Assembly: GCA_965208835.1 (NCBI GenBank)
Contig: OZ242358.1
Span: 3,776,001 to 3,840,000 of the forward strand
DNA: 64,000 nt
Direction: 5' to 3'
Origin: Candidatus Latescibacterota bacterium
GTDB lineage: Bacteria > Latescibacterota > UBA2968 > GCA-2709665
The stretch's first letter is position 1; every line of letters starts with the position of its first letter. A model generated the notes under the pieces. It saw only the letters and a program-made list of their open reading frames with translations, searched no databases and had not been told where the DNA came from. This document shows positions 1 to 64,000 of the stretch, one piece after another. Position numbers and translations under genes: made by a program.

Positions 1-4
1 CAGG

Positions 5-2374
5 ATGAAGCAGCTTGCCCAGTACGGAATTACCAACGCACGGCTGGAGAAGTTGCACACGCATGCGGCCGACGCGCTGAAGAAGGCGCGCGAGAATCTG
101 GCCAGCCACGACTACGAAGGATTTATTGCCGCGTCCAGAGAGGCGTGGGGCCTGGAAGCACGGGGATACCCCGAGGTCATGTCAACCGCAAACGACACGG
201 TGCGCGGGATCATCTTTTATTTCATTCTCCTGCTTCCGTTCTCCTTCTTCTGCGAACGGCTGCTTTTCGGATTCCCGGATATCACCCGCCGTCTGGTCGG
301 CTTTGCAGGAATCTTCGTGCTGTTTTTCATTATCCTCCGATACGTGCATCCGGCCTTCAAGCTGAGCAGCACGCCCTACATCATCTTCCTGGCATTTGTA
401 ATCATGGCCCTGGGCGGCATTGCAATGTTCATTGTCGTTTCCAAATTCGGCGAGGAAGTCAGGAAGATGAAACAGGCCTCGGCGGGCACGTACGAGGCGG
501 ATGTGGGTCGGTTGAGCGCGACTGCCGCTTCCATCATTCTGGGCATTTCCAATCTGCGAAAACGACCCCTCCGTACCGGGCTGACGGCGATCACCCTGAC
601 GTTGCTTACGTTCACCGCCCTGTCGTTTACATCGGTGCAGACTTCCATCAAATTCTATCGCCTGCCGAGGGACAACCAGCCGCCGTACCCTGGCGGCCTG
701 GTACGGGATCGATCCTGGAGGGGATTGCAGGAATCCGTACTTCAGTACCTGACCAGCGCTTTCAAGGGCCGTGCGACCATTGTTCCCCGTGCGTGGTATC
801 TTTCGCAGGTTCGCGGGGAACGGGCGTACGTCAATTTCTCGCGGATCACGGATCAGACTTCCTACCTGGGCTCAAGAGATACCTATGTCGATTTCGACGT
901 GGGCATCACCACCGGAAAGGACAGCTTCGTAAACGGCTTGCTGGGGCTTACCGCGGAAGAACCTGAAATCACCGGCGTCGACCGATACCTGATCAGCGGA
1001 AGATGGTTTGTCCCCGGAGAGACGAATGTGTGTATTCTCCCGAACGATCTCGCGGAACTGGTGGGAATCTTCCCTGAAGACGCCGGGAGTGCGAAAATCG
1101 AGATGCTGGGCGGCGTCTTCACCGTGATTGGAATCATGGATTCCGAGGGATTCAACAAATACAAGGACATGGACGACGAGAAGCTGACGCCGGTGGATAC
1201 GGTAAAGGAGAAGGACGACCTGGCGGACGCTCAGGACCAGGACCCGCGAGTCGTCGCTGCGGCTCCGATCGAGACGTTTACGCATCTGGAGTCGACCAAC
1301 GTGATGATATTGCCTTATGATTACGTCCGCAATATCGGAGGCACTCTGAATTCCGTCGCATTAGCGAACTTCGTGGACGCCCAGGGCAATCCCAGGTCGA
1401 ACTTCCTGCCTGATGTCGAGGAATTCATGACACGGGTTTCTTTGACTATGTTTGTGGGCCACGAAAACAAGGTCACGGTGTACAGTTCCATCGGTTCAAC
1501 GTCTCTATCGGGATTGGGCACGCTCTTCATTCCGATTCTGATTGCCGCATTGATCGTGCTGAATACGATGATGGGCGCGGTGTACGAACGGTTCAACGAG
1601 ATCGGGATTTACTCGGCGGTCGGGCTGGCGCCCAATCACATTGCGGCGCTGTTTCTGGCGGAAGCGACCGTATTCGCCACGGTGGGCGCCGTGTTCGGAT
1701 ATCTGATTGGACAAGTGCTTGTTCTCGTGCTGTTTACCCAGGCGCAGGCGCAGGGACAACTGCTCAGCCTCGAATTGAACTATTCTTCGTTGTCAGCCAT
1801 TTCGTCCACATTAATTGTCATGGCTACGGTATTCCTCTCTACACTGTACCCTGCCAAAAAAGCCGCGGATATGGCCGTGCCTGATGTGACCCGAAAGTGG
1901 GAGTTTCCGGAGCCCGAGGGCGACAGATGGGTATTCGATTTTCCGTTTACCGTTGGCGGCGCGGAAGTATTGGGAATGTACACGTATCTGACACGCGTCT
2001 TCGAGTCATACGGCGAGGGTTCCGTAGGCGACTTTGTGGCCGATTACGTCCGTTTCACTTCGCAGGACATGCAGGGTGAGCCACAATATGAGATCAACCT
2101 CACGTGCTGGCTTGCGCCATACGACCTGGGCATCAGCCAGGAGGTGGCGCTGCTGGCCATTCCAACGAGAGAACACAATATTTACAAGATTGAGGTCGTC
2201 ATCAACCGGCTCAGCGGTGACGTGGCCTCGTGGAAACGCATCAACAGGGGTTTCCTGAACGTCCTCCGGAAGCGATTCCTGGTCTGGCGCACCATTCCAC
2301 CCGAACTGAAGCACCAGTACGCGGACGAGGGCAACCGCATTCTGTCAGACACGGTAGAAGAAGCGGCAGTATAG
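5..2374 (+). CDS. Large FtsX/MacB-like ABC permease-domain membrane protein, probably 5'-truncated by the window edge
   Basis: Several TM segments; 'NLRKRPLRTGLT' and 'VYERFNEIGIYSAVGLAPNHIAALFLAE' are FtsX-type permease signatures; the frame is open to the window start. Confidence 0.75.
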   Translation: MKQLAQYGITNARLEKLHTHAADALKKARENLASHDYEGFIAASREAWGLEARGYPEVMSTANDTVRGIIFYFILLLPFSFFCERLLFGFPDITRRLVGFAGIFVLFFIILRYVHPAFKLSSTPYIIFLAFVIMALGGIAMFIVVSKFGEEVRKMKQASAGTYEADVGRLSATAASIILGISNLRKRPLRTGLTAITLTLLTFTALSFTSVQTSIKFYRLPRDNQPPYPGGLVRDRSWRGLQESVLQYLTSAFKGRATIVPRAWYLSQVRGERAYVNFSRITDQTSYLGSRDTYVDFDVGITTGKDSFVNGLLGLTAEEPEITGVDRYLISGRWFVPGETNVCILPNDLAELVGIFPEDAGSAKIEMLGGVFTVIGIMDSEGFNKYKDMDDEKLTPVDTVKEKDDLADAQDQDPRVVAAAPIETFTHLESTNVMILPYDYVRNIGGTLNSVALANFVDAQGNPRSNFLPDVEEFMTRVSLTMFVGHENKVTVYSSIGSTSLSGLGTLFIPILIAALIVLNTMMGAVYERFNEIGIYSAVGLAPNHIAALFLAEATVFATVGAVFGYLIGQVLVLVLFTQAQAQGQLLSLELNYSSLSAISSTLIVMATVFLSTLYPAKKAADMAVPDVTRKWEFPEPEGDRWVFDFPFTVGGAEVLGMYTYLTRVFESYGEGSVGDFVADYVRFTSQDMQGEPQYEINLTCWLAPYDLGISQEVALLAIPTREHNIYKIEVVINRLSGDVASWKRINRGFLNVLRKRFLVWRTIPPELKHQYADEGNRILSDTVEEAAV

Positions 2375-2443
2375 GAAGTATACGCTCCGGATCGCGGGCA
2401 ACCGGCGGGTTGACCCTCGACTCTCTGCTCCCAACGAGGAGGG

Positions 2444-4498
2444 GTGGTTTTGGCAATCGAACCCAAAGACCCTAGAGAAGAGCAGGAACAGTACGAAAAC
2501 ATCATGCCGGTCGATGCGCCGTTCGAAGATGGCTTCAATATGAAGACCCTGTGGGCGACGCTTTTTGTGGGCCTGGTGATGCTGCCCGGTGCAATCTATC
2601 TTGGCCTGGTTACCGGACAGAACATGGCGGGTGCGTCCGAATGGGTGACCATCATCCTCTTCCTGGAAATCGCCAAAAGGTCCTTCGTGAGGCTGAAGAC
2701 GCAGGAGGTCCTGGTCATCTACTGGGTTGCCGGCGGATTGCTGGGCGTGGGCGTCCGGTTGGGCAGCGCGGCACTGGTGTATGGAGGGCCGTTCGGCGGA
2801 TTGATCTGGGATCAATACCTGATCCAGTCCCCGGCCGCCAGAGGGCTTGCGGATTTCATACCGGACTGGGTGGTTCCCCGGATCAGCGAACATCCGGAGA
2901 TTTACGCGGAACGTACGTTCCTGCACGCCGCGTGGTTGAAGCCGATCGGCATCCTCGTCGCATTGACACTGTTAAGCAATACCGCGAGACTGTCGCTTGG
3001 GTACGTGATGTTTCGCATTACGAGCGACATCGAACGGTTGCCGTTTCCGCTGGCTCCAGTCCAGGCCCGCGGGGCCACCGCGCTCGCCGAAACGTCGGCC
3101 AAACAGGAAGGCTGGAGATGGCGGGTATTCAGTACAGGAGCGTGTATCGGATTGGTCTGGGGCCTTCTGTATGTCGTGGTCCCGACACTGTCCAGCATAT
3201 TCCTGACCGATACGGTCCAGATCCTTCCCATTCCCTGGATCGATTTCACGGAACAGATCAAGACCATCCTGCCCGCTGCGCTGTTTGGAATAGCAACCGA
3301 CCTGGGCCACCTGATCGTCGGGTTCGTTTTGCCGTTCTGGGTGGTTATCGGGTCGTTCGCCGGCGCCGTCCTTGGAAACCTGGTTGTCAATCCGTTTCTG
3401 TACAGATGGGAAATCCTGGACCGCTGGTCCGCGGGCATGACGGCGATCCCGACTTCGATCTCCAACCAGTTCGACTTCTGGCTCAGCTTTGGGATCGGCA
3501 CTTCGTTCGTCATCGCGTTCACTGGATTCTACCAGGTGTTTCGGGTGCTTATGGAACAGCGCCGTCAGAAGCAGCAAACGGGGCATCATACGTCCGGTAT
3601 CGACCTCGAGGACCTTCCGAAGGGCCGGTCGGATATGAAGATGATTTACCCTATTCTGTTCTGGGGCGCCGCCACATTGGGCTTTATCGTGATGTGCCAG
3701 ATGCTGGTTCCCGAGTTCCACTGGGGCTGGGTCGTGTTCTTCGGACTCATTTACACGCCGATTTCTTCTTATATCGGCGCGCGCATGATCGGCCTGACGG
3801 GAAGCCCGTACGGGGCGAGTATCCCCTATTTACGGGAAGCGGGAATACTTCTTTCCGGATACAAGGGCGTCGCGGTCTGGTTCGCCCCCCTTCCGCTGCA
3901 CGACCACGGCCTGGCCGTGCCTACCTACAAACAGATGGAACTCACGAAAACGAAATTTGTCAGTTACGTGAAATTGACCGCGGTGACCATGGTGGTCATT
4001 TTCATCTTCAGCTTCATCTTCTGGGAATTCATCTGGCGACTTGGACCCATTCCCTCATCCAGCTATTACTATGTGCAGACATTCTGGCCATACGACGCCA
4101 CAATGACCACGATGTGGCTAAAGTCGACAATGCCGGACCTCGAAGGGCAAGGGACCGTCGGCGTCGAACTCCTCAAAGATATTATCAAACCGGAACTCAT
4201 CGGCGCCGGATTCGCCGTTGGCGGCCTCATGTATCTCATTCTGGCCGCGCTGAAAGCGCCTACGCTGTTCTTTTTCGGCTTCGTGGGCTCGCTTGCAACA
4301 TGGCCGCATTTCGTGATCCTGCAGTTTGCCGGCGCACTGCTTGGACGTTTCTATTTCGCCAGGCGTTTCGGCGAATCCAAGTGGCGGGCGTACGCACCCA
4401 TTCTGCTGGCAGGATATTACTGTGGCATGGGGCTCATCGGGATGACTTCGGTTTCCGTTGTGCTGATTTCAAAGGCCGTCTCCCAGGTCGTATTCTAG
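2444..4498 (+). CDS. OPT-like (peptide transporter family) integral membrane protein
   Basis: 684 aa, very hydrophobic, 'ERLPFPLA' motif; GGAGG RBS before the GTG start; follows the FtsX-like gene. Confidence 0.6.
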   Translation: MVLAIEPKDPREEQEQYENIMPVDAPFEDGFNMKTLWATLFVGLVMLPGAIYLGLVTGQNMAGASEWVTIILFLEIAKRSFVRLKTQEVLVIYWVAGGLLGVGVRLGSAALVYGGPFGGLIWDQYLIQSPAARGLADFIPDWVVPRISEHPEIYAERTFLHAAWLKPIGILVALTLLSNTARLSLGYVMFRITSDIERLPFPLAPVQARGATALAETSAKQEGWRWRVFSTGACIGLVWGLLYVVVPTLSSIFLTDTVQILPIPWIDFTEQIKTILPAALFGIATDLGHLIVGFVLPFWVVIGSFAGAVLGNLVVNPFLYRWEILDRWSAGMTAIPTSISNQFDFWLSFGIGTSFVIAFTGFYQVFRVLMEQRRQKQQTGHHTSGIDLEDLPKGRSDMKMIYPILFWGAATLGFIVMCQMLVPEFHWGWVVFFGLIYTPISSYIGARMIGLTGSPYGASIPYLREAGILLSGYKGVAVWFAPLPLHDHGLAVPTYKQMELTKTKFVSYVKLTAVTMVVIFIFSFIFWEFIWRLGPIPSSSYYYVQTFWPYDATMTTMWLKSTMPDLEGQGTVGVELLKDIIKPELIGAGFAVGGLMYLILAALKAPTLFFFGFVGSLATWPHFVILQFAGALLGRFYFARRFGESKWRAYAPILLAGYYCGMGLIGMTSVSVVLISKAVSQVVF

Positions 4499-4652
4499 TG
4501 TTCTGTCCCAAAAATATCTAACCATTCAGCCGCCGATTCATCCCGTCTCGCGGCGTTGCCTTCCCTCGCCGACCTTCCGCAGGTCGGAGGCGCCTTGCGA
4601 GCCGGGCGACTCGACAGCTGAATTTAGGCAACCTATTTCCGGGACAGAACAC
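4498..4652 (-). mobile_element. MITE-like element, family E copy 1
   Basis: Terminal inverted repeat GTGTTCTGTCCC-AA-AAATA / TATTT-CC-GGGACAGAACAC; begins within the TAG stop of the OPT-like gene; second copy at 30612-30773. Confidence 0.75.
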
Positions 4653-4655
4653 TGG

Positions 4656-4754
4656 CAGTCCTTTGATAAAGTCGCTCTGTAGGCGAGGCCGCGCAATGCA
4701 GTATTTCGACCGCAAGGGCCGGCCGCAGCCCGGATGGGCTCTTTCAACGGGCTG
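4656..4754 (+). mobile_element. MITE-like element, family A, internally deleted copy
   Basis: Ends CAGTCCTTTGATAAAG...CTTTCAACGGGCTG match the other family A copies; directly abuts the family E copy. Confidence 0.75.
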
Positions 4755-4883
4755 CCAGCCTGGAAGCCTGTGTTGTATGACGGAACGCCGCCCGGATCCC
4801 GGCTGTCTAAGGAACACCCAAGACGCCTGATCCGGGCCGAATTTCATCCGCCTGGACCGGATTTCAACCACAGGGAGGTTTCA

Positions 4884-5357
4884 ATGAAGCGGGGCGAAAG
4901 AATTACGGGACTTTCGCTGATTGCCTTTGTCGTATTGGCGCTTACCATGGATGCAGCGGCACAGCCCGATCGCAGGGGCGGACGGGAACGGGGACGGCGC
5001 GGGGGCGCGGCCCGGATGCGAATGATGTTGCCCCTGGAGCAGACGTTGAGCTTTCTGGCTTTCGACGAAAAGATAGCGTTGAAGGACGACCAACTGATTA
5101 AGATCAGAAAAGCTCTAATGGAGATTCATGGAAGCCGGGCCGAACTGCTGAAAGAAATGCGGAACGGCGCCGACCGGCAGCAAATCATGGAGAAGCTCGG
5201 CCGCCTTCGCAGTTCAATGTTCGAGAAGGTCAAGGCGGTGCTGGACGACAAACAGGATGAAGTTCTGGATGGCTATCTGGAGAGGATGCGGCGAGGGTTT
5301 CAACGTGGACGCGGCGGCGGCCGGCGGAGTGGCGGTCCGCCGGGCGGCGGTGTTTGA
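4884..5357 (+). CDS. Secreted helical hypothetical protein (Spy/CpxP-like architecture)
   Basis: GGAGG RBS then ATG 4884; signal peptide ending AAA-Q; Gly/Arg-rich ends around a charged helical core. Confidence 0.6.
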   Translation: MKRGERITGLSLIAFVVLALTMDAAAQPDRRGGRERGRRGGAARMRMMLPLEQTLSFLAFDEKIALKDDQLIKIRKALMEIHGSRAELLKEMRNGADRQQIMEKLGRLRSSMFEKVKAVLDDKQDEVLDGYLERMRRGFQRGRGGGRRSGGPPGGGV

Positions 5358-5363
5358 GGTCTT

Positions 5364-6752
5364 GTGATGAATCTCCAGGAGGTCGGCCAAAGACTCGAGA
5401 AACCGTTTACCTTTGCCGTGGTGGGTGACACGCATTTTCTGCATTCAAAATTTGGCCGACCGACGGGCGACACCGGCGGTTCTTTTCGTCCCTTGCAGAT
5501 TGACCAGTATCTTGAGAGCGTTCGATATGTCCTGATGCCGATGATGGCCTCTCTAAAGGAAGTTTCTCCTGAATTCCTGGTAATCACCGGTGATCTGGTG
5601 GAGGGCCATCAAGACGTCGAACTCGCGGTCGATGAGATCAAGGAAGGGCTGGAATTCTTCGAGGGATATGGGATTCCGCTTCTGTTTGCGTGCGGAAACA
5701 GGGACAGGGTCGAGGCATTTGACAGCGTTGTTCTTCCGTATTTGGGCCGCTGGCTGGGCAGGACACCCCGGGAGCGGTTTTTCTTTCTGGACGTCGCCGG
5801 CTGCCGGCTCATATTCCTCGACACCCCCGCCTGGAAACGGAATGGCGCACAACGGGAATGGCTGGAACTCGCATTGAATGACCGGGAGGCCGCGGGGATT
5901 GATCGAACGTTTCTGTTCGGACATCATCCTGTCTGGCCGCTGGCAAGGGCCTTTTTCACCAACATCGACCTCCATCTCGATCTGCCGGAAATACTGCAGG
6001 AGCATCCTGTAGACGCTTTTTTTTGTGGGCATACCCACAACCAGAACGTGTTACTTCACCGTACGGATGGACGCCCGGTTCTGCAATGCATGTGCGCGTC
6101 CATCGGACTTTCCAGTGAGATGCCAACGCCGCTGGACCGGGTACAGGACCTGATACCGTATCCCCAGGACGTGCTGACCTGTTGGCCAGGCTACCTCGAA
6201 AATACGGCACCAGGATGGTTTATCGTTCACGTCGGTCGGACCTCGGTCGAAGCGTCATGGCACCACTTGAATCGAGGTGTGGAAACACGACTCGTCTGGC
6301 AACGCCCGGGAGATCTCTCGGCATTCGAAAAGATGGACCATCCGCCGGATGCCCGGTTGATTTACGACGACCTGAATCATATCCGGCGTGCTTCCCTTCG
6401 GTTCTGCGGATGGCATGCCCTGCGCCAGGACAAAGAGGTATTCCTCAATGGCGTGCTGGTCGGCAGCCTCCCTCCCGCGAACGACTATGCGCCGATCCGG
6501 ATGGATTTGCCAGCGAAATGCCTTGAACATCTGCGTATGGAAAACAGGCTCGAGATCCAGGTTCCCCGGAACGAGGCATGTACGCTGGGCAACTTTATAC
6601 TCGAAGCGGTCTTGCCGGGTGGACGATTTGTGCGCACACGTCCAACAGGCGAGATATTTACCTGGTCCGACCGGTGGGGCGCGTGGAATTCAAGCTCGCT
6701 GATGAAAATGAAGCCGGGACGACCGGCAACAACATTATTGTGTTTCCAATGA
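5364..6752 (+). CDS. Calcineurin-like metallophosphoesterase with a C-terminal beta domain
   Basis: Motifs GDTH, TGDLV, GNRD, GHHP and GHTH. Confidence 0.8.
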   Translation: MMNLQEVGQRLEKPFTFAVVGDTHFLHSKFGRPTGDTGGSFRPLQIDQYLESVRYVLMPMMASLKEVSPEFLVITGDLVEGHQDVELAVDEIKEGLEFFEGYGIPLLFACGNRDRVEAFDSVVLPYLGRWLGRTPRERFFFLDVAGCRLIFLDTPAWKRNGAQREWLELALNDREAAGIDRTFLFGHHPVWPLARAFFTNIDLHLDLPEILQEHPVDAFFCGHTHNQNVLLHRTDGRPVLQCMCASIGLSSEMPTPLDRVQDLIPYPQDVLTCWPGYLENTAPGWFIVHVGRTSVEASWHHLNRGVETRLVWQRPGDLSAFEKMDHPPDARLIYDDLNHIRRASLRFCGWHALRQDKEVFLNGVLVGSLPPANDYAPIRMDLPAKCLEHLRMENRLEIQVPRNEACTLGNFILEAVLPGGRFVRTRPTGEIFTWSDRWGAWNSSSLMKMKPGRPATTLLCFQ

Positions 6753-6784
6753 GTACAACATAGACCAGGTTTTCGAAAATCTCA

Positions 6785-8863
6785 ATGAAAAAACAGCGAT
6801 TTGCAAACAGGTTGTTAAACGAGACCAGTCCCTATCTGCTACAACACGCACATAACCCGGTGGACTGGTATCCGTGGGGCGACGAGGCCTTTGAACTTGC
6901 GAAGAAAGCAGACCGTCCCATTTTTCTGAGTATCGGATATTCGGCCTGTCACTGGTGTCACGTGATGGAGAGGGAATCGTTTGAAAATGAAGCCATCGCA
7001 GCTGTGATGAACCAATTCTTCGTGAACGTCAAGGTAGACCGCGAAGAACGGCCGGATGTGGACGAGATTTACATGAATGCGGTACAGATGATGACCGGCG
7101 CCGGCGGATGGCCGATGAGCGTGTTTCTCACACCCGACGGAACACCGTTTTACGGCGGCACCTATTTCCCTCCCGACAGCAGATACGGCCGCCCCGGATT
7201 TCCGGACGTACTCCGGTCAGTGGCAACGCATTACCGCGACAACAGGGGCAAAGTGGGAGAGGCTGCCGAACGCCTGATGGCCGGATTGAAACGGCTGACC
7301 GACCTGCGAAACCTGGATGGAGCGTTGACGGGAACTTTGTTTTCTGAAGGACATTCGCAGATCGCCCGTAATTTTGACTGGGAGAATGGAGGATTCGGAT
7401 CGCAGCCGAAGTTTCCCGGCACCATGAATCTGTCGGTCTTTCTGCGGGAATTCGAGAAAACCGGAAATCGCAATGCAATGGATATGGTACTTCTAACCCT
7501 GCGGAAGATGGCGCGGGGAGGGATATACGATCATTTGGGCGGCGGATTTCACCGGTACTCCGTTGACCATCGCTGGCTGGTCCCCCACTTCGAGAAGATG
7601 CTTTATGACAATGCCCTGTTGACCGTACTCTATCTGGAAGCCTTTCAACACACCGGAGAACCACTGTTTCGGCAGATTGTGCAGGAAACACTGTCATACG
7701 TCATTCGCGAGATGACCGACCCGCAGGGCGGATTCTATTCCACTCAGGACGCGGACAGCGAAGGGGAGGAGGGCAGGTTTTTCGTCTGGGACCAGGAGGA
7801 GGTGTGCGCATTACTGGGGCAGGAAGAAGGACGGTTGTTTTGCCGGTACTACGATGTGCGTCCGGAGGGTAATTTTGAACACGGTAAGAGCATCTTGAAT
7901 ATACCGGTTGAAGTGTCAGAATTGGCCCGTTTCCTGGATGTGGACCCGGAGCGCCTGGACGATGTGATTCAGCGCGGACGGAAGATATTGGCAGATGTCC
8001 GCGAGAACAGGATCAAGCCGGAGCGGGACGATAAAATCCAGGTGAGCTGGAACGGTCTCATGATCTCGGCTCTTGCTCGCGCGTATCAGGTTCTCGGTCG
8101 ATCGGAATATCTGGCAGCGGCGCAGAACTCGGCCGATTTCATACTCCGGAATATGCAGACGGAATCCGGCCATCTGCTGCACACTTACAACACCGGGAGG
8201 GCCCGGTTCCCCGGTTACCAGGACGATTACGCCTTCTTCAGCAACGGACTGCTCGACCTCTACGAAGCCTCCTTCGATCCGCGCTGGCTGAATGCGGCGG
8301 AGGCACTCACAGAGACGATGCTCCTCGAATTCTGGGATCCGGAGCAGGGCGGTTTCTATTTCACAGGTCGGGCGAATGAAAAACTGATCGTACGCTCAAA
8401 GAATCCGTACGACAACGCAATACCATCCGGAAATTCGATGGCCGTTATGTCGCTGATGCGTCTGGGTACGATTCTCGACCGACCGGACCTGTGGCAGAAG
8501 GCGGAGCAGACCCTGAAGCTGTTCGAACCGATGCTCCGAGAGATGCCATCCGGTTTCGGCCAGATGCTCTGCGGTCTGGACACCTTCACCAGGCGTCCGA
8601 TTGAGATCGTTTTGGTGGGCGACCCGGAGGATTCAGCGACGAAAGATCTCCTGAAGACCGCTTACGGACGCCTGCCATCCAGCCGGGTGATCGTTCTCGC
8701 GGATCCGGACAAGAGGGAAGATCTGGCGCGGCGCATTCCATTACTTTCGGACAAGAAGGCAATTAATGGAAGACCAACCGCGTACGTGTGCAGAAATTCG
8801 GTCTGTTCCGCACCAGTAACATCAGAAACCCAACTGCATGCATTGCTGCGGAATCCATCGTGA
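6785..8863 (+). CDS. Thioredoxin-domain protein, YyaL/SSP411 family
   Basis: [30 protein letters not shown] and [11 protein letters not shown]. Confidence 0.93.
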
Positions 8864-8913
8864 GGGGACGCGATTGCGCCAATCGCAGACACAAGTTGGT
8901 TAAAACGCCCCAA

Positions 8914-9146
8914 GAAGCTGTCCTAAGATTCCCAGCGGTCTTCGCACGGCTGCAAAAGCGCCGGTCGGCGTTGGTCAAATCCACCCGTCTTATGAGATCG
9001 AGACTGCGCTTGCTCGCCTCTCATAGCCGGATTTTCCCGTCGGCGCTGCGCGCCCCTCGTGCCTCGGCACTACGCGCCCCTCGTGCCTCTTAACCGCAAC
9101 TTTTTCGCTCGCGCTCGGGAACTCACCGGTAATTTTAAGCAACTTC
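8914..9146 (-). mobile_element. MITE-like element, family B
   Basis: Ends GAAGCTGTCCTAAGATT...AATTTTAAGCAACTTC; flanks CAA/TAA; internal tandem duplication of CGCGCCCCTCGTGCCTC. Confidence 0.8.
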
Positions 9147-9161
9147 TAACAGGAGGATGTT

Positions 9162-9707
9162 ATGGCATCGGTATTGGTGGTAGGAGATGGTCCCGGTGGA
9201 CTGAGCGCGGCTCTGTTCCTGGCCAAGAACGGCATGGATGTTGTGGTGTTCGGGCAGAATACAACCCCCATGCATAAAGCCATGCTCTACAATTACCTGG
9301 GTATTCCCGAATTGACCGGGAGCGAGTTTCAACGCATTTCCCGGGATCAGGTCGCGGCTCAGGGTGCACGAATTGAGGACGTGCAGGTCGCCGGTATCGA
9401 AAAGACGCAAGCCGGTTTTACATTGACCGCGGAGGGCGGGGCCACCCACAACGGTGACTATCTGATTCTGGCGGCCGGAACCAATGTGAAGCTTGGCGTG
9501 AGTATCGGTCTTGAGAGAGGTCCGGACGGGCTGGGATGCGACAGGGACGGTCGTACGGCAGTAGACGGACTCTACGTAGTGGGATGGAGTACGCGGCTGC
9601 GGAAAACGCAGGCGATTATTTCCGCCGGTCAGGGTGCGTCCGCCGCGCTCGATATTCTATCGATCGAGGCAGGCGAGGACGTACACGATTTCGACGTTGT
9701 GTCATGA
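9162..9707 (+). CDS. Short FAD-dependent oxidoreductase (thioredoxin-reductase-like FAD domain only)
   Basis: GDGPGGLSAA dinucleotide-binding motif, 'T.VDGLYVVG' and 'QAIISAGQG'; AGGAGG RBS. Confidence 0.8.
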   Translation: MASVLVVGDGPGGLSAALFLAKNGMDVVVFGQNTTPMHKAMLYNYLGIPELTGSEFQRISRDQVAAQGARIEDVQVAGIEKTQAGFTLTAEGGATHNGDYLILAAGTNVKLGVSIGLERGPDGLGCDRDGRTAVDGLYVVGWSTRLRKTQAIISAGQGASAALDILSIEAGEDVHDFDVVS

Positions 9708-9801
9708 AACATACCTGAAGATGCAGCATCGGGACATGGCGTTCCGTCGCGTAAACTGCTCGCCATTCGACCGCCGGTGGCAGGACGATTCCTTCGGGAG
9801 G

Positions 9802-10371
9802 CTAATAGTACCTGGGTGTCTTTCTGGGGGCAGCCGGTTTAGGAGGCGCCTCACTTTCAGGAATGCCGTGGCTTTCAATGATGCCACGAACCACGTGTAC
9901 CGGTAGGCCCATTCTAACGGCCAACGCCATTGAATCACTCGGACGCGCGTCCATTTTGAACGTCGTTCCATCCGGACCCTGCAGGGTAAGTACGGCGAAA
10001 TACGTACTCCCCAGCCCCCCTTCTTTCAGTGGGCGAAGTTCGTCGATTACAATGGATCGGAGGCGGACGCCGGCCCCTTCCAGAACGTTGTGGAATAAAT
10101 CGTGGGTGAACGGACGAGGAAACGTCTCGTTCTTCAGTTTGCGCCAGATTGCCATCGCTTCGCAGGGACCGATCCAGATAGGAAGAAGCCGTGCGGTCTC
10201 GTTGTTACGTAGAAAAACGATGTATTGATCTTCCGAATCCCGCCCGACCTGATGGACTTCGGTCTTGACCAGGTCCTTTTCCGACGGATACGCCGCTGGC
10301 GCGAGGACGCCGCTCAGACACAGGCATAAAGCGCAGGAGTAAATCACCGCAGAACGGCATCTATCGTGCAT
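9802..10371 (-). CDS. Bifunctional nuclease (DUF151) family protein with a predicted signal peptide
   Basis: LPIWIG..EA, RPFTHDL and DARPSD motifs; AAGGA RBS before ATG 10371; hydrophobic N-terminus. Confidence 0.85.
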   Translation of the reverse strand: MHDRCRSAVIYSCALCLCLSGVLAPAAYPSEKDLVKTEVHQVGRDSEDQYIVFLRNNETARLLPIWIGPCEAMAIWRKLKNETFPRPFTHDLFHNVLEGAGVRLRSIVIDELRPLKEGGLGSTYFAVLTLQGPDGTTFKMDARPSDSMALAVRMGLPVHVVRGIIESHGIPESEAPPKPAAPRKTPRYY

Positions 10372-10485
10372 CTCAGTTCCTTTCTGTGTATGAAGCCGGC
10401 GCTGACTGACATGATTCCGTTGCGTTCCGGGAATATACGCCGGCGCCAATCACGGGGCAATTCGAATTTCCGGCATAGGGACTGA

Positions 10486-10719
10486 AGAGCTGTCTTAAAA
10501 TTCCCAGCGGTCTTCGCACGGCTGCAAAAGCGCCGTGCGGCGTTGGTCAAACCCACTCGTCTTACGAGATCGAGGCTGCGCTTGCTCGCCTCTCATAGGC
10601 GGGTTTTCCCGTCGGAGCCGCGCGCCCCTCGTGCCTCGGCACTACGCGCCCCTCGCGCCTCATAGCCGCCACTTTTTCGCTCGTGCTCGGGAACTCACCG
10701 GTCAATTTAAAACAGCTTC
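10486..10719 (-). mobile_element. MITE-like element, family B
   Basis: Near-identical to 8914-9146; ends AGAGCTGTCTTAAAA...TTTAAAACAGCTTC; flanks TGA/CGA. Confidence 0.8.
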
Positions 10720-10732
10720 CGAGGCTTGTGGG

Positions 10733-10761
10733 TTGACAAGCTGCGGTGAATGTGCTATCTT
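10733..10761 (+). promoter_or_regulatory. Sigma70-type promoter of the yicC-gmk-rpoZ-coaBC operon
   Basis: TTGACA-17bp-TATCTT with an extended -10 TG. Confidence 0.65.
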
Positions 10762-10799
10762 TTTCCGTTTCAGAATTTTACACGATTTGTGCTGTGTAG

Positions 10800-10959
10800 C
10801 AGTCCGTTGATACTGTCGCTCTGCAGGCGAGGGCGAGACGTCGTGGCCGAAGACAAGGCGCGCGACCCAGTCCCATCCAGCGATTCGGCGAGGATGCGCA
10901 ACGCAGGCCTTTGGCCACGAGAGCCGGCCGCAGCCCGGATGGGCTTTTTCGCCGGGCTG
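10800..10959 (+). mobile_element. MITE-like element, family A, in the yicC 5' leader
   Basis: CAGTCCGTTGATA...TTTTTCGCCGGGCTG; flanks GTAG/CTAT; homologous to 17997-18156. Confidence 0.8.
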
Positions 10960-10977
10960 CTATATCCAGGAGAACGC

Positions 10978-11856
10978 ATGGTTGTCAGCATGACGGGTTT
11001 CGGGAGGGGAGAAGTCGAAACAGACGGCTACCGGGCGTCGGTGGAACTGCGGTCTGTCAACGGGCGCTACGGCGAGGTATCCGTCCATTTGCCCAGACAC
11101 CTGTCTCCCCTGGAACAACGGATCAAGGAGCTCGTGCTTTCAGTTTTCTCCCGGGGCCACATTCGTGTCTCGGTGAGTGTGAGCGGCGACTCGCTTGGAC
11201 AGGGCATCCCGGTTCTGAATGAACGTGTCTTTGAGGGATATCGAGACGGACTTGCGCGGTTGCAGACTCGTTTGGGCGCTTCAAATGCACCCGATCCCCT
11301 GCAGGTCGCGCTGATGCCGAGTGTATTCGAAATCGAAACCAGCCCACCGGATCTGGAAGCAGTCTGGAAGGTGGTTGCGCCGGCCTGTGAACGGGCCGTC
11401 GCTCAATGCCATTCGATGCGGGAGACAGAGGGAAAACAGCTGGCAGCGGATCTCGTCCAGCGGGTTCATCAACTCGAGGATCTGGTGGGGCAAATACAGG
11501 AATTGGCACCCGGTCAGGTCGCGTCCACCCGCAGGAGGCTCGACGAGAAACTCCGGGAACTCATCGCCCCTGAGAGTGTCGACCAGAACCGTCTCCTCAC
11601 GGAAATTGCCCTGCTCTCGGAGCGCATGGACATTACCGAGGAAACGGTCCGCTTCCACAGTCACAACGAACAGTTTCTGAAGACGCTGGGTCGCGACGAG
11701 CCGGTCGGCAGGCGTCTGAATTTTCTTCTCCAGGAGATGCTCCGCGAGGCAAACACAATCGGCTCCAAAGCAGGCGACACCGGAATTGCGCATCTGGTGG
11801 TTGGGATCAAGGAAGAGATCGAGAAGCTCAGAGAGCAGGTGCAGAATATAGAATAG
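10978..11856 (+). CDS. yicC: YicC/YloC family endoribonuclease
   Basis: SMTGFGR, ELRSVN.RY, DITEETVR, GRRLNFLLQEM.REANTIGSK and EKLREQVQNIE. Confidence 0.95.
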   Translation: MVVSMTGFGRGEVETDGYRASVELRSVNGRYGEVSVHLPRHLSPLEQRIKELVLSVFSRGHIRVSVSVSGDSLGQGIPVLNERVFEGYRDGLARLQTRLGASNAPDPLQVALMPSVFEIETSPPDLEAVWKVVAPACERAVAQCHSMRETEGKQLAADLVQRVHQLEDLVGQIQELAPGQVASTRRRLDEKLRELIAPESVDQNRLLTEIALLSERMDITEETVRFHSHNEQFLKTLGRDEPVGRRLNFLLQEMLREANTIGSKAGDTGIAHLVVGIKEEIEKLREQVQNIE

Positions 11857-11876
11857 CAGCGTGATCGGTTCCACAG

Positions 11877-12542
11877 ATGGAAAAACCGTTCGGAATTGAG
11901 GCCCTGCAAGACCGCCTCGTTAGCAATCCCGCGTCGTTCGTCGTGGTACTGTCGGGTCCTGCAGGCGCAGGAAAGACAACCATCCGCCAGGGACTGCTGG
12001 AATGCGACAACGCGTTGCGGGTATGTGTGACCACCACCACACGCGCCAAACGCCTTAACGAAGTGGACGGCGTCGACTACCATTTCGTCTCGGAAGATGC
12101 GTTTCGTGCGGGGCTGAAACAGAGGTGTTTTTTCGAATGGGCGGAGGTGTACGGCTTTCTTTACGGCGCAACCTTCGAGGCGATCGCGCACGCGCTTGGA
12201 CAAGGCGGCGTTGTGCTGCTCGTGGCAGACGTGCAGGGCGCGGCGGTGTGGAAGCGCTTGCTCAGGAAACGATGCGTCAGCGTGTTCGTGCTGCCGCCAT
12301 CGGTCAAGGTGCTTGAGGAGCGCCTGGGAGGGCGTAAGACCGAAGAGGGTGGCGTCTTAAAGCGCAGGCTGGAGAATGCGAGGTCTGAACTTGCTAAAGC
12401 CGTGGAGTTCGATTATCTCGTCGTCAATGGGGAGCTTGATCGCGCCATATCCGATGTTCAGGAACTGATTCGCGTTGAAAGGCGCAGGCCATGGCGAACG
12501 CCCGACTTAATTGATGAATTCGGGCGCCGGAGTGTGCCTTAG
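11877..12542 (+). CDS. gmk: Guanylate kinase
   Basis: SGPAGAGKTT P-loop, TTR..R.NEVDGVDYHFVS and EWAEVYG. Confidence 0.95.
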   Translation: MEKPFGIEALQDRLVSNPASFVVVLSGPAGAGKTTIRQGLLECDNALRVCVTTTTRAKRLNEVDGVDYHFVSEDAFRAGLKQRCFFEWAEVYGFLYGATFEAIAHALGQGGVVLLVADVQGAAVWKRLLRKRCVSVFVLPPSVKVLEERLGGRKTEEGGVLKRRLENARSELAKAVEFDYLVVNGELDRAISDVQELIRVERRRPWRTPDLIDEFGRRSVP

Positions 12543-12649
12543 AATGTATTTGCGACGGGCAATCAGATCGTACAAATCAGTTGCACGTAAAACGACTCGA
12601 TTGCGATCACGGGCAACCCTGCCCCACACAGACGGAGGATTGGATCCAA

Positions 12650-12910
12650 ATGTCACGGATTTTCTTTCTCGAAGAGATCAGCAGCGACGAAATTAACCCG
12701 TATGAGGCGGTCAGCGCCGCGTCTAGAGAGTCCCGCCGGATCAACCAGGCCCGGATGGCGAGAGACGTTTCAGGAGAGGCGGAAAAACCCACGACGCTAT
12801 CGCTGGATCGTCTCTCCACGGGAAAAGTAAAAGTTGCGTACGACACCGATGAGGAAATGGAAGCGGAAGATGGCAATGCCGTCGAAAATGAGGATCCTGC
12901 TGGGAATTAG
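12650..12910 (+). CDS. rpoZ: RNA polymerase omega subunit
   Basis: Between gmk and coaBC; NPYEAV.AASRESRRIN and KPTTLSL; GGAGG RBS. Confidence 0.8.
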   Translation: MSRIFFLEEISSDEINPYEAVSAASRESRRINQARMARDVSGEAEKPTTLSLDRLSTGKVKVAYDTDEEMEAEDGNAVENEDPAGN

Positions 12911-14081
12911 CGGTGGGATTGCCGCCTACAAGGGGGTTGAGGTACTTCGTGGCCTGCAGCGTGAAGGCGCCGAAGTACGGGTGGCGATGACCGCGGCTGC
13001 GCAGAAATTCATACAGCCGCTGACGTTTGAGGCGCTCTCCGGCCACCCTGTCTACACCCGGCTTTTTCCTGACGCGGGGGATCCGGATATTGTTCACGTC
13101 AAGTTGGGCGAATGGCCCGAACTGATTCTGATTGCCCCTGCAACGGCCAATGTGATTGCCAAAATGGCAAACGGCCTCGCGGACGATCTGCTGACGTGTA
13201 CCTTGCTTTCCAGTGAAGCGCCGGTGATGGTTGCACCGGCAATGGAGACCGCAATGTACCGTCATCCTGCGTCGCAACGCAATCTCCAGCGGCTTGCCGA
13301 TATGGGATATCGCCTGATTGGTCCCGAGGAAGGTGCGCTTGCATCGGGCCGCAGCGGGATGGGGCGGCTTGCGGACCCGGAGCGCATCGTCGCCGAAGCA
13401 GTCTCCTCGGCAGCGACATTCGGAGATCTTTCGGGTAGAAAGATCCTTGTTACTGGAGGGCGGACGGAAGAAGACATCGACCCGGTTCGTTTTATCACGA
13501 ATCGATCCACCGGAAAGATGGGGTACGCGGTGGCCCGCCGCGCCAGGCAGCGCGGCGCGGACGTGGTTCTTGTGAGCGGCCCGGCCGATTTGGATCAACC
13601 CGCTGGTGTGGAACTCATTCGAGTAAGAACGGTTTCCGAAATGCGTGCGGCGACCGAATCGGCATTTGACGAGGCGCATGCCCTGGTCATGACGGCGGCC
13701 GTGCTGGATTTCAGGCCTCGCGTCGTCGCCGACGCGAAAATCAAAAAGAACGCCAACGGGTTGACGCTGGATCTCGTTGCGAACGAAGACTTTCTGGTAG
13801 GGCTGGGCGCCCGGAAGAAAGGCCGGATCTTGGTCGGATTTGCGATGGAAACGGAGAATGGCCTGCCAAACGCGCGAAAGAAACTCGTTGAAAAGCACCT
13901 GGATCTGATCGTCATGAACGATTTGAACGTATCGGGCGCCGGATTCGGCGTGGACACCAATGTGGTCACGCTGATCGACGGGGATGAGGCAGAACCCTTG
14001 CCAAAGATGTCCAAACTCGAGGTTGCAGATCGGATTCTGGATTGGGTGATAGACCGTTGGACCCAGACGCCGAGACCATAG
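12870..14081 (+). CDS. coaBC: Phosphopantothenoylcysteine decarboxylase/ligase CoaBC
   Basis: GISGGIAAYK, APATAN, APAM and T.EDIDPVRFITNRSTGKMG; exact start uncertain (12870-12888). Confidence 0.95.
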   Translation: MAMPSKMRILLGISGGIAAYKGVEVLRGLQREGAEVRVAMTAAAQKFIQPLTFEALSGHPVYTRLFPDAGDPDIVHVKLGEWPELILIAPATANVIAKMANGLADDLLTCTLLSSEAPVMVAPAMETAMYRHPASQRNLQRLADMGYRLIGPEEGALASGRSGMGRLADPERIVAEAVSSAATFGDLSGRKILVTGGRTEEDIDPVRFITNRSTGKMGYAVARRARQRGADVVLVSGPADLDQPAGVELIRVRTVSEMRAATESAFDEAHALVMTAAVLDFRPRVVADAKIKKNANGLTLDLVANEDFLVGLGARKKGRILVGFAMETENGLPNARKKLVEKHLDLIVMNDLNVSGAGFGVDTNVVTLIDGDEAEPLPKMSKLEVADRILDWVIDRWTQTPRP

Positions 14082-14716
14082 AGACCCTGAAAGCCGTGCG
14101 AACATTTGTTGAGGCGCAGGCGGAATTTGGTCTGACGGAGTTCAGGCGCGCCGGCGCCGGTGCGAAGCTTGCCGATTTTCACGAATCGATCCGTGACTGC
14201 CGACTGTGCGGGCTATGCGAGCAGCGGCGCAGCGTTGTCTTCGGCAGCGGCAATCCGGATGCGGGACTGATGTTTGTCGGTGAGGCGCCAGGGGCGGAAG
14301 AAGACAGGACGGGGCTGCCGTTCGTCGGAGCAGCCGGCGCATTGCTCACCCGCATGATCGAAGCCATCGGTTTCAAGCGTGAAGAGGTCTATATTGCCAA
14401 CGTTATCAAATGCAGGCCGCCGGGTAACCGGGACCCGCGACCGGAGGAAATAGAAACGTGCAAGCCCTTTCTCGAACGGCAGATTGAGCACATACAACCG
14501 GCTGCGATCTGCGCCCTCGGTCTATTCGCCGCGCAGACCCTGTTGGAGACCTGTGAACCGATGGGCAGTCTCCGGGGTCGGATCTTTTCGTATCGCGGCA
14601 TCCATCTGATCCCCACCTATCATCCGGCCGCACTCCTGCGAAACCGGCATTGGAAACGTCCCGCCTGGGAGGATCTGCAGTTGCTCAGGCGCGTTTACGA
14701 TAACGCCGCCGGCTAA
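14042..14716 (+). CDS. Family 4 uracil-DNA glycosylase (Fe-S)
   Basis: Cxx[14 protein letters not shown] and YHPAA. Confidence 0.92.
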
Positions 14717-14772
14717 CAACCGCGCGTTCCCGACCCCTCGTTTGGACAAGCTCGTACTCATCGCGTGATCTT

Positions 14773-16152
14773 ATGGCTTCCCAACCATCGAGTACACAGA
14801 CTCCCGTCGATCGTCCGCAACCTCAGGCGCTTGAGGTCGAACGGGCGGTTCTCGGCGCGATGTTCATTGACAACGCGGCTATCAGCCGGGTGATCGAGGT
14901 CCTTGGCGACGAGACGGCGTTCTACCATACCGCAAACCGCCGGGTATATGCGGCCCTGCTCGCGTTAACCGAGCGGGGACTGCCGGTGGATGAGGTGACG
15001 GTTGCGGAGGAATTGAAACGCCGCGGGCAATTTGAAGACGTGGGCGGGTATGCCTATGTTGCCGGCCTGGGCGGCGAAATGGCGACCGGCGCAAACGCGG
15101 AATACCATGCCAGAATCGTGCTCGAGCGCGCCCAGCGCCGCAGGTTGATCGACGCGTCCACGCAAACGATTGCGGAGTGTTACGACGAGGCGGAAGAGGT
15201 CCACGAGGTAATCGACCGGGCCGAGCAGCGGGTGTTCGGAATTGCTGAAGGCGAACTCGGACAGGGTGTCGTGTCGCTGCAGTCCAAACTGCACGAGACA
15301 TTTGAACTCATTGAAAAAGTCCAGAAACAGCCCGGCGCCCTTTCGGGCGTTTCCACAGGATATGCTGATCTAGACAGGATAACGGCCGGGCTGCAGACTT
15401 CGGATCTGATCATCATTGCCTCACGCCCCTCGATGGGGAAGACTGCACTGACGTTGTGCATGGCGCGAAATGCAGCCGTTGAAGAGAAAACACCGGTTCT
15501 CTATTTCTCTCTGGAAATGAGTATGCAGCAACTCGCGATTCGTTTGCTCTGCGCCGAAGCCCGTGTGAATTCGCACCGGCTGCGTACCGGCAGGCTGTCA
15601 ACCGAAGAGTGGGAGCGGATGGCGACCTGGACCGGAAAGCTGTCACAGGCGCCGTTTTTTATTGACGACACACCCGGCATCTCCGTTCTGGAGCTGCGGG
15701 CCAAAGCCCGCCGCGCCAAACTGGAGCACGGCATCGGCATAATCGTTGTGGATTACCTCCAGCTGATGACAACCTCAGCGCGAGCGGACAACCGGGAACA
15801 GGAAATCGCGAGTATTTCGCGATCGCTCAAAGCGCTGGCCAAGGAACTGGACCTGCCGGTTGTCGCCTGTGCGCAGTTGTCGCGCGCGGTCGAGTCCCGG
15901 ACGGACAGGCGGCCGCAGCTCTCCGATTTGCGCGAGAGCGGCAGCATCGAGCAGGACGCTGACGTCGTCGCGTTTCTCTATCGGCCGGAGGTGTACGGTA
16001 TACCCGATGAAGAGGGAAATCCACAACCGGACAAGGCCGAGATCATTATCGGCAAGCAGCGCAACGGTCCGACAGGCAGCGTGGATCTGCGGTTCATGAG
16101 TGATTATCTGAGGTTTGAGGAGTACGAAACTTTCCGCGACGATCCATTCTAG
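14773..16152 (+). CDS. dnaB: Replicative DNA helicase, no intein
   Basis: SRPSMGKT, FSLEM, VDYLQL, QLSRAVE and DLRESGSIEQDAD. Confidence 0.97.
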   Translation: MASQPSSTQTPVDRPQPQALEVERAVLGAMFIDNAAISRVIEVLGDETAFYHTANRRVYAALLALTERGLPVDEVTVAEELKRRGQFEDVGGYAYVAGLGGEMATGANAEYHARIVLERAQRRRLIDASTQTIAECYDEAEEVHEVIDRAEQRVFGIAEGELGQGVVSLQSKLHETFELIEKVQKQPGALSGVSTGYADLDRITAGLQTSDLIIIASRPSMGKTALTLCMARNAAVEEKTPVLYFSLEMSMQQLAIRLLCAEARVNSHRLRTGRLSTEEWERMATWTGKLSQAPFFIDDTPGISVLELRAKARRAKLEHGIGIIVVDYLQLMTTSARADNREQEIASISRSLKALAKELDLPVVACAQLSRAVESRTDRRPQLSDLRESGSIEQDADVVAFLYRPEVYGIPDEEGNPQPDKAEIIIGKQRNGPTGSVDLRFMSDYLRFEEYETFRDDPF

Positions 16153-16334
16153 CGCCTGACACTCGACCATTCGGATCATGCCAGCACGCCGCCGGCCGTT
16201 ACCGCAGCGACCGCAACCGTGTACGAACTGAAATCAACCTCAAACCGAAATAAACAGCAACGCGGCGACGCGATTAAACCCTCCGAAACGGGGCAATATC
16301 GACGTATAGAAGGACATTTTTCCATTCACTTCCG

Positions 16335-16430
16335 GTGACCTGGTGTATCCTGGTAATCCGCCGTCTAATCGCCTTTATTTACAAGCACATATTCGAGTTA
16401 ACGTCCCCGAAGACTTACGAATCAAGGTCA
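16335..16430 (+). repeat. 96-bp dispersed repeat, family C copy 1, upstream of kptA
   Basis: Only 3 substitutions versus 51107-51200; short terminal inverted repeat TGACCT...AGGTCA. Confidence 0.85.
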
Positions 16431-16461
16431 AACCTTGAATCTATCAAACCGAGGAATGAAA

Positions 16462-17100
16462 ATGGAAGGTTACCGATCTCCAGTCAGGGTATCCAAGCTG
16501 CTCTCACTGATGCTCAGGCATCGGCCGGAAGAGTTCGGCGTCCAGGTGGACGGGTACGGCTTCGCGGACTTCGACGCGGTGATATCCGCATTGAAGAAAC
16601 AGGATGCCGATATCGAAGTCGAGGACGTAGAAGCATTGGTATATAAGGCCACCAAGAAACGGTTTGAGATTGTCGAAGGGCGGATCCGTGCGCGCTATGG
16701 ACATAGTTTCGCCATGGAACTGGGATCCGAACCCATCGAACCTCCCGAACACCTGTACAAGGGCGCAGGCGTGTCGGAAGTGGAAGGCATTCTGAGATCG
16801 GGATTGAAGCCCGATAACAGGCAATACGTACATCTCTCTTTCGACGCTGACGTCGCGCGAAGGCTTGCGGGACACCGGCGGGAGCCGGGGACCGTGATAC
16901 GGGTTGAGGCGAGAAAGGCCGCCGGGGGCGGGATTCAGTTCTTCGACTGCGGCCCCACGGTCCTCTCACGGGAAATTCCGCCCGATTTTCTCACTGTCGA
17001 AGACACACCGGCGCCGGTTCTGGATGGCGGCGTGTCTGAGAAGCAACGCGAGGAACCGGTTTCGTACGGAAGAAAACGTCGATTTGGGTCGCGGAGATAG
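16462..17100 (+). CDS. kptA: RNA 2'-phosphotransferase, Tpt1/KptA family
   Basis: LSLMLRH, KKRF, IRARYGHS and RQYVHLS; the usual HGT motif reads KGA. Confidence 0.9.
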   Translation: MEGYRSPVRVSKLLSLMLRHRPEEFGVQVDGYGFADFDAVISALKKQDADIEVEDVEALVYKATKKRFEIVEGRIRARYGHSFAMELGSEPIEPPEHLYKGAGVSEVEGILRSGLKPDNRQYVHLSFDADVARRLAGHRREPGTVIRVEARKAAGGGIQFFDCGPTVLSREIPPDFLTVEDTPAPVLDGGVSEKQREEPVSYGRKRRFGSRR

Positions 17101-17105
17101 CAAAC

Positions 17106-17996
17106 GTGGCAAAACAGGATCGGTCGGGAGCACACGCATTGTTGAAAACAGCCGCCAGTCTCTCCGGCGAGATTGGCGCTGATCTCGTTTTGCTCGTGGC
17201 GGACTCCGGTGTGACCAGGACGGCTGTTCAATCCCTGAACGATTCCTGTCCGGTGCTGCTGGTTACCCGACGCAATCGCTTTCTTCAGGGTATCGAGAGT
17301 ATGGGGATCCGCCGGTTAAGGCTTGATTTCGACGATGTTTCTCATCTGGAACGGGTGCGGCAGGGCATTATGCTGGGCATGGAGGCCGGTCACATCAAAA
17401 AGGGCAGTCGGCTGATCTGCCTCTCAAGCGTCATGGAACACGGTGGTGTGGACACGTTGATGACCGTGGATACCCGCAGGGAGTTTGAGGACTTCGATCC
17501 GGAGAGCCTGGCTCTGCTTGCGGACGATCTCCCAATCGAAGTGGTCAAGTCGGTGCTGGATATCGCCCTTGACATCGGACGTGAAGGCCGGGAAGGGGAG
17601 CAGGTAGGCACCCTCTTCGTGCTGGGCGACTCCGACCGCGTGCTGGCGAATTCCCGCGTGATGACGTATGATCCGTTCCGCGGGTATTCAAGACGGGAGC
17701 GGAACATCTGCGATCCCGACAACCGCGAAGGTGTGAAGGAGGTTTCTCTGATGGACGGCGCCTTCATCGTCCAGGAGGATGGCGTCATTCGCTCAGGTTG
17801 TCGCTATATCACCTCCTACGTGAGGGGTCTCACCCTGCCCAAGGGGTTGGGTGCGCGGCATGTCGCCGCGGCAGCGGTAACCAAGAACACCGAAGCGATC
17901 GCGGTGGCGGTTTCGGAGTCTACCGGTACGGTTCGGGTCTTTAAACGCGGAGAGATCGTCCTCCGGCGAGACCCGGGCCGCCGCATCGCCCGTTAG
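17106..17996 (+). CDS. Diadenylate cyclase (DisA_N/DAC domain, DacZ-like, soluble N-terminal domain)
   Basis: GREGE.VGTLFV.GD, DGA, GLGARH.AA and VSESTG.V; no TM helices. Confidence 0.88.
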   Translation: MAKQDRSGAHALLKTAASLSGEIGADLVLLVADSGVTRTAVQSLNDSCPVLLVTRRNRFLQGIESMGIRRLRLDFDDVSHLERVRQGIMLGMEAGHIKKGSRLICLSSVMEHGGVDTLMTVDTRREFEDFDPESLALLADDLPIEVVKSVLDIALDIGREGREGEQVGTLFVLGDSDRVLANSRVMTYDPFRGYSRRERNICDPDNREGVKEVSLMDGAFIVQEDGVIRSGCRYITSYVRGLTLPKGLGARHVAAAAVTKNTEAIAVAVSESTGTVRVFKRGEIVLRRDPGRRIAR

Positions 17997-18156
17997 CAGT
18001 CCGTTGATAAAGTCGCTCTGCAGGCGAGGCCGAGCCATTGTGGCCGAAGACAAGGCGCGCGACCGAGTCCCATCCTGCGATTCGGCGAGGGAGCGCAACG
18101 CAGTATTTCGACCGCAAGGGCCGGCCGCAGCCCGGATGGACTTTTTCAACGGGCTG
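17997..18156 (+). mobile_element. MITE-like element, family A, inserted at the DAC stop codon
   Basis: Inverted repeats CAGTCCGTTGATAAAGTC / GACTTTTTCAACGGGCTG; exact TTAG duplication at 17993-96 and 18157-60. Confidence 0.88.
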
Positions 18157-18279
18157 TTAGACGGTCGTTTCCGGTTGCCTTTATAGGCACGCGGTAAGAC
18201 CGGTATGGGGATACGCGGGATCACTGCCGGCCGTCTTCAGATGTGCGCGTTTCACCGGACACATTGGGATGATTGCCCG

Positions 18280-18783
18280 ATGAAAATACGGCTGCGTCGG
18301 CGCGAAAACCACATAGAGGCCGTCATAGGGGACATTGTGCATCAGGTAAACCGGGTCGCCCGGGCATTCCCGAGAAGCAACGCCGACCGCTTCATCGGGT
18401 TAATGGGAGAAGACGGACATGAGATCTGTCTGATCGAAGATCCCGGCACGCTGGACGCCGATTCTCAGGAAATATTGGTCGCCGCGTTGAAGGACACTTA
18501 CTTTATTCCGCGGATTCGGGAAATCCTGGCGATGTCGCCTCGCGGAACGGGCGGTGAATGGACCGTTGTCACGGAAGAGGGAGAAGTCGAGTTTCGAACG
18601 CAGGACCGCGAGGCGCTGGACGGTTCGGAACCGCCGTCGATCACGGTAACTGACGAGAACGGCAGGCGTTATCGGATTGAGGACTACTGGGCAATGGATC
18701 GGGAGAGTCGAAATACAATGCGCGATCTCGTACCGGATGAGGTCTTGCGGCGCAGGGCCAGGGTTGTTTCGCTCCGCCGGTAG
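18280..18783 (+). CDS. DUF1854-domain protein
   Basis: RAFP.S, GHEICLIED...LD..S, YFIPRI and ITVTDENGRRYRI. Confidence 0.7.
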   Translation: MKIRLRRRENHIEAVIGDIVHQVNRVARAFPRSNADRFIGLMGEDGHEICLIEDPGTLDADSQEILVAALKDTYFIPRIREILAMSPRGTGGEWTVVTEEGEVEFRTQDREALDGSEPPSITVTDENGRRYRIEDYWAMDRESRNTMRDLVPDEVLRRRARVVSLRR

Positions 18784-18895
18784 TGTTCTCTATTTCGGTA
18801 CCGGACATGGAGTGAGCACGCCTGTCAAGGGGTCGGCGAAGGGATATCGATTGGCCATCGACGGATATTGAAACGCGGGCATTTCGACAAGCTCA

Positions 18896-20266
18896 ATGAC
18901 CACGTTTCAGCCAGACGGGATGAATCGGCGGTCGAATGGTGAGGAATTTTTGGGACAGGACACCCGGCAAAGCAGATTCTTGATTTCCGGTATCCTGATC
19001 GGCGTGTGTGCAGTCGGCATATTGGCACTGGGTGAATCCCGGTACAGGATGCCGCTTTTTTTTGGTCTGTTCGGGCTCTGGATGGTCTTCTACCTGGTGG
19101 CTGTGTGGCATTGTACAGGGGCTTCACTGAAGACTGTGGTGCTGTTTGGCCTTCTGTTCCGCGTCATTCTGGTTTTTTCCGCGCCCGGCCTATCGGACGA
19201 CGCCTACCGGTACCTGTGGGACGGACGCGTGCAGGCCTGGGGGATAAATCCCTACGTGTATCCACCTGCTTCCGAAGCGCTCGCCGACCTCAAAGACGAC
19301 GAGGTCTTCTCCCAGGTAAACCATCCCGAAGTACCCACCATCTACCCCCCTTTGGCTCAGATGTTCTTCCGCATGTGTTATCTCATTCATCCGTCGATCT
19401 GGACCATTAAGATCGGCCTCGCTCTTTTCGATCTGTTGACGGCGTGGTTTCTTCTGGGATTGATTCGGCTATACGATCAGCATCCGGGACAGTTGCTTAT
19501 ATACCTCTGGCACCCCCTGTTGCTGGTGGAGGTGGCGGGCAACGGCCACATCGATGCGCTGGGTGTTTCCTTCATGGTTATTGCGTTCCTCTATCTTCAG
19601 GTTGGAGGTTACGCGAGGGCCTTCGCCGCGCTGGCACTCTCCTTTTTGAGCAAGTTCTTTGCCATCTGCCTGGTTCCGGTCTTCTTGCGCTGGATCTGCG
19701 GGAGGATTTCCCGTAGGACCGAAGGGCGTTTGCCGGCTTGCTTCAGACCACAGGCCGTATGGTCTGTGCTGATTTTCACGGTGACGATAGCGGCCGGGTA
19801 CCTGCCCTACCTGGAAGCCGGAGAGGCACTGTTCACAGGGTTCCTCACGTATGCCGAACACTGGAGCTTCAATGCACCGGCCTTTGACATCCTCAGTTAC
19901 GTGCTGGGTAACCCGCAGTGGGCACGCACGGTCATTGCGGTCGCGTTTGCCATGGCGGTAATTCTCGTCACGTTCAACAGGATGCCGCCGATTCAGGCAG
20001 GTTTCTTCCTCGTCGGCGCCTTCCTGTTGCTTACGCCGACATTGCACCCATGGTATGCGATCTGGATGGTACCCTTTATGGTCTTCTACAGGCAACCGGC
20101 ATGGCTGGTCTTTACAGGTCTGATCGCAATTTCGTATCACGTCCTGATCAGATATGCGAGCGAAGGGATATGGGAGGAGGCGGTCTGGGTGAAGGCTGTT
20201 CTATTCGGCGGGTTCGCGCTTGTCTGGGCATTCGAATGGATAAAGAAGCGACGCGCCGAGACCTGA
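18896..20266 (+). CDS. GT-C fold membrane glycosyltransferase (GT87/DUF2029-like)
   Basis: SDDAYRYLWDG..QAWGINPY, TIYPP, GNGHID and HPWY; many TM helices; start uncertain. Confidence 0.78.
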   Translation: MTTFQPDGMNRRSNGEEFLGQDTRQSRFLISGILIGVCAVGILALGESRYRMPLFFGLFGLWMVFYLVAVWHCTGASLKTVVLFGLLFRVILVFSAPGLSDDAYRYLWDGRVQAWGINPYVYPPASEALADLKDDEVFSQVNHPEVPTIYPPLAQMFFRMCYLIHPSIWTIKIGLALFDLLTAWFLLGLIRLYDQHPGQLLIYLWHPLLLVEVAGNGHIDALGVSFMVIAFLYLQVGGYARAFAALALSFLSKFFAICLVPVFLRWICGRISRRTEGRLPACFRPQAVWSVLIFTVTIAAGYLPYLEAGEALFTGFLTYAEHWSFNAPAFDILSYVLGNPQWARTVIAVAFAMAVILVTFNRMPPIQAGFFLVGAFLLLTPTLHPWYAIWMVPFMVFYRQPAWLVFTGLIAISYHVLIRYASEGIWEEAVWVKAVLFGGFALVWAFEWIKKRRAET

Positions 20267-20276
20267 GGTCCGCAGC

Positions 20277-23200
20277 CTATACCACCTTGCCGAACAGGAG
20301 AGCAAACCGGACGAAGTCCGAGAATGCGACGTTGCCGTCGTCGTCCAGGTCGAATCGGGGATTGGTGGAGCCGAAGGCGCTGGCAAACATCAGAAAGTCG
20401 GTAAAGTCAACCCTGCCGCTTCCGTCGAAATCGGCGATTCCCGCCGAAGGAAAGGTGGTCTGCCCGGACGTAAACGTGACGTTCCTGAATCCGGAAGCGA
20501 GGGGTACGCCTGACGAGTCAGCGGCCATGGAACATGCAAGGCTGTACTCACGACCGGCTTCAAACGGCAAGAAAAACGAAAGCAGGGCGCGCTGGCTCGT
20601 TCGGTCAAGAGTCACCGAGGTCGGGCGACCCAGGTCGGGGGTGACCGAATATCCGTTCGGATTGGCCGTTCCGGCTGACATCGGTTCACTGAACTCGAGT
20701 GAGAGACTGTTCGCGTGGATGACTTCCACGCGATCCAGTTCCGGAGCCGGATTGGGGCGCAGGACGTGTGTTTCGGAGCTGATCTCGTCGCCGCCGGGCA
20801 GAGTGGCAATCACAACGTAACGATACACTCTGTTTTCGGCCAGGCCAGTGTCCGTGTACGAATTAGTGGTCAGTTTGTCCGCTATGGCTTCCGGCATACT
20901 TCCGTCGACCCCGCGCAGAATGCGATAGATGGCGCCGCTTTCGACGGGCGCCCACGCCAGCCGTACGCTTTCCGGTCCCAACGGATAAGCATGAACGATC
21001 TGTAGAATCCTGCTTATGCCCGGCTCGGTGCGTTCCATCAGACGTACGGCGCCGTCCCTGTTGTAGAGCAGCTCCGCGTAACCATCCCTGTCCAGATCCG
21101 CAATGAGCGGGCGGTAAGTCAATGAAACGGTTTCATGCCAGACGGGTTCGTATGAATCCGGGCCGGTGGCGCGGATGAGGTAAAGGTCCGGGCGCAGACA
21201 GACGGCCAGGTCGGGGATACCGTTGCCGTCCACGTCGCCCGTCGCAATACCGTTTCCCGTCGAGATTACACCCGAGACTCGAATCGACCACTCCTGTGCA
21301 TAGGAGGACAATCCGTCCGCACTGTAGATTTCAAGGTCCCACCGGCCGTTGAGTGCGTCGTTCCGGTCTTCCGCCGCGCGGGCGACGACGAACTCCACGT
21401 CGCCGTCATTGTCGATATCGGCGGCGCCCCCGATCCATTGGGTATTGGTGCTGTCACTGCCCGCCAGTTTCCAGGTCTGCGCGAAACCGCCTCCGGGCAG
21501 AGCCTCATAGATCCAGAGGTCTCCGTCGTCGTCGCCTGAGAGGATTTCCTTCCGCCCGTTGCCGTTCAGATCCGCGATGACAAACCGGGGACCGGGCCGG
21601 TTTCGGCCTTCGGTCGGATTCGGAAGAGGGGTGCCTCCAATGAAGGCACCTTCACGCGTACTCCTGAGAATACGAATCCCAGGCATATCGGCGGATCGGG
21701 TCACGATCTCGTTTCTACCGTCGCCGTCGACATCGGCGATTTCCCCGCCCCGGGCTTGATCCAGATTCAGAAGGACTTCGGAGGGAAAGGGGTTTCCCCC
21801 AAAGAGCAGGAGGCGCGGAAAACGGGTGCCGAGCAGATCGGTGCTACCGTCGTTGTTCGCGTCGCCCAGAGCCAAGGGCCAGAACGACTCGCTGGTCCGG
21901 AAGATGGTGGTGAAGCTTCCATCCTCGTTGCGTTCCAGGATTAGGTTTGTATTGTAGGTACGGCCGCTGGCGTAGGGCATCAGTACGAGTTCGGGCCGCC
22001 CGTCCATGTCGAAGTCGGCGGTCTCGTTTGCAAGATACCCGTCGGGCAGGGTGTCGATCTCCACGAAACCACGAGAGGAGAGACGAAGCGGATCCACCCT
22101 TAACGTCAATGGTTCGGAAAACACGGCCTGTCCCCCGGCATCCCTGGACATGATCCGGTATTCCAGGGGCCCGGGTGCGAGGTCTGGAGGCAGGGTGACG
22201 CGATGACGGGTGTAGATGATGTCCGAAAACAGGGTGTCTTCTCGCGTCGCCGTAGACGAGCGAAAGAGCAAGGCACCGCGTGTTGGACGTCTGGTGTGCC
22301 ATTCGGCCTGGTACGCCTGGCGGTTTCCAATGAGTATGGGTGCGAAAGACGCCCTGGATATAACCGGCAAGGCCCGCAGTATGCCGATTCGCACCCGGTC
22401 TTCAAGTGTCGTGCCATCCGTCAGCCTGACCAGCAGCCGCAGGATGACAGTGGTGTCGGCCGGCGTACCCGGGGTCCAGGAATGCCGGATGTTCGATCCC
22501 GGCGGTCCACCGGAGAGCCGGTTCCAGGATTGAGGATCTTCTCCCCTGCCGGAAAACAGTTCGTAGCCGGCAACGTTGGGACCATCGGCCCGGGCGAGGA
22601 TGTCTACGTTCCGCCTGGCGCCGTCGTCCATCCGGGGGTGGTCGATCTGCACGACGGGGGGATCTGTCCATCCCGTCGTTTTTTCGAGCAAATTCGCCGC
22701 ATCGATACGACCGGCACCGCTGCTGCTGTCCCAACCCTCCGGACCGAGATCGACTACGGACGCCGTGAGCAACGAGCGGACCTGCTCGGGGGTGAGATCG
22801 GGACGACGGGAGAGAATAAGCGCCGTGAGGCCCGCGACGTGGGGCGCCGCGAAGGACGTGCCGGAGGCGTGTACATAGCGGTTTCCCGGCGTGGTTGTAA
22901 GCGTACCCGAGCCCGGCGCGACCAGGTCCAGCGGGACCCCCAGGCTGCTGAACGCGGCAATCCGGTCGCGCGGCGCCGTGGCTCCCACGGCAATGGTTTC
23001 GTCCATGGCAGCCGGGTAGGAAAGGCCGAATTCGCCGCTGTTACCTGCGGAACTGACCAGGATGAGGCCGCTCGCGGCGGCATAGCGCACGACGTCGCGG
23101 ATCAGGAACGCGCTTTCCGGCCCACCCCAACTCATATTGATGATGTGGGCGCCGTTTTCCACGGCATAGAGAATTGCGGCGGCAAGGTCGTCTTCTTCAA

Positions 23201-24011
23201 GAAAGGTAAGGTTGGATTGCAGCGTCACGCCGGCGCGAAGGGACATCAGTGCGGCGCCCGGCGCGACGCCGGCGATGCCAACGCCGTTGTCTGTTACAGC
23301 CGCGGCAATGCCTGCAACACGGGTGCCATGGCTGGATTCGTCCATGGGATCGTTGTCGCGCGAGAGATAGTCGCCTTTTGCCGGTAGTGTCGGGGTGTGG
23401 GTGAAGTCCCACCCGCGAACGTCGTCAATGTACCCGTTGTTGTCGTCGTCAACGCCGGGACGACCGGATGCTTCGACGGTGTTGATCCAGATGTTGTCTG
23501 CCAGATCTTCGTGGGTATAGTCCACGCCCGAATCGATGATGGCGATGACGACAGGCTGTTCTTCCGGCGGAAGGCCGTCCCGCAGGGCCTGCCACCTGAT
23601 TTGATCCAGACCGTACTGATCGGGCAGTCGCGGGTCGTCGGGCGCGTCGTGGTGGTTGAAGAGGTGGATGGGCTGTGCGTAAACGACGTCCGGGTGCTCC
23701 GTGTAGGCGGCCGCGGCTTCCACGGGACTTGCGCCGGGGTCAATCTCAAGGCGGTACACCTGCGCCAGTCCCATGGCACGTTTGGCCGGGACAGCGGGTG
23801 GCTGAAAAACGGGCTCGGGGGTGCCGGCGGCAAAGCGCAGATGCAGGCTTTCCAGGCTTCCCACAGCGGTTTTGGCCGCCGCCGTTCTGAACCTGATAAG
23901 AATCTGTCCCGGAGAGTACGCGGGTTGAGCCGTGGCCGAACTGAGGGCGGGAAACAATATCAAGACTTGAAATATGGCTGATTTCGCCTGCATCCGGATG
24001 GTTGGATTCAA
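20277..24011 (-). CDS. Secreted S8 subtilisin-like peptidase with FG-GAP/VCBS repeats, an FN3-like domain and a C-terminal dockerin/EF-hand-like module
   Basis: Catalytic motifs IIDSG, HGTRVAG and GTSFAAP; repeated DxDGDG motifs; C-terminal DFDGSGRVDFTDFL...DLDDDGNVAFSDF. Confidence 0.92.
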   Translation of the reverse strand: MNPTIRMQAKSAIFQVLILFPALSSATAQPAYSPGQILIRFRTAAAKTAVGSLESLHLRFAAGTPEPVFQPPAVPAKRAMGLAQVYRLEIDPGASPVEAAAAYTEHPDVVYAQPIHLFNHHDAPDDPRLPDQYGLDQIRWQALRDGLPPEEQPVVIAIIDSGVDYTHEDLADNIWINTVEASGRPGVDDDNNGYIDDVRGWDFTHTPTLPAKGDYLSRDNDPMDESSHGTRVAGIAAAVTDNGVGIAGVAPGAALMSLRAGVTLQSNLTFLEEDDLAAAILYAVENGAHIINMSWGGPESAFLIRDVVRYAAASGLILVSSAGNSGEFGLSYPAAMDETIAVGATAPRDRIAAFSSLGVPLDLVAPGSGTLTTTPGNRYVHASGTSFAAPHVAGLTALILSRRPDLTPEQVRSLLTASVVDLGPEGWDSSSGAGRIDAANLLEKTTGWTDPPVVQIDHPRMDDGARRNVDILARADGPNVAGYELFSGRGEDPQSWNRLSGGPPGSNIRHSWTPGTPADTTVILRLLVRLTDGTTLEDRVRIGILRALPVISRASFAPILIGNRQAYQAEWHTRRPTRGALLFRSSTATREDTLFSDIIYTRHRVTLPPDLAPGPLEYRIMSRDAGGQAVFSEPLTLRVDPLRLSSRGFVEIDTLPDGYLANETADFDMDGRPELVLMPYASGRTYNTNLILERNEDGSFTTIFRTSESFWPLALGDANNDGSTDLLGTRFPRLLLFGGNPFPSEVLLNLDQARGGEIADVDGDGRNEIVTRSADMPGIRILRSTREGAFIGGTPLPNPTEGRNRPGPRFVIADLNGNGRKEILSGDDDGDLWIYEALPGGGFAQTWKLAGSDSTNTQWIGGAADIDNDGDVEFVVARAAEDRNDALNGRWDLEIYSADGLSSYAQEWSIRVSGVISTGNGIATGDVDGNGIPDLAVCLRPDLYLIRATGPDSYEPVWHETVSLTYRPLIADLDRDGYAELLYNRDGAVRLMERTEPGISRILQIVHAYPLGPESVRLAWAPVESGAIYRILRGVDGSMPEAIADKLTTNSYTDTGLAENRVYRYVVIATLPGGDEISSETHVLRPNPAPELDRVEVIHANSLSLEFSEPMSAGTANPNGYSVTPDLGRPTSVTLDRTSQRALLSFFLPFEAGREYSLACSMAADSSGVPLASGFRNVTFTSGQTTFPSAGIADFDGSGRVDFTDFLMFASAFGSTNPRFDLDDDGNVAFSDFVRFALLFGKVV

Positions 24012-24114
24012 GGTCCGGCTCCCGGACTATGTTCCTTCGTTAACCTGCAAATCCAATGGGCCCGGTTTCACCGGGCCTTTCGTTATGGACGGGATATCCG
24101 GCCGGAGGTTCCGT

Positions 24115-25311
24115 TTATGTCGATTGGCGATCGGGCAATGCTCCTGCGCTTCCCCGATCCGGGGCTCCCGGCAGTGCGGCCACGAGTGCGGCGGAAGGAA
24201 GTAAAATGAGGGAGACGCAAGCCAGGGCAAACGACATGGATGTACTGTCTGCGAGAAGTCCGATGCCCGGAAGCATAAGGCCCGAAATCCCCCATGCAAA
24301 ACCCATCACCAGTCCCGTGGCCGTGCTGGCGTGTTGCGGCAGGATGCGCTGCGCCAGCACAATATTGGTGGTGGCGCCGAGATCGAAGACGAATCCGGCG
24401 AAAAGAAAACACAACAGAGAGACGGGCCCCGAGGTAAAGCAAAAGACAATATAGAAAACGGTCGAGAATGCGCACGACCAACCCAGAAGCCTGCGAGGCG
24501 GGACACGGTCGCCGAGATATCCGCCTGCCAGACGGCCCAGCGTGGCCGCGATCAGGTACGCGGACAATACCCAGCCAATTTTGGAGATATCCCACATCCG
24601 TTCGTGTCCGAGAATGGATATGAAGCTCACGCAGGCCGCGTGTACCAGAGATCGAAATACGGCGATTGCATACAGGATCCAGAGGGGACGCATGGCCGAC
24701 GTCCGAAGAAACGCGAAGTTGATGCGGACCGGCGCTTTCGTACTCTCGGCCGGCATGTCGGTCCTGGCCATTTGAAAAAGGACCGTTGCGGCCACAAGAC
24801 AGGGAAAGATAACGATCCATAGAGACTCCATCCCGTAGCGCGAAATGACCTGTGTCCCCGTTACCGGTGCAATGGCCATGCCTAAAGGGCCGCCGGTCAG
24901 GAAGACCGCCATGGCAAAGTTGGACCGTCCGGGCATTGACGTCGTCACCAGGCCGCCGGCCGTCGGATGGAAAAGGGACGAACCGAGAGATGCCAGGATC
25001 AGAAAGCCGGCGAGCACCGCTGCCGTTGGCAGCATGCCGATAAAGGAAACGCATAGGCCGCACGCAAGAACGCCGAGCGCTGCCAGACGCACGCGATTGG
25101 AACGATCGCCGATGTAGCCCATAAACGGTTGCGGGATATTGCCAAAGAGGGAGACGACCATCGGCAGGAGAGAAGCTTCCACCAGCGTAAGCCCGAACCT
25201 GTTCTTGAAAAGGGCCAGCAGCGGTGGAAACAGGGTCATGTAGAAGTCGACGGTGGTATGCGCATAGGTGATCAGGCAGACCCGCGGCATAGGACGTCGC
25301 GTTAAACGCAT
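24115..25311 (-). CDS. MFS transporter, Fsr-like
   Basis: About 12 TM helices; H..VDFY, QP..G..GDR and SSLFHP. Confidence 0.88.
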   Translation of the reverse strand: MRLTRRPMPRVCLITYAHTTVDFYMTLFPPLLALFKNRFGLTLVEASLLPMVVSLFGNIPQPFMGYIGDRSNRVRLAALGVLACGLCVSFIGMLPTAAVLAGFLILASLGSSLFHPTAGGLVTTSMPGRSNFAMAVFLTGGPLGMAIAPVTGTQVISRYGMESLWIVIFPCLVAATVLFQMARTDMPAESTKAPVRINFAFLRTSAMRPLWILYAIAVFRSLVHAACVSFISILGHERMWDISKIGWVLSAYLIAATLGRLAGGYLGDRVPPRRLLGWSCAFSTVFYIVFCFTSGPVSLLCFLFAGFVFDLGATTNIVLAQRILPQHASTATGLVMGFAWGISGLMLPGIGLLADSTSMSFALACVSLILLPSAALVAALPGAPDRGSAGALPDRQST

Positions 25312-25389
25312 CTGAGTTCCCTGGTGTTGGTCGTGCGGTGAAATCGAGCGGGATCCGTCGAATGGAAGAAACGTGAGTCGGCGGGAGGT

Positions 25390-25752
25390 TTACGCGAGGC
25401 CCGCGCGTTCGATAACGACCTCTCCAATCTTGTCATGGATTCCCAGGGGTCCGGTGACCCGGAATGTGACGCCTGGAAAACGAGCCGCGGCGCGTTCAAC
25501 CATGGCAGGAATGTCGTGAGTGGCGTGACGGCCGGGCGAGAGCATGTACGGGTGAACGATCACTTCGGTTGCGCCGTCGCGAACACAGGCCTCAACACCT
25601 TCTGCCAGGGTGGGTCGGGCGAGTTCCATATGGGCGATGTGCACGAGAAGCCCCACACGTTTCCGCCTCACGATTGCCGCAACCTCTTCCAGCATAACAT
25701 TGGCTTCGTCCCGGGTAGAGCCGTGATCGACAATGAGAAGAGCTTTAGACAT
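25390..25752 (-). CDS. Short CbiX/SirB-type chelatase
   Basis: VDHGS, AHMELA.P and PYMLSPGRH..HDIP. Confidence 0.85.
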   Translation of the reverse strand: MSKALLIVDHGSTRDEANVMLEEVAAIVRRKRVGLLVHIAHMELARPTLAEGVEACVRDGATEVIVHPYMLSPGRHATHDIPAMVERAAARFPGVTFRVTGPLGIHDKIGEVVIERAGLA

Positions 25753-25848
25753 AATAGATCAACGCTCGGAAATATCGGAAGTTTTCGCCGCGGTGTCGGC
25801 CTGCTGCATTTTTCGAATTGAGGCCAAATACAGGCTCTTGATTCTGGT

Positions 25849-28812
25849 TCATTTTTCCCAGCGATCGAATCCGGTATGGAGAACCTTAAACGAGTCACCT
25901 GGCTCAAAGTCGTACCGGAATCCCTTTGAGTAATCCAGGTCGTCCACCATACCGCGGATGAAATTATCATCGCCGACTCGGATGAATGTCTTGTTGCTCT
26001 TGCGCTCGACGCTTCGGATCCGATAGCAGGCATCGCGTTCATTTTCGTTCCGGATGGAGATGTAAGCACCTGAAAGGGGGCCGTTGGGTGGAGGTTCGTC
26101 TGTGTGGATGACCCCGGGCTCGTGGTTGGAGACGATGCCGGTCCAGGCGGCTTCCGCCATCCGGATGCCGTGTGTCTCGGTACCTAGGTTCGTCCCGCCA
26201 ACGAGCGCGGCCCATTGCGGGCCGTTTTTCGATTCCGCAAAGATTCCGAAGCTGCCGTTGAAGCGAATGCGCCCGTCTATGTCGATGGAGCTGTACCCGT
26301 CGCCGAAAATGACTGTGTGGATATTATCGTCCTGCAAGCGGACTCGTAGAGCACGGAGAGCGGGTCCGCCAGGGAGGTCGACCTCTTCAATCTTCACAAT
26401 ATTCCGGTTTCTTTTGAAAGCCTCGATGATGCTCAAATAGCCGGAGTCGAGGGGCTGTTCACCCTCATGGGCGACAATTCCGTAGGTCAGACGCCGGGGA
26501 TTGCCGGGTTTGTTGCGAGGTGGATCGCCGTGACAGAGTGCAATCTCGCCAGGGGGGTTTATCAAGTTCCATCGCAGGTGAATGTCGGTCGCCGCGCCGG
26601 GCCTGGATGATGCGGGGAGCACCTGCCACGTATCCGTAATAGTCCAGTCGACGGAGACCGTTCCGGCCGCTGCCGCACAACGCTTTACGTCGTAAAGGTA
26701 CTGGAAGCCGCTGCCACTGTAGTTACGTACTTCTCCATCGTAAAATTCTCCGAATCTGACGTCTTCACCCGCGTAGGTGCCTCTATCCTGCGGCGTGAAC
26801 TCAAGCCCCTCAGTCCTGACGATCCCTTCGGCTGCGTGGAAGAGAAAGTGGTGTGAAGAACCGCCGGAGACCTGGAAAAGGTCTGCTACATAGAAATCCG
26901 CATCGGAGATGCGCACTAACGCGCTGGTACGGCGGTAGACCGAGCACTGTGGGTAGACGTCAGTCGATGAAACGGAAACCACCTGAGCTTCCTCGGTCGT
27001 CGCACAGAAGTCGACCTTTCCGGAATAGCCGCCTTTCTGTTTGCTTCGATCAACAAGGACCGTGTTGTGGGAGACGGTATGGCTGGTCCAGCCCGAGCGT
27101 TTTGGCCATACCCGCGCGTGTTCGGGATAGCCGAGATCCGGCATCAGGTCCAATCCGAAGCCGTAGAGGCCCAGATTCAATCGATCCGCATGCCCATGGC
27201 CGGTGTTGCGGCCGTAGTAGAGCCACAGGGTGCGTTCGGTGTCATCCGCGCCGTCTCTGAGAAGTGTCAGACCATACCCCGTCATCACGTCAGAAACGAG
27301 GCGGAAGGGTCCGTGTTGCGCTACGGTCTCTGTCACGCGACGCCGAATGGCTTCCGGATCCTCGTTGAAGATGCTTCCGTGAATCCGTGTCAGATCTCCA
27401 CCAACGAGGTGGTGTGCAACCCTGGCGAAAATGGGATCGCCAAACAGCTCCAGGCCCTCCAGACATTGCTCGGCGGTGAGACCGCAAAGGTTGGGTTTAC
27501 CCGTTTGGCCCGTGTCACCAATATTTGGGATGTATCTGCCCAGACAGATCATGCGGATGTGACCCAGGAACATCTGCTTGTACCGCAAATATCCCCGTAC
27601 ATTGTGGCGGGTGTATGAGCGCCGGCATCTAAGTACACGGTCCAGATCGTTCATACCCTGGGATTTGTGGAGCCAGCCCAGGCTGTAGGATGGCGCGGCT
27701 TCGGAACCGATACCGTCCCGGTCGATTTCTCCCGCGAAGAGTTTGGGGATGTGTCCGCCGCTCGGCTTTTCTCCGCGCAGTTTGCCCGCCTTGAAGATCC
27801 AATCCAGCCACTGGTCGGTATCTTCCGCATCCAGAGCGACGGAGAGGACAGCCATCGTGACCTGATCGCCGGGTTCGTTTCTGGCGACGTCGCCCGCGAG
27901 GATGGCGGCAATGCCCTCGCGTATGATGCGATCTTCAATATGGCGGCATAGTTCCTCCACGTTGTTCTGTGAACACAGACCGTGGACGATCTGTTTGCGT
28001 GCGAGGAATGTGAAGAGTGGGTCGCCATCTCGCCACGCGGATCGGACGGCATCATAACATTCCGTAAAGGCGATGAGCAGGCCCGGTTCCCAGATTCGGC
28101 CGTAGATACGACCCCGGCCGCTCAATCCGTCCGAGTTGAAGAATCCGAGTCCAGCCCAATAGGACCAGTGCATATCGGGATAGACGTCGGCGATTCTGGC
28201 AAGCAGAATTCCGGCTTTGCGGGCATACACGGGGCTGCCCGTGAGCAGGTACGCCCGCTTCAACCCCTGGCAGGCGGCCCGTATTTCGTTCCAGATGCCA
28301 TGGTGTCCATAGACACCAATGAGTTTGAATGATTCTCCGGTATCGTCGGTCCAGCCAGTACCGTCGTCCACGCACCAGGCGAAAAGGGGGTCGTTCTTGT
28401 CTGGATGTTGTGTATTGAAGAGCAGGCTGCGGTCGGCTTTGTGAGGATGAAAGAGTCCGTCGAGACCGATGCCGCTCATGTAAAAAGCGGCAAAGTCGTT
28501 GCCGGGGAACCTGCCGCTGCAGTTGGGGCAGATGATTTTCCAGGGGTCGCGAAGAACGTCCACTTTGAAAGCGCCCCCATAACGATTGATGCCGTCGCCG
28601 CATTGAGGACACCCTTTGGTGACGCTTGCGTTGGTGCTGCGACCGGTGGTTTGCCCGGTAACGAGGGACCACAGGGTGTCATCGTCCAGATCAAGCCAGC
28701 GCCGGGCATGATCGACGGCAGCGTCCCGCTCGGCGGCAGCCCAGTACATTCGTTCGATGTTACGGCGCGCGTTGGCGATCCCTTCAGAGGCGATGAAATG
28801 TTCACCGGGCAT
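25849..28812 (-). CDS. Heparinase II/III-like polysaccharide lyase
   Basis: GHGHADRL, PDLGYP and HTVSHNTVLVD; N-terminal CxxC...CxxC. Confidence 0.8.
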   Translation of the reverse strand: MPGEHFIASEGIANARRNIERMYWAAAERDAAVDHARRWLDLDDDTLWSLVTGQTTGRSTNASVTKGCPQCGDGINRYGGAFKVDVLRDPWKIICPNCSGRFPGNDFAAFYMSGIGLDGLFHPHKADRSLLFNTQHPDKNDPLFAWCVDDGTGWTDDTGESFKLIGVYGHHGIWNEIRAACQGLKRAYLLTGSPVYARKAGILLARIADVYPDMHWSYWAGLGFFNSDGLSGRGRIYGRIWEPGLLIAFTECYDAVRSAWRDGDPLFTFLARKQIVHGLCSQNNVEELCRHIEDRIIREGIAAILAGDVARNEPGDQVTMAVLSVALDAEDTDQWLDWIFKAGKLRGEKPSGGHIPKLFAGEIDRDGIGSEAAPSYSLGWLHKSQGMNDLDRVLRCRRSYTRHNVRGYLRYKQMFLGHIRMICLGRYIPNIGDTGQTGKPNLCGLTAEQCLEGLELFGDPIFARVAHHLVGGDLTRIHGSIFNEDPEAIRRRVTETVAQHGPFRLVSDVMTGYGLTLLRDGADDTERTLWLYYGRNTGHGHADRLNLGLYGFGLDLMPDLGYPEHARVWPKRSGWTSHTVSHNTVLVDRSKQKGGYSGKVDFCATTEEAQVVSVSSTDVYPQCSVYRRTSALVRISDADFYVADLFQVSGGSSHHFLFHAAEGIVRTEGLEFTPQDRGTYAGEDVRFGEFYDGEVRNYSGSGFQYLYDVKRCAAAAGTVSVDWTITDTWQVLPASSRPGAATDIHLRWNLINPPGEIALCHGDPPRNKPGNPRRLTYGIVAHEGEQPLDSGYLSIIEAFKRNRNIVKIEEVDLPGGPALRALRVRLQDDNIHTVIFGDGYSSIDIDGRIRFNGSFGIFAESKNGPQWAALVGGTNLGTETHGIRMAEAAWTGIVSNHEPGVIHTDEPPPNGPLSGAYISIRNENERDACYRIRSVERKSNKTFIRVGDDNFIRGMVDDLDYSKGFRYDFEPGDSFKVLHTGFDRWEK

Positions 28813-28950
28813 AGGGGGGCAACCTAAATGACGGCGGCTTGAGGGTGTTGCTTGAGATAGCGCTCAACGGCTTCAAGGCGGTGGACGTCCCGATCCCGGC
28901 CGGAGAGAAGGGGGACAACGGGCCACGTTTCGGTCCGGCTGATTCGAGCA

Positions 28951-30486
28951 TCAGGCCAGATCCTTGAGGATTTCCTGCGCGGCATTGTGGCCTGGAATGC
29001 CGCTCACTTCGCCCCCTGGATGCTGTCCGGCACCGCAAAGGTACAGACCTCTGTGCGGGGCTCGATATTGCGAGAGTTCCGGAAGGGGCCGGTTCCAGAA
29101 GAGATGTTCGCCGGCGTGTTGCACGTGCCAGATGCAGCCGTCCGTAAGGCCGTTCTCGCGCTCGATGTCCCGCGGCGTCCGGAAGACGCAGTTTTGGATG
29201 GAGGCCCTGAAATTGGGAGCAAATTCCGTGATCTGGTCGATGATGCCTTCGGCGATCTCGTCCCGGACGTCGTCCCACGCGCCCTGCCGGAGCCGCGCGG
29301 GCGCCGGGTAAATCCACACGGAGGCGGTGTGATAGCCGGGCCGGGTGAGGGTGGGATCCGCGAATGAAGGCATCGAAAAGCTGACGACGGGTCTGCGCAC
29401 CGGCAGGCCGGCTTCCAGTTCATCCCATGCCGCTTCGATCTCAGGCCTCGATGCGTTGAGCGTGATCGCACCCCGGTAGGGCTGTTCAGGATCTCCGTCC
29501 CAGAACTTCCATTGCGGCGCTTCGCTGATAACGGCGAGCAGCTTATAACAGCTCACGTGGGTGATCAGACCCTCGAGCCGCCTGCGCAGCCTGCCGTTGA
29601 CCGACTCGGCCGGCATGAGACTGAGGAATGTACGCTTGGGGTCAAGGTTGGAGACCGTGATCCGGCTGCGGACTTCCTCTCCATTTGCCAGGCGCACACC
29701 GATAACGGCGTTTTTCTCCACAAGGAATCCGTCGACGCCCGCGTCGAGATGGATGGCCGCGCCGGCTTCCCGCGCCGCGTCGGCGATCGCATCGCTGACG
29801 GCGCCCATTCCGCCCTCGACGTAGCCATAAGGATGGGCTTCGCCGGTTTCGGTGTCGGGGCGGTTGATGGAACTGTAGGCAAAGTGAAGTCCCAGGGGAT
29901 TCCGGCCGACGGAGGCGCCTTCCGAGGCGTGGAGATCCCTCAGGTGATCCGTGGACAGGAATTCATCCTGAAGTTCCAGGATACGGGTGGAGATGGCTCT
30001 TTCGAGCACACCGGCCGACGGCGTGCCGGCTATCGCGGAACGGACATCCTCCAGGGGTGGGGGGGCCTGAAACCTGTAAGGGGTGACGATGTCCGAGAGC
30101 GTCCGCTTGAATTCACCGTACCGTCGGGAGTCGGCGCGTTCGCTGCTTGTGAGGCGGCTCCGGTGGGTTCGATTCCTGGGAGAGTCGTGATCCGACGGCC
30201 CGTCGTAGGTGCCGTCCGGGCGGAGGCGGATGTACCCTTCGCGCGGCAGCATTTTCATCCCGCGATCATAGAGATTGAGATCCCGTATTACTCTGGGGGG
30301 CAGTCCGTGGATCATGTGGGCGCAGGTTGAGAAGTGAAATCCGGGCCACAGTTCTTCGGTGATCGAGGCGCCGCCGACAAAGGGACGGCGTTCATGCACG
30401 CTGACGTCGAGACCGGCTTTTGCCAGATAGGCAGCGGCAGTCAGGCCGTTGTGGCCGGCGCCGACGACGATGACATCCGTATCCAT
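28951..30486 (-). CDS. Phytoene-dehydrogenase-like FAD oxidoreductase
   Basis: VGAGHNGL, GGMG and LYLCGAGQHPGGEVSGIPGHNAA. Confidence 0.88.
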   Translation of the reverse strand: MDTDVIVVGAGHNGLTAAAYLAKAGLDVSVHERRPFVGGASITEELWPGFHFSTCAHMIHGLPPRVIRDLNLYDRGMKMLPREGYIRLRPDGTYDGPSDHDSPRNRTHRSRLTSSERADSRRYGEFKRTLSDIVTPYRFQAPPPLEDVRSAIAGTPSAGVLERAISTRILELQDEFLSTDHLRDLHASEGASVGRNPLGLHFAYSSINRPDTETGEAHPYGYVEGGMGAVSDAIADAAREAGAAIHLDAGVDGFLVEKNAVIGVRLANGEEVRSRITVSNLDPKRTFLSLMPAESVNGRLRRRLEGLITHVSCYKLLAVISEAPQWKFWDGDPEQPYRGAITLNASRPEIEAAWDELEAGLPVRRPVVSFSMPSFADPTLTRPGYHTASVWIYPAPARLRQGAWDDVRDEIAEGIIDQITEFAPNFRASIQNCVFRTPRDIERENGLTDGCIWHVQHAGEHLFWNRPLPELSQYRAPHRGLYLCGAGQHPGGEVSGIPGHNAAQEILKDLA

Positions 30487-30574
30487 GAATGGTTTCCCTT
30501 CGATGGGAACCGACCCCGTGCGTTCGCAGCCAAACTGGGCGGTTCCATGGAAATATCTATGGCTGCGGTCTTAG

Positions 30575-30898
30575 CAGTCCGTTGACAAAGTCGCTCTGCA
30601 GGCGAGGCAGGGTGTCCCGTCCCGGAAATATGTCACCATTCATCCGCTGATTCATCCCGTCTTGCGGCGTTGCCTTCGCTCGGTGACCGTGAGCAGGTCA
30701 CCTTGCTCAGGCGTCTTGCCAGCCGGGCGACTCGGCGTCCGAATTTCGGCGATCTATTTCCGGGACAGAACACTTGCCATTGTGGCCGAAGACAAGGCGC
30801 GCAACCGAGTCCCATCCTGCGATTCGGCGAGGGCGCGCAACGCCGTATTTCGACCGCAAGGGCCGGCCGTAGCCCGGATGGGCTTTTTCAACGGGCTG
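30575..30898 (+). mobile_element. MITE-like element, family A, carrying a nested family E element
   Basis: Family A ends with an exact TTAG duplication (30571-74 and 30899-902); interrupted at 30612-30773. Confidence 0.88.
30612..30773 (-). mobile_element. MITE-like element, family E copy 2 (nested)
   Basis: GTGTCCCGTCCCGGAAATA...TATTTCCGGGACAGAACAC; homologous to 4498-4652. Confidence 0.8.
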
Positions 30899-30994
30899 TT
30901 AGGGCCTTGCCGGGCATCGGTCACCGCGATTTCCGGTCCGCTGCCCGCAAGTTGAACAACTTCGCAAATATGGGATTCAGCCCCATTGATTGCA

Positions 30995-32458
30995 TTATGC
31001 GTTATGTGCGACATCCCTGGATGCTTCGACGTATGCATTCAGGTGCGCTAAAGCCCGACCGCTGATGATCGTGTCCTTCACGCGTTCGACAGCCGCGGAC
31101 GAATCGACATCGAATCCGAGCAGATTGTCCTTGATCGCCGTGTTCAGCACGATCTGGTCATAGATCCAGCCCCTCCGTCCGGAAAGGGCTGAGCTGCCCG
31201 CTTTTGCAAAGGCGTCTGCACATACGGTTTCGGGTCGGGGCTGACTGTCGTACCCGAATCCGGCGGTCTTCGGGTCGATGTCGCGATCGTATCTTTCAAT
31301 TCGTCCGTCGCGTGTCCGGAAGCCTCTTACATTGTTAATGGCTTTCCGTTCACCTTCGGAGGGTTTGCCGAGCCGCAGCCCGAAGGAACTGCCGCCTTCC
31401 ATTCCCTTAACGACAAGGGCCGAGTTGAGACCACGATCCGCAGCAAGTCGCAGAAACATGTCTTCGTATCCCGGATGGTAGTATCCGATGACCATGTGGT
31501 TCTCTCCTGGGCAGGTAAAGAGCCGCTGGGCTTTCTCCGTTGCCGCCCATGGCGGTCGTTTGCCGATATGCGCACGGAGTTCTCTGGCAGCGCAGGCGGC
31601 CGGCGAGAAAATCCGCTGGCTCACGTATGCGAAACCCACGTGCGGATTTTCAATGAGCTCTCCCGCCTGTTCCAGCGTGAGATCGACGTTCGCCCCAAGC
31701 GCCTTGAGGATCTGTTCGTCGGTGACCCCCCATTTCGGCGGCATCCCGTCTACCCCGTGAAGAACCGTCGGGCGTCCGAGCGCGGCCCTGACAGCCGCTA
31801 CGAAAAGGGTCGGGCGGAAGTATCTGTTCGATCCGTCGTACGGTTCACCGAAATGCGTGAGCGAGCCAACGTTCAGTTCCACGACGCTGGACGGGTCAAA
31901 CGCGGCGTCCAGGTATCCGCGCGCTTCGTCGTACGTTTCGCGGTTCATCCGCTGGCCGATGAGCGCCGCGCCCTTGAGCGCAGCCCGCACGCGACCCTCG
32001 AGAATAACGCCGCACATCCGTCTGGTCTCGCCGTAACTCAGGTGATCGCCTGAGAGGATCCCGCCGAGAGCCGAGATGAGAACCGCTTCCCGTTCGTTCT
32101 GCGCTTCCAGTTTCCGGGACGGATCCAGCACGAAAAGGACTTCGGCCGGCAGATCTCTGCGTAGCGTCGAGCGGTACCTTTCAAATGCCCGGGTTTCGGC
32201 GCAACTCCACCGTGTCTTGGACGGGAATCGGCGTCGCAAGGCCATGGCCGCGAAGAACGCACCCATCTGAACGGTCGATACGCGCTTCGCATCGGGTAAT
32301 TCACCCCTGACGGAACGCAGAATCAGTTCCAGGATGCGGCCGGGCTGGGGATCGGCGGGTTTCAGGCCCAGCGGCCGGGACTGATGTGGTCCGGTGCAGA
32401 CGCGGGATTGAGCTTCCAGAACTTCGTGGTTCGGACCGTGGTGGCGTTCAGTCGACAT
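30995..32458 (-). CDS. Anthranilate phosphoribosyltransferase-like protein (TrpD2/YbiB-like)
   Basis: QMGAFF, GEPYDG..RY, LHGV..MPPKWGVT, R.HIGKRP and VKGMEG. Confidence 0.75.
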   Translation of the reverse strand: MSTERHHGPNHEVLEAQSRVCTGPHQSRPLGLKPADPQPGRILELILRSVRGELPDAKRVSTVQMGAFFAAMALRRRFPSKTRWSCAETRAFERYRSTLRRDLPAEVLFVLDPSRKLEAQNEREAVLISALGGILSGDHLSYGETRRMCGVILEGRVRAALKGAALIGQRMNRETYDEARGYLDAAFDPSSVVELNVGSLTHFGEPYDGSNRYFRPTLFVAAVRAALGRPTVLHGVDGMPPKWGVTDEQILKALGANVDLTLEQAGELIENPHVGFAYVSQRIFSPAACAARELRAHIGKRPPWAATEKAQRLFTCPGENHMVIGYYHPGYEDMFLRLAADRGLNSALVVKGMEGGSSFGLRLGKPSEGERKAINNVRGFRTRDGRIERYDRDIDPKTAGFGYDSQPRPETVCADAFAKAGSSALSGRRGWIYDQIVLNTAIKDNLLGFDVDSSAAVERVKDTIISGRALAHLNAYVEASRDVAHNA

Positions 32459-32485
32459 GGCTTGCGTACCCTTCAGTGATATTAA

Positions 32486-32567
32486 GAAGCTGTCTTAAAA
32501 CCCGCAGCGGTCTTCGCGCGGCTGCAAAAGCGTCGGTCGGGACTCACCGTTGATTTTAAACAACTTC
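32486..32567 (-). mobile_element. MITE-like element, family B, minimal 82-bp derivative
   Basis: GAAGCTGTCTTAAAA...TTTTAAACAACTTC with an exact TAA duplication. Confidence 0.82.
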
Positions 32568-32762
32568 TAAATCGGCGTTAGTATACATGAATTCCGGTGT
32601 GCTATCAAGCGGGTCTGGCGGTGCCTCCGGTCTCCGGGGATGTGGACCGGGCCAATGCCGGACGACCGGCCCGGGGCGTATCGGGATCGAAAAAACGGTT
32701 TGCACACAAGGTGTTTTTTGTTAAATAAGACGTGATTGACGCAATCGTGATTCGTGCCGTAG

Positions 32763-33560
32763 GTGAGATCGAAAATGACTGTATTCCTCCTGTGTCTGTT
32801 CCTATTGGGTTGGACGAATACCCGGCTTCAGGCCGAAACCGTTCGCGTGTATGCCGCAGTCAGCCTGATCGGATCGATGAAGCAGATCGAAAGGATCTTT
32901 GAAGAGGAAAGCGATATTGAGGTCAGTATGTCGTTCGCGGCGTCTTCCACGCTGGCCAGGCAAATCGGGCGAGGGGCGCCCGCTGACGTATTTATCTCCG
33001 CGAATCCGGCATGGATGGATTATCTGGAGTCACAGGGACTGATTCACACGGACACGAGAACCGACCTGCTCGGCAACTCGCTGGCAGTTGTGGTTCCCCT
33101 CGGAGAGGGGTTCCAGATTGAATGGGAGAAGCGGTTCGACTTTGCCGCGGCGTTTGAGGGACCGCTGGCTCTGGCGGACCCCGAACTCGTTCCCGCGGGA
33201 ATATACGCAAAGCAGGCGCTCATACGCCTGGGATGGTGGGCCGATCTGAAAGGCCGACTGGCCGTCTGCCAGAACGTGCGTTCCGCGCTCGCATTCGTGG
33301 AACAGGGGGCCTGCGCGGCAGGCGTCGTCTACGCGACCGACGCGGTTTCGAGCGCCCGGGTCGAACCGCTGGCGGTGTTTCCAACGGGCATGCATGACGT
33401 GATTGTTTACGCCGCCGCAGTCCTGAAGGGTCGGGACGTCGCGAATTCGCGTCGGTTTCTGGATTTCCTGAAATCGGCGGCCGCGTGCGATGTATTCAGA
33501 GAGGACGGCTTTCGGATCCCCGTTTCCCTGCGAGAGATCGAACAACACGGGCGGGACTGA
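32763..33560 (+). CDS. modA: Molybdate ABC transporter substrate-binding protein
   Basis: Signal peptide, YAAVSL, FAASSTLARQI..GAPADVFISAN, VPAGIYA and VYATDA. Confidence 0.93.
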   Translation: MRSKMTVFLLCLFLLGWTNTRLQAETVRVYAAVSLIGSMKQIERIFEEESDIEVSMSFAASSTLARQIGRGAPADVFISANPAWMDYLESQGLIHTDTRTDLLGNSLAVVVPLGEGFQIEWEKRFDFAAAFEGPLALADPELVPAGIYAKQALIRLGWWADLKGRLAVCQNVRSALAFVEQGACAAGVVYATDAVSSARVEPLAVFPTGMHDVIVYAAAVLKGRDVANSRRFLDFLKSAAACDVFREDGFRIPVSLREIEQHGRD

Positions 33561-33632
33561 CGCACCGGGCGCCGCGTGCAGTTGCCAGCGGTCCGGATAG
33601 CAGTTGCCGTCCAACAGACGAGGGTAGAGGAC

Positions 33633-34751
33633 ATGTCAATTCTGAACAGACTGAATATCGGCGTTGCGGGCGCCGCGGGCAGAGGCGGGGGTTTTCGTGC
33701 GGCTTTTGACGCGCATCCCGCCGCCCGGTTGCATGCCGTCTGTGACATACGTGAGGACCTGCTGGACGCGGCGGCCGAGAAGCTGGGCGCCTCGGAAACC
33801 TATACAGACTACGACGAGATGCTTGAAGAGTCCGATCTGGATGCCGTGGTTATCGGTACGCCGATGCAATTCCACGCGCCGCAGGCGATTGCGGCCCTGG
33901 AGTCGGGCGTCCACGTCCTGAGCGAGGTCACGGCCGCGGTTTCAGTGGACGAGTGCAAAAGCCTGGTTGCCGCCGCCGCGTCATCGGAAGCGATCTACAT
34001 GATGGCGGAAAATTTCACGTATATGAAACCCAACGTGCTTGTGAAAGAACTGGTGAGGCGCGGACTGTTCGGCGACGTCTATTACGCGGAGGGCGAGTAT
34101 GTACACGAATTGAAGGGATTGAACGAGATAACGACCTGGCGCCGGAAGTGGCAGACGGGAATCGACGGCGTCACCTACGGCACGCACAGCCTGGGGCCGA
34201 TTCTTCAATGGATGGCGGGCGACCGCGTGGCACGGGTCTGCTGCGAGGGCAGCGGACACCATTACAGGGATCCCAGAGGGAATCGATATGAGAATCAGGA
34301 TTCCTGCGTGATGCTGTGCAAGACCGTCAAGGGCGCGCTGATCAAAATACGTGTCGACATGCTGTCGGACCGCCCTCACTCAATGGCGAACTACTCCCTT
34401 CAGGGCACCACGGGATGTTACGAGTCTGCACGTGCCAAAGGGGAGGCGAACCGGATCTGGCTCGGGGACTTGTGCGAAGACGGGAATACCTGGAAGGAAC
34501 TGTCGGAACTGGAAGAAGAATATATGCCGGAGATGTGGCGCAACCCGTCCGAAGACGCGCTGAAGGCGGGTCATGGAGGAGGCGATTATTTCGAGGTTCT
34601 GGATTTCGTGAACGCCATCACGGGAAAGGCGCCCTGCCCGATCGGGATCCACGCAGCCATGGACATGACGTTACCCGGTCTGATCAGCCAGGCATCCATC
34701 GCGAGTGGCGGCGCATGGCTGGATGTTCCGGATTCGAGGACCTGGGTGTAA
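33633..34751 (+). CDS. Gfo/Idh/MocA family oxidoreductase
   Basis: Rossmann N-terminus, HVLSEV, YMMAEN, YYAEGEY.H and GHGGGDY. Confidence 0.88.
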   Translation: MSILNRLNIGVAGAAGRGGGFRAAFDAHPAARLHAVCDIREDLLDAAAEKLGASETYTDYDEMLEESDLDAVVIGTPMQFHAPQAIAALESGVHVLSEVTAAVSVDECKSLVAAAASSEAIYMMAENFTYMKPNVLVKELVRRGLFGDVYYAEGEYVHELKGLNEITTWRRKWQTGIDGVTYGTHSLGPILQWMAGDRVARVCCEGSGHHYRDPRGNRYENQDSCVMLCKTVKGALIKIRVDMLSDRPHSMANYSLQGTTGCYESARAKGEANRIWLGDLCEDGNTWKELSELEEEYMPEMWRNPSEDALKAGHGGGDYFEVLDFVNAITGKAPCPIGIHAAMDMTLPGLISQASIASGGAWLDVPDSRTWV

Positions 34752-34791
34752 TGAAAATCCGGTGGGACCCCGAGGCTGCGGTCGATTCGCC

Positions 34792-35580
34792 TTACACAGG
34801 TCCTGGCGCCAATGCACCCGCACCGAAAATGACCGAAAATTCGTTTCCGCGCGCGGACTTGGTTGCCGCGTGCATATAACAGACGCTGAACGCCCTGCGG
34901 GGAAGGTCCGTGTGATTTGTGCCGGAACTGTGTAACAGCCAGTTGTGCAGAAGAACGACTTCGCCCTCATCGAGTTCCAGGTATACGGGCTCAACTTTCT
35001 GAACCGATTCGTCGATCTGCACGGGGTCCAGGAACCCGCTCGGGCTTTCGGGATTGACCAGGCCCCATTTGTGAGACCCGGGGATGATTCTGACACAGCC
35101 GTTTTCAACCGTGGCAGGGTCCAATGCCGTCCAGACGGTAACGAGCGGGTCCCTGTCGAGGTCCGTCCAGCGGTCCTGGTGCCAGGTCAGGTTGTGACCC
35201 TTTCCGGCGGGTTTGTTCATAAACATGGCGCGGAAGCAGGCCACCGGTTCATCTCTGCCGTATACCCGGGCGCAGATGCTCCGGAAAAGCGGATTCCGCA
35301 TGTAAGCGAGGAACAGTTCATCGAATTCCAAATCCTGGATTTTCCGGTAGTTCAGGGTGGCGCCCTTATGCCCCCTGGTCTGGGGTCCTGGACCTTCACG
35401 GCCTTCGACGACGTCCAGCTGCATCATCGTGCGACTGTAATCCACGGGTGCGGTACCCAGCATGATATCGTCGATTCGCCGCTTGAGCGCCGCCATGGCG
35501 GCGGTATCCGCAACCCTGCCCAGGCGAAGATAACCCCTGGCTTCAAACCGTTCCCACTGTTCGTCGTTCAGGCTGCTCAT
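34792..35580 (-). CDS. PhyH-family Fe(II)/2-oxoglutarate dioxygenase
   Basis: WHQD, ALDPATVENGC..IIPGSH, LLHSS..N and RRAFS. Confidence 0.9.
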   Translation of the reverse strand: MSSLNDEQWERFEARGYLRLGRVADTAAMAALKRRIDDIMLGTAPVDYSRTMMQLDVVEGREGPGPQTRGHKGATLNYRKIQDLEFDELFLAYMRNPLFRSICARVYGRDEPVACFRAMFMNKPAGKGHNLTWHQDRWTDLDRDPLVTVWTALDPATVENGCVRIIPGSHKWGLVNPESPSGFLDPVQIDESVQKVEPVYLELDEGEVVLLHNWLLHSSGTNHTDLPRRAFSVCYMHAATKSARGNEFSVIFGAGALAPGPV

Positions 35581-35728
35581 TGGCGTCCCCCGGGGAAGAG
35601 CCCACGAACCCTGCGTCCGCCATTCCGGCCCGGCGGAAAGGAGTCGATCGCATCCGCTGATATCGGATCTCCTGAAGCAAGTTAATAAAGACAGGATCGG
35701 TCATCAAGTTTTCCGCGAGGAGCGGCCA

Positions 35729-36700
35729 ATGTCGGACACGGTATTGTATCTCTCGAGAAGTGACGTGGAAGCGGTGAGTCTGTCGATGTCGGAGATCATC
35801 GACGGGCTGGACCGGATGTTTGTGGAAAAAGGAGAAGGCAAGGTAGAGATGCCGCCAAAGCCGGGCATCCACACGCAACCGGATGCATTCATTCATGCGA
35901 TGCCGGCGTATATACCGAGCCTTGAATCGGCAGGAATGAAGTGGGTGTCGGGATACCCCGAAAACCAGGCAAAGGGGTTGCCGTATATCAGCGGGCTGTT
36001 GATTCTGAACGATCCCGAGACCGGCATTCCAACGTGCGTGATGGACTGCACATGGATTACGGCAATGCGGACCGGTGCCGCAACGGCGGTTGCGGCGAAA
36101 TACCTGGCACGCAAAGACAGCTCTACGGTTGGCATTGTCGCCTGCGGCGTCCAGGGCCGTGGAAATCTCGAAGCGCTCTCGTGTGTTTTCGATATTCAGG
36201 AAGTAAGGGCCTACGATCTCTATCCGGATCTTGCCGATCGATTCGCGGCGGAAATGGGACCCCGGCTGGATGTGCGGATAGAGCCGGTTCGCGAGGCTTC
36301 AGAGGCCGTCAGGGGACTGGACATCGTGGTTACCAGCGGCCCGGTTCTGAGACATCCGGAACCGGTGGTTGGCAGCGGGTGGTTGTCCGAGGGATCGTTT
36401 GCGTGTCCTCTGGATTTCGATTCATATTTTCGAGACGATGCGTTCCGCGAAGCGGACAAGCTGGCATGCGACGATACCGGCCAGTTGAACTATTACCGCA
36501 AGACCGGCTATTTCCGTGACATCCCCGAGCCGTATGCCGACCTCGGAGAAATCGCGGCGGGGCTGAAACCCGGACGGGAGTCGGCGAAGGAGCGCACGAT
36601 TGCGATCAATCTGGGCCTTGGCCTGGAAGACATGGCCACTGCGATTCTGGTTTATCGTCGTGCGTTGGCGCTGGAAATCGGGACCGAGCTACCGCTGTAG
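35729..36700 (+). CDS. Ornithine cyclodeaminase / mu-crystallin family protein
   Basis: HAMPA, GMKWV, ITAMRTGA, CGVQG and GLGLEDMA. Confidence 0.9.
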   Translation: MSDTVLYLSRSDVEAVSLSMSEIIDGLDRMFVEKGEGKVEMPPKPGIHTQPDAFIHAMPAYIPSLESAGMKWVSGYPENQAKGLPYISGLLILNDPETGIPTCVMDCTWITAMRTGAATAVAAKYLARKDSSTVGIVACGVQGRGNLEALSCVFDIQEVRAYDLYPDLADRFAAEMGPRLDVRIEPVREASEAVRGLDIVVTSGPVLRHPEPVVGSGWLSEGSFACPLDFDSYFRDDAFREADKLACDDTGQLNYYRKTGYFRDIPEPYADLGEIAAGLKPGRESAKERTIAINLGLGLEDMATAILVYRRALALEIGTELPL

Positions 36701-36735
36701 TCAGGCCCTTCAGACGAATACGCCGGGGAGGTGAA

Positions 36736-37857
36736 ATGACTCGACAGACCGACGATCCGAAACAGATCGGGCTATCCGAAGAAGGCATCCGGGCGGCTTG
36801 CGGAATCCTGGAGGAGGCGGTGATCCGGGAAGAGCTGATGGGCGGCGCACTGCAGGTGTCGCGGGGCGGAGTCTCCCTTCCGCCAGCGTGTTTCGGGCGC
36901 CGTAGACTGGCCACGGACGATTGTCCGGTCGCGCCGGACACCCTGTTTCTGATCGCATCCATTACCAAGCCGATCGTGGCGGCGGCGGTAATGTCGCTCG
37001 TGGAGCGGGGCAAAGTCTGCCTGGACGACCCCGTGGCAGAATTAGTACCGGAGTTCGGGCAGGCGGGCAAGGATGGCGTGCAGGTGCGGCATCTCCTGAC
37101 CCACACTTCCGGACTCCCGGACATGCTCCCTCAGAATCTGGCATTGCGGGCGGAACATGCGCCGCTGGATGTCTTCATACAGCATATCTGCGGGGTGGAG
37201 CTGCTTTTCGATCCCGGAACGCGGATATCGTATCAGAGTTGCGGAATCGCGATGCTGGGCGAGATCGTTCAGCGAGTGGAGGCGACACCCATCCGGACCT
37301 TCCTGAAGCGTACTTTCTTCGATCCGCTGGGACTCGTGGATACGACGCTGGGTTTGCTGAAACGGAGCCCGCGGGAGTCCGACGTAAAGATCCGCAGCGG
37401 CGAGTACGGCGGGGCTGACGTCGTGTCATGGAACTGGAATTCAAACTACTGGCGCGGATTTGGCGCCCCGTGGGGAGGCCTTCTGACGACCACGGCGGAA
37501 ATGACGGCGCTCTGTCAGACCTTTCTGTACGGCGGTTCACTGAACGGAATCCGCGTTCTGAAGCCTTCGACCGTCGCCGCAATGACAGCGGACCAGACGT
37601 CGGCGATGCCGGATCTGGTCCGGGCGGACAGGCTCAGACAGCGATGGGGGTTGGGATGGCGCCTGCGCGACCGGGTAAGTTCAATCTTCAGCGATCTGAC
37701 TTCGGACGCCACCTTCGGACACGAGGGGGCGACGGGCACGGTGGCGTGGGTGGATCCTGAAACCGAGACCACGTGCGTACTGTTTACCAACGACCCGCAC
37801 GGCGCGGCTTCCCTGCGTCCACGGGTGGGCAATGCGGTTGCGGCCTCGGTGATGTAG
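36736..37857 (+). CDS. Serine hydrolase (beta-lactamase class C-like)
   Basis: SITK, HLLTHTSGL, YQS and FGHEG. Confidence 0.88.
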   Translation: MTRQTDDPKQIGLSEEGIRAACGILEEAVIREELMGGALQVSRGGVSLPPACFGRRRLATDDCPVAPDTLFLIASITKPIVAAAVMSLVERGKVCLDDPVAELVPEFGQAGKDGVQVRHLLTHTSGLPDMLPQNLALRAEHAPLDVFIQHICGVELLFDPGTRISYQSCGIAMLGEIVQRVEATPIRTFLKRTFFDPLGLVDTTLGLLKRSPRESDVKIRSGEYGGADVVSWNWNSNYWRGFGAPWGGLLTTTAEMTALCQTFLYGGSLNGIRVLKPSTVAAMTADQTSAMPDLVRADRLRQRWGLGWRLRDRVSSIFSDLTSDATFGHEGATGTVAWVDPETETTCVLFTNDPHGAASLRPRVGNAVAASVM

Positions 37858-37948
37858 TCGGGGACCGCACTTCGAGCGTATCGCGGCGGCCTCCTGCGTT
37901 CCGGTGCGGGACACGGATGCTTCGTTCGGTCCAACGAGGCAAGCAGTT

Positions 37949-38917
37949 CTATCCTTCAACGTGGACGTTGCCGAAGAGCGTGCTGACCGATTCGTCGTTG
38001 TGGATGCGGCGGATGGCTTCCGCCAGAATGGAAGCGACGGAAAGTACCTTGATTTTTCCGTTCCGGACGTTTTCAGGTACGGGAATGGAATCTGAAACGA
38101 CGAGTTCCGTCAGGACGGAGTTCTCCACGCGCTCAACCGCGGGGCCGGCCAGTACGGGATGTACGATCGCGGCGCTGATATCCAGAGCCCCGTGTTCCCT
38201 CAGAGCCGCAGCTGCCTCGACCAGCGACCCGCCCGTGGAAATCAGGTCATCTATGATCACGACGTTCTTGCCTTCGACGTCGCCGATGATGTTCAGAACT
38301 TCGGTCTGCGTTCCGCTCGAGCGTCTTTTGTCGACAATGGCCAGAGGAGCGTCCAGCAGCTCGGAATAGGCGCGGGTCATCTTGATGTTACCCAGGTCGG
38401 GCGTGACCGTGACCAGGTTTTCCATGCCCTTCTCCATCAGGTAGTTTCCGAAGACATTGATGGAGTAGAGATGGTCCATGGGGATGTCGAAGAATCCCTG
38501 GATCTGGTTAGAATGCAGATCCAGCGAGAGAACCCGTCTGGCGCCGGCGGTCACGATGAGATTCCCGATCAGTTTGGCAGTGATCGGCACCCGCGGCCTG
38601 TCCTTCCGGTCCTGGCGGGCATAGCCGTAGTACGGCAGCACGGCGGTAATGCGACGCGCGGAGGCCCGGCGGGCCGCGTCGATGAGGATGAGGATCTCCA
38701 TCAGGGCGTCATTGGGCGTATATTCCCCGTTACCGCAGATGGGCTGAACGATGTAGACGTCGTTGCCACGCACGTTCTCGCGGATCTGGACGCTGGTTTC
38801 TCCTCCTGGAAAACTCGTGACTTCGGCCACTCCAAGTTCGATATCGAGGTGTTGACAGATTCCCTCGGCGAGGGATCTGTTTATGTTGCCGGTGAAGACC
38901 TGAAAGTCGTAACCCAA
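37949..38917 (-). CDS. prs: Ribose-phosphate pyrophosphokinase
   Basis: PYYGYARQDRK, DLHS.QIQGFF and IIDDLISTGGSL; AAGGAGG before TTG 38917. Confidence 0.96.
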   Translation of the reverse strand: MGYDFQVFTGNINRSLAEGICQHLDIELGVAEVTSFPGGETSVQIRENVRGNDVYIVQPICGNGEYTPNDALMEILILIDAARRASARRITAVLPYYGYARQDRKDRPRVPITAKLIGNLIVTAGARRVLSLDLHSNQIQGFFDIPMDHLYSINVFGNYLMEKGMENLVTVTPDLGNIKMTRAYSELLDAPLAIVDKRRSSGTQTEVLNIIGDVEGKNVVIIDDLISTGGSLVEAAAALREHGALDISAAIVHPVLAGPAVERVENSVLTELVVSDSIPVPENVRNGKIKVLSVASILAEAIRRIHNDESVSTLFGNVHVEG

Positions 38918-39019
38918 ATCGTCAGCCTCCTTTGGGGAAATCGAGTCGCGGGGTTGAATCGCCGATTCCGAAAACGTCGGTTGAAATATAAAAACCGCCA
39001 GACGCCGGAACAATCGAAT

Positions 39020-39051
39020 TTGACAATGCAGGACGATTCGGATAGCGTCAA
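39020..39051. promoter_or_regulatory. Candidate overlapping divergent sigma70 promoters (prs / truC)
   Basis: Plus strand TTGACA-17-TAGCGT; minus strand TTGACG-17-CATTGT over the same 32 bp. Confidence 0.4.
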
Positions 39052-39203
39052 TTCATCGTCAGGGCGCGGCCTGTCGATACCTGGACGGGCCTTCGCGGGC
39101 GTTTCAGTTCGGCGCGTGTCGGAAGTTTCGTTCCGGATTCTCCTGCATTGTCGGGATCTGTCGAAGTGCCGCTGATTTCAGGAAATTTTATACATCGAGT
39201 GCC

Positions 39204-39932
39204 GTGCTGACCATCATCTACCAGGACGACCACTACGTTGCCGTTGACAAACCGAGCGGCATCTTCGTTCACCCGACCCGCCTGGGACGCCGGGAGCCCA
39301 ACTGCATGTCCCGCCTGGGCAGGCAACTGGGTCATCCCGTATTCACGATTCACAGGCTGGACCGCGCCACGTCGGGCGTGCTTCTCTTCGCGCTGAGTTC
39401 CGAGGCAGCCCGTAAAATGTGCCTCCTGTTTGAAGAGCGCAGCATCCGGAAGGAATACCTGGCCGTGGTTCGGGGATTTGCGCCCGAAGCCGGACGGATC
39501 GATCATCCCCTGCGCAAAGACAGGAAAAAACCGGCGGCGGATGCGGTGACCGACTTTGTCCGGGTGGGTAAGTCCGAACTTCAGGAACCCGTTGGCAGAC
39601 ACGATACAGCGCGTTTCTCACTGGTACGGGCGGTTCCACATACCGGCCGCATGCACCAGATCCGGAGGCACATGGCCCACATCTCCCATCCCGTTCTCGG
39701 CGACACCAGGTACGGCGACGGCGCGCAGAACCGGTTCTTTCGCGCCCGGTTCGGCATGCGCCGTCTGGCGCTGATGGCCGTCCGCCTCGCATTTCGGCAT
39801 CCGTATACCCGAGAAAACGTCTCTGTCGTCGCGGAACCGTCGGAGGACCTTGAAGCGACGTTCACTGCGCTTGGCTGGAGCGAGTCGTCAGGCCCGTGCT
39901 CTCATCCGCCCCTGGCTTCCTCTACACTCTGA
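39204..39932 (+). CDS. truC: tRNA pseudouridine synthase C-like (RluA family)
   Basis: VDKPSG..VH, HRLDRATSGV and TGRMHQIRRH.AH..HP..GD. Confidence 0.82.
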   Translation: MLTIIYQDDHYVAVDKPSGIFVHPTRLGRREPNCMSRLGRQLGHPVFTIHRLDRATSGVLLFALSSEAARKMCLLFEERSIRKEYLAVVRGFAPEAGRIDHPLRKDRKKPAADAVTDFVRVGKSELQEPVGRHDTARFSLVRAVPHTGRMHQIRRHMAHISHPVLGDTRYGDGAQNRFFRARFGMRRLALMAVRLAFRHPYTRENVSVVAEPSEDLEATFTALGWSESSGPCSHPPLASSTL

Positions 39933-40966
39933 GGCCGCCCTGAAACGTCTCCGCCGGCCCACCTGTACAATCTCGGCAAGAGCGCCAGCGTTCGATCTTC
40001 GAGAGGAAGTCTTATAGGGGAACTGTTGCCGCGCACCGATTGCCTGGCCGCAATGGCCACCTCGAGGGCCTGGCGCAGATCATGACCCGTAATCCACGGT
40101 TCGCCCCGACCGCGTACTGCTGCCAGGAACGACCTGAGCGACCCGGTCAGATATTGAAATTCGCTCCATTCATACGGCTCATAGGCGGTTTGTTCTCTTG
40201 TGCGACGCCCCTCCGGATCAAATCCACGGTAGACCTCCGGGGGCGCCCAGTTCCATCGCACCAGTGAATCATCGGTCCACACATCCACGCCGCCGTGCGG
40301 TGTTGGCGTGCCAAATACCGCGCAATCGATGCCCGAACTCATTCGAAGCCAACCGTGAAGAACAAGACCCTCATCCGTTTCCGCAGCCAGCGCCTCCTCT
40401 TGCGCGCCCCAGGCCATCACTTCCTCCACTTCCGCACCGGCAAACAACCTCAGTACTGATATATGCTGACAACAACCGCCCGAAATCTCACCGCCGAATC
40501 CGTGAACGCTGGCCCCTCTCAATGCGCCGAATTCACCGGCGTGAATCCGCCGGGCCACTTCCTGAACCTCGTGCATCGCCCGCTGCAGATTGCCCCCGCC
40601 GAACACCACCTCCTGTTTTCTGCAGACATCGACCATCTCGTCCGCATCGGCCAGCAGACCGGCGATGGGTTTCTCCGCCGTCACCCCCTTCACACCCGCC
40701 TGTGCGCACGCCACCACCGCATCCTTAATGTACTTTACCGGTGTTACCACGGAGGCCACGTCGGGAACCGCGTCACGTAACAGGGCCTCCGCGTCCGGAT
40801 AAAGCGCCGTTACCCCGAATCGTTCGCCCACCGCCCGGCGTCGATCCGCGTTGACGTCGGCAATGGCGACGAGCTCAGTATCCGGATAGGCCGCAAATGC
40901 TTCGGCGTAGACCTGGCCCATTCTACCGCATCCGATGACAGCCGCGCGTAGATTGACTTCACTCAT
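39902..40966 (-). CDS. Gfo/Idh/MocA family oxidoreductase
   Basis: IGCGRMG and EKP motifs. Confidence 0.87.
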   Translation of the reverse strand: MSEVNLRAAVIGCGRMGQVYAEAFAAYPDTELVAIADVNADRRRAVGERFGVTALYPDAEALLRDAVPDVASVVTPVKYIKDAVVACAQAGVKGVTAEKPIAGLLADADEMVDVCRKQEVVFGGGNLQRAMHEVQEVARRIHAGEFGALRGASVHGFGGEISGGCCQHISVLRLFAGAEVEEVMAWGAQEEALAAETDEGLVLHGWLRMSSGIDCAVFGTPTPHGGVDVWTDDSLVRWNWAPPEVYRGFDPEGRRTREQTAYEPYEWSEFQYLTGSLRSFLAAVRGRGEPWITGHDLRQALEVAIAARQSVRGNSSPIRLPLEDRTLALLPRLYRWAGGDVSGRPQSVEEARGG

Positions 40967-41061
40967 TGTGCTCTCCCTTGCTTGCAGGAATCCGTCCGGA
41001 CGCGGAGGGCATGGTGTCGGGGGCGACGATCGAAGGAAAAACCCGGCAGGATCTCAGCTAC

Positions 41062-42012
41062 ATGCCCGTCAATCCGAAACAGATCTCGATTATCCGTAGC
41101 GGCGCCATCGGCGACTTCGTGCTGACGCTGCCCTCGGTCAACGCGCTGCGCGCGGCTTACCCGTGTTCATGCCTCCGACTCATCGGCAACCCGTCGATTC
41201 TCCATCTCGCCCCTGTTAATAACTTCGTCGACATCAACAGCGCGGAAGTCGCCGGTCTTTACAACCCTGAGGGGCCGGTCTCTGAACGTACCCGCGCACT
41301 CTTCTCGGATGTCGATCTTCTTATCGCCTACGCCGTCGACCCGGATCGCAGCCTTCAGTCCCGCCTCACCGAAATTGTCCGCGGCCGGGCCATCGTATAC
41401 GACCCGCGCCCGAATGGGGGTGTGCACATCGTCGAACACCTCCTGACGCCGCTGAGACGGATGGGCATTCCCACGTCCGACCCGATGCCCCGTATCCGTC
41501 CGGCCGTCGATGAACTGGCTCATGCAGGCGAGATCCTTAAAGAACACGGTCTGGCCTCCCCTCTGATCGCCATTCACCCCGGGAGCGGCGGCCGGGATAA
41601 ATGCTGGCCGCTGACTTCCTATTTCGATCTTGCCCACAGACTCGCCACTCGCGGAGCGGGCGTCATGGCCGTATGCGGCCCCGTGGAGCGGGACGTCGTC
41701 GATGAACTGCCGACTCACCTTCCCTGCCTGGTTCCCCGGGACCTTCGCAGCCTTGCCTCCCTGCTGCACACAGCCGACCTGTTCATTGGAAACGACTCCG
41801 GTCCCGGACACATAGCAGCGGCGGTCGGCACCCCGACACTCACCTTGTTCGGACCCACCGACGTGGAAACGTGGGCGCCGCGGCATCCGCTCGCCCGTTT
41901 TCTAAAGGCCCCGGACGGCCGCCTCCCTGAGCTCACGGTCGAATCCGTACTGAATGCCGCACTCAAACTCCTTGTAGCGGTACAGCCACCGCCGCATTCA
42001 CACCGAATGTAG
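41062..42012 (+). CDS. Glycosyltransferase family 9 (heptosyltransferase-like)
   Basis: GAIGDFVL..P, HPGSG..KCWP and IGNDSGPGHIAAAVG.PT..LFGPT. Confidence 0.9.
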   Translation: MPVNPKQISIIRSGAIGDFVLTLPSVNALRAAYPCSCLRLIGNPSILHLAPVNNFVDINSAEVAGLYNPEGPVSERTRALFSDVDLLIAYAVDPDRSLQSRLTEIVRGRAIVYDPRPNGGVHIVEHLLTPLRRMGIPTSDPMPRIRPAVDELAHAGEILKEHGLASPLIAIHPGSGGRDKCWPLTSYFDLAHRLATRGAGVMAVCGPVERDVVDELPTHLPCLVPRDLRSLASLLHTADLFIGNDSGPGHIAAAVGTPTLTLFGPTDVETWAPRHPLARFLKAPDGRLPELTVESVLNAALKLLVAVQPPPHSHRM

Positions 42013-42054
42013 TCCGCGCCGACGAGATACTGCTACCGGTTAATGCCAATGGAT

Positions 42055-42083
42055 TTGACAGCCTGAAACCAATGTGGCATATT
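42055..42083 (+). promoter_or_regulatory. Sigma70-type promoter
   Basis: TTGACA-17bp-CATATT with an extended -10 TG, upstream of the PhyH gene. Confidence 0.55.
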
Positions 42084-42153
42084 AGGTCCCGACATCGATA
42101 GCATTCTGGCTTCGTCTTCGCGCGCCGCTGGTACCAACCGCAAGGGGATTCGA

Positions 42154-43116
42154 ATGAGCGCCCTGCTCGACCTGACCTTTCGAGGGAATTCAATGGCGGG
42201 ATCCGTCAACGACGTGGGCGAGTTGCGTCGTTCGGACGACATTCTTCGCGATCCTGCCGCGCTGCACGCCCGAATGGCAGACGACGGCTACCTCTACCTG
42301 CCCGGACTCCTCAACCCTGAAGAAGCGCTGACGGCGCGGCTGGAAGTCATGAAACGCCTCGCCAGGATGGGCTCGGTGGATGAAACCCTTCCAGTTATCG
42401 AGGGAAAATACAAGCCGGGCGGCGGGCTCGGCACCATGTTCGACATCACACTCGATAATCCGGCGCTGACGAGAGTCCTCTATGACGGACCCATGATCCG
42501 TTTCTACGAACGATTTCTGGGAGGACCCGTCACCCATTTCGACTATACATGGTTCCGGGTCAAGGCACCGGGAACCGCATCTCCCACCCAACCCCACTAC
42601 GACGTTGTCTACATGGGCCGCGGAACCCCCAACCTCTTCACCTCCTGGACCCCGCTGGGGGACGTACCCTTCGAAATGGGCGGCCTGATCATTCTGGAAA
42701 ATTCACACAAAAACGAACGCCTCCGGCACACATACGCACGTACCGACGTGGACAAATACTGCGAGAACGAAGACAAGGCCGGACGGATCGTAGAAACCGC
42801 CAGGATTCAGAAGCGCGACCTGACAGGCGAGGAACAGTCCCGAATCCGATGGAATTCCACCGGTTCGTATGCTTCCGACGCCATACAGGCTCGAAACGAA
42901 CTCGGCGGCCGATGGCTGACGGCGGACTACAAACTGGGCGACGTGCTTGTCTTTTCAATGCGTACGTTGCACGCAAGCTCCGACAACCGAACCGACCGGA
43001 TTCGCATCTCCTCCGACTCACGTTATCAACTCGCCTCCGAACCTCAGGACGAACGCTGGATCGGGACCCGTCCGCCGGCGCATGGCATTCGCGCGAAACA
43101 GGGCATGATCTGCTGA
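42154..43116 (+). CDS. PhyH-family dioxygenase
   Basis: PHYDVVYMGRG, WTPLGD, LHAS..N and RISSDSRYQ. Confidence 0.88.
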   Translation: MSALLDLTFRGNSMAGSVNDVGELRRSDDILRDPAALHARMADDGYLYLPGLLNPEEALTARLEVMKRLARMGSVDETLPVIEGKYKPGGGLGTMFDITLDNPALTRVLYDGPMIRFYERFLGGPVTHFDYTWFRVKAPGTASPTQPHYDVVYMGRGTPNLFTSWTPLGDVPFEMGGLIILENSHKNERLRHTYARTDVDKYCENEDKAGRIVETARIQKRDLTGEEQSRIRWNSTGSYASDAIQARNELGGRWLTADYKLGDVLVFSMRTLHASSDNRTDRIRISSDSRYQLASEPQDERWIGTRPPAHGIRAKQGMIC

Positions 43117-43199
43117 ACCGTACTCGTTCGCGAATTGAATTCACCGGCCAATCCGTCCACAAGTGAACGGTCCGGACTTCAACAGAATCGCCAGTTCTT

Positions 43200-45122
43200 T
43201 CAATTCCCCTCGCGCGAGCCGCGTTCCTGCATCTGCCGCACAAACGAATTTTCCGAGTATTCTCCACGAACGGCCCTGAAATCGGCGGCAACCTCGTCCG
43301 CGCCACCGTCGGCGCCATATCCGATTGCCGCGGCGGCGCCAAACTCCTTTTCCGCATCCGCCAGCACCCTTCTCGTGGCCGAGGCGCGCAACTTCCCGCG
43401 GGCCGCTTTCATTTCCTCGAGGCCGTCTTCCGTCAGCGCTTCCACGCGGGCGCCAGTCCGGTCACGGTACGTACGGCGCACCCATGCCCACTCATCCGTT
43501 ACATACATTCCGTCAGCCGACGCGAATGCCGCATTGAACGCCGCCACCGTGTCGATGTTTCCGGAAACGATATCCGTTTCAATCGATGCCAGCCGTGACC
43601 CCGCCAGCAGCAAACCACCCACATCCGCCCAACGCTCATCGTATGCCTCCCCATCCGTCGGGCCCAGAGCTTTTCCGTCCGCCACCCGCTGAAGTATCTT
43701 TTCAACCAGGTACAGGTCGATCGCGGCCGCGTAGCTCCTGATGCCGTGGCGCAGGACCAGGCGCCGGATCCTCACGCCGTTGTGGCGCACCTGATCCACG
43801 TCTCGCGGTGTCCTGTCGTACAGATCGTTGAGAAGCGCTTCTCCCCGCATCATCCGCTCGACCGTGTAGGGACTGAACACCTCGTACCGGATCCTGTCGC
43901 GCTTATCGGATGCCGTGCGCCGGTCCCGGTCCGGCCATTTGTCGCCATCGCGGATGGTGCCTACCGTGTGCAGATTCATCGCAGGCGTAAGAAAGCTCGC
44001 CCCCCTTTCCTCGACGAGGTACGAGAACGGCAAATCACGAATATCGAAGTTCGTCATATGCTTGCCGATGACAACGGTGAACGGCCCGACCGCGCTCGGC
44101 AGGAGCATATAGGAAGAAGATCCCGTCTTGCTCCCTCGTTCGAGTACACCCTGGTGTACCGGACCGAGCTTATACATGTGGTTGCTCTGGTTGGTCCCGC
44201 TGCCGGCATTGTAGAACGAATAGAGCCCTGCGATCAGTAGCGTACTCTTGTGATGGGTTACTGTGTAAGGACCGCCGAACACCGCGCACGCTTCGCCGTT
44301 AAAGCACTCCGAATTGGCGAAAAAGAGGGAATGCTCGGCTGAAAACTGCTTTCCGACCTCAACTCCCTGCCCAATAAAGCACCGGGTAAGAGTCGCGCCA
44401 CTTTCCACACGGGAGCCTTCCGCAATGATGAAATCCTCGGCCACGACGGATGCGCCAACCCGCGTGCGCGCCGCCGCCTCGCTCAATACGGTCCCGTTCT
44501 TCAGCATGGCCGCCCCGACGACCTCCGCGCCGCAACCGACATTTACATCCAGAATCTCGTTTACATGGGCTACAACGGCTCCTTCGCCAACCACGCCCGC
44601 GTCCGACGCGTTCTCTTCGACGTATGCGTCGACCATCGCCTGAAGACGCGACGTCATCTCCGTCCGGTACCGGTGCATGCTCATGACGTATGCGAACTGA
44701 CTGGACATCTCATTGAACATCGGCACCTCGCGTCCACCCCCCTCGTTGACGGGTTCCACGACAGCCCCGTTTCCGAATACCGCGCCGGCGCGCGTCGCCA
44801 TCTGCCCCACGTCCGTTACGACCGCCCCGTCGCCAACCCGGTAATTCGAGAGGTGACCGCGGACCCGCGTCACCCGCACGTTGTCCCCCAGCACGCAGTC
44901 TATCAGGGTTGCGTCCGAAATCTCCGCCGGCAAATCCGCGCCAGCGAAGGACACGGTACCTTCCTGGGTGCCCAATTTTACCTGGCCGTAAAAACCGACA
45001 CGCTTCACGCGATCCGGATTGAATCCGCGCTTCACTTCTACCTTCGACCAATCCTGGCACGCGCACCCGTTCCTTTCCATCGCCGCGACCTCATCCCTTG
45101 ACAGTGCACGATATCCAGCCAT
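43200..45122 (-). CDS. DUF4954 family protein (left-handed beta-helix-like repeats)
   Basis: GPYTVTHHKSTLLIAG.YSFYNAGSGTNQSNHMYKLGPVHQG and KWP.RDRR. Confidence 0.85.
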   Translation of the reverse strand: MAGYRALSRDEVAAMERNGCACQDWSKVEVKRGFNPDRVKRVGFYGQVKLGTQEGTVSFAGADLPAEISDATLIDCVLGDNVRVTRVRGHLSNYRVGDGAVVTDVGQMATRAGAVFGNGAVVEPVNEGGGREVPMFNEMSSQFAYVMSMHRYRTEMTSRLQAMVDAYVEENASDAGVVGEGAVVAHVNEILDVNVGCGAEVVGAAMLKNGTVLSEAAARTRVGASVVAEDFIIAEGSRVESGATLTRCFIGQGVEVGKQFSAEHSLFFANSECFNGEACAVFGGPYTVTHHKSTLLIAGLYSFYNAGSGTNQSNHMYKLGPVHQGVLERGSKTGSSSYMLLPSAVGPFTVVIGKHMTNFDIRDLPFSYLVEERGASFLTPAMNLHTVGTIRDGDKWPDRDRRTASDKRDRIRYEVFSPYTVERMMRGEALLNDLYDRTPRDVDQVRHNGVRIRRLVLRHGIRSYAAAIDLYLVEKILQRVADGKALGPTDGEAYDERWADVGGLLLAGSRLASIETDIVSGNIDTVAAFNAAFASADGMYVTDEWAWVRRTYRDRTGARVEALTEDGLEEMKAARGKLRASATRRVLADAEKEFGAAAAIGYGADGGADEVAADFRAVRGEYSENSFVRQMQERGSREGN

Positions 45123-45293
45123 GTGTGAATTCTCCTTCCTTCGTGATCCAGTTCAGGCGTGCGTATCTTACTGAAAAACCGGTCATTATCAAATCGGGCC
45201 GGCGGGTAAGATATTCAGCGCCGCACCCTCCGGCAAGCGTTTTCTGTGGAATTCCCCTCGCGTTTCGTCACTTCCTGTCGAAGGGCAAAACAC

Positions 45294-45322
45294 TTTACTT
45301 CAATCCGGCCTTTTGGTATATT
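45294..45322 (+). promoter_or_regulatory. Sigma70-type promoter for nagB
   Basis: TTTACT-17bp-TATATT with an extended -10 TG. Confidence 0.55.
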
Positions 45323-45504
45323 GGCTGTCCTTTTCGGACCCTCACCGAATCCTGATTCGGGGGTTTGTCGACAAGGCACCGATTGTCCTGAAAACTGGAT
45401 TTGCAGCCGATTCAACCGGCTGATCACAAGCGCCCGAAACGAATGGCAACTGGAATACGGCGAACCGGGAACACACCAGACGGAAACCGGACGAAAGGAC
45501 GTCA

Positions 45505-46257
45505 ATGGCAGGTACGATCAAACTCGAGGTTTGCGAGAGCAGCGCCGACGTGGCGGTCAAAGCGTCGGAGATCATCGCAAGTCTGATCCGCGCGACGCCG
45601 GATGCGGCGATCGGTCTGGCCACGGGATCCACACCTGAACAGACCTATGCCAGACTCGCTGACCTGCATCGCAGCGAGGGCCTCCGATTCGCCCGCGTCA
45701 CCTCCTTCAATCTGGACGAATACTGGGGCCTGGATGGCGATCACAATCAGAGCTACCGTTATTTTATGGACGACCGCCTTTTTCGGAAAGTCGACATTCG
45801 ACCCTGGAATACCCACGTCCTGAGCGGTACTGCCGCCAATCCGGATCTGGAGTGCAGGGCATTCGAGACGAAAATCCTTGCGGCCGGCGGTATCGACCTG
45901 TGGTTGCTCGGTATCGGCACCAACGGTCATATCGCATTCAACGAGCCGGGCAGCCCCGTGGACAGCCGCACGCGACTCGTCAACCTTGCGCCGAGTACGA
46001 TTGCGGCGAACAGCGACGGCCGTTTTTTCAAGGATGCCGCCAGCGTCCCTCGATTCGCCCTTTCGGCCGGAATCGGTACCATTCGAGAGGCGCGGCGTCT
46101 TCTTTTGCTGGCCACCGGGTCCGGGAAGGCCGATGCCATTGCGCAGGCCCTGGAAGGACCGCCCTCAACGGACTGCCCGGCCAGCCTGCTGCAGAGCCAT
46201 CCGGATTGTACGTTCATCGTGGACCGCGAAGCGGCTTCCAGGCTTGAGTCCGCTTAG
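45505..46257 (+). CDS. nagB: Glucosamine-6-phosphate deaminase
   Basis: GLATGSTP, FNLDEY, LGIGTNGHIAFNEPGS and PASLLQ.H. Confidence 0.95.
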   Translation: MAGTIKLEVCESSADVAVKASEIIASLIRATPDAAIGLATGSTPEQTYARLADLHRSEGLRFARVTSFNLDEYWGLDGDHNQSYRYFMDDRLFRKVDIRPWNTHVLSGTAANPDLECRAFETKILAAGGIDLWLLGIGTNGHIAFNEPGSPVDSRTRLVNLAPSTIAANSDGRFFKDAASVPRFALSAGIGTIREARRLLLLATGSGKADAIAQALEGPPSTDCPASLLQSHPDCTFIVDREAASRLESA

Positions 46258-46418
46258 AAGTTGTTTTAAAATTACCGGTGAGTTCCCGAGCGCGAGCGAA
46301 AAAGTGTCGGTCAAGGCGGGAAAATCCGCCCATATTTGTCTATACGGGCGGGTTTGACCAACGCTGACCGACGCTTTTGCAGCCGCGCGAATACCGCTGG
46401 GAATTTTGAGACAGCTTC
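46257..46418 (+). mobile_element. MITE-like element, family B short variant, at the nagB stop
   Basis: GAAGTTGTTTTAAAATT...AATTTTGAGACAGCTTC; exact TTA duplication (46254-56 and 46419-21); its first G completes the nagB TAG. Confidence 0.88.
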
Positions 46419-46484
46419 TTAGAACCGAGCGTCGCGCACAATGGGACTCCCGTCCGGTTTTCCCGCATTTTCATGGAGCGTCAA

Positions 46485-46730
46485 ATGGATCGCGAAACAA
46501 TCAAGACAGGCGTGTACCAGGTGATATCCAAGGTTCTCGGAATCGACACGAACGAGGTCTCGGAGGATCAGAGCTTCACGGCGGATCTGGGCGCCGAGTC
46601 CGTACAGTCCGTAGAACTCATGGCCGGCTTTGAAGAGGAATTTGAAATAGAAATGGACGAAGACGAAGCCCTGGCCGTACAAACCGTGGGTGGTGCCATC
46701 GACTTCATCGCACAGTATGTAAACGACTGA
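46485..46730 (+). CDS. Acyl carrier protein (variant GAES motif)
   Basis: 81 aa, acidic; DLGAESVQSVELM..FEEEFEIE...TVG.AIDFI. Confidence 0.85.
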   Translation: MDRETIKTGVYQVISKVLGIDTNEVSEDQSFTADLGAESVQSVELMAGFEEEFEIEMDEDEALAVQTVGGAIDFIAQYVND

Positions 46731-46772
46731 TAGCGAACCAACTTGTCCTCGTAATTGCCAGGAGTGTGCCTC

Positions 46773-48164
46773 ATGAAAACAGGAGAACTGATCGAAGTTG
46801 ACGAGCCGAATCTCCTCGACGAGCAGTTCGACTACAACCTGCCGCCCAGGATTCAGTTTGACGGCCCGCTATATGAGGAAATTGGAGACCAACTCGTCAG
46901 ATTCGACACGGAGGAAGCCCTTTCCCGCGACCTCGTCATTACAGATACCACCTTCCGGGACGGCCAGCAGGCGCGCCCGCCTTACACGGTGGAACAGCAG
47001 GTCAGACTCTACGATATGATGGCCAGGCTCGGGGGGCCTGGCGGCATTATCCGGCAGACCGAGTTCTTTCTCTACACGAAGAACGACCGCCGCACCCTGG
47101 AGGAATGTCGCGCGCTGGGGCACCGTTTTCCTGAAATCACCTCGTGGATCCGGGCCGACAAGGGCGACTTTCGCCTGGTAAAGGAAGCTGGCGTACGGGA
47201 AACCGGAATGCTCACACCCAGTTCCGATTACCACATCTTCTACAAGCTCAAGAAAGACCGCAGAAAGGCGTTCAACGACTACCTGGAGGTTGTCGAAGCC
47301 GCCTGGGAGTCCGGCATACGGCCGCGGTGCCACCTTGAAGACGTCACCAGGGCGGACATCGACGGGTACGTGTTGCCATTTGTCCAGGAACTGATGCGCC
47401 GTTCCGAGCAGGTACCTCCCGAATTACGCGCCAAGATCAGGCTCTGCGACACCATGGGATTCGGGATCAGCTATCCCGGCGCCAGCCTTCCGCGCTCGAT
47501 TCCCAAGCTCGTTTACCGGATGACCAACGACGGCGGGGTTCCGCACGATTGCCTGGAATGGCACGGGCACAACGACTTCCACAAGGTTCACGTCAACGGG
47601 GCTACCGCATGGCTCTACGGCTGCAACGCGCTCAACACCACATTGTTCGGTTTCGGCGAACGCACCGGCAATCCTCCACTCGAGGGGGCCATACTCGAAT
47701 ACATCGGCCTTCGCGGGAGCCTGTGCGGTATTGACACCATGGTGATCCAGGAGATGGCCGACTACATGCGGTCCATCGGCGTGGACATCGCGCCGAACTA
47801 CCCGTTTGTGGGCAGGGACTTCAACACCACGCGGGCCGGCATCCACGCGGGCGGGCTGCGTTCCGACGAACGCATATACAACATCTTCGATACAACCGCC
47901 CTGTTCGGACGTCCGCCCAGGGTGGCCATTACGGACAAGACCGGTGTCGACGGGGTGGCCCTCTGGGTGAATGAGTTCCTTGGTCTCAAGGGCGAAAACC
48001 GGCTGAGCAAGATCAAAGTGCATAAGGTCGCCCGCTGGGTGATGGATCAGTACGAAGTGCACGGACGGATGAGCGCAGTTACGGACGAGGAACTGGAAGA
48101 ACAGGTCAAGATCAACCTCCCGGACCGGTACGCAATCTTTCAGGCAGGGCGCAAAGCCGGCTGA
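46773..48164 (+). CDS. Re-citrate synthase-like DRE-TIM enzyme (LeuA/homocitrate synthase superfamily)
   Basis: ITDTTFRDGQQAR, RQTEFFLY, SDYHIF.KL, RCHLEDVTRAD, WHGHND and GERTGN. Confidence 0.82.
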   Translation: MKTGELIEVDEPNLLDEQFDYNLPPRIQFDGPLYEEIGDQLVRFDTEEALSRDLVITDTTFRDGQQARPPYTVEQQVRLYDMMARLGGPGGIIRQTEFFLYTKNDRRTLEECRALGHRFPEITSWIRADKGDFRLVKEAGVRETGMLTPSSDYHIFYKLKKDRRKAFNDYLEVVEAAWESGIRPRCHLEDVTRADIDGYVLPFVQELMRRSEQVPPELRAKIRLCDTMGFGISYPGASLPRSIPKLVYRMTNDGGVPHDCLEWHGHNDFHKVHVNGATAWLYGCNALNTTLFGFGERTGNPPLEGAILEYIGLRGSLCGIDTMVIQEMADYMRSIGVDIAPNYPFVGRDFNTTRAGIHAGGLRSDERIYNIFDTTALFGRPPRVAITDKTGVDGVALWVNEFLGLKGENRLSKIKVHKVARWVMDQYEVHGRMSAVTDEELEEQVKINLPDRYAIFQAGRKAG

Positions 48165-48207
48165 TCCGCTCGTTTCGACTTGAGGTTCCGGCTTCTGGCG
48201 ACATATC

Positions 48208-49227
48208 GTGACGACCCGCACCGTCTCCCACACCGCATTAGACGCCTTTTGCGTTGACCTCCTCAAAGCGGCGGGTGTGCCTGAAACCGACGCCCGAATC
48301 ACGGCCCGCATCCAGGTTGAAGCAGATCTCCGCGGCGTACACTCCCATGGTGCGCGCGCCATTTCGGGCTATATCCGCCGGATCCTTAAAGGCGATATCA
48401 ACCCGAACGCCCATCCACGTGTCCTGAGCGAGGGGGCCGCGTACGTCCACGTGGACGCGGACAACGCCCTCGGACAGGTGGCCGCCTACGGGGCGATGCT
48501 GCGCGCGATCCGGAAATCCGAGGGGTCGGGCATCGGCATGGCCGCCGTCCGGAACACCAATCACTACGGCGCCGCAGCCTACTACGCCAACATGGCGGCC
48601 GAGGCCGGTATGGTGGGATTCAACACCACCGGGGGACGAGAAAACCGGGGCAACATGGCGCCGTACGGCAGCATCGAACCCGCCATCGGGAATGCGCCTT
48701 TCGCGTTCGGGATTCCCGCCGGGCGGGAACGCCCCATCATCCTCGATATGGCCACAGGCGTTGTTGCCGCCGGAAAAATCGAGATTGCCCGGGACCGCGG
48801 CGAGAAGATTCCCCCTGGCTGGGCGCTGGACGCGGCGGGCAATCCCACGGAAGACCCGGAAAAAGCACGTATTGTCGTACCGCTCGGTCCGAAGGGATCG
48901 GGACTCTCCATCGTGATGCATTGTATCGGCGGCATCCTGGCCGGGGCCGCCTTTCCGGACGTGGAAAAGTCCGGCTATCTGTTCATCGCGATCGATGTTT
49001 CAACCTTTTCCGATCCCGATACCTTCGCAAGAGAAGTCGACGCCCGCATTCAGACCATCCGCGACGCCAGGCCGGCGCCCGGCGTTGAGCGCGTCTACTA
49101 CCCCGGCGAACCCGAATGGATCAGCCGCGAACGCAACCTGGAAGACGGTATCCCCATGCTTCTTCCACATGTGGCCGACCTTGAATCCGTCGCCGACCAA
49201 CTCGGCGTATCCACCCGATTGGGATGA
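48208..49227 (+). CDS. Ldh_2 family dehydrogenase (malate/L-lactate/L-sulfolactate type)
   Basis: ADLRGVHSHG, NHYGAA..Y, LDMAT, PKGSGL and YYPGE. Confidence 0.9.
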   Translation: MTTRTVSHTALDAFCVDLLKAAGVPETDARITARIQVEADLRGVHSHGARAISGYIRRILKGDINPNAHPRVLSEGAAYVHVDADNALGQVAAYGAMLRAIRKSEGSGIGMAAVRNTNHYGAAAYYANMAAEAGMVGFNTTGGRENRGNMAPYGSIEPAIGNAPFAFGIPAGRERPIILDMATGVVAAGKIEIARDRGEKIPPGWALDAAGNPTEDPEKARIVVPLGPKGSGLSIVMHCIGGILAGAAFPDVEKSGYLFIAIDVSTFSDPDTFAREVDARIQTIRDARPAPGVERVYYPGEPEWISRERNLEDGIPMLLPHVADLESVADQLGVSTRLG

Positions 49228-49249
49228 CGCTCAAATTTCCGACCCGCCG

Positions 49250-49981
49250 ATGGACATCCTCGTCCTCACAGCCACCGCATTCGAACAGGCGACGCTCAGA
49301 AGAAACATTTCGCATCCGACCACGCGCACCTTCGCCCGCCGCGCGCGCACCGAGGGCAAACTGGGGACGCGCCGCGTCGTTTTGATCGAAACCGGTATCG
49401 GCGCCGTCAATACGGCGCAAGCGTTGACCGCGGAACTGGAGGCCGGTCGGCCCGACTTCGTTCTGCAGGTCGGCGTGGGCGGCGCCTACGCCGGCTCCCG
49501 GCTGAACCTGGGGGACCTCGCCGTGGCCACCGAAGAGAACGACGGGGAGTTGGGGTTCCTCGCGCCCGACGGCTGGCACCCGGCCGATCACATCGGTATC
49601 CCGGTCCTCAGCAAGAACCGGATCCACTACAATACCTTGCCACTCGACGCGGAACTGGCCCGACGCGCGGCAACCATGATCCTCGAAGCACGCCCGGATG
49701 CGGCTCCGGCCGTGCGCTCCGGTCCTTTCGTAACAGTACAACAGTGCAGCGGCCTGGCCGCCAGGGGAAACGAACTCGCGACGCGATTCAACGCCATCTG
49801 CGAGAATATGGAAGGCGCGGCCGCCGCGCACGTCTGCACGCTGTACGAAGTTCCTTTCGTCGAACTGCGAGGCATCAGCAACCTGGTGGAAGACCGGGAC
49901 ACGCTCGCGTGGAAGCTACCGCTGGCCTCCGGGAACGCCCAAAAGGCTGCGGGTGTCCTGATCGAGAATCTGGCACCGTGA
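49250..49981 (+). CDS. mqnB: Futalosine hydrolase
   Basis: PNP/MTAN fold: GIGAVN, GVGGAY, ENMEGAA and ELRGISN.VEDR...W; adjacent to mqnD. Confidence 0.88.
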   Translation: MDILVLTATAFEQATLRRNISHPTTRTFARRARTEGKLGTRRVVLIETGIGAVNTAQALTAELEAGRPDFVLQVGVGGAYAGSRLNLGDLAVATEENDGELGFLAPDGWHPADHIGIPVLSKNRIHYNTLPLDAELARRAATMILEARPDAAPAVRSGPFVTVQQCSGLAARGNELATRFNAICENMEGAAAAHVCTLYEVPFVELRGISNLVEDRDTLAWKLPLASGNAQKAAGVLIENLAP

Positions 49982-50020
49982 GAAGCTGTCTCTAAATCCC
50001 CAGCGGTCGTTGCGCGGTTG
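49982..50020 (-). repeat. Truncated family B end
   Basis: GAAGCTGTCTCTAAATCCCAGCGGTCGTTGCGCGG starts immediately after the mqnB TGA. Confidence 0.6.
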
Positions 50021-50053
50021 CCGCGTTGGGGTTTCGCACGTTTCGAGGACCCG

Positions 50054-50887
50054 ATGGCCTTCGTTTCGCTCGGCTACTCTCCCTCCCCTAACGACACCTG
50101 CATCTTCTATGGCCTCACCCGGGGAAAAATCCCGGGTGCGCCCGCGTTTGAAACGACGCTTGATGACATAGAAACGCTCAACAGGCTGGCCATGGATGGC
50201 GGATTGGATGTTACCAAGGTCTCCTTCCATGCCCTGGGTTTTCTTCGGGACCGGTACTGCCTCCTCCATTCGGGCGGCGCGATGGGCCGCGGGTGCGGTC
50301 CCCTCGTCGTTGCCGCCAGACCCCTGAATCCGCAGGAACTGACCCGGGAAAAGATCGCGATTCCCGGAGGACTGACCACAGCCGCCCTGCTGCTGCGCCT
50401 GTTCGAGCCCTCACTCCACGATCTCGTCGTTCTGCCTTACCACCGCATTATGGATGCCGTACGGAACGGCGAAGCCGGCGCCGGGCTCATCATTCACGAG
50501 AGCCGCTTCACTTACACCGATTTCGGGCTGCAGGAAGTCATCGACCTGGGCGAATGGTGGGAACTCACCACCGGCCACCCCATTCCGCTCGGGGGCATCC
50601 TCGCCCGCCGGGACCTGGGCGCCGACCGGATCCGCGCCATCGATAGCGCTGTACGAGCAAGCGTGGAATATGCCCGAACCCACGCCGACATTGTCCTTGA
50701 AGACATCCTGCGGAATGCCCCGGAAATGGATGCTTCCGTCGCGCAACGGTTTATCGATCTGTACGTCAACACCTATACCCTGGACTACGGCCCGGACGGG
50801 GAAGCCGCGATTGCCGATATCGTCGCGCGCGCCGAAACCGCCCGCATCATTCCTACATCCGAAAATAAGCTCTTTGTTGACGAATAG
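50054..50887 (+). CDS. mqnD: 1,4-dihydroxy-6-naphthoate synthase
   Basis: SPSPND, DIETLN, G.GCGP, IIHESRFTY, DLGEWW, PIPLGG and IDLYVN. Confidence 0.93.
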   Translation: MAFVSLGYSPSPNDTCIFYGLTRGKIPGAPAFETTLDDIETLNRLAMDGGLDVTKVSFHALGFLRDRYCLLHSGGAMGRGCGPLVVAARPLNPQELTREKIAIPGGLTTAALLLRLFEPSLHDLVVLPYHRIMDAVRNGEAGAGLIIHESRFTYTDFGLQEVIDLGEWWELTTGHPIPLGGILARRDLGADRIRAIDSAVRASVEYARTHADIVLEDILRNAPEMDASVAQRFIDLYVNTYTLDYGPDGEAAIADIVARAETARIIPTSENKLFVDE

Positions 50888-50937
50888 CCTCAAGTCGAAA
50901 AGAGACAACGGTCAAATTGGCCAAAAAAAGCCTGAAT

Positions 50938-51068
50938 GCGGGTAGAGGGTAGAGGGAAGACGGTAGAAGAAACCCTTGCCCGATCCTTTATTCCTTCTTG
51001 CCTCCGGCAGGAGAAGGGACTCCACAAGGCAGGAAATCTCTCCCGTCTACCGTCTCCCGTCTCCCCGC
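50938..51068. repeat. Inverted arrays of 7-bp tandem repeats forming a long hairpin
   Basis: GGGTAGA GGGTAGA GGGAAGA CGGTAGA ... TCTCCCG TCTACCG TCTCCCG TCTCCCC. Confidence 0.75.
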
Positions 51069-51106
51069 TTCCTGGGGGATGGGAGGAGAGGTCACGAACA
51101 CGTCCA

Positions 51107-51203
51107 GTGACCTGGTGTATCCTGGTAATCCGCCGTTTAATCGCCTTTATTTACAAGCACATATTTGAATTAACGTCCCCGAAGACTTACGAATCAAGGT
51201 TCA
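51107..51203 (+). repeat. Dispersed repeat, family C copy 2
   Basis: Matches 16335-16430; ends just before the AAGGAG RBS of the next gene. Confidence 0.85.
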
Positions 51204-51221
51204 TTGAAAGGAGCCGCTTCA

Positions 51222-52127
51222 ATGTCAAGACCCAGTATCGGATTCATCGGACTCGGGATTATGGGAAATCCCATGTCCAAACACCTGCTCGCGGCCGGTT
51301 ACGACGTGGTCGTGCACAATCGAAGCCGGGGACCCGTCGCCGAACTGGTTGACGCCGGCGCCAGGGAAGCCCATTCACCCAGGGAAGTCGCCGAACAGAG
51401 CACCGTTGTCATCACCATGTTGCCCGACTCGCCGGACGTGGAGGAAGTCGCTCTCGGACCCGGCGGTATCATTGAAGGCGTGAGCCGGAACGACATCTAC
51501 ATCGATATGAGCACGATTGCGCCCACCGTCACCCAGGACGTGGGCCGGGCGATGGCACAAAAAGGTGTTCGCTGCCTGGATGCGCCGGTAAGCGGAGGCG
51601 ATGTCGGCGCGCGGAATGCCACCCTTTCCATCATGGTGGGCGGCGACGAGGATGTATTCAACTCGGTAAAACCCATTTTCGCGGCGATGGGGCAGAATAT
51701 CGTGCTTTGCGGACCCCTCGGCGCAGGACAGACCGTTAAGGCCTGCAACCAGGTCCTCGTTGCCGTAACCATCGCCGGGGTGTCCGAAGCGTTGACACTC
51801 GGCGCCAGGGCGGGCGTCGACCCGGCCAACATCGTGCGTGTCCTGGGCGGGGGCCTCGCCCGGTGCGGCGTCCTCGAAAACCGTGGCGAACGCATGGTCA
51901 ACGGCGATTTCGACCCGGGCTTCCGCATCCGGCTTCACTACAAGGACCTCAACATCATTATGAAAACCGGCAGCGACTATAATGTGCCGCTGCCGGTTAC
52001 GAGCATCGTTCACGAACTGTTCAATCTGGCGATGGCCAGGGACCGGGGCGAACTCGATCACTCCGGACTGTTGACCGTCGTCGAAGACCTCGCCGGCGTG
52101 CAGGCCCGCACGGCCGGCGCAGGTTGA
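51222..52127 (+). CDS. 2-hydroxy-3-oxopropionate (tartronate semialdehyde) reductase-like, 3-hydroxyisobutyrate dehydrogenase family
   Basis: IGLGIMG.PM, MLPDSPDV, DAPVSGG, K.CNQ and PGFRI.LH.KDL. Confidence 0.88.
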   Translation: MSRPSIGFIGLGIMGNPMSKHLLAAGYDVVVHNRSRGPVAELVDAGAREAHSPREVAEQSTVVITMLPDSPDVEEVALGPGGIIEGVSRNDIYIDMSTIAPTVTQDVGRAMAQKGVRCLDAPVSGGDVGARNATLSIMVGGDEDVFNSVKPIFAAMGQNIVLCGPLGAGQTVKACNQVLVAVTIAGVSEALTLGARAGVDPANIVRVLGGGLARCGVLENRGERMVNGDFDPGFRIRLHYKDLNIIMKTGSDYNVPLPVTSIVHELFNLAMARDRGELDHSGLLTVVEDLAGVQARTAGAG

Positions 52128-52137
52128 CTCGCCAAAA

Positions 52138-52297
52138 CAGTCCGTTGATAAAGTCGCTCTGCAGGCGAGGCCGAGCCATTGTGGTCGAAGACAAGGCGCG
52201 CAACCGAGTCCCATCGAGCGATTCGGCGAGGGCGCGCAACGCAGTATTTCGACCGCAAGGGCCGGCCATAGCCCGGATGGGCTTTTTCAACGGGCTG
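52138..52297 (+). mobile_element. MITE-like element, family A, between convergent genes
   Basis: Near-identical to 17997-18156; its right end abuts the TAA stop of the nitroreductase. Confidence 0.85.
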
Positions 52298-52867
52298 TTA
52301 CTCCGTCCAGCGCATCACGTCGTCCAGCGGCTTGCGTCTGGGTTTCGGGATCTCGCTCGGATACCCTGTATAGAAGAATCCGATGATATACTCCCGGTCC
52401 TGATCCACGCCGAGCAACTCGTAGGTTTCCTCCTGCATGGTAATGGGACCGGTACTCCATTGCATTCCAACGCCCAGCTCCCACGCCGCGAGCTGCACAT
52501 TCTGCATGGCGCAGCAGACCGCCGCGTAGTCCTCCCGCTGCTGCTGCTCATCTCCTTCCTGAACGCAGGATACGGCGACGATTGTGGGTTTGGACATGAA
52601 CTTGTCGTAACCCGCCTGCCACAGCTTCCTGCGGCTTTCGCCGTCGGCACGGTCTGACGCCTTGCCTTCCTGGATGTCCGCATATCGCTGCCCCAGCGTC
52701 TCTTTCGTGCGCTCCCCCAGAACGACAAACCGCCACGGCTCCGTGACGTGGTGATTCGGCGCCCACACGCCGAACTCGAAAATGCGTTTCAGCATCTCGC
52801 CGGAAACGGGCCTTGAGTTGAATTTAAAAATCGTCCTCCGCGCTTTCAGCACATCCAGAACATCCAT
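52298..52867 (-). CDS. Nitroreductase (YdjA-like)
   Basis: RRTI..F, WAPNHH.TEPWRF and QN..LAAW..G.G..WST. Confidence 0.9.
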   Translation of the reverse strand: MDVLDVLKARRTIFKFNSRPVSGEMLKRIFEFGVWAPNHHVTEPWRFVVLGERTKETLGQRYADIQEGKASDRADGESRRKLWQAGYDKFMSKPTIVAVSCVQEGDEQQQREDYAAVCCAMQNVQLAAWELGVGMQWSTGPITMQEETYELLGVDQDREYIIGFFYTGYPSEIPKPRRKPLDDVMRWTE

Positions 52868-52944
52868 TCCGACCCTCCAGAAAATGGCGGTACACGGCAG
52901 CGACGCGGATAGCGTTCATCCCTGAGCAGCCGGTGTCTCCACTG

Positions 52945-54198
52945 TCATACCCTTTGCCCCAGCAACGCCTCCGTGACCTTCCGCACCGCACGGACAGCCG
53001 CGTTCGCCTCACCCACGGTATTGTGCTGGGTCAACCGGACGGCGCCGACGCGTTCTCCACAGGTCCTGGCGTTCGGACACGCCTCGAGCGGATACGCACC
53101 CTTCTCGAGACGGCCGGGCCGGTAGCTGTTGAACGCCGCCGGATCCCTGTGCAGCCTCCTGAAAACCTGCCATTCGACCACGTACTGCTGTGGTTTGGGG
53201 AATGCCGGTATGCCTTCCGCCGCGACCATCCGGCAAAACGCCGCCGCATTCACCCCGAGCACCTCCGGATCTACCGAAAACAGCGCCCACCAGTAGCTGG
53301 GCTTCGTCCCCGGCGGCTGCGGATGGGGCTTCACGCCCGGCAAACCGGATATCCCCCGATCGAACGTCTCGCCGAACGCCTGGCGCCTGGCGATCCACCC
53401 CGGCACCCGCTTGAGTTGCACCGATGCCAGGGCGGCGTTGACGTCGCTCAGCCGCACGTTCAAAGCCGGGAAGGCGGGCGTTGCCGGCGCACCTGGAAAC
53501 CTCGGATAGCATTTGTCGGAAAACAAATCGGCCTTTTCGGCCAACCTGCGACTTCGGGTCAGAACAAACCCGCCTTCGCCCGACTTCATGTGTTTGCTTT
53601 CGTTTGTACTCCACGCGCCAAGTTGCCCGAATGTGCCGAGATACCTGCCCTTGATGGACGCGAGATGCGCCTGCGCACAATCTTCGATCACGGTCAATCG
53701 AAGCCTGCGGGCGACCCTCATGACCGCGGGCATATCCACCGCGTATCCCCCGTTGTGTATCGGCATAATCGCCCGGGTGGACGGCGTGATTGCGGCTTCC
53801 ATCGCCCCCACGTCCATCAGAAGACCGTCCGGCTGCACGTCGGCAAAGACGGGAATCGCGTTCAGCTGGAAAATCCCCATGATACTGCCGTAGTCAGTCA
53901 GGGGGCTCAAGACGACCTCGTCCCCCGCGCCGATACCCGCTGCGGCCAAAGCCACGTGAATGGCCGCGCTCCCGGAACTCGTCGGCACGGCATATGGCAA
54001 CCCGTAGAGCTTCTGCAGACCCTCGCGATACGCCATGACGGCCTTGCCACGAGCCAGCGGCAGCGCCGGTCCATCGAGCAGCTTCTCCAGCGCGGCCAGT
54101 TCCTCCCTGAAGTGAAACGCTCCCGAACGCCATGGCTTGCTGTGTACCGGCCGTCCGCCGTCAACCGCCAGATCGGACTTCCTCGTGACCTTTGCCAA
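52945..54198 (-). CDS. DegT/DnrJ/EryC1/StrS PLP-dependent aminotransferase
   Basis: SSGSAAIH, IEDCAQAH and S.NESKHM..GEGG. Confidence 0.9.
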   Translation of the reverse strand: MAKVTRKSDLAVDGGRPVHSKPWRSGAFHFREELAALEKLLDGPALPLARGKAVMAYREGLQKLYGLPYAVPTSSGSAAIHVALAAAGIGAGDEVVLSPLTDYGSIMGIFQLNAIPVFADVQPDGLLMDVGAMEAAITPSTRAIMPIHNGGYAVDMPAVMRVARRLRLTVIEDCAQAHLASIKGRYLGTFGQLGAWSTNESKHMKSGEGGFVLTRSRRLAEKADLFSDKCYPRFPGAPATPAFPALNVRLSDVNAALASVQLKRVPGWIARRQAFGETFDRGISGLPGVKPHPQPPGTKPSYWWALFSVDPEVLGVNAAAFCRMVAAEGIPAFPKPQQYVVEWQVFRRLHRDPAAFNSYRPGRLEKGAYPLEACPNARTCGERVGAVRLTQHNTVGEANAAVRAVRKVTEALLGQRV

Positions 54199-54255
54199 AC
54201 GACCCTCCTTGATTGTGGTAACTCACTGCCGTCGGGGACGAAGACCCCCCGACGG

Positions 54256-55362
54256 CTATGTGTTTCCCGATACGGCGTGTTCTTCCAGTACATCCCGGTC
54301 GATCTCGATTCCAAGCCCCGGAGACTGTAACACCGGCACGTCCCCGTCCACTGCCTTGATCGGCTCTCTGGCGAGTTCGGTGCGGAGCCGGTTCTCGGTC
54401 ATGTCGAATTCAAATAACGAAGGAAACGGATTCAGTGTTTCGGGCGAGTCGGGGAGGGTTGCCTGCCAGTGAATCGTAGCGGCCAGGCGAATGCTGGTTC
54501 CCCACATGTGAGGCAGCACTCGCACGTGGTTGGCGCTTGCGAGCGCGGCAACTTTCCGGCACTCGGTGAATCCGCCGGCGTCGCTGATGTCCGGTTGCAC
54601 AATATCCAGCCCGCGATCCTGGATCAGGTTGCGGAACGCCCATCTTCCCTGGAGCGCCTCGCCGCCGGCAACGCGCACGCCCAACGTCTGACGGATCTCG
54701 CGGTAGCCTGCAATGTCGTCGGTTGAGATCGGTTCCTCGAACCACAGCAGATCGTTTTCCAGCAGGCGACGACCGACGTGGATCGCCGTACCGGTATCAT
54801 AGCCGCAGTTGGCATCCACCGCAAGCAGGGTCGAATCGCCGATCGCCCCTCGCACCGCGGCCGTGTTCCTGACGTCGTAGTCCACGCCGAATCCGATTTT
54901 CATCTTCACCGCCCGGAACCCCATATCCACGTACGACGCCGCCTCTTCCGCCAACGTCCGGGTCATATCGGCCTGACGCTGCAGGAACAACCCGCTGGCG
55001 TACGCGGGAATCCTCTCCCGGAACGCGCCGCCCAGGAGCCTGTAGACGGGCATTTCGAGCGTCCTGCCCACGATATCCCACAGCGCGATATCCACGGCGC
55101 TCAGCTCCGAAAAGCCCACGCCGCCCCGCAGATACAGGTCGTTCCAGATAACTTCGACGTCAAACGGATCCCGGCCCACGAGCCTCGCCCGCAATGCCGA
55201 TTCGTTCAGACTCGAGACCCCTTCGCCCCAACCCGTCACGCCCGCGTCGGTAATGACCTCCACCACACCCGCCGTCCTCGCGGTATTCCAGACAATGGAA
55301 TTCGCAAAAGGCGCCTTCAGGGGGTAACTCAGATTGTAGACTTTGATGTCGGTGATCTTCAT
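54256..55362 (-). CDS. Mandelate racemase/muconate lactonizing enzyme family protein
   Basis: VDIALWD, KMK, VDAN, WFEEP, GE and QPD. Confidence 0.92.
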   Translation of the reverse strand: MKITDIKVYNLSYPLKAPFANSIVWNTARTAGVVEVITDAGVTGWGEGVSSLNESALRARLVGRDPFDVEVIWNDLYLRGGVGFSELSAVDIALWDIVGRTLEMPVYRLLGGAFRERIPAYASGLFLQRQADMTRTLAEEAASYVDMGFRAVKMKIGFGVDYDVRNTAAVRGAIGDSTLLAVDANCGYDTGTAIHVGRRLLENDLLWFEEPISTDDIAGYREIRQTLGVRVAGGEALQGRWAFRNLIQDRGLDIVQPDISDAGGFTECRKVAALASANHVRVLPHMWGTSIRLAATIHWQATLPDSPETLNPFPSLFEFDMTENRLRTELAREPIKAVDGDVPVLQSPGLGIEIDRDVLEEHAVSGNT

Positions 55363-55488
55363 TTTGCTTCACTGACCGGCTTTAAGCCGAAGCCCGCCGG
55401 CGGCTGTACTCCACCGCCTCAGGAAACGCGGCGCCGGATGTTCGGCCTCCATAACGTTTACGCACGACGGGACGCGGGCGAGGCGCCT

Positions 55489-56379
55489 CTATCCTCTCCC
55501 GGGAAACGTCAATTCGGCGACCCCGGACTTGTCCAATTCGCCCTTGCCGATTTCGATCATACGGTCGTACTGCTTTTTCGTGGCATCGGCAAGCGGCAGA
55601 TTCAAACCGGCATCATGGGCCAGGCCCAGGGCGATACCTGAATCTTTGGCGGCGTGCGCAGAGGAAAAGTAACACTCGTGGTCCCGCGCCACCATGTCCT
55701 CTCCGTCTGTTTCGAGAACGCGGGAGTTGGCGCCCGTCTGCGAGAACACCTGTTGCAACATCTCCAGATCGAGGCCCAGGGCCGCCCCAAGCCCGAGTCC
55801 CTCCGCCAGGCCTGCCGTATTTATATTCATCACCATATTGACGAGCGCCTTGACCTGAGCCGCCTGTCCGGCCTGGCCAATGTACTTTAAATCCGTGCTC
55901 ATCGAATCCAGAATCGGGCGCACGTCGTCGAACACTTCCTTCCTGCCTCCGCACATGAGATAGAGCGTGCCTTCCCGGGCCTGTGTGATACTGCTTGCCA
56001 TACACCCTTCCAGGCTTCTTGCGCCCGCCGCCTCCGCCAGCGCCTGGACGTCGACGTGTACCTGCGGGGCGATTGTAGCGCAATTGATGAAGACCCTTCC
56101 GGCTGCGTCGGAAAGCAGACTGTCGCCTTCGGTTGAAAATACCGTTCGCATCGCTTCGTCGTCGGTGACGACCGTGATAATCTGATCCGCGGCAGCAGTC
56201 ACGCACGCCAGCGAGTCGGATGCATCACAACCGAGTTCACGCGCCAATTCGGCCGCGGAATCCGATCGGACATCGTATACTGAAGTCACGATGAATCCGT
56301 CGTCCTTCAGATGCCTTGCTATATTCGCGCCCATACGCCCCACGCCCACCACGCCGATTCTGAAATCTGAAGTCTCCAT
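55489..56379 (-). CDS. NAD(P)-dependent 3-hydroxyisobutyrate dehydrogenase-family oxidoreductase
   Basis: VGVGRMG, MASSITQAREG, VKALVN and HAAKDS; GGAGG RBS. Confidence 0.88.
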   Translation of the reverse strand: METSDFRIGVVGVGRMGANIARHLKDDGFIVTSVYDVRSDSAAELARELGCDASDSLACVTAAADQIITVVTDDEAMRTVFSTEGDSLLSDAAGRVFINCATIAPQVHVDVQALAEAAGARSLEGCMASSITQAREGTLYLMCGGRKEVFDDVRPILDSMSTDLKYIGQAGQAAQVKALVNMVMNINTAGLAEGLGLGAALGLDLEMLQQVFSQTGANSRVLETDGEDMVARDHECYFSSAHAAKDSGIALGLAHDAGLNLPLADATKKQYDRMIEIGKGELDKSGVAELTFPGRG

Positions 56380-56397
56380 GTTGTCCTCCGGCATACA

Positions 56398-56454
56398 AAG
56401 AAAGAGCGTTCAACTGCCGGCGCTCGTTCCAGCGCGGCCAGCGGTCGAACGCTC
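56398..56454 (-). terminator. Possible intrinsic terminator after the DUF5069-like gene
   Basis: Stem GAGCGTTC...GAACGCTC followed by TTTCTTTG on the minus strand. Confidence 0.45.
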
Positions 56455-56467
56455 CATTCGGAACAAC

Positions 56468-56902
56468 CTACAGGCTATTGTGGAATTCCGTCCAATCGTC
56501 GAGATTGTTCAGATTTACGGCGTCCAGAATCGATCCGTCGTCGTCCACTCCGGCCGCCGACAGAATCGAGCCGCGCGTTTCGTCGTCGTGGTGATATCCC
56601 AGAATGGCCGCGTTGGAAGCGTCGATCTCGTCCTGCGGTATGCTGCCGCCGCGCTGACTCACCACCCAGTTTTCGAAGTCGATATACGTCGGCAGGTTGC
56701 TTTTTACGTAGTCAACCGCCGCATCCCGATCGACTTTCAACCCGTCGAGCACCATCTGGTCGTAACCGGCGCCGCATTCAGGATAGTCTTCCGCCAGCTG
56801 TCCCTTTGCGGAAAGCGTCAGCTTTAACCACAACCTGGGCAGGTGGATGGCGCCGAGAGGTCCCGCGACACCGGAGCTGATAAGGGGAATCGTGCCTGCC
56901 AT
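56468..56902 (-). CDS. DUF5069-like protein
   Basis: GPLG..HLPRLW.K, G.L..DY and LNNLDDW; AAGGAG RBS. Confidence 0.7.
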   Translation of the reverse strand: MAGTIPLISSGVAGPLGAIHLPRLWLKLTLSAKGQLAEDYPECGAGYDQMVLDGLKVDRDAAVDYVKSNLPTYIDFENWVVSQRGGSIPQDEIDASNAAILGYHHDDETRGSILSAAGVDDDGSILDAVNLNNLDDWTEFHNSL

Positions 56903-57119
56903 CGTGTGTCTCCTTCTGAAGTTGGGGAGTTTGATGAGATGGAAAACGCTTCACCGATGCACCCCCGTTCACCGGCCTGATTTCCAGAATAAATGTACAG
57001 GATGCAACACCTGTCAACAGGAAAAACACCGGACGCGGGTCCTCGCCTGATCCGGTCGGGCCGGGAGGCAGCGCGTACAAACCAGGCGCGCCAGACGTGA
57101 ACCGCATTGCGAACACAGT

Positions 57120-57166
57120 ACACAGGACGGGCGGATGAGATCGTCGCTCATCCGCCCGTCCTGTGT
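57120..57166. repeat. Perfect 20-bp inverted repeat
   Basis: ACACAGGACGGGCGGATGAG-7nt-CTCATCCGCCCGTCCTGTGT, 10 bp downstream of the DUF151-UVR stop; no U-tract. Confidence 0.75.
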
Positions 57167-57175
57167 CCGGCATTT

Positions 57176-57847
57176 TCACGCTTCCCGGCTGTTTTCCAAT
57201 CGGTCGATTTCGTCCCGCAGCCTGCCGGCCTCTTCGTAACGTTCCTGGCGGCTGGCCTGTTCCATCTTGCGGCGGAGATCGTTGATCCGCATCTCAACCG
57301 GGTCTCCGGCATCCGCTGTCCCGCTCTTGGGAACTTCCGCGACCGTCATTACGGCCTCTTCCTTGTCCTCGACAAGCTTGGGCGGCGTCCAGGCTTCGAT
57401 CGTTTCCGGCTCCTCGGCGCCGACGCCAGGCCGGTCTTCGTGACCGGCTTCGGTGATAACAGCCTCCGATACGTAGATAGGCGCTTCGTAACGCAGCGCC
57501 AGGGCAACACAATCGCTCGGACGTGCGTCGACCCGCCAGCGCTTCGCGCCGCTTGCGAGCGCCAGCTCCGCGTAGAAGATGCCCTCTTTCAACGCCACAA
57601 TGTAGACGCCTTCTATTGTGGTGTCGAGCTGACCCAGAATGGACCGGACCAGGTCGTGAGTAAGCGGGCGCGGCGGGCGCTCGTTCGTCAGTTCGGCGTA
57701 GATGGCGCTGGCCTCCATCAGCCCGATCACGATCGGCAGCAGCACGTTTTGCTCGCTGTTGCAAAGCCAGATCATACGCGGTTGGGATACCTGTACAGGT
57801 CGCAGCGCGTTCAACGTGCGTTCAATGTCGATCCTGACTTCAACCAT
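57176..57847 (-). CDS. Bifunctional nuclease (DUF151) with a C-terminal UVR domain
   Basis: LPIVIG..EA, PRPLTHDL and DARPSD; C-terminal ERYEEAGRLRDEI. Confidence 0.92.
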   Translation of the reverse strand: MVEVRIDIERTLNALRPVQVSQPRMIWLCNSEQNVLLPIVIGLMEASAIYAELTNERPPRPLTHDLVRSILGQLDTTIEGVYIVALKEGIFYAELALASGAKRWRVDARPSDCVALALRYEAPIYVSEAVITEAGHEDRPGVGAEEPETIEAWTPPKLVEDKEEAVMTVAEVPKSGTADAGDPVEMRINDLRRKMEQASRQERYEEAGRLRDEIDRLENSREA

Positions 57848-57935
57848 CTGCTTCCTCCGGCTTCTCTTTTTTCCCGGAACGCGGTCCGCAATATAAGAAA
57901 GCCGGACTCCCCGGCAAGGTTATTTTTCGTCCTAC

Positions 57936-59237
57936 TTAGACACACTGCGACGCAAACCGTTCCATCTGGCGAATACACACCGCCTCGAGCCGTTCCGCGC
58001 TCCCCGGCGCGACCCGGGACCAGGGTCCGGCAACCACCTCGTAACCACCCTCTTCGTACGCGCTGTGGATCGGGAAATACCCAACCCATCCGTTCGCGTT
58101 GCCCGTTACGAACCAGGCGCCGGCATGTTTGATTGCGAGCCCCGTCTCGACGAACACCTCCCCCGGGAGCGCGACCCAGCGCAGGCGGCCCAGCGCCATG
58201 GCCTGGACCTCGATCTGAAGCGGACCTTCCGCGAGTTTGCGCGCGAGCCGAAACGCCAGGCGGTTTTCGTAGGAAGGATTCCGCGCCGCCGCCTTTTCTG
58301 CGTCCTCCAGCGACGGACATGGCCTCGCGTCCAGCTCCAGTCTTTCCGTGTCGTAGGCCACGTCGGTGGAAGACAGCGGAGGGCCCTTTTTAAGACGGTC
58401 GATCTCTCCGAGCGTGGCTGCACCCAGCGTTCGGCCGATCCAGGACACGTCATCGAAATTGGTCGTCACGCGTATCGAGTTGACGTTCCCGCACGCGCCG
58501 TTGACGAAGAGACACGTCGTGCCGTTGAGGCGCGTTTCCACGGAAGCCGTGAGGGCGCCGGGATAATCCGCCGACACCGGCGGAAGCAGCATGGCCACGA
58601 CGGGATGCGCAGAAAAGTTCACCATCACAGCATGCGGCCTTCCGGTCAAGGCTTCGAGATAGAGTACGTTTAGCGCCTCGTCCACGGCCCAGATTCCAGC
58701 CGCCTCCTCGAGCGGCGGCAGTGCCCCGCCACGGTTCAGTGTGCCGTCTTTCAGGAGAATCCGGCGGTGCCGGGCTACGCCAGGCACCTGTGTCGCCCCA
58801 GCGTAGGCCCTGACCGCCGTCCGCTTTTCCCACGCTTCGGTTACCGTGGACGCCAGCGTCTCCAGGTGTGCCTCCAGCCAGTCCTGAATTCCCTCCGTAT
58901 CCCGGAACGGCGTCAGCCCCAACATCTCGGGCGTGGAGTGGGAATGGGTGGCAGACAGCATCACCCCTTCCGGTGCAAGGCCGGTCCGGCTGGCAATCCG
59001 AGAACGCAACTCCGCCGTAAAGTTCCGATCCGGACCCAGAATCGCGTTGTCGTATCCGACCGAGTCCACCGCCAGCACAGCAATCGACCTGCGGCCGTCG
59101 TCGAGCACCAGCGCCCTGGCGTACAGGTCGTCGTGGACACCGTCGAATGGCTCGCAGGTGCCGTTCCCGGACGACGTCAGATACGGCACCCAGGTGGGGG
59201 GCGTAACACACCGCTTTACCGCGCCTGCCATCAGCAT
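57936..59237 (-). CDS. Neutral/alkaline ceramidase-like hydrolase
   Basis: HDDLYARAL, SATHSHSTP, NFSAHP, SADYPG, PGEVF and GYFP....EGGYE. Confidence 0.75.
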   Translation of the reverse strand: MLMAGAVKRCVTPPTWVPYLTSSGNGTCEPFDGVHDDLYARALVLDDGRRSIAVLAVDSVGYDNAILGPDRNFTAELRSRIASRTGLAPEGVMLSATHSHSTPEMLGLTPFRDTEGIQDWLEAHLETLASTVTEAWEKRTAVRAYAGATQVPGVARHRRILLKDGTLNRGGALPPLEEAAGIWAVDEALNVLYLEALTGRPHAVMVNFSAHPVVAMLLPPVSADYPGALTASVETRLNGTTCLFVNGACGNVNSIRVTTNFDDVSWIGRTLGAATLGEIDRLKKGPPLSSTDVAYDTERLELDARPCPSLEDAEKAAARNPSYENRLAFRLARKLAEGPLQIEVQAMALGRLRWVALPGEVFVETGLAIKHAGAWFVTGNANGWVGYFPIHSAYEEGGYEVVAGPWSRVAPGSAERLEAVCIRQMERFASQCV

Positions 59238-59261
59238 TCTACATATTCCTCCATTCCCGGG

Positions 59262-59290
59262 TTGACACGGGCAGTACCCGCGGCTAAATT
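59262..59290 (+). promoter_or_regulatory. Sigma70-type promoter
   Basis: TTGACA-17bp-TAAATT, 30 bp upstream of ATG 59321. Confidence 0.6.
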
Positions 59291-59320
59291 ACGCCCACAT
59301 CCGCCAGAAGAGGAAATCCG

Positions 59321-60145
59321 ATGAAACTCTCGCTCTCCGTTCGGGTTGCAGAAAGCTTCAGCAACAAACGTGTTGTCGACATACCGCTGCCCACGCTCGC
59401 GGCCATCGCCAGAAAAGCCGGATACGACGCGCTGTGCATGCGCGCTTCGGCTGTTGGCATACAGAGCGCTCCGGAAACGGTGGAATCTGCACGCACACTT
59501 CTTGGCCGGGAAGGCCTTGCAGTCTCAATGGTCACCGGCGACTTTGCCGTTCCCGAAAACGGCGACGACGGCCCGGGTTGCCTGCGGGACATCACGCCGT
59601 ACCTCGACCTGGCGCAGGCCCTCGGATCCGATCTGATCCGCGTCTGCATCAAGACCGAGGCCGACATCCCGTTTGCGGGAAAATCGGCCGATGAGGCCGC
59701 CGACCGGAATATCCGCCTGGCCCACCAGAGCCATACGCTCAGCCTGTTCGAGACCGTTGATGGCTCGCTGGATGTCCTTGGAAAGATAGGCAGATCCAAC
59801 TTCGGACTGATCTACGAGCCTGCCAACCTCGCCCTCTGCGGAGAAGATTACGGACCGGAGACGTTACGAAGATTTCAGCCGTACCTGTTCAATGTCTACC
59901 TGCAGAACCACGCGCCCCACCCCGATGGCGACCGGCCGATGACCACCTGGGCCAACGGCACCGTAATGTCAACCCTGCGTCCTCTGGATGCCGCGGAAGG
60001 CATCGACTTCGGCCGGGTCTTCGAAGGGCTGCGGGCCATCTCCTACAGCGGGTACGTCACGGTCCACCAGGCGTTCGGCGGACGCCTTCCCCCGGACGAA
60101 GCGGCTATCCGCTCCGCAAGATTCCTCAAGTCGTTCGCCGTCTGA
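59321..60145 (+). CDS. Sugar phosphate isomerase/epimerase (xylose isomerase-like TIM barrel)
   Basis: AGYDAL, N.GLIYEPAN and YSGYVTVH; metal ligands partly substituted. Confidence 0.75.
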   Translation: MKLSLSVRVAESFSNKRVVDIPLPTLAAIARKAGYDALCMRASAVGIQSAPETVESARTLLGREGLAVSMVTGDFAVPENGDDGPGCLRDITPYLDLAQALGSDLIRVCIKTEADIPFAGKSADEAADRNIRLAHQSHTLSLFETVDGSLDVLGKIGRSNFGLIYEPANLALCGEDYGPETLRRFQPYLFNVYLQNHAPHPDGDRPMTTWANGTVMSTLRPLDAAEGIDFGRVFEGLRAISYSGYVTVHQAFGGRLPPDEAAIRSARFLKSFAV

Positions 60146-60179
60146 CAGGTTGCAGCGGGATATTGCCGCGGATGCAGTA

Positions 60180-60524
60180 TCAGGCGTCTCGCTCACGGCT
60201 GTATTCCGCGGTGATTTCGTGTTCGATCCCGCCCCTGACGTTGAACCGACCGACCACCAACATTTCCACGGGCGAACACGCCCGAACCAGGTCATCCAGA
60301 ATCCGGTTCGTCACCTCTTCGAAAAACGCTCCCGTATCGCGAAACGACCTGAGGTAGTGCTTGAGCGACTTGAGCTCCACGCATTTCGCGCACGGAATGT
60401 AACGGACGACGATCGTGGCAAAGTCGGGCTGCCCTGTAAGCGGACACAGCGACGTGAACTCCCGGCACGTAAATTCGATCGTGTACCGCCTTTCCGGGCG
60501 CGGATTCTCGAAGACCTCCAGCAT
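60180..60524 (-). CDS. queF: preQ1 synthase (7-cyano-7-deazaguanine reductase), unimodular
   Basis: [15 protein letters not shown] with catalytic Cys and Asp, QueF motif [11 protein letters not shown] and RGGI. Confidence 0.9.
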
Positions 60525-60534
60525 TTCGCTCGCC

Positions 60535-60912
60535 CTATTCCGCAATCCGGCGCTCCTCTCCGGAATCGGCTGCACCGTCGGTTGCCGTATCAACGGTCAC
60601 CGTCGCCGCAATTCCGCCCCTTACCGTGAACTCGCCGATCACCGTCATTTTCTCCGGGTTACAGGCAGCGACAAGATCGTCCAGAATCCGGTTGACGGCC
60701 GCCTCGTACGACATCGCCTGATTTCGGAACGACCCCAGATACCGCTTGAGCGACACGGTCTCGATACACGCGCCGCCCGGCACATAGCGAATGGTGACCG
60801 TGGCGAAAACCGGTTCACTCGTGACCGGTAGAACGGCCGTGAACTCGGGAAAGACAAACTCGATCGTATACGGCCTGTCCGGCTGAGGGTTTTGTGTCGT
60901 CACCAGACCCAA
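60535..60912 (-). CDS. QueF-like T-fold paralog lacking the catalytic Cys and Asp
   Basis: [15 protein letters not shown] (C->L, D->V), [11 protein letters not shown] and RGGI; GGAG RBS before the TTG start. Confidence 0.8.
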
Positions 60913-60980
60913 TTCAACACTCCATGGCAGCGTTCCGACCCGGCTCGCGTCCGGACATGCGGAGCCGCGCCGGCGCGAAC

Positions 60981-61982
60981 TCAGAACCTGGGTACAGCCA
61001 CCGGCTTACCCGAGCGTACCGATTCGAACAGCGCCACGCAGATTGCCGCCGTGCGGACGGATTGCTCCAGGTTCACCTGCGGCTCAGTGTCGTTTTCTAT
61101 CGCCTTTAACAGGTCTTCTATCAGCTTTCGCCGGCTGTCCCCGCCGTCGTCCGCGACCTCAAGCGGCGTCCACTTTCGGTTCTGCAGATCCGAAACCAGG
61201 CGGGCGGGCGGCGCCTGGGAGGTCAGGAACGTCTTGCGCGTGCCGTATAACTGCACATTGCGAAAGCCGGGCCGGGCCGAACCCATTGTGGTAAGCGTCT
61301 TGGCGATGCATCCGTTTTCAAAGCGGATGATACCCACCACGCAGTCGGTCACCTCCAGACCGTGCATTCCCGCGGATATGCCGTTTCCGTACGCCGCCAC
61401 CTCCGCCGCCGGCGAGTCCACAATCCACTGGATCACATCCACGGGGTGGATGCTGCCGCCGGCCGCCGCATTATAGCGCGAGCCCAGTCCGCCGCGCCAT
61501 CCCTCGCGGAACAGATCCAGGTGGTTTGATATATAGTCCGCTTCGGCGTAGAACAACTGGCCGAACGCCCGCGCCTCAACCTGGCGCTTCAACTCCTGAA
61601 ACGTCTCATCGAACCGGATCTGGCAACCATGCGACACCTTCCGTCCCGTCCGGCGCGACGTCTGCACGATTCTTTCGATATCCTCAAACGTGGTGGACAG
61701 CGGCTTCTCGACAAGCACGTGCTTCCCGGATGACAACATCGCAACGGCCGGGTCGGCGTGCAGATGGTCGGGCGTGCAGATCGAGACAACGTCGATGCCG
61801 TCCAGATCGGCCAGGGCGCGGTAATCCGTATACCGCCGCCGCACGCCCTCCTCCTCCCCGACCTGTTCCAGCAACTCCGCGTTTACGTCGCAGATCGCCG
61901 CTACCGGCGCGCCCGCTTCCCGGTAGGCGGCGATGTGCCCCCTGCCCACGCCCAATCCAATTATGGCCGCATTCAATGCCAC
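60981..61982 (-). CDS. Gfo/Idh/MocA family oxidoreductase
   Basis: IGLGVG, TPDHLH and KHVLVEKP. Confidence 0.9.
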   Translation of the reverse strand: MALNAAIIGLGVGRGHIAAYREAGAPVAAICDVNAELLEQVGEEEGVRRRYTDYRALADLDGIDVVSICTPDHLHADPAVAMLSSGKHVLVEKPLSTTFEDIERIVQTSRRTGRKVSHGCQIRFDETFQELKRQVEARAFGQLFYAEADYISNHLDLFREGWRGGLGSRYNAAAGGSIHPVDVIQWIVDSPAAEVAAYGNGISAGMHGLEVTDCVVGIIRFENGCIAKTLTTMGSARPGFRNVQLYGTRKTFLTSQAPPARLVSDLQNRKWTPLEVADDGGDSRRKLIEDLLKAIENDTEPQVNLEQSVRTAAICVALFESVRSGKPVAVPRF

Positions 61983-62020
61983 CTGTCAGACCTCCACTGA
62001 GACGATGCTCGAGCAGATTT

Positions 62021-62056
62021 AACCAAGAAGCGTACTGCGTACCGATACGCAGTACG
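62021..62056 (-). terminator. Candidate intrinsic terminator
   Basis: 11-bp perfect stem CGTACTGCGTA/TACGCAGTACG with a 4-nt loop, then CTTCTTGGTT on the minus strand. Confidence 0.5.
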
Positions 62057-62079
62057 AAGAGCAGCGGGCCGAGTCGAAA

Positions 62080-63264
62080 TCAGCTTCGTCCCGGCGCAAT
62101 CGGCACCAGGCTCGCACCCGATGGCCTTGGCCCGGAGGGCCTGATCGGCAGACGATCGTACGATCGGTACCGGACATCGAGATGCGGTGTCTCGACCCTC
62201 TGGTGGCCCCTGTGACGGGAATCCATCAGCGCATCCAGCGCTCCGCTCACCAGGAGCGTGCGCTCTACCGGATACGGCGGTATGCCGGTGAGGAAGAGTT
62301 CGTGTATGTTCCGGCCGAGGTAGCTGAAATGGGCGTGGGGATCATCCGGCAGGAACACCTCCATCCCCCGTACGCCGCCCTGCTCGCGACCTGCGTATCC
62401 GAACCCCTGCGTGTAGCCGTTCAACATAAGCGTGGCAGCCTTCAACCCGTCGGCGTATTCCAGCAGAAAGACAGCCGGGTCGGGGCAGTGGTCTTCCATT
62501 GCACCCGCGGCTTTCGCCTCAATGGGTTCGCGCGCGGCATCGGCCAGCTCGCGGGACCAACGCCCCTCGTCACCCGCACGCCACACGGCATCTCCCTCCA
62601 GGCACTGGACAGCGACGATGCCGGTCTCGCCGCCCCGCCTGCGTTCGGTCATACACTGCAACAGCTCGAGCGCGTGGAACCCGTAGATGTCGAGGCCCGA
62701 ATACCCGATTGACAACGCTTCCGCAAGCGGCGTATCCAGGTCGTATTCGAGATACGGACGCCTCCACCCCAGCGGCACCGAGGACCCGGCCAGAAAAGGC
62801 ACATTCAGCATTCCGGCCCGTTCGTACATCCACTTTGAATTCACCCAGTCGTACGCCAGGTGTTTGTCGTTGAACACGGGCACGGACCGGCCGGAAGTCG
62901 CAAGAACCCCGCATACCTGCTCGAAGAAGTACCGGCGCGGATACATATGCTGCTGCTTTTCGTTCCACGCGTAGTCGCCGTGCTCGCCGATGATCAGCAC
63001 GCCGTCGACCGCCAGTTTCTCTCCGCCCAGCGTCAATGCCTTCGGAATGCTGTTGTAGACCGGCACCCCGTGTTCATTCGCGAGTTCGAGGCCGACGTCT
63101 TTCTCATGAACCTGGTCCATGTACATCGACGCGACCTCGACCTGCGGCGGAATCAACCCGTCGTCCGACGGGAACCCCTTTAGAAACTTCGTAATGATGA
63201 CGTCGGCGTGGGAACGCGCATAGTACGTCGTCACAATGGCCGCGATCTTTTTCAATTCAGACAT
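62080..63264 (-). CDS. Conserved hypothetical protein (divergent Rossmann-like oxidoreductase)
   Basis: SHADVI, VDGVLIIGEHGDY, PVFNDKHL, AGSSVP and YGFHALE. Confidence 0.7.
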   Translation of the reverse strand: MSELKKIAAIVTTYYARSHADVIITKFLKGFPSDDGLIPPQVEVASMYMDQVHEKDVGLELANEHGVPVYNSIPKALTLGGEKLAVDGVLIIGEHGDYAWNEKQQHMYPRRYFFEQVCGVLATSGRSVPVFNDKHLAYDWVNSKWMYERAGMLNVPFLAGSSVPLGWRRPYLEYDLDTPLAEALSIGYSGLDIYGFHALELLQCMTERRRGGETGIVAVQCLEGDAVWRAGDEGRWSRELADAAREPIEAKAAGAMEDHCPDPAVFLLEYADGLKAATLMLNGYTQGFGYAGREQGGVRGMEVFLPDDPHAHFSYLGRNIHELFLTGIPPYPVERTLLVSGALDALMDSRHRGHQRVETPHLDVRYRSYDRLPIRPSGPRPSGASLVPIAPGRS

Positions 63265-63402
63265 TTGCCAAAAGCCTTTCGAAACAACGGGTGAACACGG
63301 AGTTTGCCATTGCCCTGACATAGCGGGAAAGGGCAGATCGCCCTGCCGATGGTACGCCGTCCGGGCGAGAAAACACGGGCACGGCGCCCGATCCGCCGGG
63401 AA

Positions 63403-63431
63403 AATATGAAGCCCGCGGGAATCGATGTCAA
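63403..63431 (-). promoter_or_regulatory. Sigma70-type promoter for the leftward operon
   Basis: Minus strand TTGACA-17bp-CATATT. Confidence 0.5.
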
Positions 63432-63478
63432 GGTGAAATGAACTTCCCGGATTCGGGACAATGCCCGGTTTATCCGCC

Positions 63479-63507
63479 TTGATTTTGAAGGATGGATCTT
63501 CTATTTT
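63479..63507 (+). promoter_or_regulatory. Candidate promoter for kbl
   Basis: TTGATT-17bp-TATTTT immediately before the family B element. Confidence 0.35.
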
Positions 63508-63516
63508 GGTGTCTCA

Positions 63517-63726
63517 GAAGTTGTTTTAAAATTACCGGTGAGTTCCCGAGCACAAGCGAAAAAGCGGCGGTTATGAGGCGCGAGGGGCGCGCAGCGCCGA
63601 CGGGAGAATCCGCCTATGAGAGGCGAGCAAGCGCAGCCTCGATCTCGTAGGACGGGTGGATTTGACCAACGCCGACCGGCACTTTTGCAGCCGTGCGAAG
63701 ACCGCTGGGAATTTTAAGACAGCTTC
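63517..63726 (+). mobile_element. MITE-like element, family B
   Basis: GAAGTTGTTTTAAAATT...AATTTTAAGACAGCTTC; exact TCA duplication (63514-16 and 63727-29). Confidence 0.88.
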
Positions 63727-63768
63727 TCAGGTCAGGATGCCGATTTCCGACTCCACGAGACAACCGAT

Positions 63769-64000
63769 ATGGCCTATACCGGTATGAAATCATGGTTGCA
63801 GGACGAACTGAAATCCATCCGGAAAAACGGACTCTACAAGACGGAAACACAAATCGTTACGCCACAGAATACACTGATCCGTACCCCGGATGGTGAAACG
63901 ATCAATTTCTGCGCCAACAACTACCTTGGGCTGGCCAATCATCCTGAAATCGTGGAAGCTGCGGCGGAAGGATTGGGCGCATACGGATACGGCATGGCAT
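63769..64000 (+). CDS. kbl: Glycine C-acetyltransferase, 3'-truncated by the window edge (not in the ORF track)
   Basis: Hand translation: MAYTGMKSWLQDELKSIRKNGLYK.E...INFCANNYLGLANHP...YGYGMA. Confidence 0.88.
   Translation, partial: MAYTGMKSWLQDELKSIRKNGLYKTETQIVTPQNTLIRTPDGETINFCANNYLGLANHPEIVEAAAEGLGAYGYGMA

Follow-up and report, generated by a model that had tools for sequence, protein, structure and literature searches.

How did three families of short inverted-repeat elements with unrelated ends come to carry the same asymmetric motif at their center, and what is this motif for? The question arises from a 64,000-nucleotide stretch of DNA from Candidatus Latescibacterota (here called the window), which contains copies of families A, B, and E. 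An initial annotation had noted that the terminal repeats of the three families are unrelated, had placed AAGGC and AACGC strings within one copy of each, and had suggested that the common hairpin could be a mobile structured-RNA module with a protein partner. The strings are present in A, B, and E at the positions given there, and the consensus ends show no likeness among the families. The reading that we favor, to which we assign a probability of about one-half, is that A, B, and E are selfish miniature inverted-repeat elements (MITEs) with a recombined common core, the propagation of which depends on one folded strand.

Three MITE families in one bacterial genus

Genome-wide BLAST with the family consensuses retrieved 93 full copies of A, 106 of B, and 60 of E from the 5.18-Mb genome (183, 165, and 91 HSPs, respectively). 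The elements are 160 (A), 162 (B), and 162 (E) nt long and have no coding capacity. Each is a near-perfect foldback over the full element, and terminal inverted repeats are present, the rod alignments opening with 17 to 20 paired end positions. Identical 4-bp flanks border 34 of 92 copies of A, every one of the form NTAN, with the YTAR-like CTAA and TTAG as the commonest, and identical 3-bp flanks, every one TNA, border 49 of 106 copies of B. When the flanks were recounted from anchored ends, they were identical in 84 of 379 cases for A and 101 of 204 for B. Of the target types first proposed (TTAG, TNA, and a TA/CTAG-like type), those of A and B stand as clear duplications. In E, TA is the top dinucleotide at the left and the right end alike (34 and 35 cases among 92) but stands on both sides in just 12 of 92, not above the product of the single-side frequencies, so that these counts do not establish a duplication. 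Identical flanks of fixed length set A and B apart from systems that make no target duplication. Together, the terminal repeats, flank duplications (in A and B), copy number, and filled and empty orthologous sites identify A, B, and E as genuine multicopy MITEs, nonautonomous and transposase dependent, from a single genus of uncultured bacteria. The copies in the window are listed in Table 1.

Table 1. Elements of families A, B, and E, their derivatives, and their motifs in the window, with covariance model (CM) scores
Feature	Position	Strand	Details
E copy, minority core type	4498..4652	-	Motif strand minus; motif 4551-4596; core 4541-4607; CM R1 71.2 bits
A deletion derivative, about 99 nt, without core	4656..4754	+	Deletion between two GGCGAGG direct repeats
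Long B variant, 233 nt	8914..9146	-	AACGC side kept, AAGGC lost
Second long B variant	10486..10718	-	Orthologous in G011 and G004; apex indels
A copy	10800..10965	+	Absent from G011 orthologous site; CM 23.0 bits
A reference copy, TTAG flanks	17997..18156	+	Core 18041-18113; CM 27.2 bits
A reference motifs	CAAGGCG 18051-18057; CAACGCAG 18096-18103	+	AAGGC at 18052; AACGCAG ends 18103
Truncated element: E end, different core	18820..18967	+	–
Composite: A with E nested in left arm	30575..30898	+	E = 30612-30773, motif strand minus
B reference copy, TTA flanks	46257..46418	+	CM 20.4 bits
B reference motifs	CAAGGCG 46312-46318; CAACGCTG 46359-46366	+	AAGGC at 46313; AACGCTG from 46360
A copy	52138..52297	+	CM 25.9 bits
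B copy, longer center, 210 nt	63517..63726	+	–

The 3-bp TNA of B and the 4-bp YTAR-like sequence of A are presumably targets of IS5-family subgroups, and the TA of E is presumably that of the IS630/Tc1 group. In these target patterns, which are the sole basis of the assignment, the three families agree with Tourist-like and Stowaway-like MITEs and with relatives of IS5 and IS630. They differ from IS5/IS630-type elements in that no transposase gene was found bounded by their ends. In G000, no transposase lies between end pairs 400 to 4,000 nt apart, there is no PF01609 gene, and the two single-copy DDE_3 genes have no matching ends. In the other genomes of the genus, 10 sampled PF01609 loci (of more than 180 matches) are likewise without A, B, or E ends.

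Each of the 14 other genomes of the genus contains family A, whereas none of 7 genomes from other genera of the same taxonomic family does. At window position 20279, G006 and G009 have an insertion where the site is empty in G000. The families are at least 95% identical between species whose genes share 79 to 90% identity, and their arms are nearly identical in two other genera. This high identity across species and genera may hint at a recent horizontal spread among uncultured bacteria. Public records with A, B, and E are labeled Candidatus Latescibacterota and, in some cases, Gemmatimonadota. Plasmid and phage collections gave no match for A, B, or E or for short A. The initial annotation had allowed for a match to an element already catalogued; the Rfam search of the 64 kb returned none at the gathering score, and the two matches obtained with E values up to 5 over positions 4400 to 18300 do not fall inside a MITE. 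The literature searched held nothing joining Latescibacter with miniature inverted-repeat elements, and broader queries on MITEs yielded just reviews.

A common junction and its probable origin

CAAGGCG starts at consensus position 55 in A and 56 in B and E, and AACGY starts at positions 101, 103, and 104 of elements of 160, 162, and 162 nt. Both motifs are intact in 80 of 93 copies of A, 50 of 60 of E, and 77 of 106 of B. The AACGCCG first described for E is that of the window copy, a minority type, whereas AACGTAG is the consensus of E. A genome-wide count of the pattern CAAGGCG-N30-50-SAACGYMG gave 165 matches, compared with 7 for the reversed control, and the 165 divide into 81 in A, 43 in B, 35 in E, and 6 others. 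The latter comprise four variants of A or E and two chance-like matches, and no fourth motif-bearing family was found in G000. In every family, conservation is highest over the block of 12 motif positions, with identities of 0.977, 0.946, and 0.973 against 0.85 to 0.96 elsewhere, so that the motif is better conserved than the surrounding stem, as the initial annotation had anticipated, and diverges about half as much as the remaining element.

The three families are not equally close. The local alignment of A with E scores 30, a value attained by none of 500 shuffles (17.3 ± 2.5), and the match sits at an equal position in both elements, delimiting a 54-nt apical hairpin. By this sequence comparison, the apical hairpins of A and E are homologous over about 54 to 70 nt. 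Alignments of B with A or E do not rise above shuffles (440 and 357 of 500, respectively, reach the score), and what B has in common with them is the junction only, that is, two short motifs and a bulge layout. The idea of one module in three families thus stands for A and E, while for B it narrows to the motifs and the arrangement of bulges. The junction of B may be convergent; chance is less likely.

The junction begins with a bulged AA in the 5′ strand and a GC helix of 2 to 3 bp, continues with a bulged AAC in the 3′ strand and a short helix, and ends with a tandem G·A. An ungapped, anchored pairing table displays the same layout of helix, G·A, and helix in A, B, and E. A covariance model, as proposed at the outset, was built from 16 E cores. 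Its top seven matches in 128 kb are two E, four A, and one B, all on the motif strand, so that a model made from E alone recovers the standard B copy and each of the four full-length A copies in the window, and the next match scores 14 bits. Among B loci of other genomes, which like the E loci were chosen by a pattern that requires the motif, 21 of 25 score at least 15 bits. Subfamilies of A fail to keep one tandem G·A, with counts of 90 for G·A, 31 for A·C, 16 for A·A, and 11 for G-C. Mutual information within A was computed without gaps; with gaps, one deletion subfamily dominates the signal. A kink-turn was ruled out by eye, as the G·A pairs lie on the 5′ side of the 3-nt bulge, at a distance of 2 to 4 bp.

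Recurrence by chance of short GC-rich words within GC-rich palindromes would fit the shuffle results for B, but it is hardly credible given the excess of the pattern over its control, the agreement of the motif positions within 1 to 3 nt across three families, and the clear gap between CM matches and noise. The motif could instead be read as duplex DNA: CAAGGCG and CAACGC are direct repeats about 47 bp apart, to which a host architectural protein or transposase cofactor would bind, bringing the two ends together by bending the 160-bp element. The equal position in three families of equal length, the conservation of the motif, and the CGAG-type words (11 on one strand and 1 on the opposite strand) would suit such a site, and a central IHF site is described for the 155-bp Correia element (PMC2229807). 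This proposal is nevertheless improbable, because it leaves unexplained both the whole-rod excess of G·U relative to A·C and of purine relative to pyrimidine mismatches and the twofold strand difference of the consensus fold, which are described below.

The repeats are visibly mosaic. Another core also occurs together with E ends, and four other repeat clusters have one further module in common. Both cores are present in the nested composite of the window (CM scores of 83.4 bits for E and 22.6 bits for A), and one orthologous site holds A in G006 and A plus E in G009. Given this mosaicism, the common core was most likely passed between families through nesting and recombination. The module itself does not appear to be mobile, contrary to what had been proposed: it was never found standing alone, and only 2 of 318 BLAST matches fall outside its own families.

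Constraint on the fold of one strand

The consensus folds of the motif strand are about twofold more stable than those of the opposite strand, with RNAalifold energies of −74.3 versus −31.8 kcal/mol for B, −65.7 versus −38.5 kcal/mol for E, and −41.3 versus −19.9 kcal/mol for A. The single-sequence minimum free energy is also lower on the motif strand in all three families, with RNA as well as DNA parameters. The mismatches of the three consensus rods had been thought to be mostly G-T/G-U, but the purine-purine class leads with 31 (22 of them G·A), followed by G·T with 17, pyrimidine-pyrimidine with 8, and A·C with 7. The unpaired positions of the fold are purine rich.

The comparison of variants by their frequency separates two classes. 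Among whole-rod mismatch states common to several copies, G·U plus purine·purine states favor the motif strand by 237 to 111, whereas private mutations show no bias in the same comparison (177 versus 165). Shared states count 44 G·U against 27 A·C and 60 R·R against 17 Y·Y, compared with singleton states of 56 against 67 and 121 against 98 (Fisher tests of shared versus singleton, P = 0.037 for G·U/A·C and P = 0.0004 for R·R/Y·Y). Both biases rise with variant frequency, and the strand bias is equal in the terminal inverted repeats, arms, and core. The G-U strand bias suspected from the window copies is therefore present in shared states and absent from private ones. In A alone, the bias of G·U over A·C is weak (4 versus 3 covarying pairs and 85 versus 98 cells).

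Covariation points in the same direction. Where a pair has two Watson-Crick states, the intermediate is G·U dominant in 24 cases and A·C dominant in 4. In B, both partners have changed in 10 pairs, compared with 4.2 ± 1.1 for shuffles (0 of 500) and 2 to 6 for slid controls; in E, this holds for 8 pairs, compared with 5.0 ± 1.2 (5 of 500) and 0 to 2. Neither control takes account of phylogeny, and the significance of the shuffles is overstated because the copies are related to one another. Pair-preserving double transversions are also seen, such as C-G to G-C in five to six E rows. These data support constraint on the single-stranded fold of one given strand. The covariation expected by the initial annotation is thus found in B and E, and its proposal of selection on a single-stranded structure agrees with the fold energies, compensatory pairs, and G·U intermediates; that the selection would be special to the module is not borne out.

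The same data bear on a purely historical account, in which the core is common by descent or recombination, the rods are foldback products, and the asymmetry goes back to the founders or to strand-biased mutation in a small number of master copies, folding itself being under no selection. Mosaicism is general among these repeats, the A and E cores are homologous, the copies decay neutrally, and related sequences can beat shuffle controls without structure, all of which this account would accommodate. We nonetheless consider it rather unlikely, as two distinct biases agree (transitions toward G·U and transversions toward purine·purine), both increase with variant frequency and recur in three families with unrelated arms, double transversions that keep the pair exist, and slid controls fall below the real pairing.

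The level of selection and the proposed role of the folded strand

Elements lie in the same orientation as neighboring genes in 87 cases and in the opposite orientation in 78, which is no bias, with genes called by a crude caller. Orientation relative to replication is also unbiased, and one orthologous site carries its element in opposite orientations in two species. Singleton states give no sign of purifying selection on single copies. The search for internal promoters returned four promoter-like sites in 13.9 kb, compared with 5.5 expected, just one of which touches a MITE end. A search for RNA runs covering window positions 16500 to 19500 returned none. That each copy is a maintained functional RNA gene serving the host is not supported, given the unbiased private mutations, the lack of orientation bias, the opposite orientations at one site, and a module that is never found alone.

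In a broader form of this idea, the core would be a functional module of structured RNA that has a protein partner, is carried by several MITE types, and is either useful to the host or acts in trans as an RNA of the elements. This broader form would account for the strand-specific fold with its G·U, tandem G·A, and purine-rich unpaired positions, for the slower divergence of the 12 motif positions, and for a CM that picks up the core across families. Beyond the objections to a host gene, it is countered by the lack of a consistent promoter-like site inside the elements, the extension of the fold constraint to the terminal repeats, and the lack of an Rfam match; moreover, a trans-acting RNA would put no selection on the variant that encodes it. 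We regard this idea as quite unlikely.

The lineages of A, B, and E that multiplied retain the fold of one strand along the entire element by way of G·U and purine·purine mismatches and compensatory changes. The absence of orientation bias, the orthologous site with opposite orientations, and the unbiased private mutations suggest that the folded single strand would act in cis for the propagation of the element itself and not for the host in each copy. The folded form may be single-stranded DNA exposed at transposition or replication, or it may be a transcript. Within this fold, a protein, either a transposase or a host factor, would read the conserved bulged junction. Counting against this reading, no autonomous partner with matching ends was found in G000 or at the 10 sampled loci of relatives, and no TIR/TSD (DDE-type) transposition mechanism is known to require a folded single strand. 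A more specific proposal is that a strand-specific folded strand, of DNA or RNA, licenses TIR/TSD elements or is the route of their propagation, with the junction as the putative docking site of one protein that serves the elements of different transposases; this proposal is tentative, and we hold it to be doubtful.

Known systems share some of these properties. IS200/IS605-derived palindromic elements and integron attC sites have one strand that folds with functionally important bulged bases and another that folds worse, and they have neither terminal inverted repeats nor target duplications. A, B, and E resemble them in a strand-specific fold with bulges and differ in that A and B clearly duplicate their target and that the two words are direct and not inverted repeats, by which an attC-like site was ruled out. 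BIMEs and RIMEs, which are mosaic intergenic repeats, join modules in varying arrangements and are made of REP-type palindromes that have no terminal repeats or target duplications; the families described here are likewise modular but possess both. Correia/NEMIS elements of Neisseria, ERIC, RUP, and CIR are described as 100 to 200 bp long, with terminal inverted repeats, target duplications, and transcripts that form long stem-loops, and some such bacterial MITEs hold an internal motif of unknown origin, for example an IHF or methylase site (PMC2229807, PMC10969869). As far as these accounts describe them, they are like A, B, and E in size, terminal repeats, duplications, and long-hairpin fold. 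The sequences of A, B, and E are unrelated to those of Correia/NEMIS and other MITEs, the Rfam, plasmid, and phage searches having been blank, and, unlike the Correia/NEMIS kind, they combine one core junction across three families of different ends with a strand-specific fold constraint. The literature searched held no report of families with different ends that have one core junction and a frequency-dependent, strand-specific constraint on the fold.

Bacterial MITEs fold as long hairpins, and, to our knowledge, whether such a fold is selected, and at which level, is mostly unknown in the field. The contrast between private and propagated variants separates two levels, with the fold filtered at multiplication and not during the residence of a copy in the genome. 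Elements of three families, which differ in their ends and duplications, converge on one length and one central junction. If the docking proposal is true, several MITE families would share one host or helper factor, and their propagation would have a requirement so far undescribed among DDE-type elements. If the single-stranded form is truly needed for mobilization, this would change the view of how such elements move and would name a testable cis element.

Three repeat families with unrelated ends

The genome containing the window (G000) is a single contig of 5,180,620 bases with 59.5% G+C. Self-BLAST of the window against it revealed 13 repeated stretches, and repeat grouping placed the window's copies in families. 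The strings quoted in the initial annotation stand at the coordinates it gave, and the unrelated ends that it had described for families A, B, and E were borne out by the consensus sequences. BLAST of G000 with consensus sequences built from 46 (A), 45 (E), and 54 (B) full copies retrieved 93 full copies among 183 HSPs for A, 60 among 91 for E, and 106 among 165 for B.

The flanks of A are identical over 4 bp in 34 of 92 copies, every one NTAN, with CTAA and TTAG most frequent, and those of B over 3 bp in 49 of 106 copies, every one TNA; anchored end pairs of B have identical flanks in 101 of 204 cases. TA is the most frequent neighbor of E on each side (34/92 and 35/92) and stands on both sides in only 12/92, so that a target duplication in E is putative at most. 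We take the duplication patterns of A and B to be those of IS5-family subgroups and the flank pattern of E to be that of the IS630/Tc1 group. A, B, and E are new MITE families of a familiar sort.

The suggestion that such hairpins might already be catalogued found no support in Rfam or in plasmid and phage collections, which returned no matches, and the literature collection searched held no paper linking these bacteria with MITEs. Two reviews (PMC2229807, PMC10969869) describe bacterial MITEs of 100 to 200 bp whose transcripts form long stem-loops. Some of these contain an internal motif whose origin is unknown; examples are an IHF site (Correia element, 155 bp) and a methylase site (CIR).

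Properties of the three families. Identities are means to the consensus over G000 copies, uncorrected for kinship; energies are in kcal/mol, motif strand versus other strand, with pairs in parentheses
Property	A	B	E
Consensus length (nt)	160	162	162
5' start of consensus	CAGTCCGTTGA	GAAGCTGTTTTAAAA	GTGTCCTGTCCC
Identity, motif (12 positions)	0.977	0.973	0.946
Identity, outer 20+20 nt	0.949	0.939	0.904
Identity, other arm	0.887	0.956	0.916
Identity, between words	0.916	0.867	0.851
Single-sequence MFE, RNA parameters	-84.2 vs -72.4	-88.7 vs -64.8	-98.5 vs -72.9
Single-sequence MFE, DNA parameters	-40.4 vs -37.0	-45.5 vs -35.1	-52.8 vs -41.7
RNAalifold, copies	24 (foreign ends in 4 rows spoil the outer stem on both strands)	24	27
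RNAalifold, energy	-41.3 (39) vs -19.9 (28)	-74.3 (59) vs -31.8 (34)	-65.7 (55) vs -38.5 (41)

A central junction common to the three families

Aligned to its own reverse complement, each consensus forms a rod, a long foldback of the whole element, with 76 to 77 aligned positions and 54 to 57 Watson-Crick pairs. The word CAAGGCG starts at consensus position 55 in A and 56 in the other two, and the word AACGY starts at 101, 103, and 104; the strand reading both is the motif strand. The module that the initial annotation assigned to all three families holds as sequence for A and E, since a 54-nt alignment links A to the minus strand of E, with the match at the same position of both elements (score of 30 versus 17.3 ± 2.5 in dinucleotide shuffles, reached by 0/500). 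For B it holds for the two words and the layout; none of the remaining consensus pairs, in either orientation, rose above its own shuffles in local alignment. Anchoring an ungapped pairing table on the two words reveals this common layout, from the outside inward: on the 5' strand an unpaired AA(G), then a 2- to 3-bp GC helix, an AAC bulge on the 3' strand, a 2- to 4-bp helix of family-specific sequence (GCGC/GCGC for A, GCCT/AGGC for one E type, and GG/CC for B), and a tandem G·A. In A and E only, the stem goes on with 2 bp and another tandem G·A.

A covariance model of 16 E cores only, the core being the apical hairpin around the words (24 pairs; effective number, 1.57), was run unfiltered on both window strands. 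The window's two E copies ranked on top (83 and 71 bits), followed by the four full A copies (27.2 to 22.6 bits; E values of 0.001 to 0.011) and the standard B copy in seventh place (20.4 bits; E value of 0.033). All seven matches lie on the motif strand, and noise begins at 14 bits. The same model scored at least 15 bits on the motif strand at 21 of 25 B loci from three other genomes, which were chosen by a pattern requiring the two words, so that the words add to the score. The two-word pattern itself matches 165 times in G000 (81 A, 43 B, 35 E, and 6 other) versus 7 for the reversed control, 27 to 136 times versus 2 to 10 in other genomes of the genus, and 32 times versus 0 in G019, from another genus, where the matches are B-like; G016, from a second other genus, has three E-like copies. 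In mean identity to the consensus, the motif is modestly better kept than the surrounding element. Only 2 of 318 BLAST matches show the core free of its own families, i.e., it never stands alone. One central junction within families that differ in ends and target duplications is the first of two less ordinary features of these elements.

Mobility and exchange of parts

A, B, and E are mobile now or were until recently. Family A is present in 14/14 other genomes of the genus, in 0/7 genomes from other genera of the same family, and, as a weak match, in 1/19 genomes of the next family; the public records carrying it are, according to their labels, Candidatus Latescibacterota or Gemmatimonadota MAGs. 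Its copies are 95 to 99% identical between species, versus 79 to 90% for flanking genes (genus versus window). The A copy that is inverted in G004 is identical to its ortholog at 151/160 positions in reverse complement and 113/160 in the same sense, which would reflect two insertions at the site or an inversion of the palindromic element in situ.

No helper transposase with A, B, or E ends was found in G000 or in sampled loci of the genus. G000 has no PF01609 genes, its two single-copy DDE_3 genes lack matching ends, and its end pairs 400 to 4,000 nt apart enclose ordinary genes; ten PF01609 loci from other genomes of the genus, a small sample of >180 matches, lack A, B, and E ends.

In G016 and G019, B and E show almost no change in the arms and the two words but differ at the apex. 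Loci with near-identical arms are L115, L118, L121, and L124 in G019 and L117, L120, and L123 in G016. Four G019 loci have the same 57 to 76 nt left of B, where several contigs begin exactly, which makes B part of a larger repeat in G019.

Repeated intergenic DNA of G000 comprises 786 segments in 36 clusters. The composite of A and E is multicopy in its own right, with 11 end pairs at 300 to 399 nt. At another site, G006 has a plain A and G009 a composite with the same A variants; the junction differs from that of a plain TA insertion and is suggestive of conversion between copies. E ends are also found with a different core, a module of which recurs in three further clusters. In three A copies of G007 (L128, L140, and L141), another short palindrome (GCCTGTCTGC...GCAGGCAGGC) takes the place of the right arm or breaks it up, perhaps as one more small inserted element. 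The observed mosaics indicate that module exchange is common among these repeats, and it is the simplest route to the hairpin common to A and E. The repeat of the largest cluster (206/786 segments), which does not form TIR rods, might represent a promoter or leader that is mobile.

Elements and sites in the window
Position	Feature	Observation
4656-4754	~99-nt A derivative without core	Deletion ends are two GGCGAGG direct repeats; 3 nt from an E copy
8914-9146	233-nt B variant	Direct orientation with 10486-10718, bracketing ORFs 9162-9707 and 9802-10449; neither variant in G002
10486-10718	233-nt B variant	Orthologs in G011 and G004 differ by apical indels only
10800-10965	A copy	Absent from orthologous site in G011
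16231-16438	Largest-cluster copy	Stops right at ORF start 16435; absent from orthologous site in G011 and G004
17997-18156	A copy	L113:9341-9500 (G004) has same flanks and TTAG, opposite orientation
18820-18967	Truncated element, E end	Other core with CCTTCGACAAGCTCAG-type module common to three other repeat clusters; full standard E at the matching site in G004
~20279	Empty site	A in G006; A with nested E in G009
30575-30898	Composite	E nested at fixed point of A's left arm
50884-51205	Largest-cluster copy	Stops right at ORF start 51204

Strand-specific folding and the level of constraint

Covariation, which the initial annotation had proposed as a check, was counted over all distinct copies to hand (167 A, 86 E, and 132 B). 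Pairs with compensatory change numbered 27 in A versus 14.1 ± 1.9 in shuffles (0/300), 29 in B versus 15.2 ± 2.0 (0/300), and 18 in E versus 13.7 ± 1.8 (4/300). With both sides changed, B (24 rows) has 10 pairs versus 4.2 ± 1.1 (0/500; slid controls, 2 to 6) and E (26 distinct rows) has 8 versus 5.0 ± 1.2 (5/500; slid controls, 0 to 2), although kin sequences may exceed shuffles even without structure. Compensatory pairs exceed shuffles in all three families; the count of further pair types in E does not (223/500). Among the 28 pairs with two Watson-Crick states, the intermediate is mainly G·U in 24 and mainly A·C in 4.

The motif strand folds more stably in every family, both as a single sequence and in RNAalifold with copies from several genomes. 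For single sequences this is so with RNA and DNA parameters alike, and RNA and single-stranded DNA are therefore indistinguishable. In the consensus rods, G·A mismatches number 22, G·T 17, G·G 7, and A·A 2, compared with 7 A·C and 8 pyrimidine mismatches.

Mutations that are each confined to one G000 copy comprise 42 G·T versus 54 A·C. Over all copies, singleton mismatch states are G·U 56, A·C 67, purine·purine 121, and pyrimidine·pyrimidine 98; the respective counts are 53, 30, 80, and 37 for states in 2 to 4 copies and 44, 27, 60, and 17 for states in at least 5. Singletons differ from the last class by Fisher's test at a P value of 0.037 for G·U/A·C and 0.0004 for the purine and pyrimidine mismatches. 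The G·U strand bias described earlier is thus a property of shared states and not of singletons. Shared states are biased alike in the outer 20 positions (55 versus 22), arms (89 versus 45), and core (93 versus 44), whereas singletons are flat (53 versus 57, 63 versus 52, and 61 versus 56, respectively). Filtering thus acts on which variants multiply, and it reads the whole rod rather than the module. However, the G·U bias is weak in family A by itself, and one of its tandem G·A motifs gives way to other states in subfamilies (G·A 90, A·C 31, A·A 16, and G-C 11).

The structured-RNA module with a protein partner envisaged in the initial annotation, when read as one that serves the host, is unsupported by these copy-level data. 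With gene calls from a crude in-house caller (3,656 genes; 83.6% coding), the motif strand is sense in 87 and antisense in 78 copies between codirectional genes (P = 0.53). Divergent gene pairs bracket 67 copies and convergent pairs 22, against a share of 12.6% of all gene junctions for each of these two contexts. With respect to replication, the motif strand falls on the leading strand in 116 copies and on the lagging strand in 143 (P = 0.11), and a promoter scan found no consistent internal site.

A strand-specific fold retained by the lineages that multiply is the second less ordinary feature of these elements. We know of no mechanism behind a role of the folded single strand in propagation. 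The reading that we prefer, with a probability of about one half, is that the folded single strand would act in cis in the element's own propagation.
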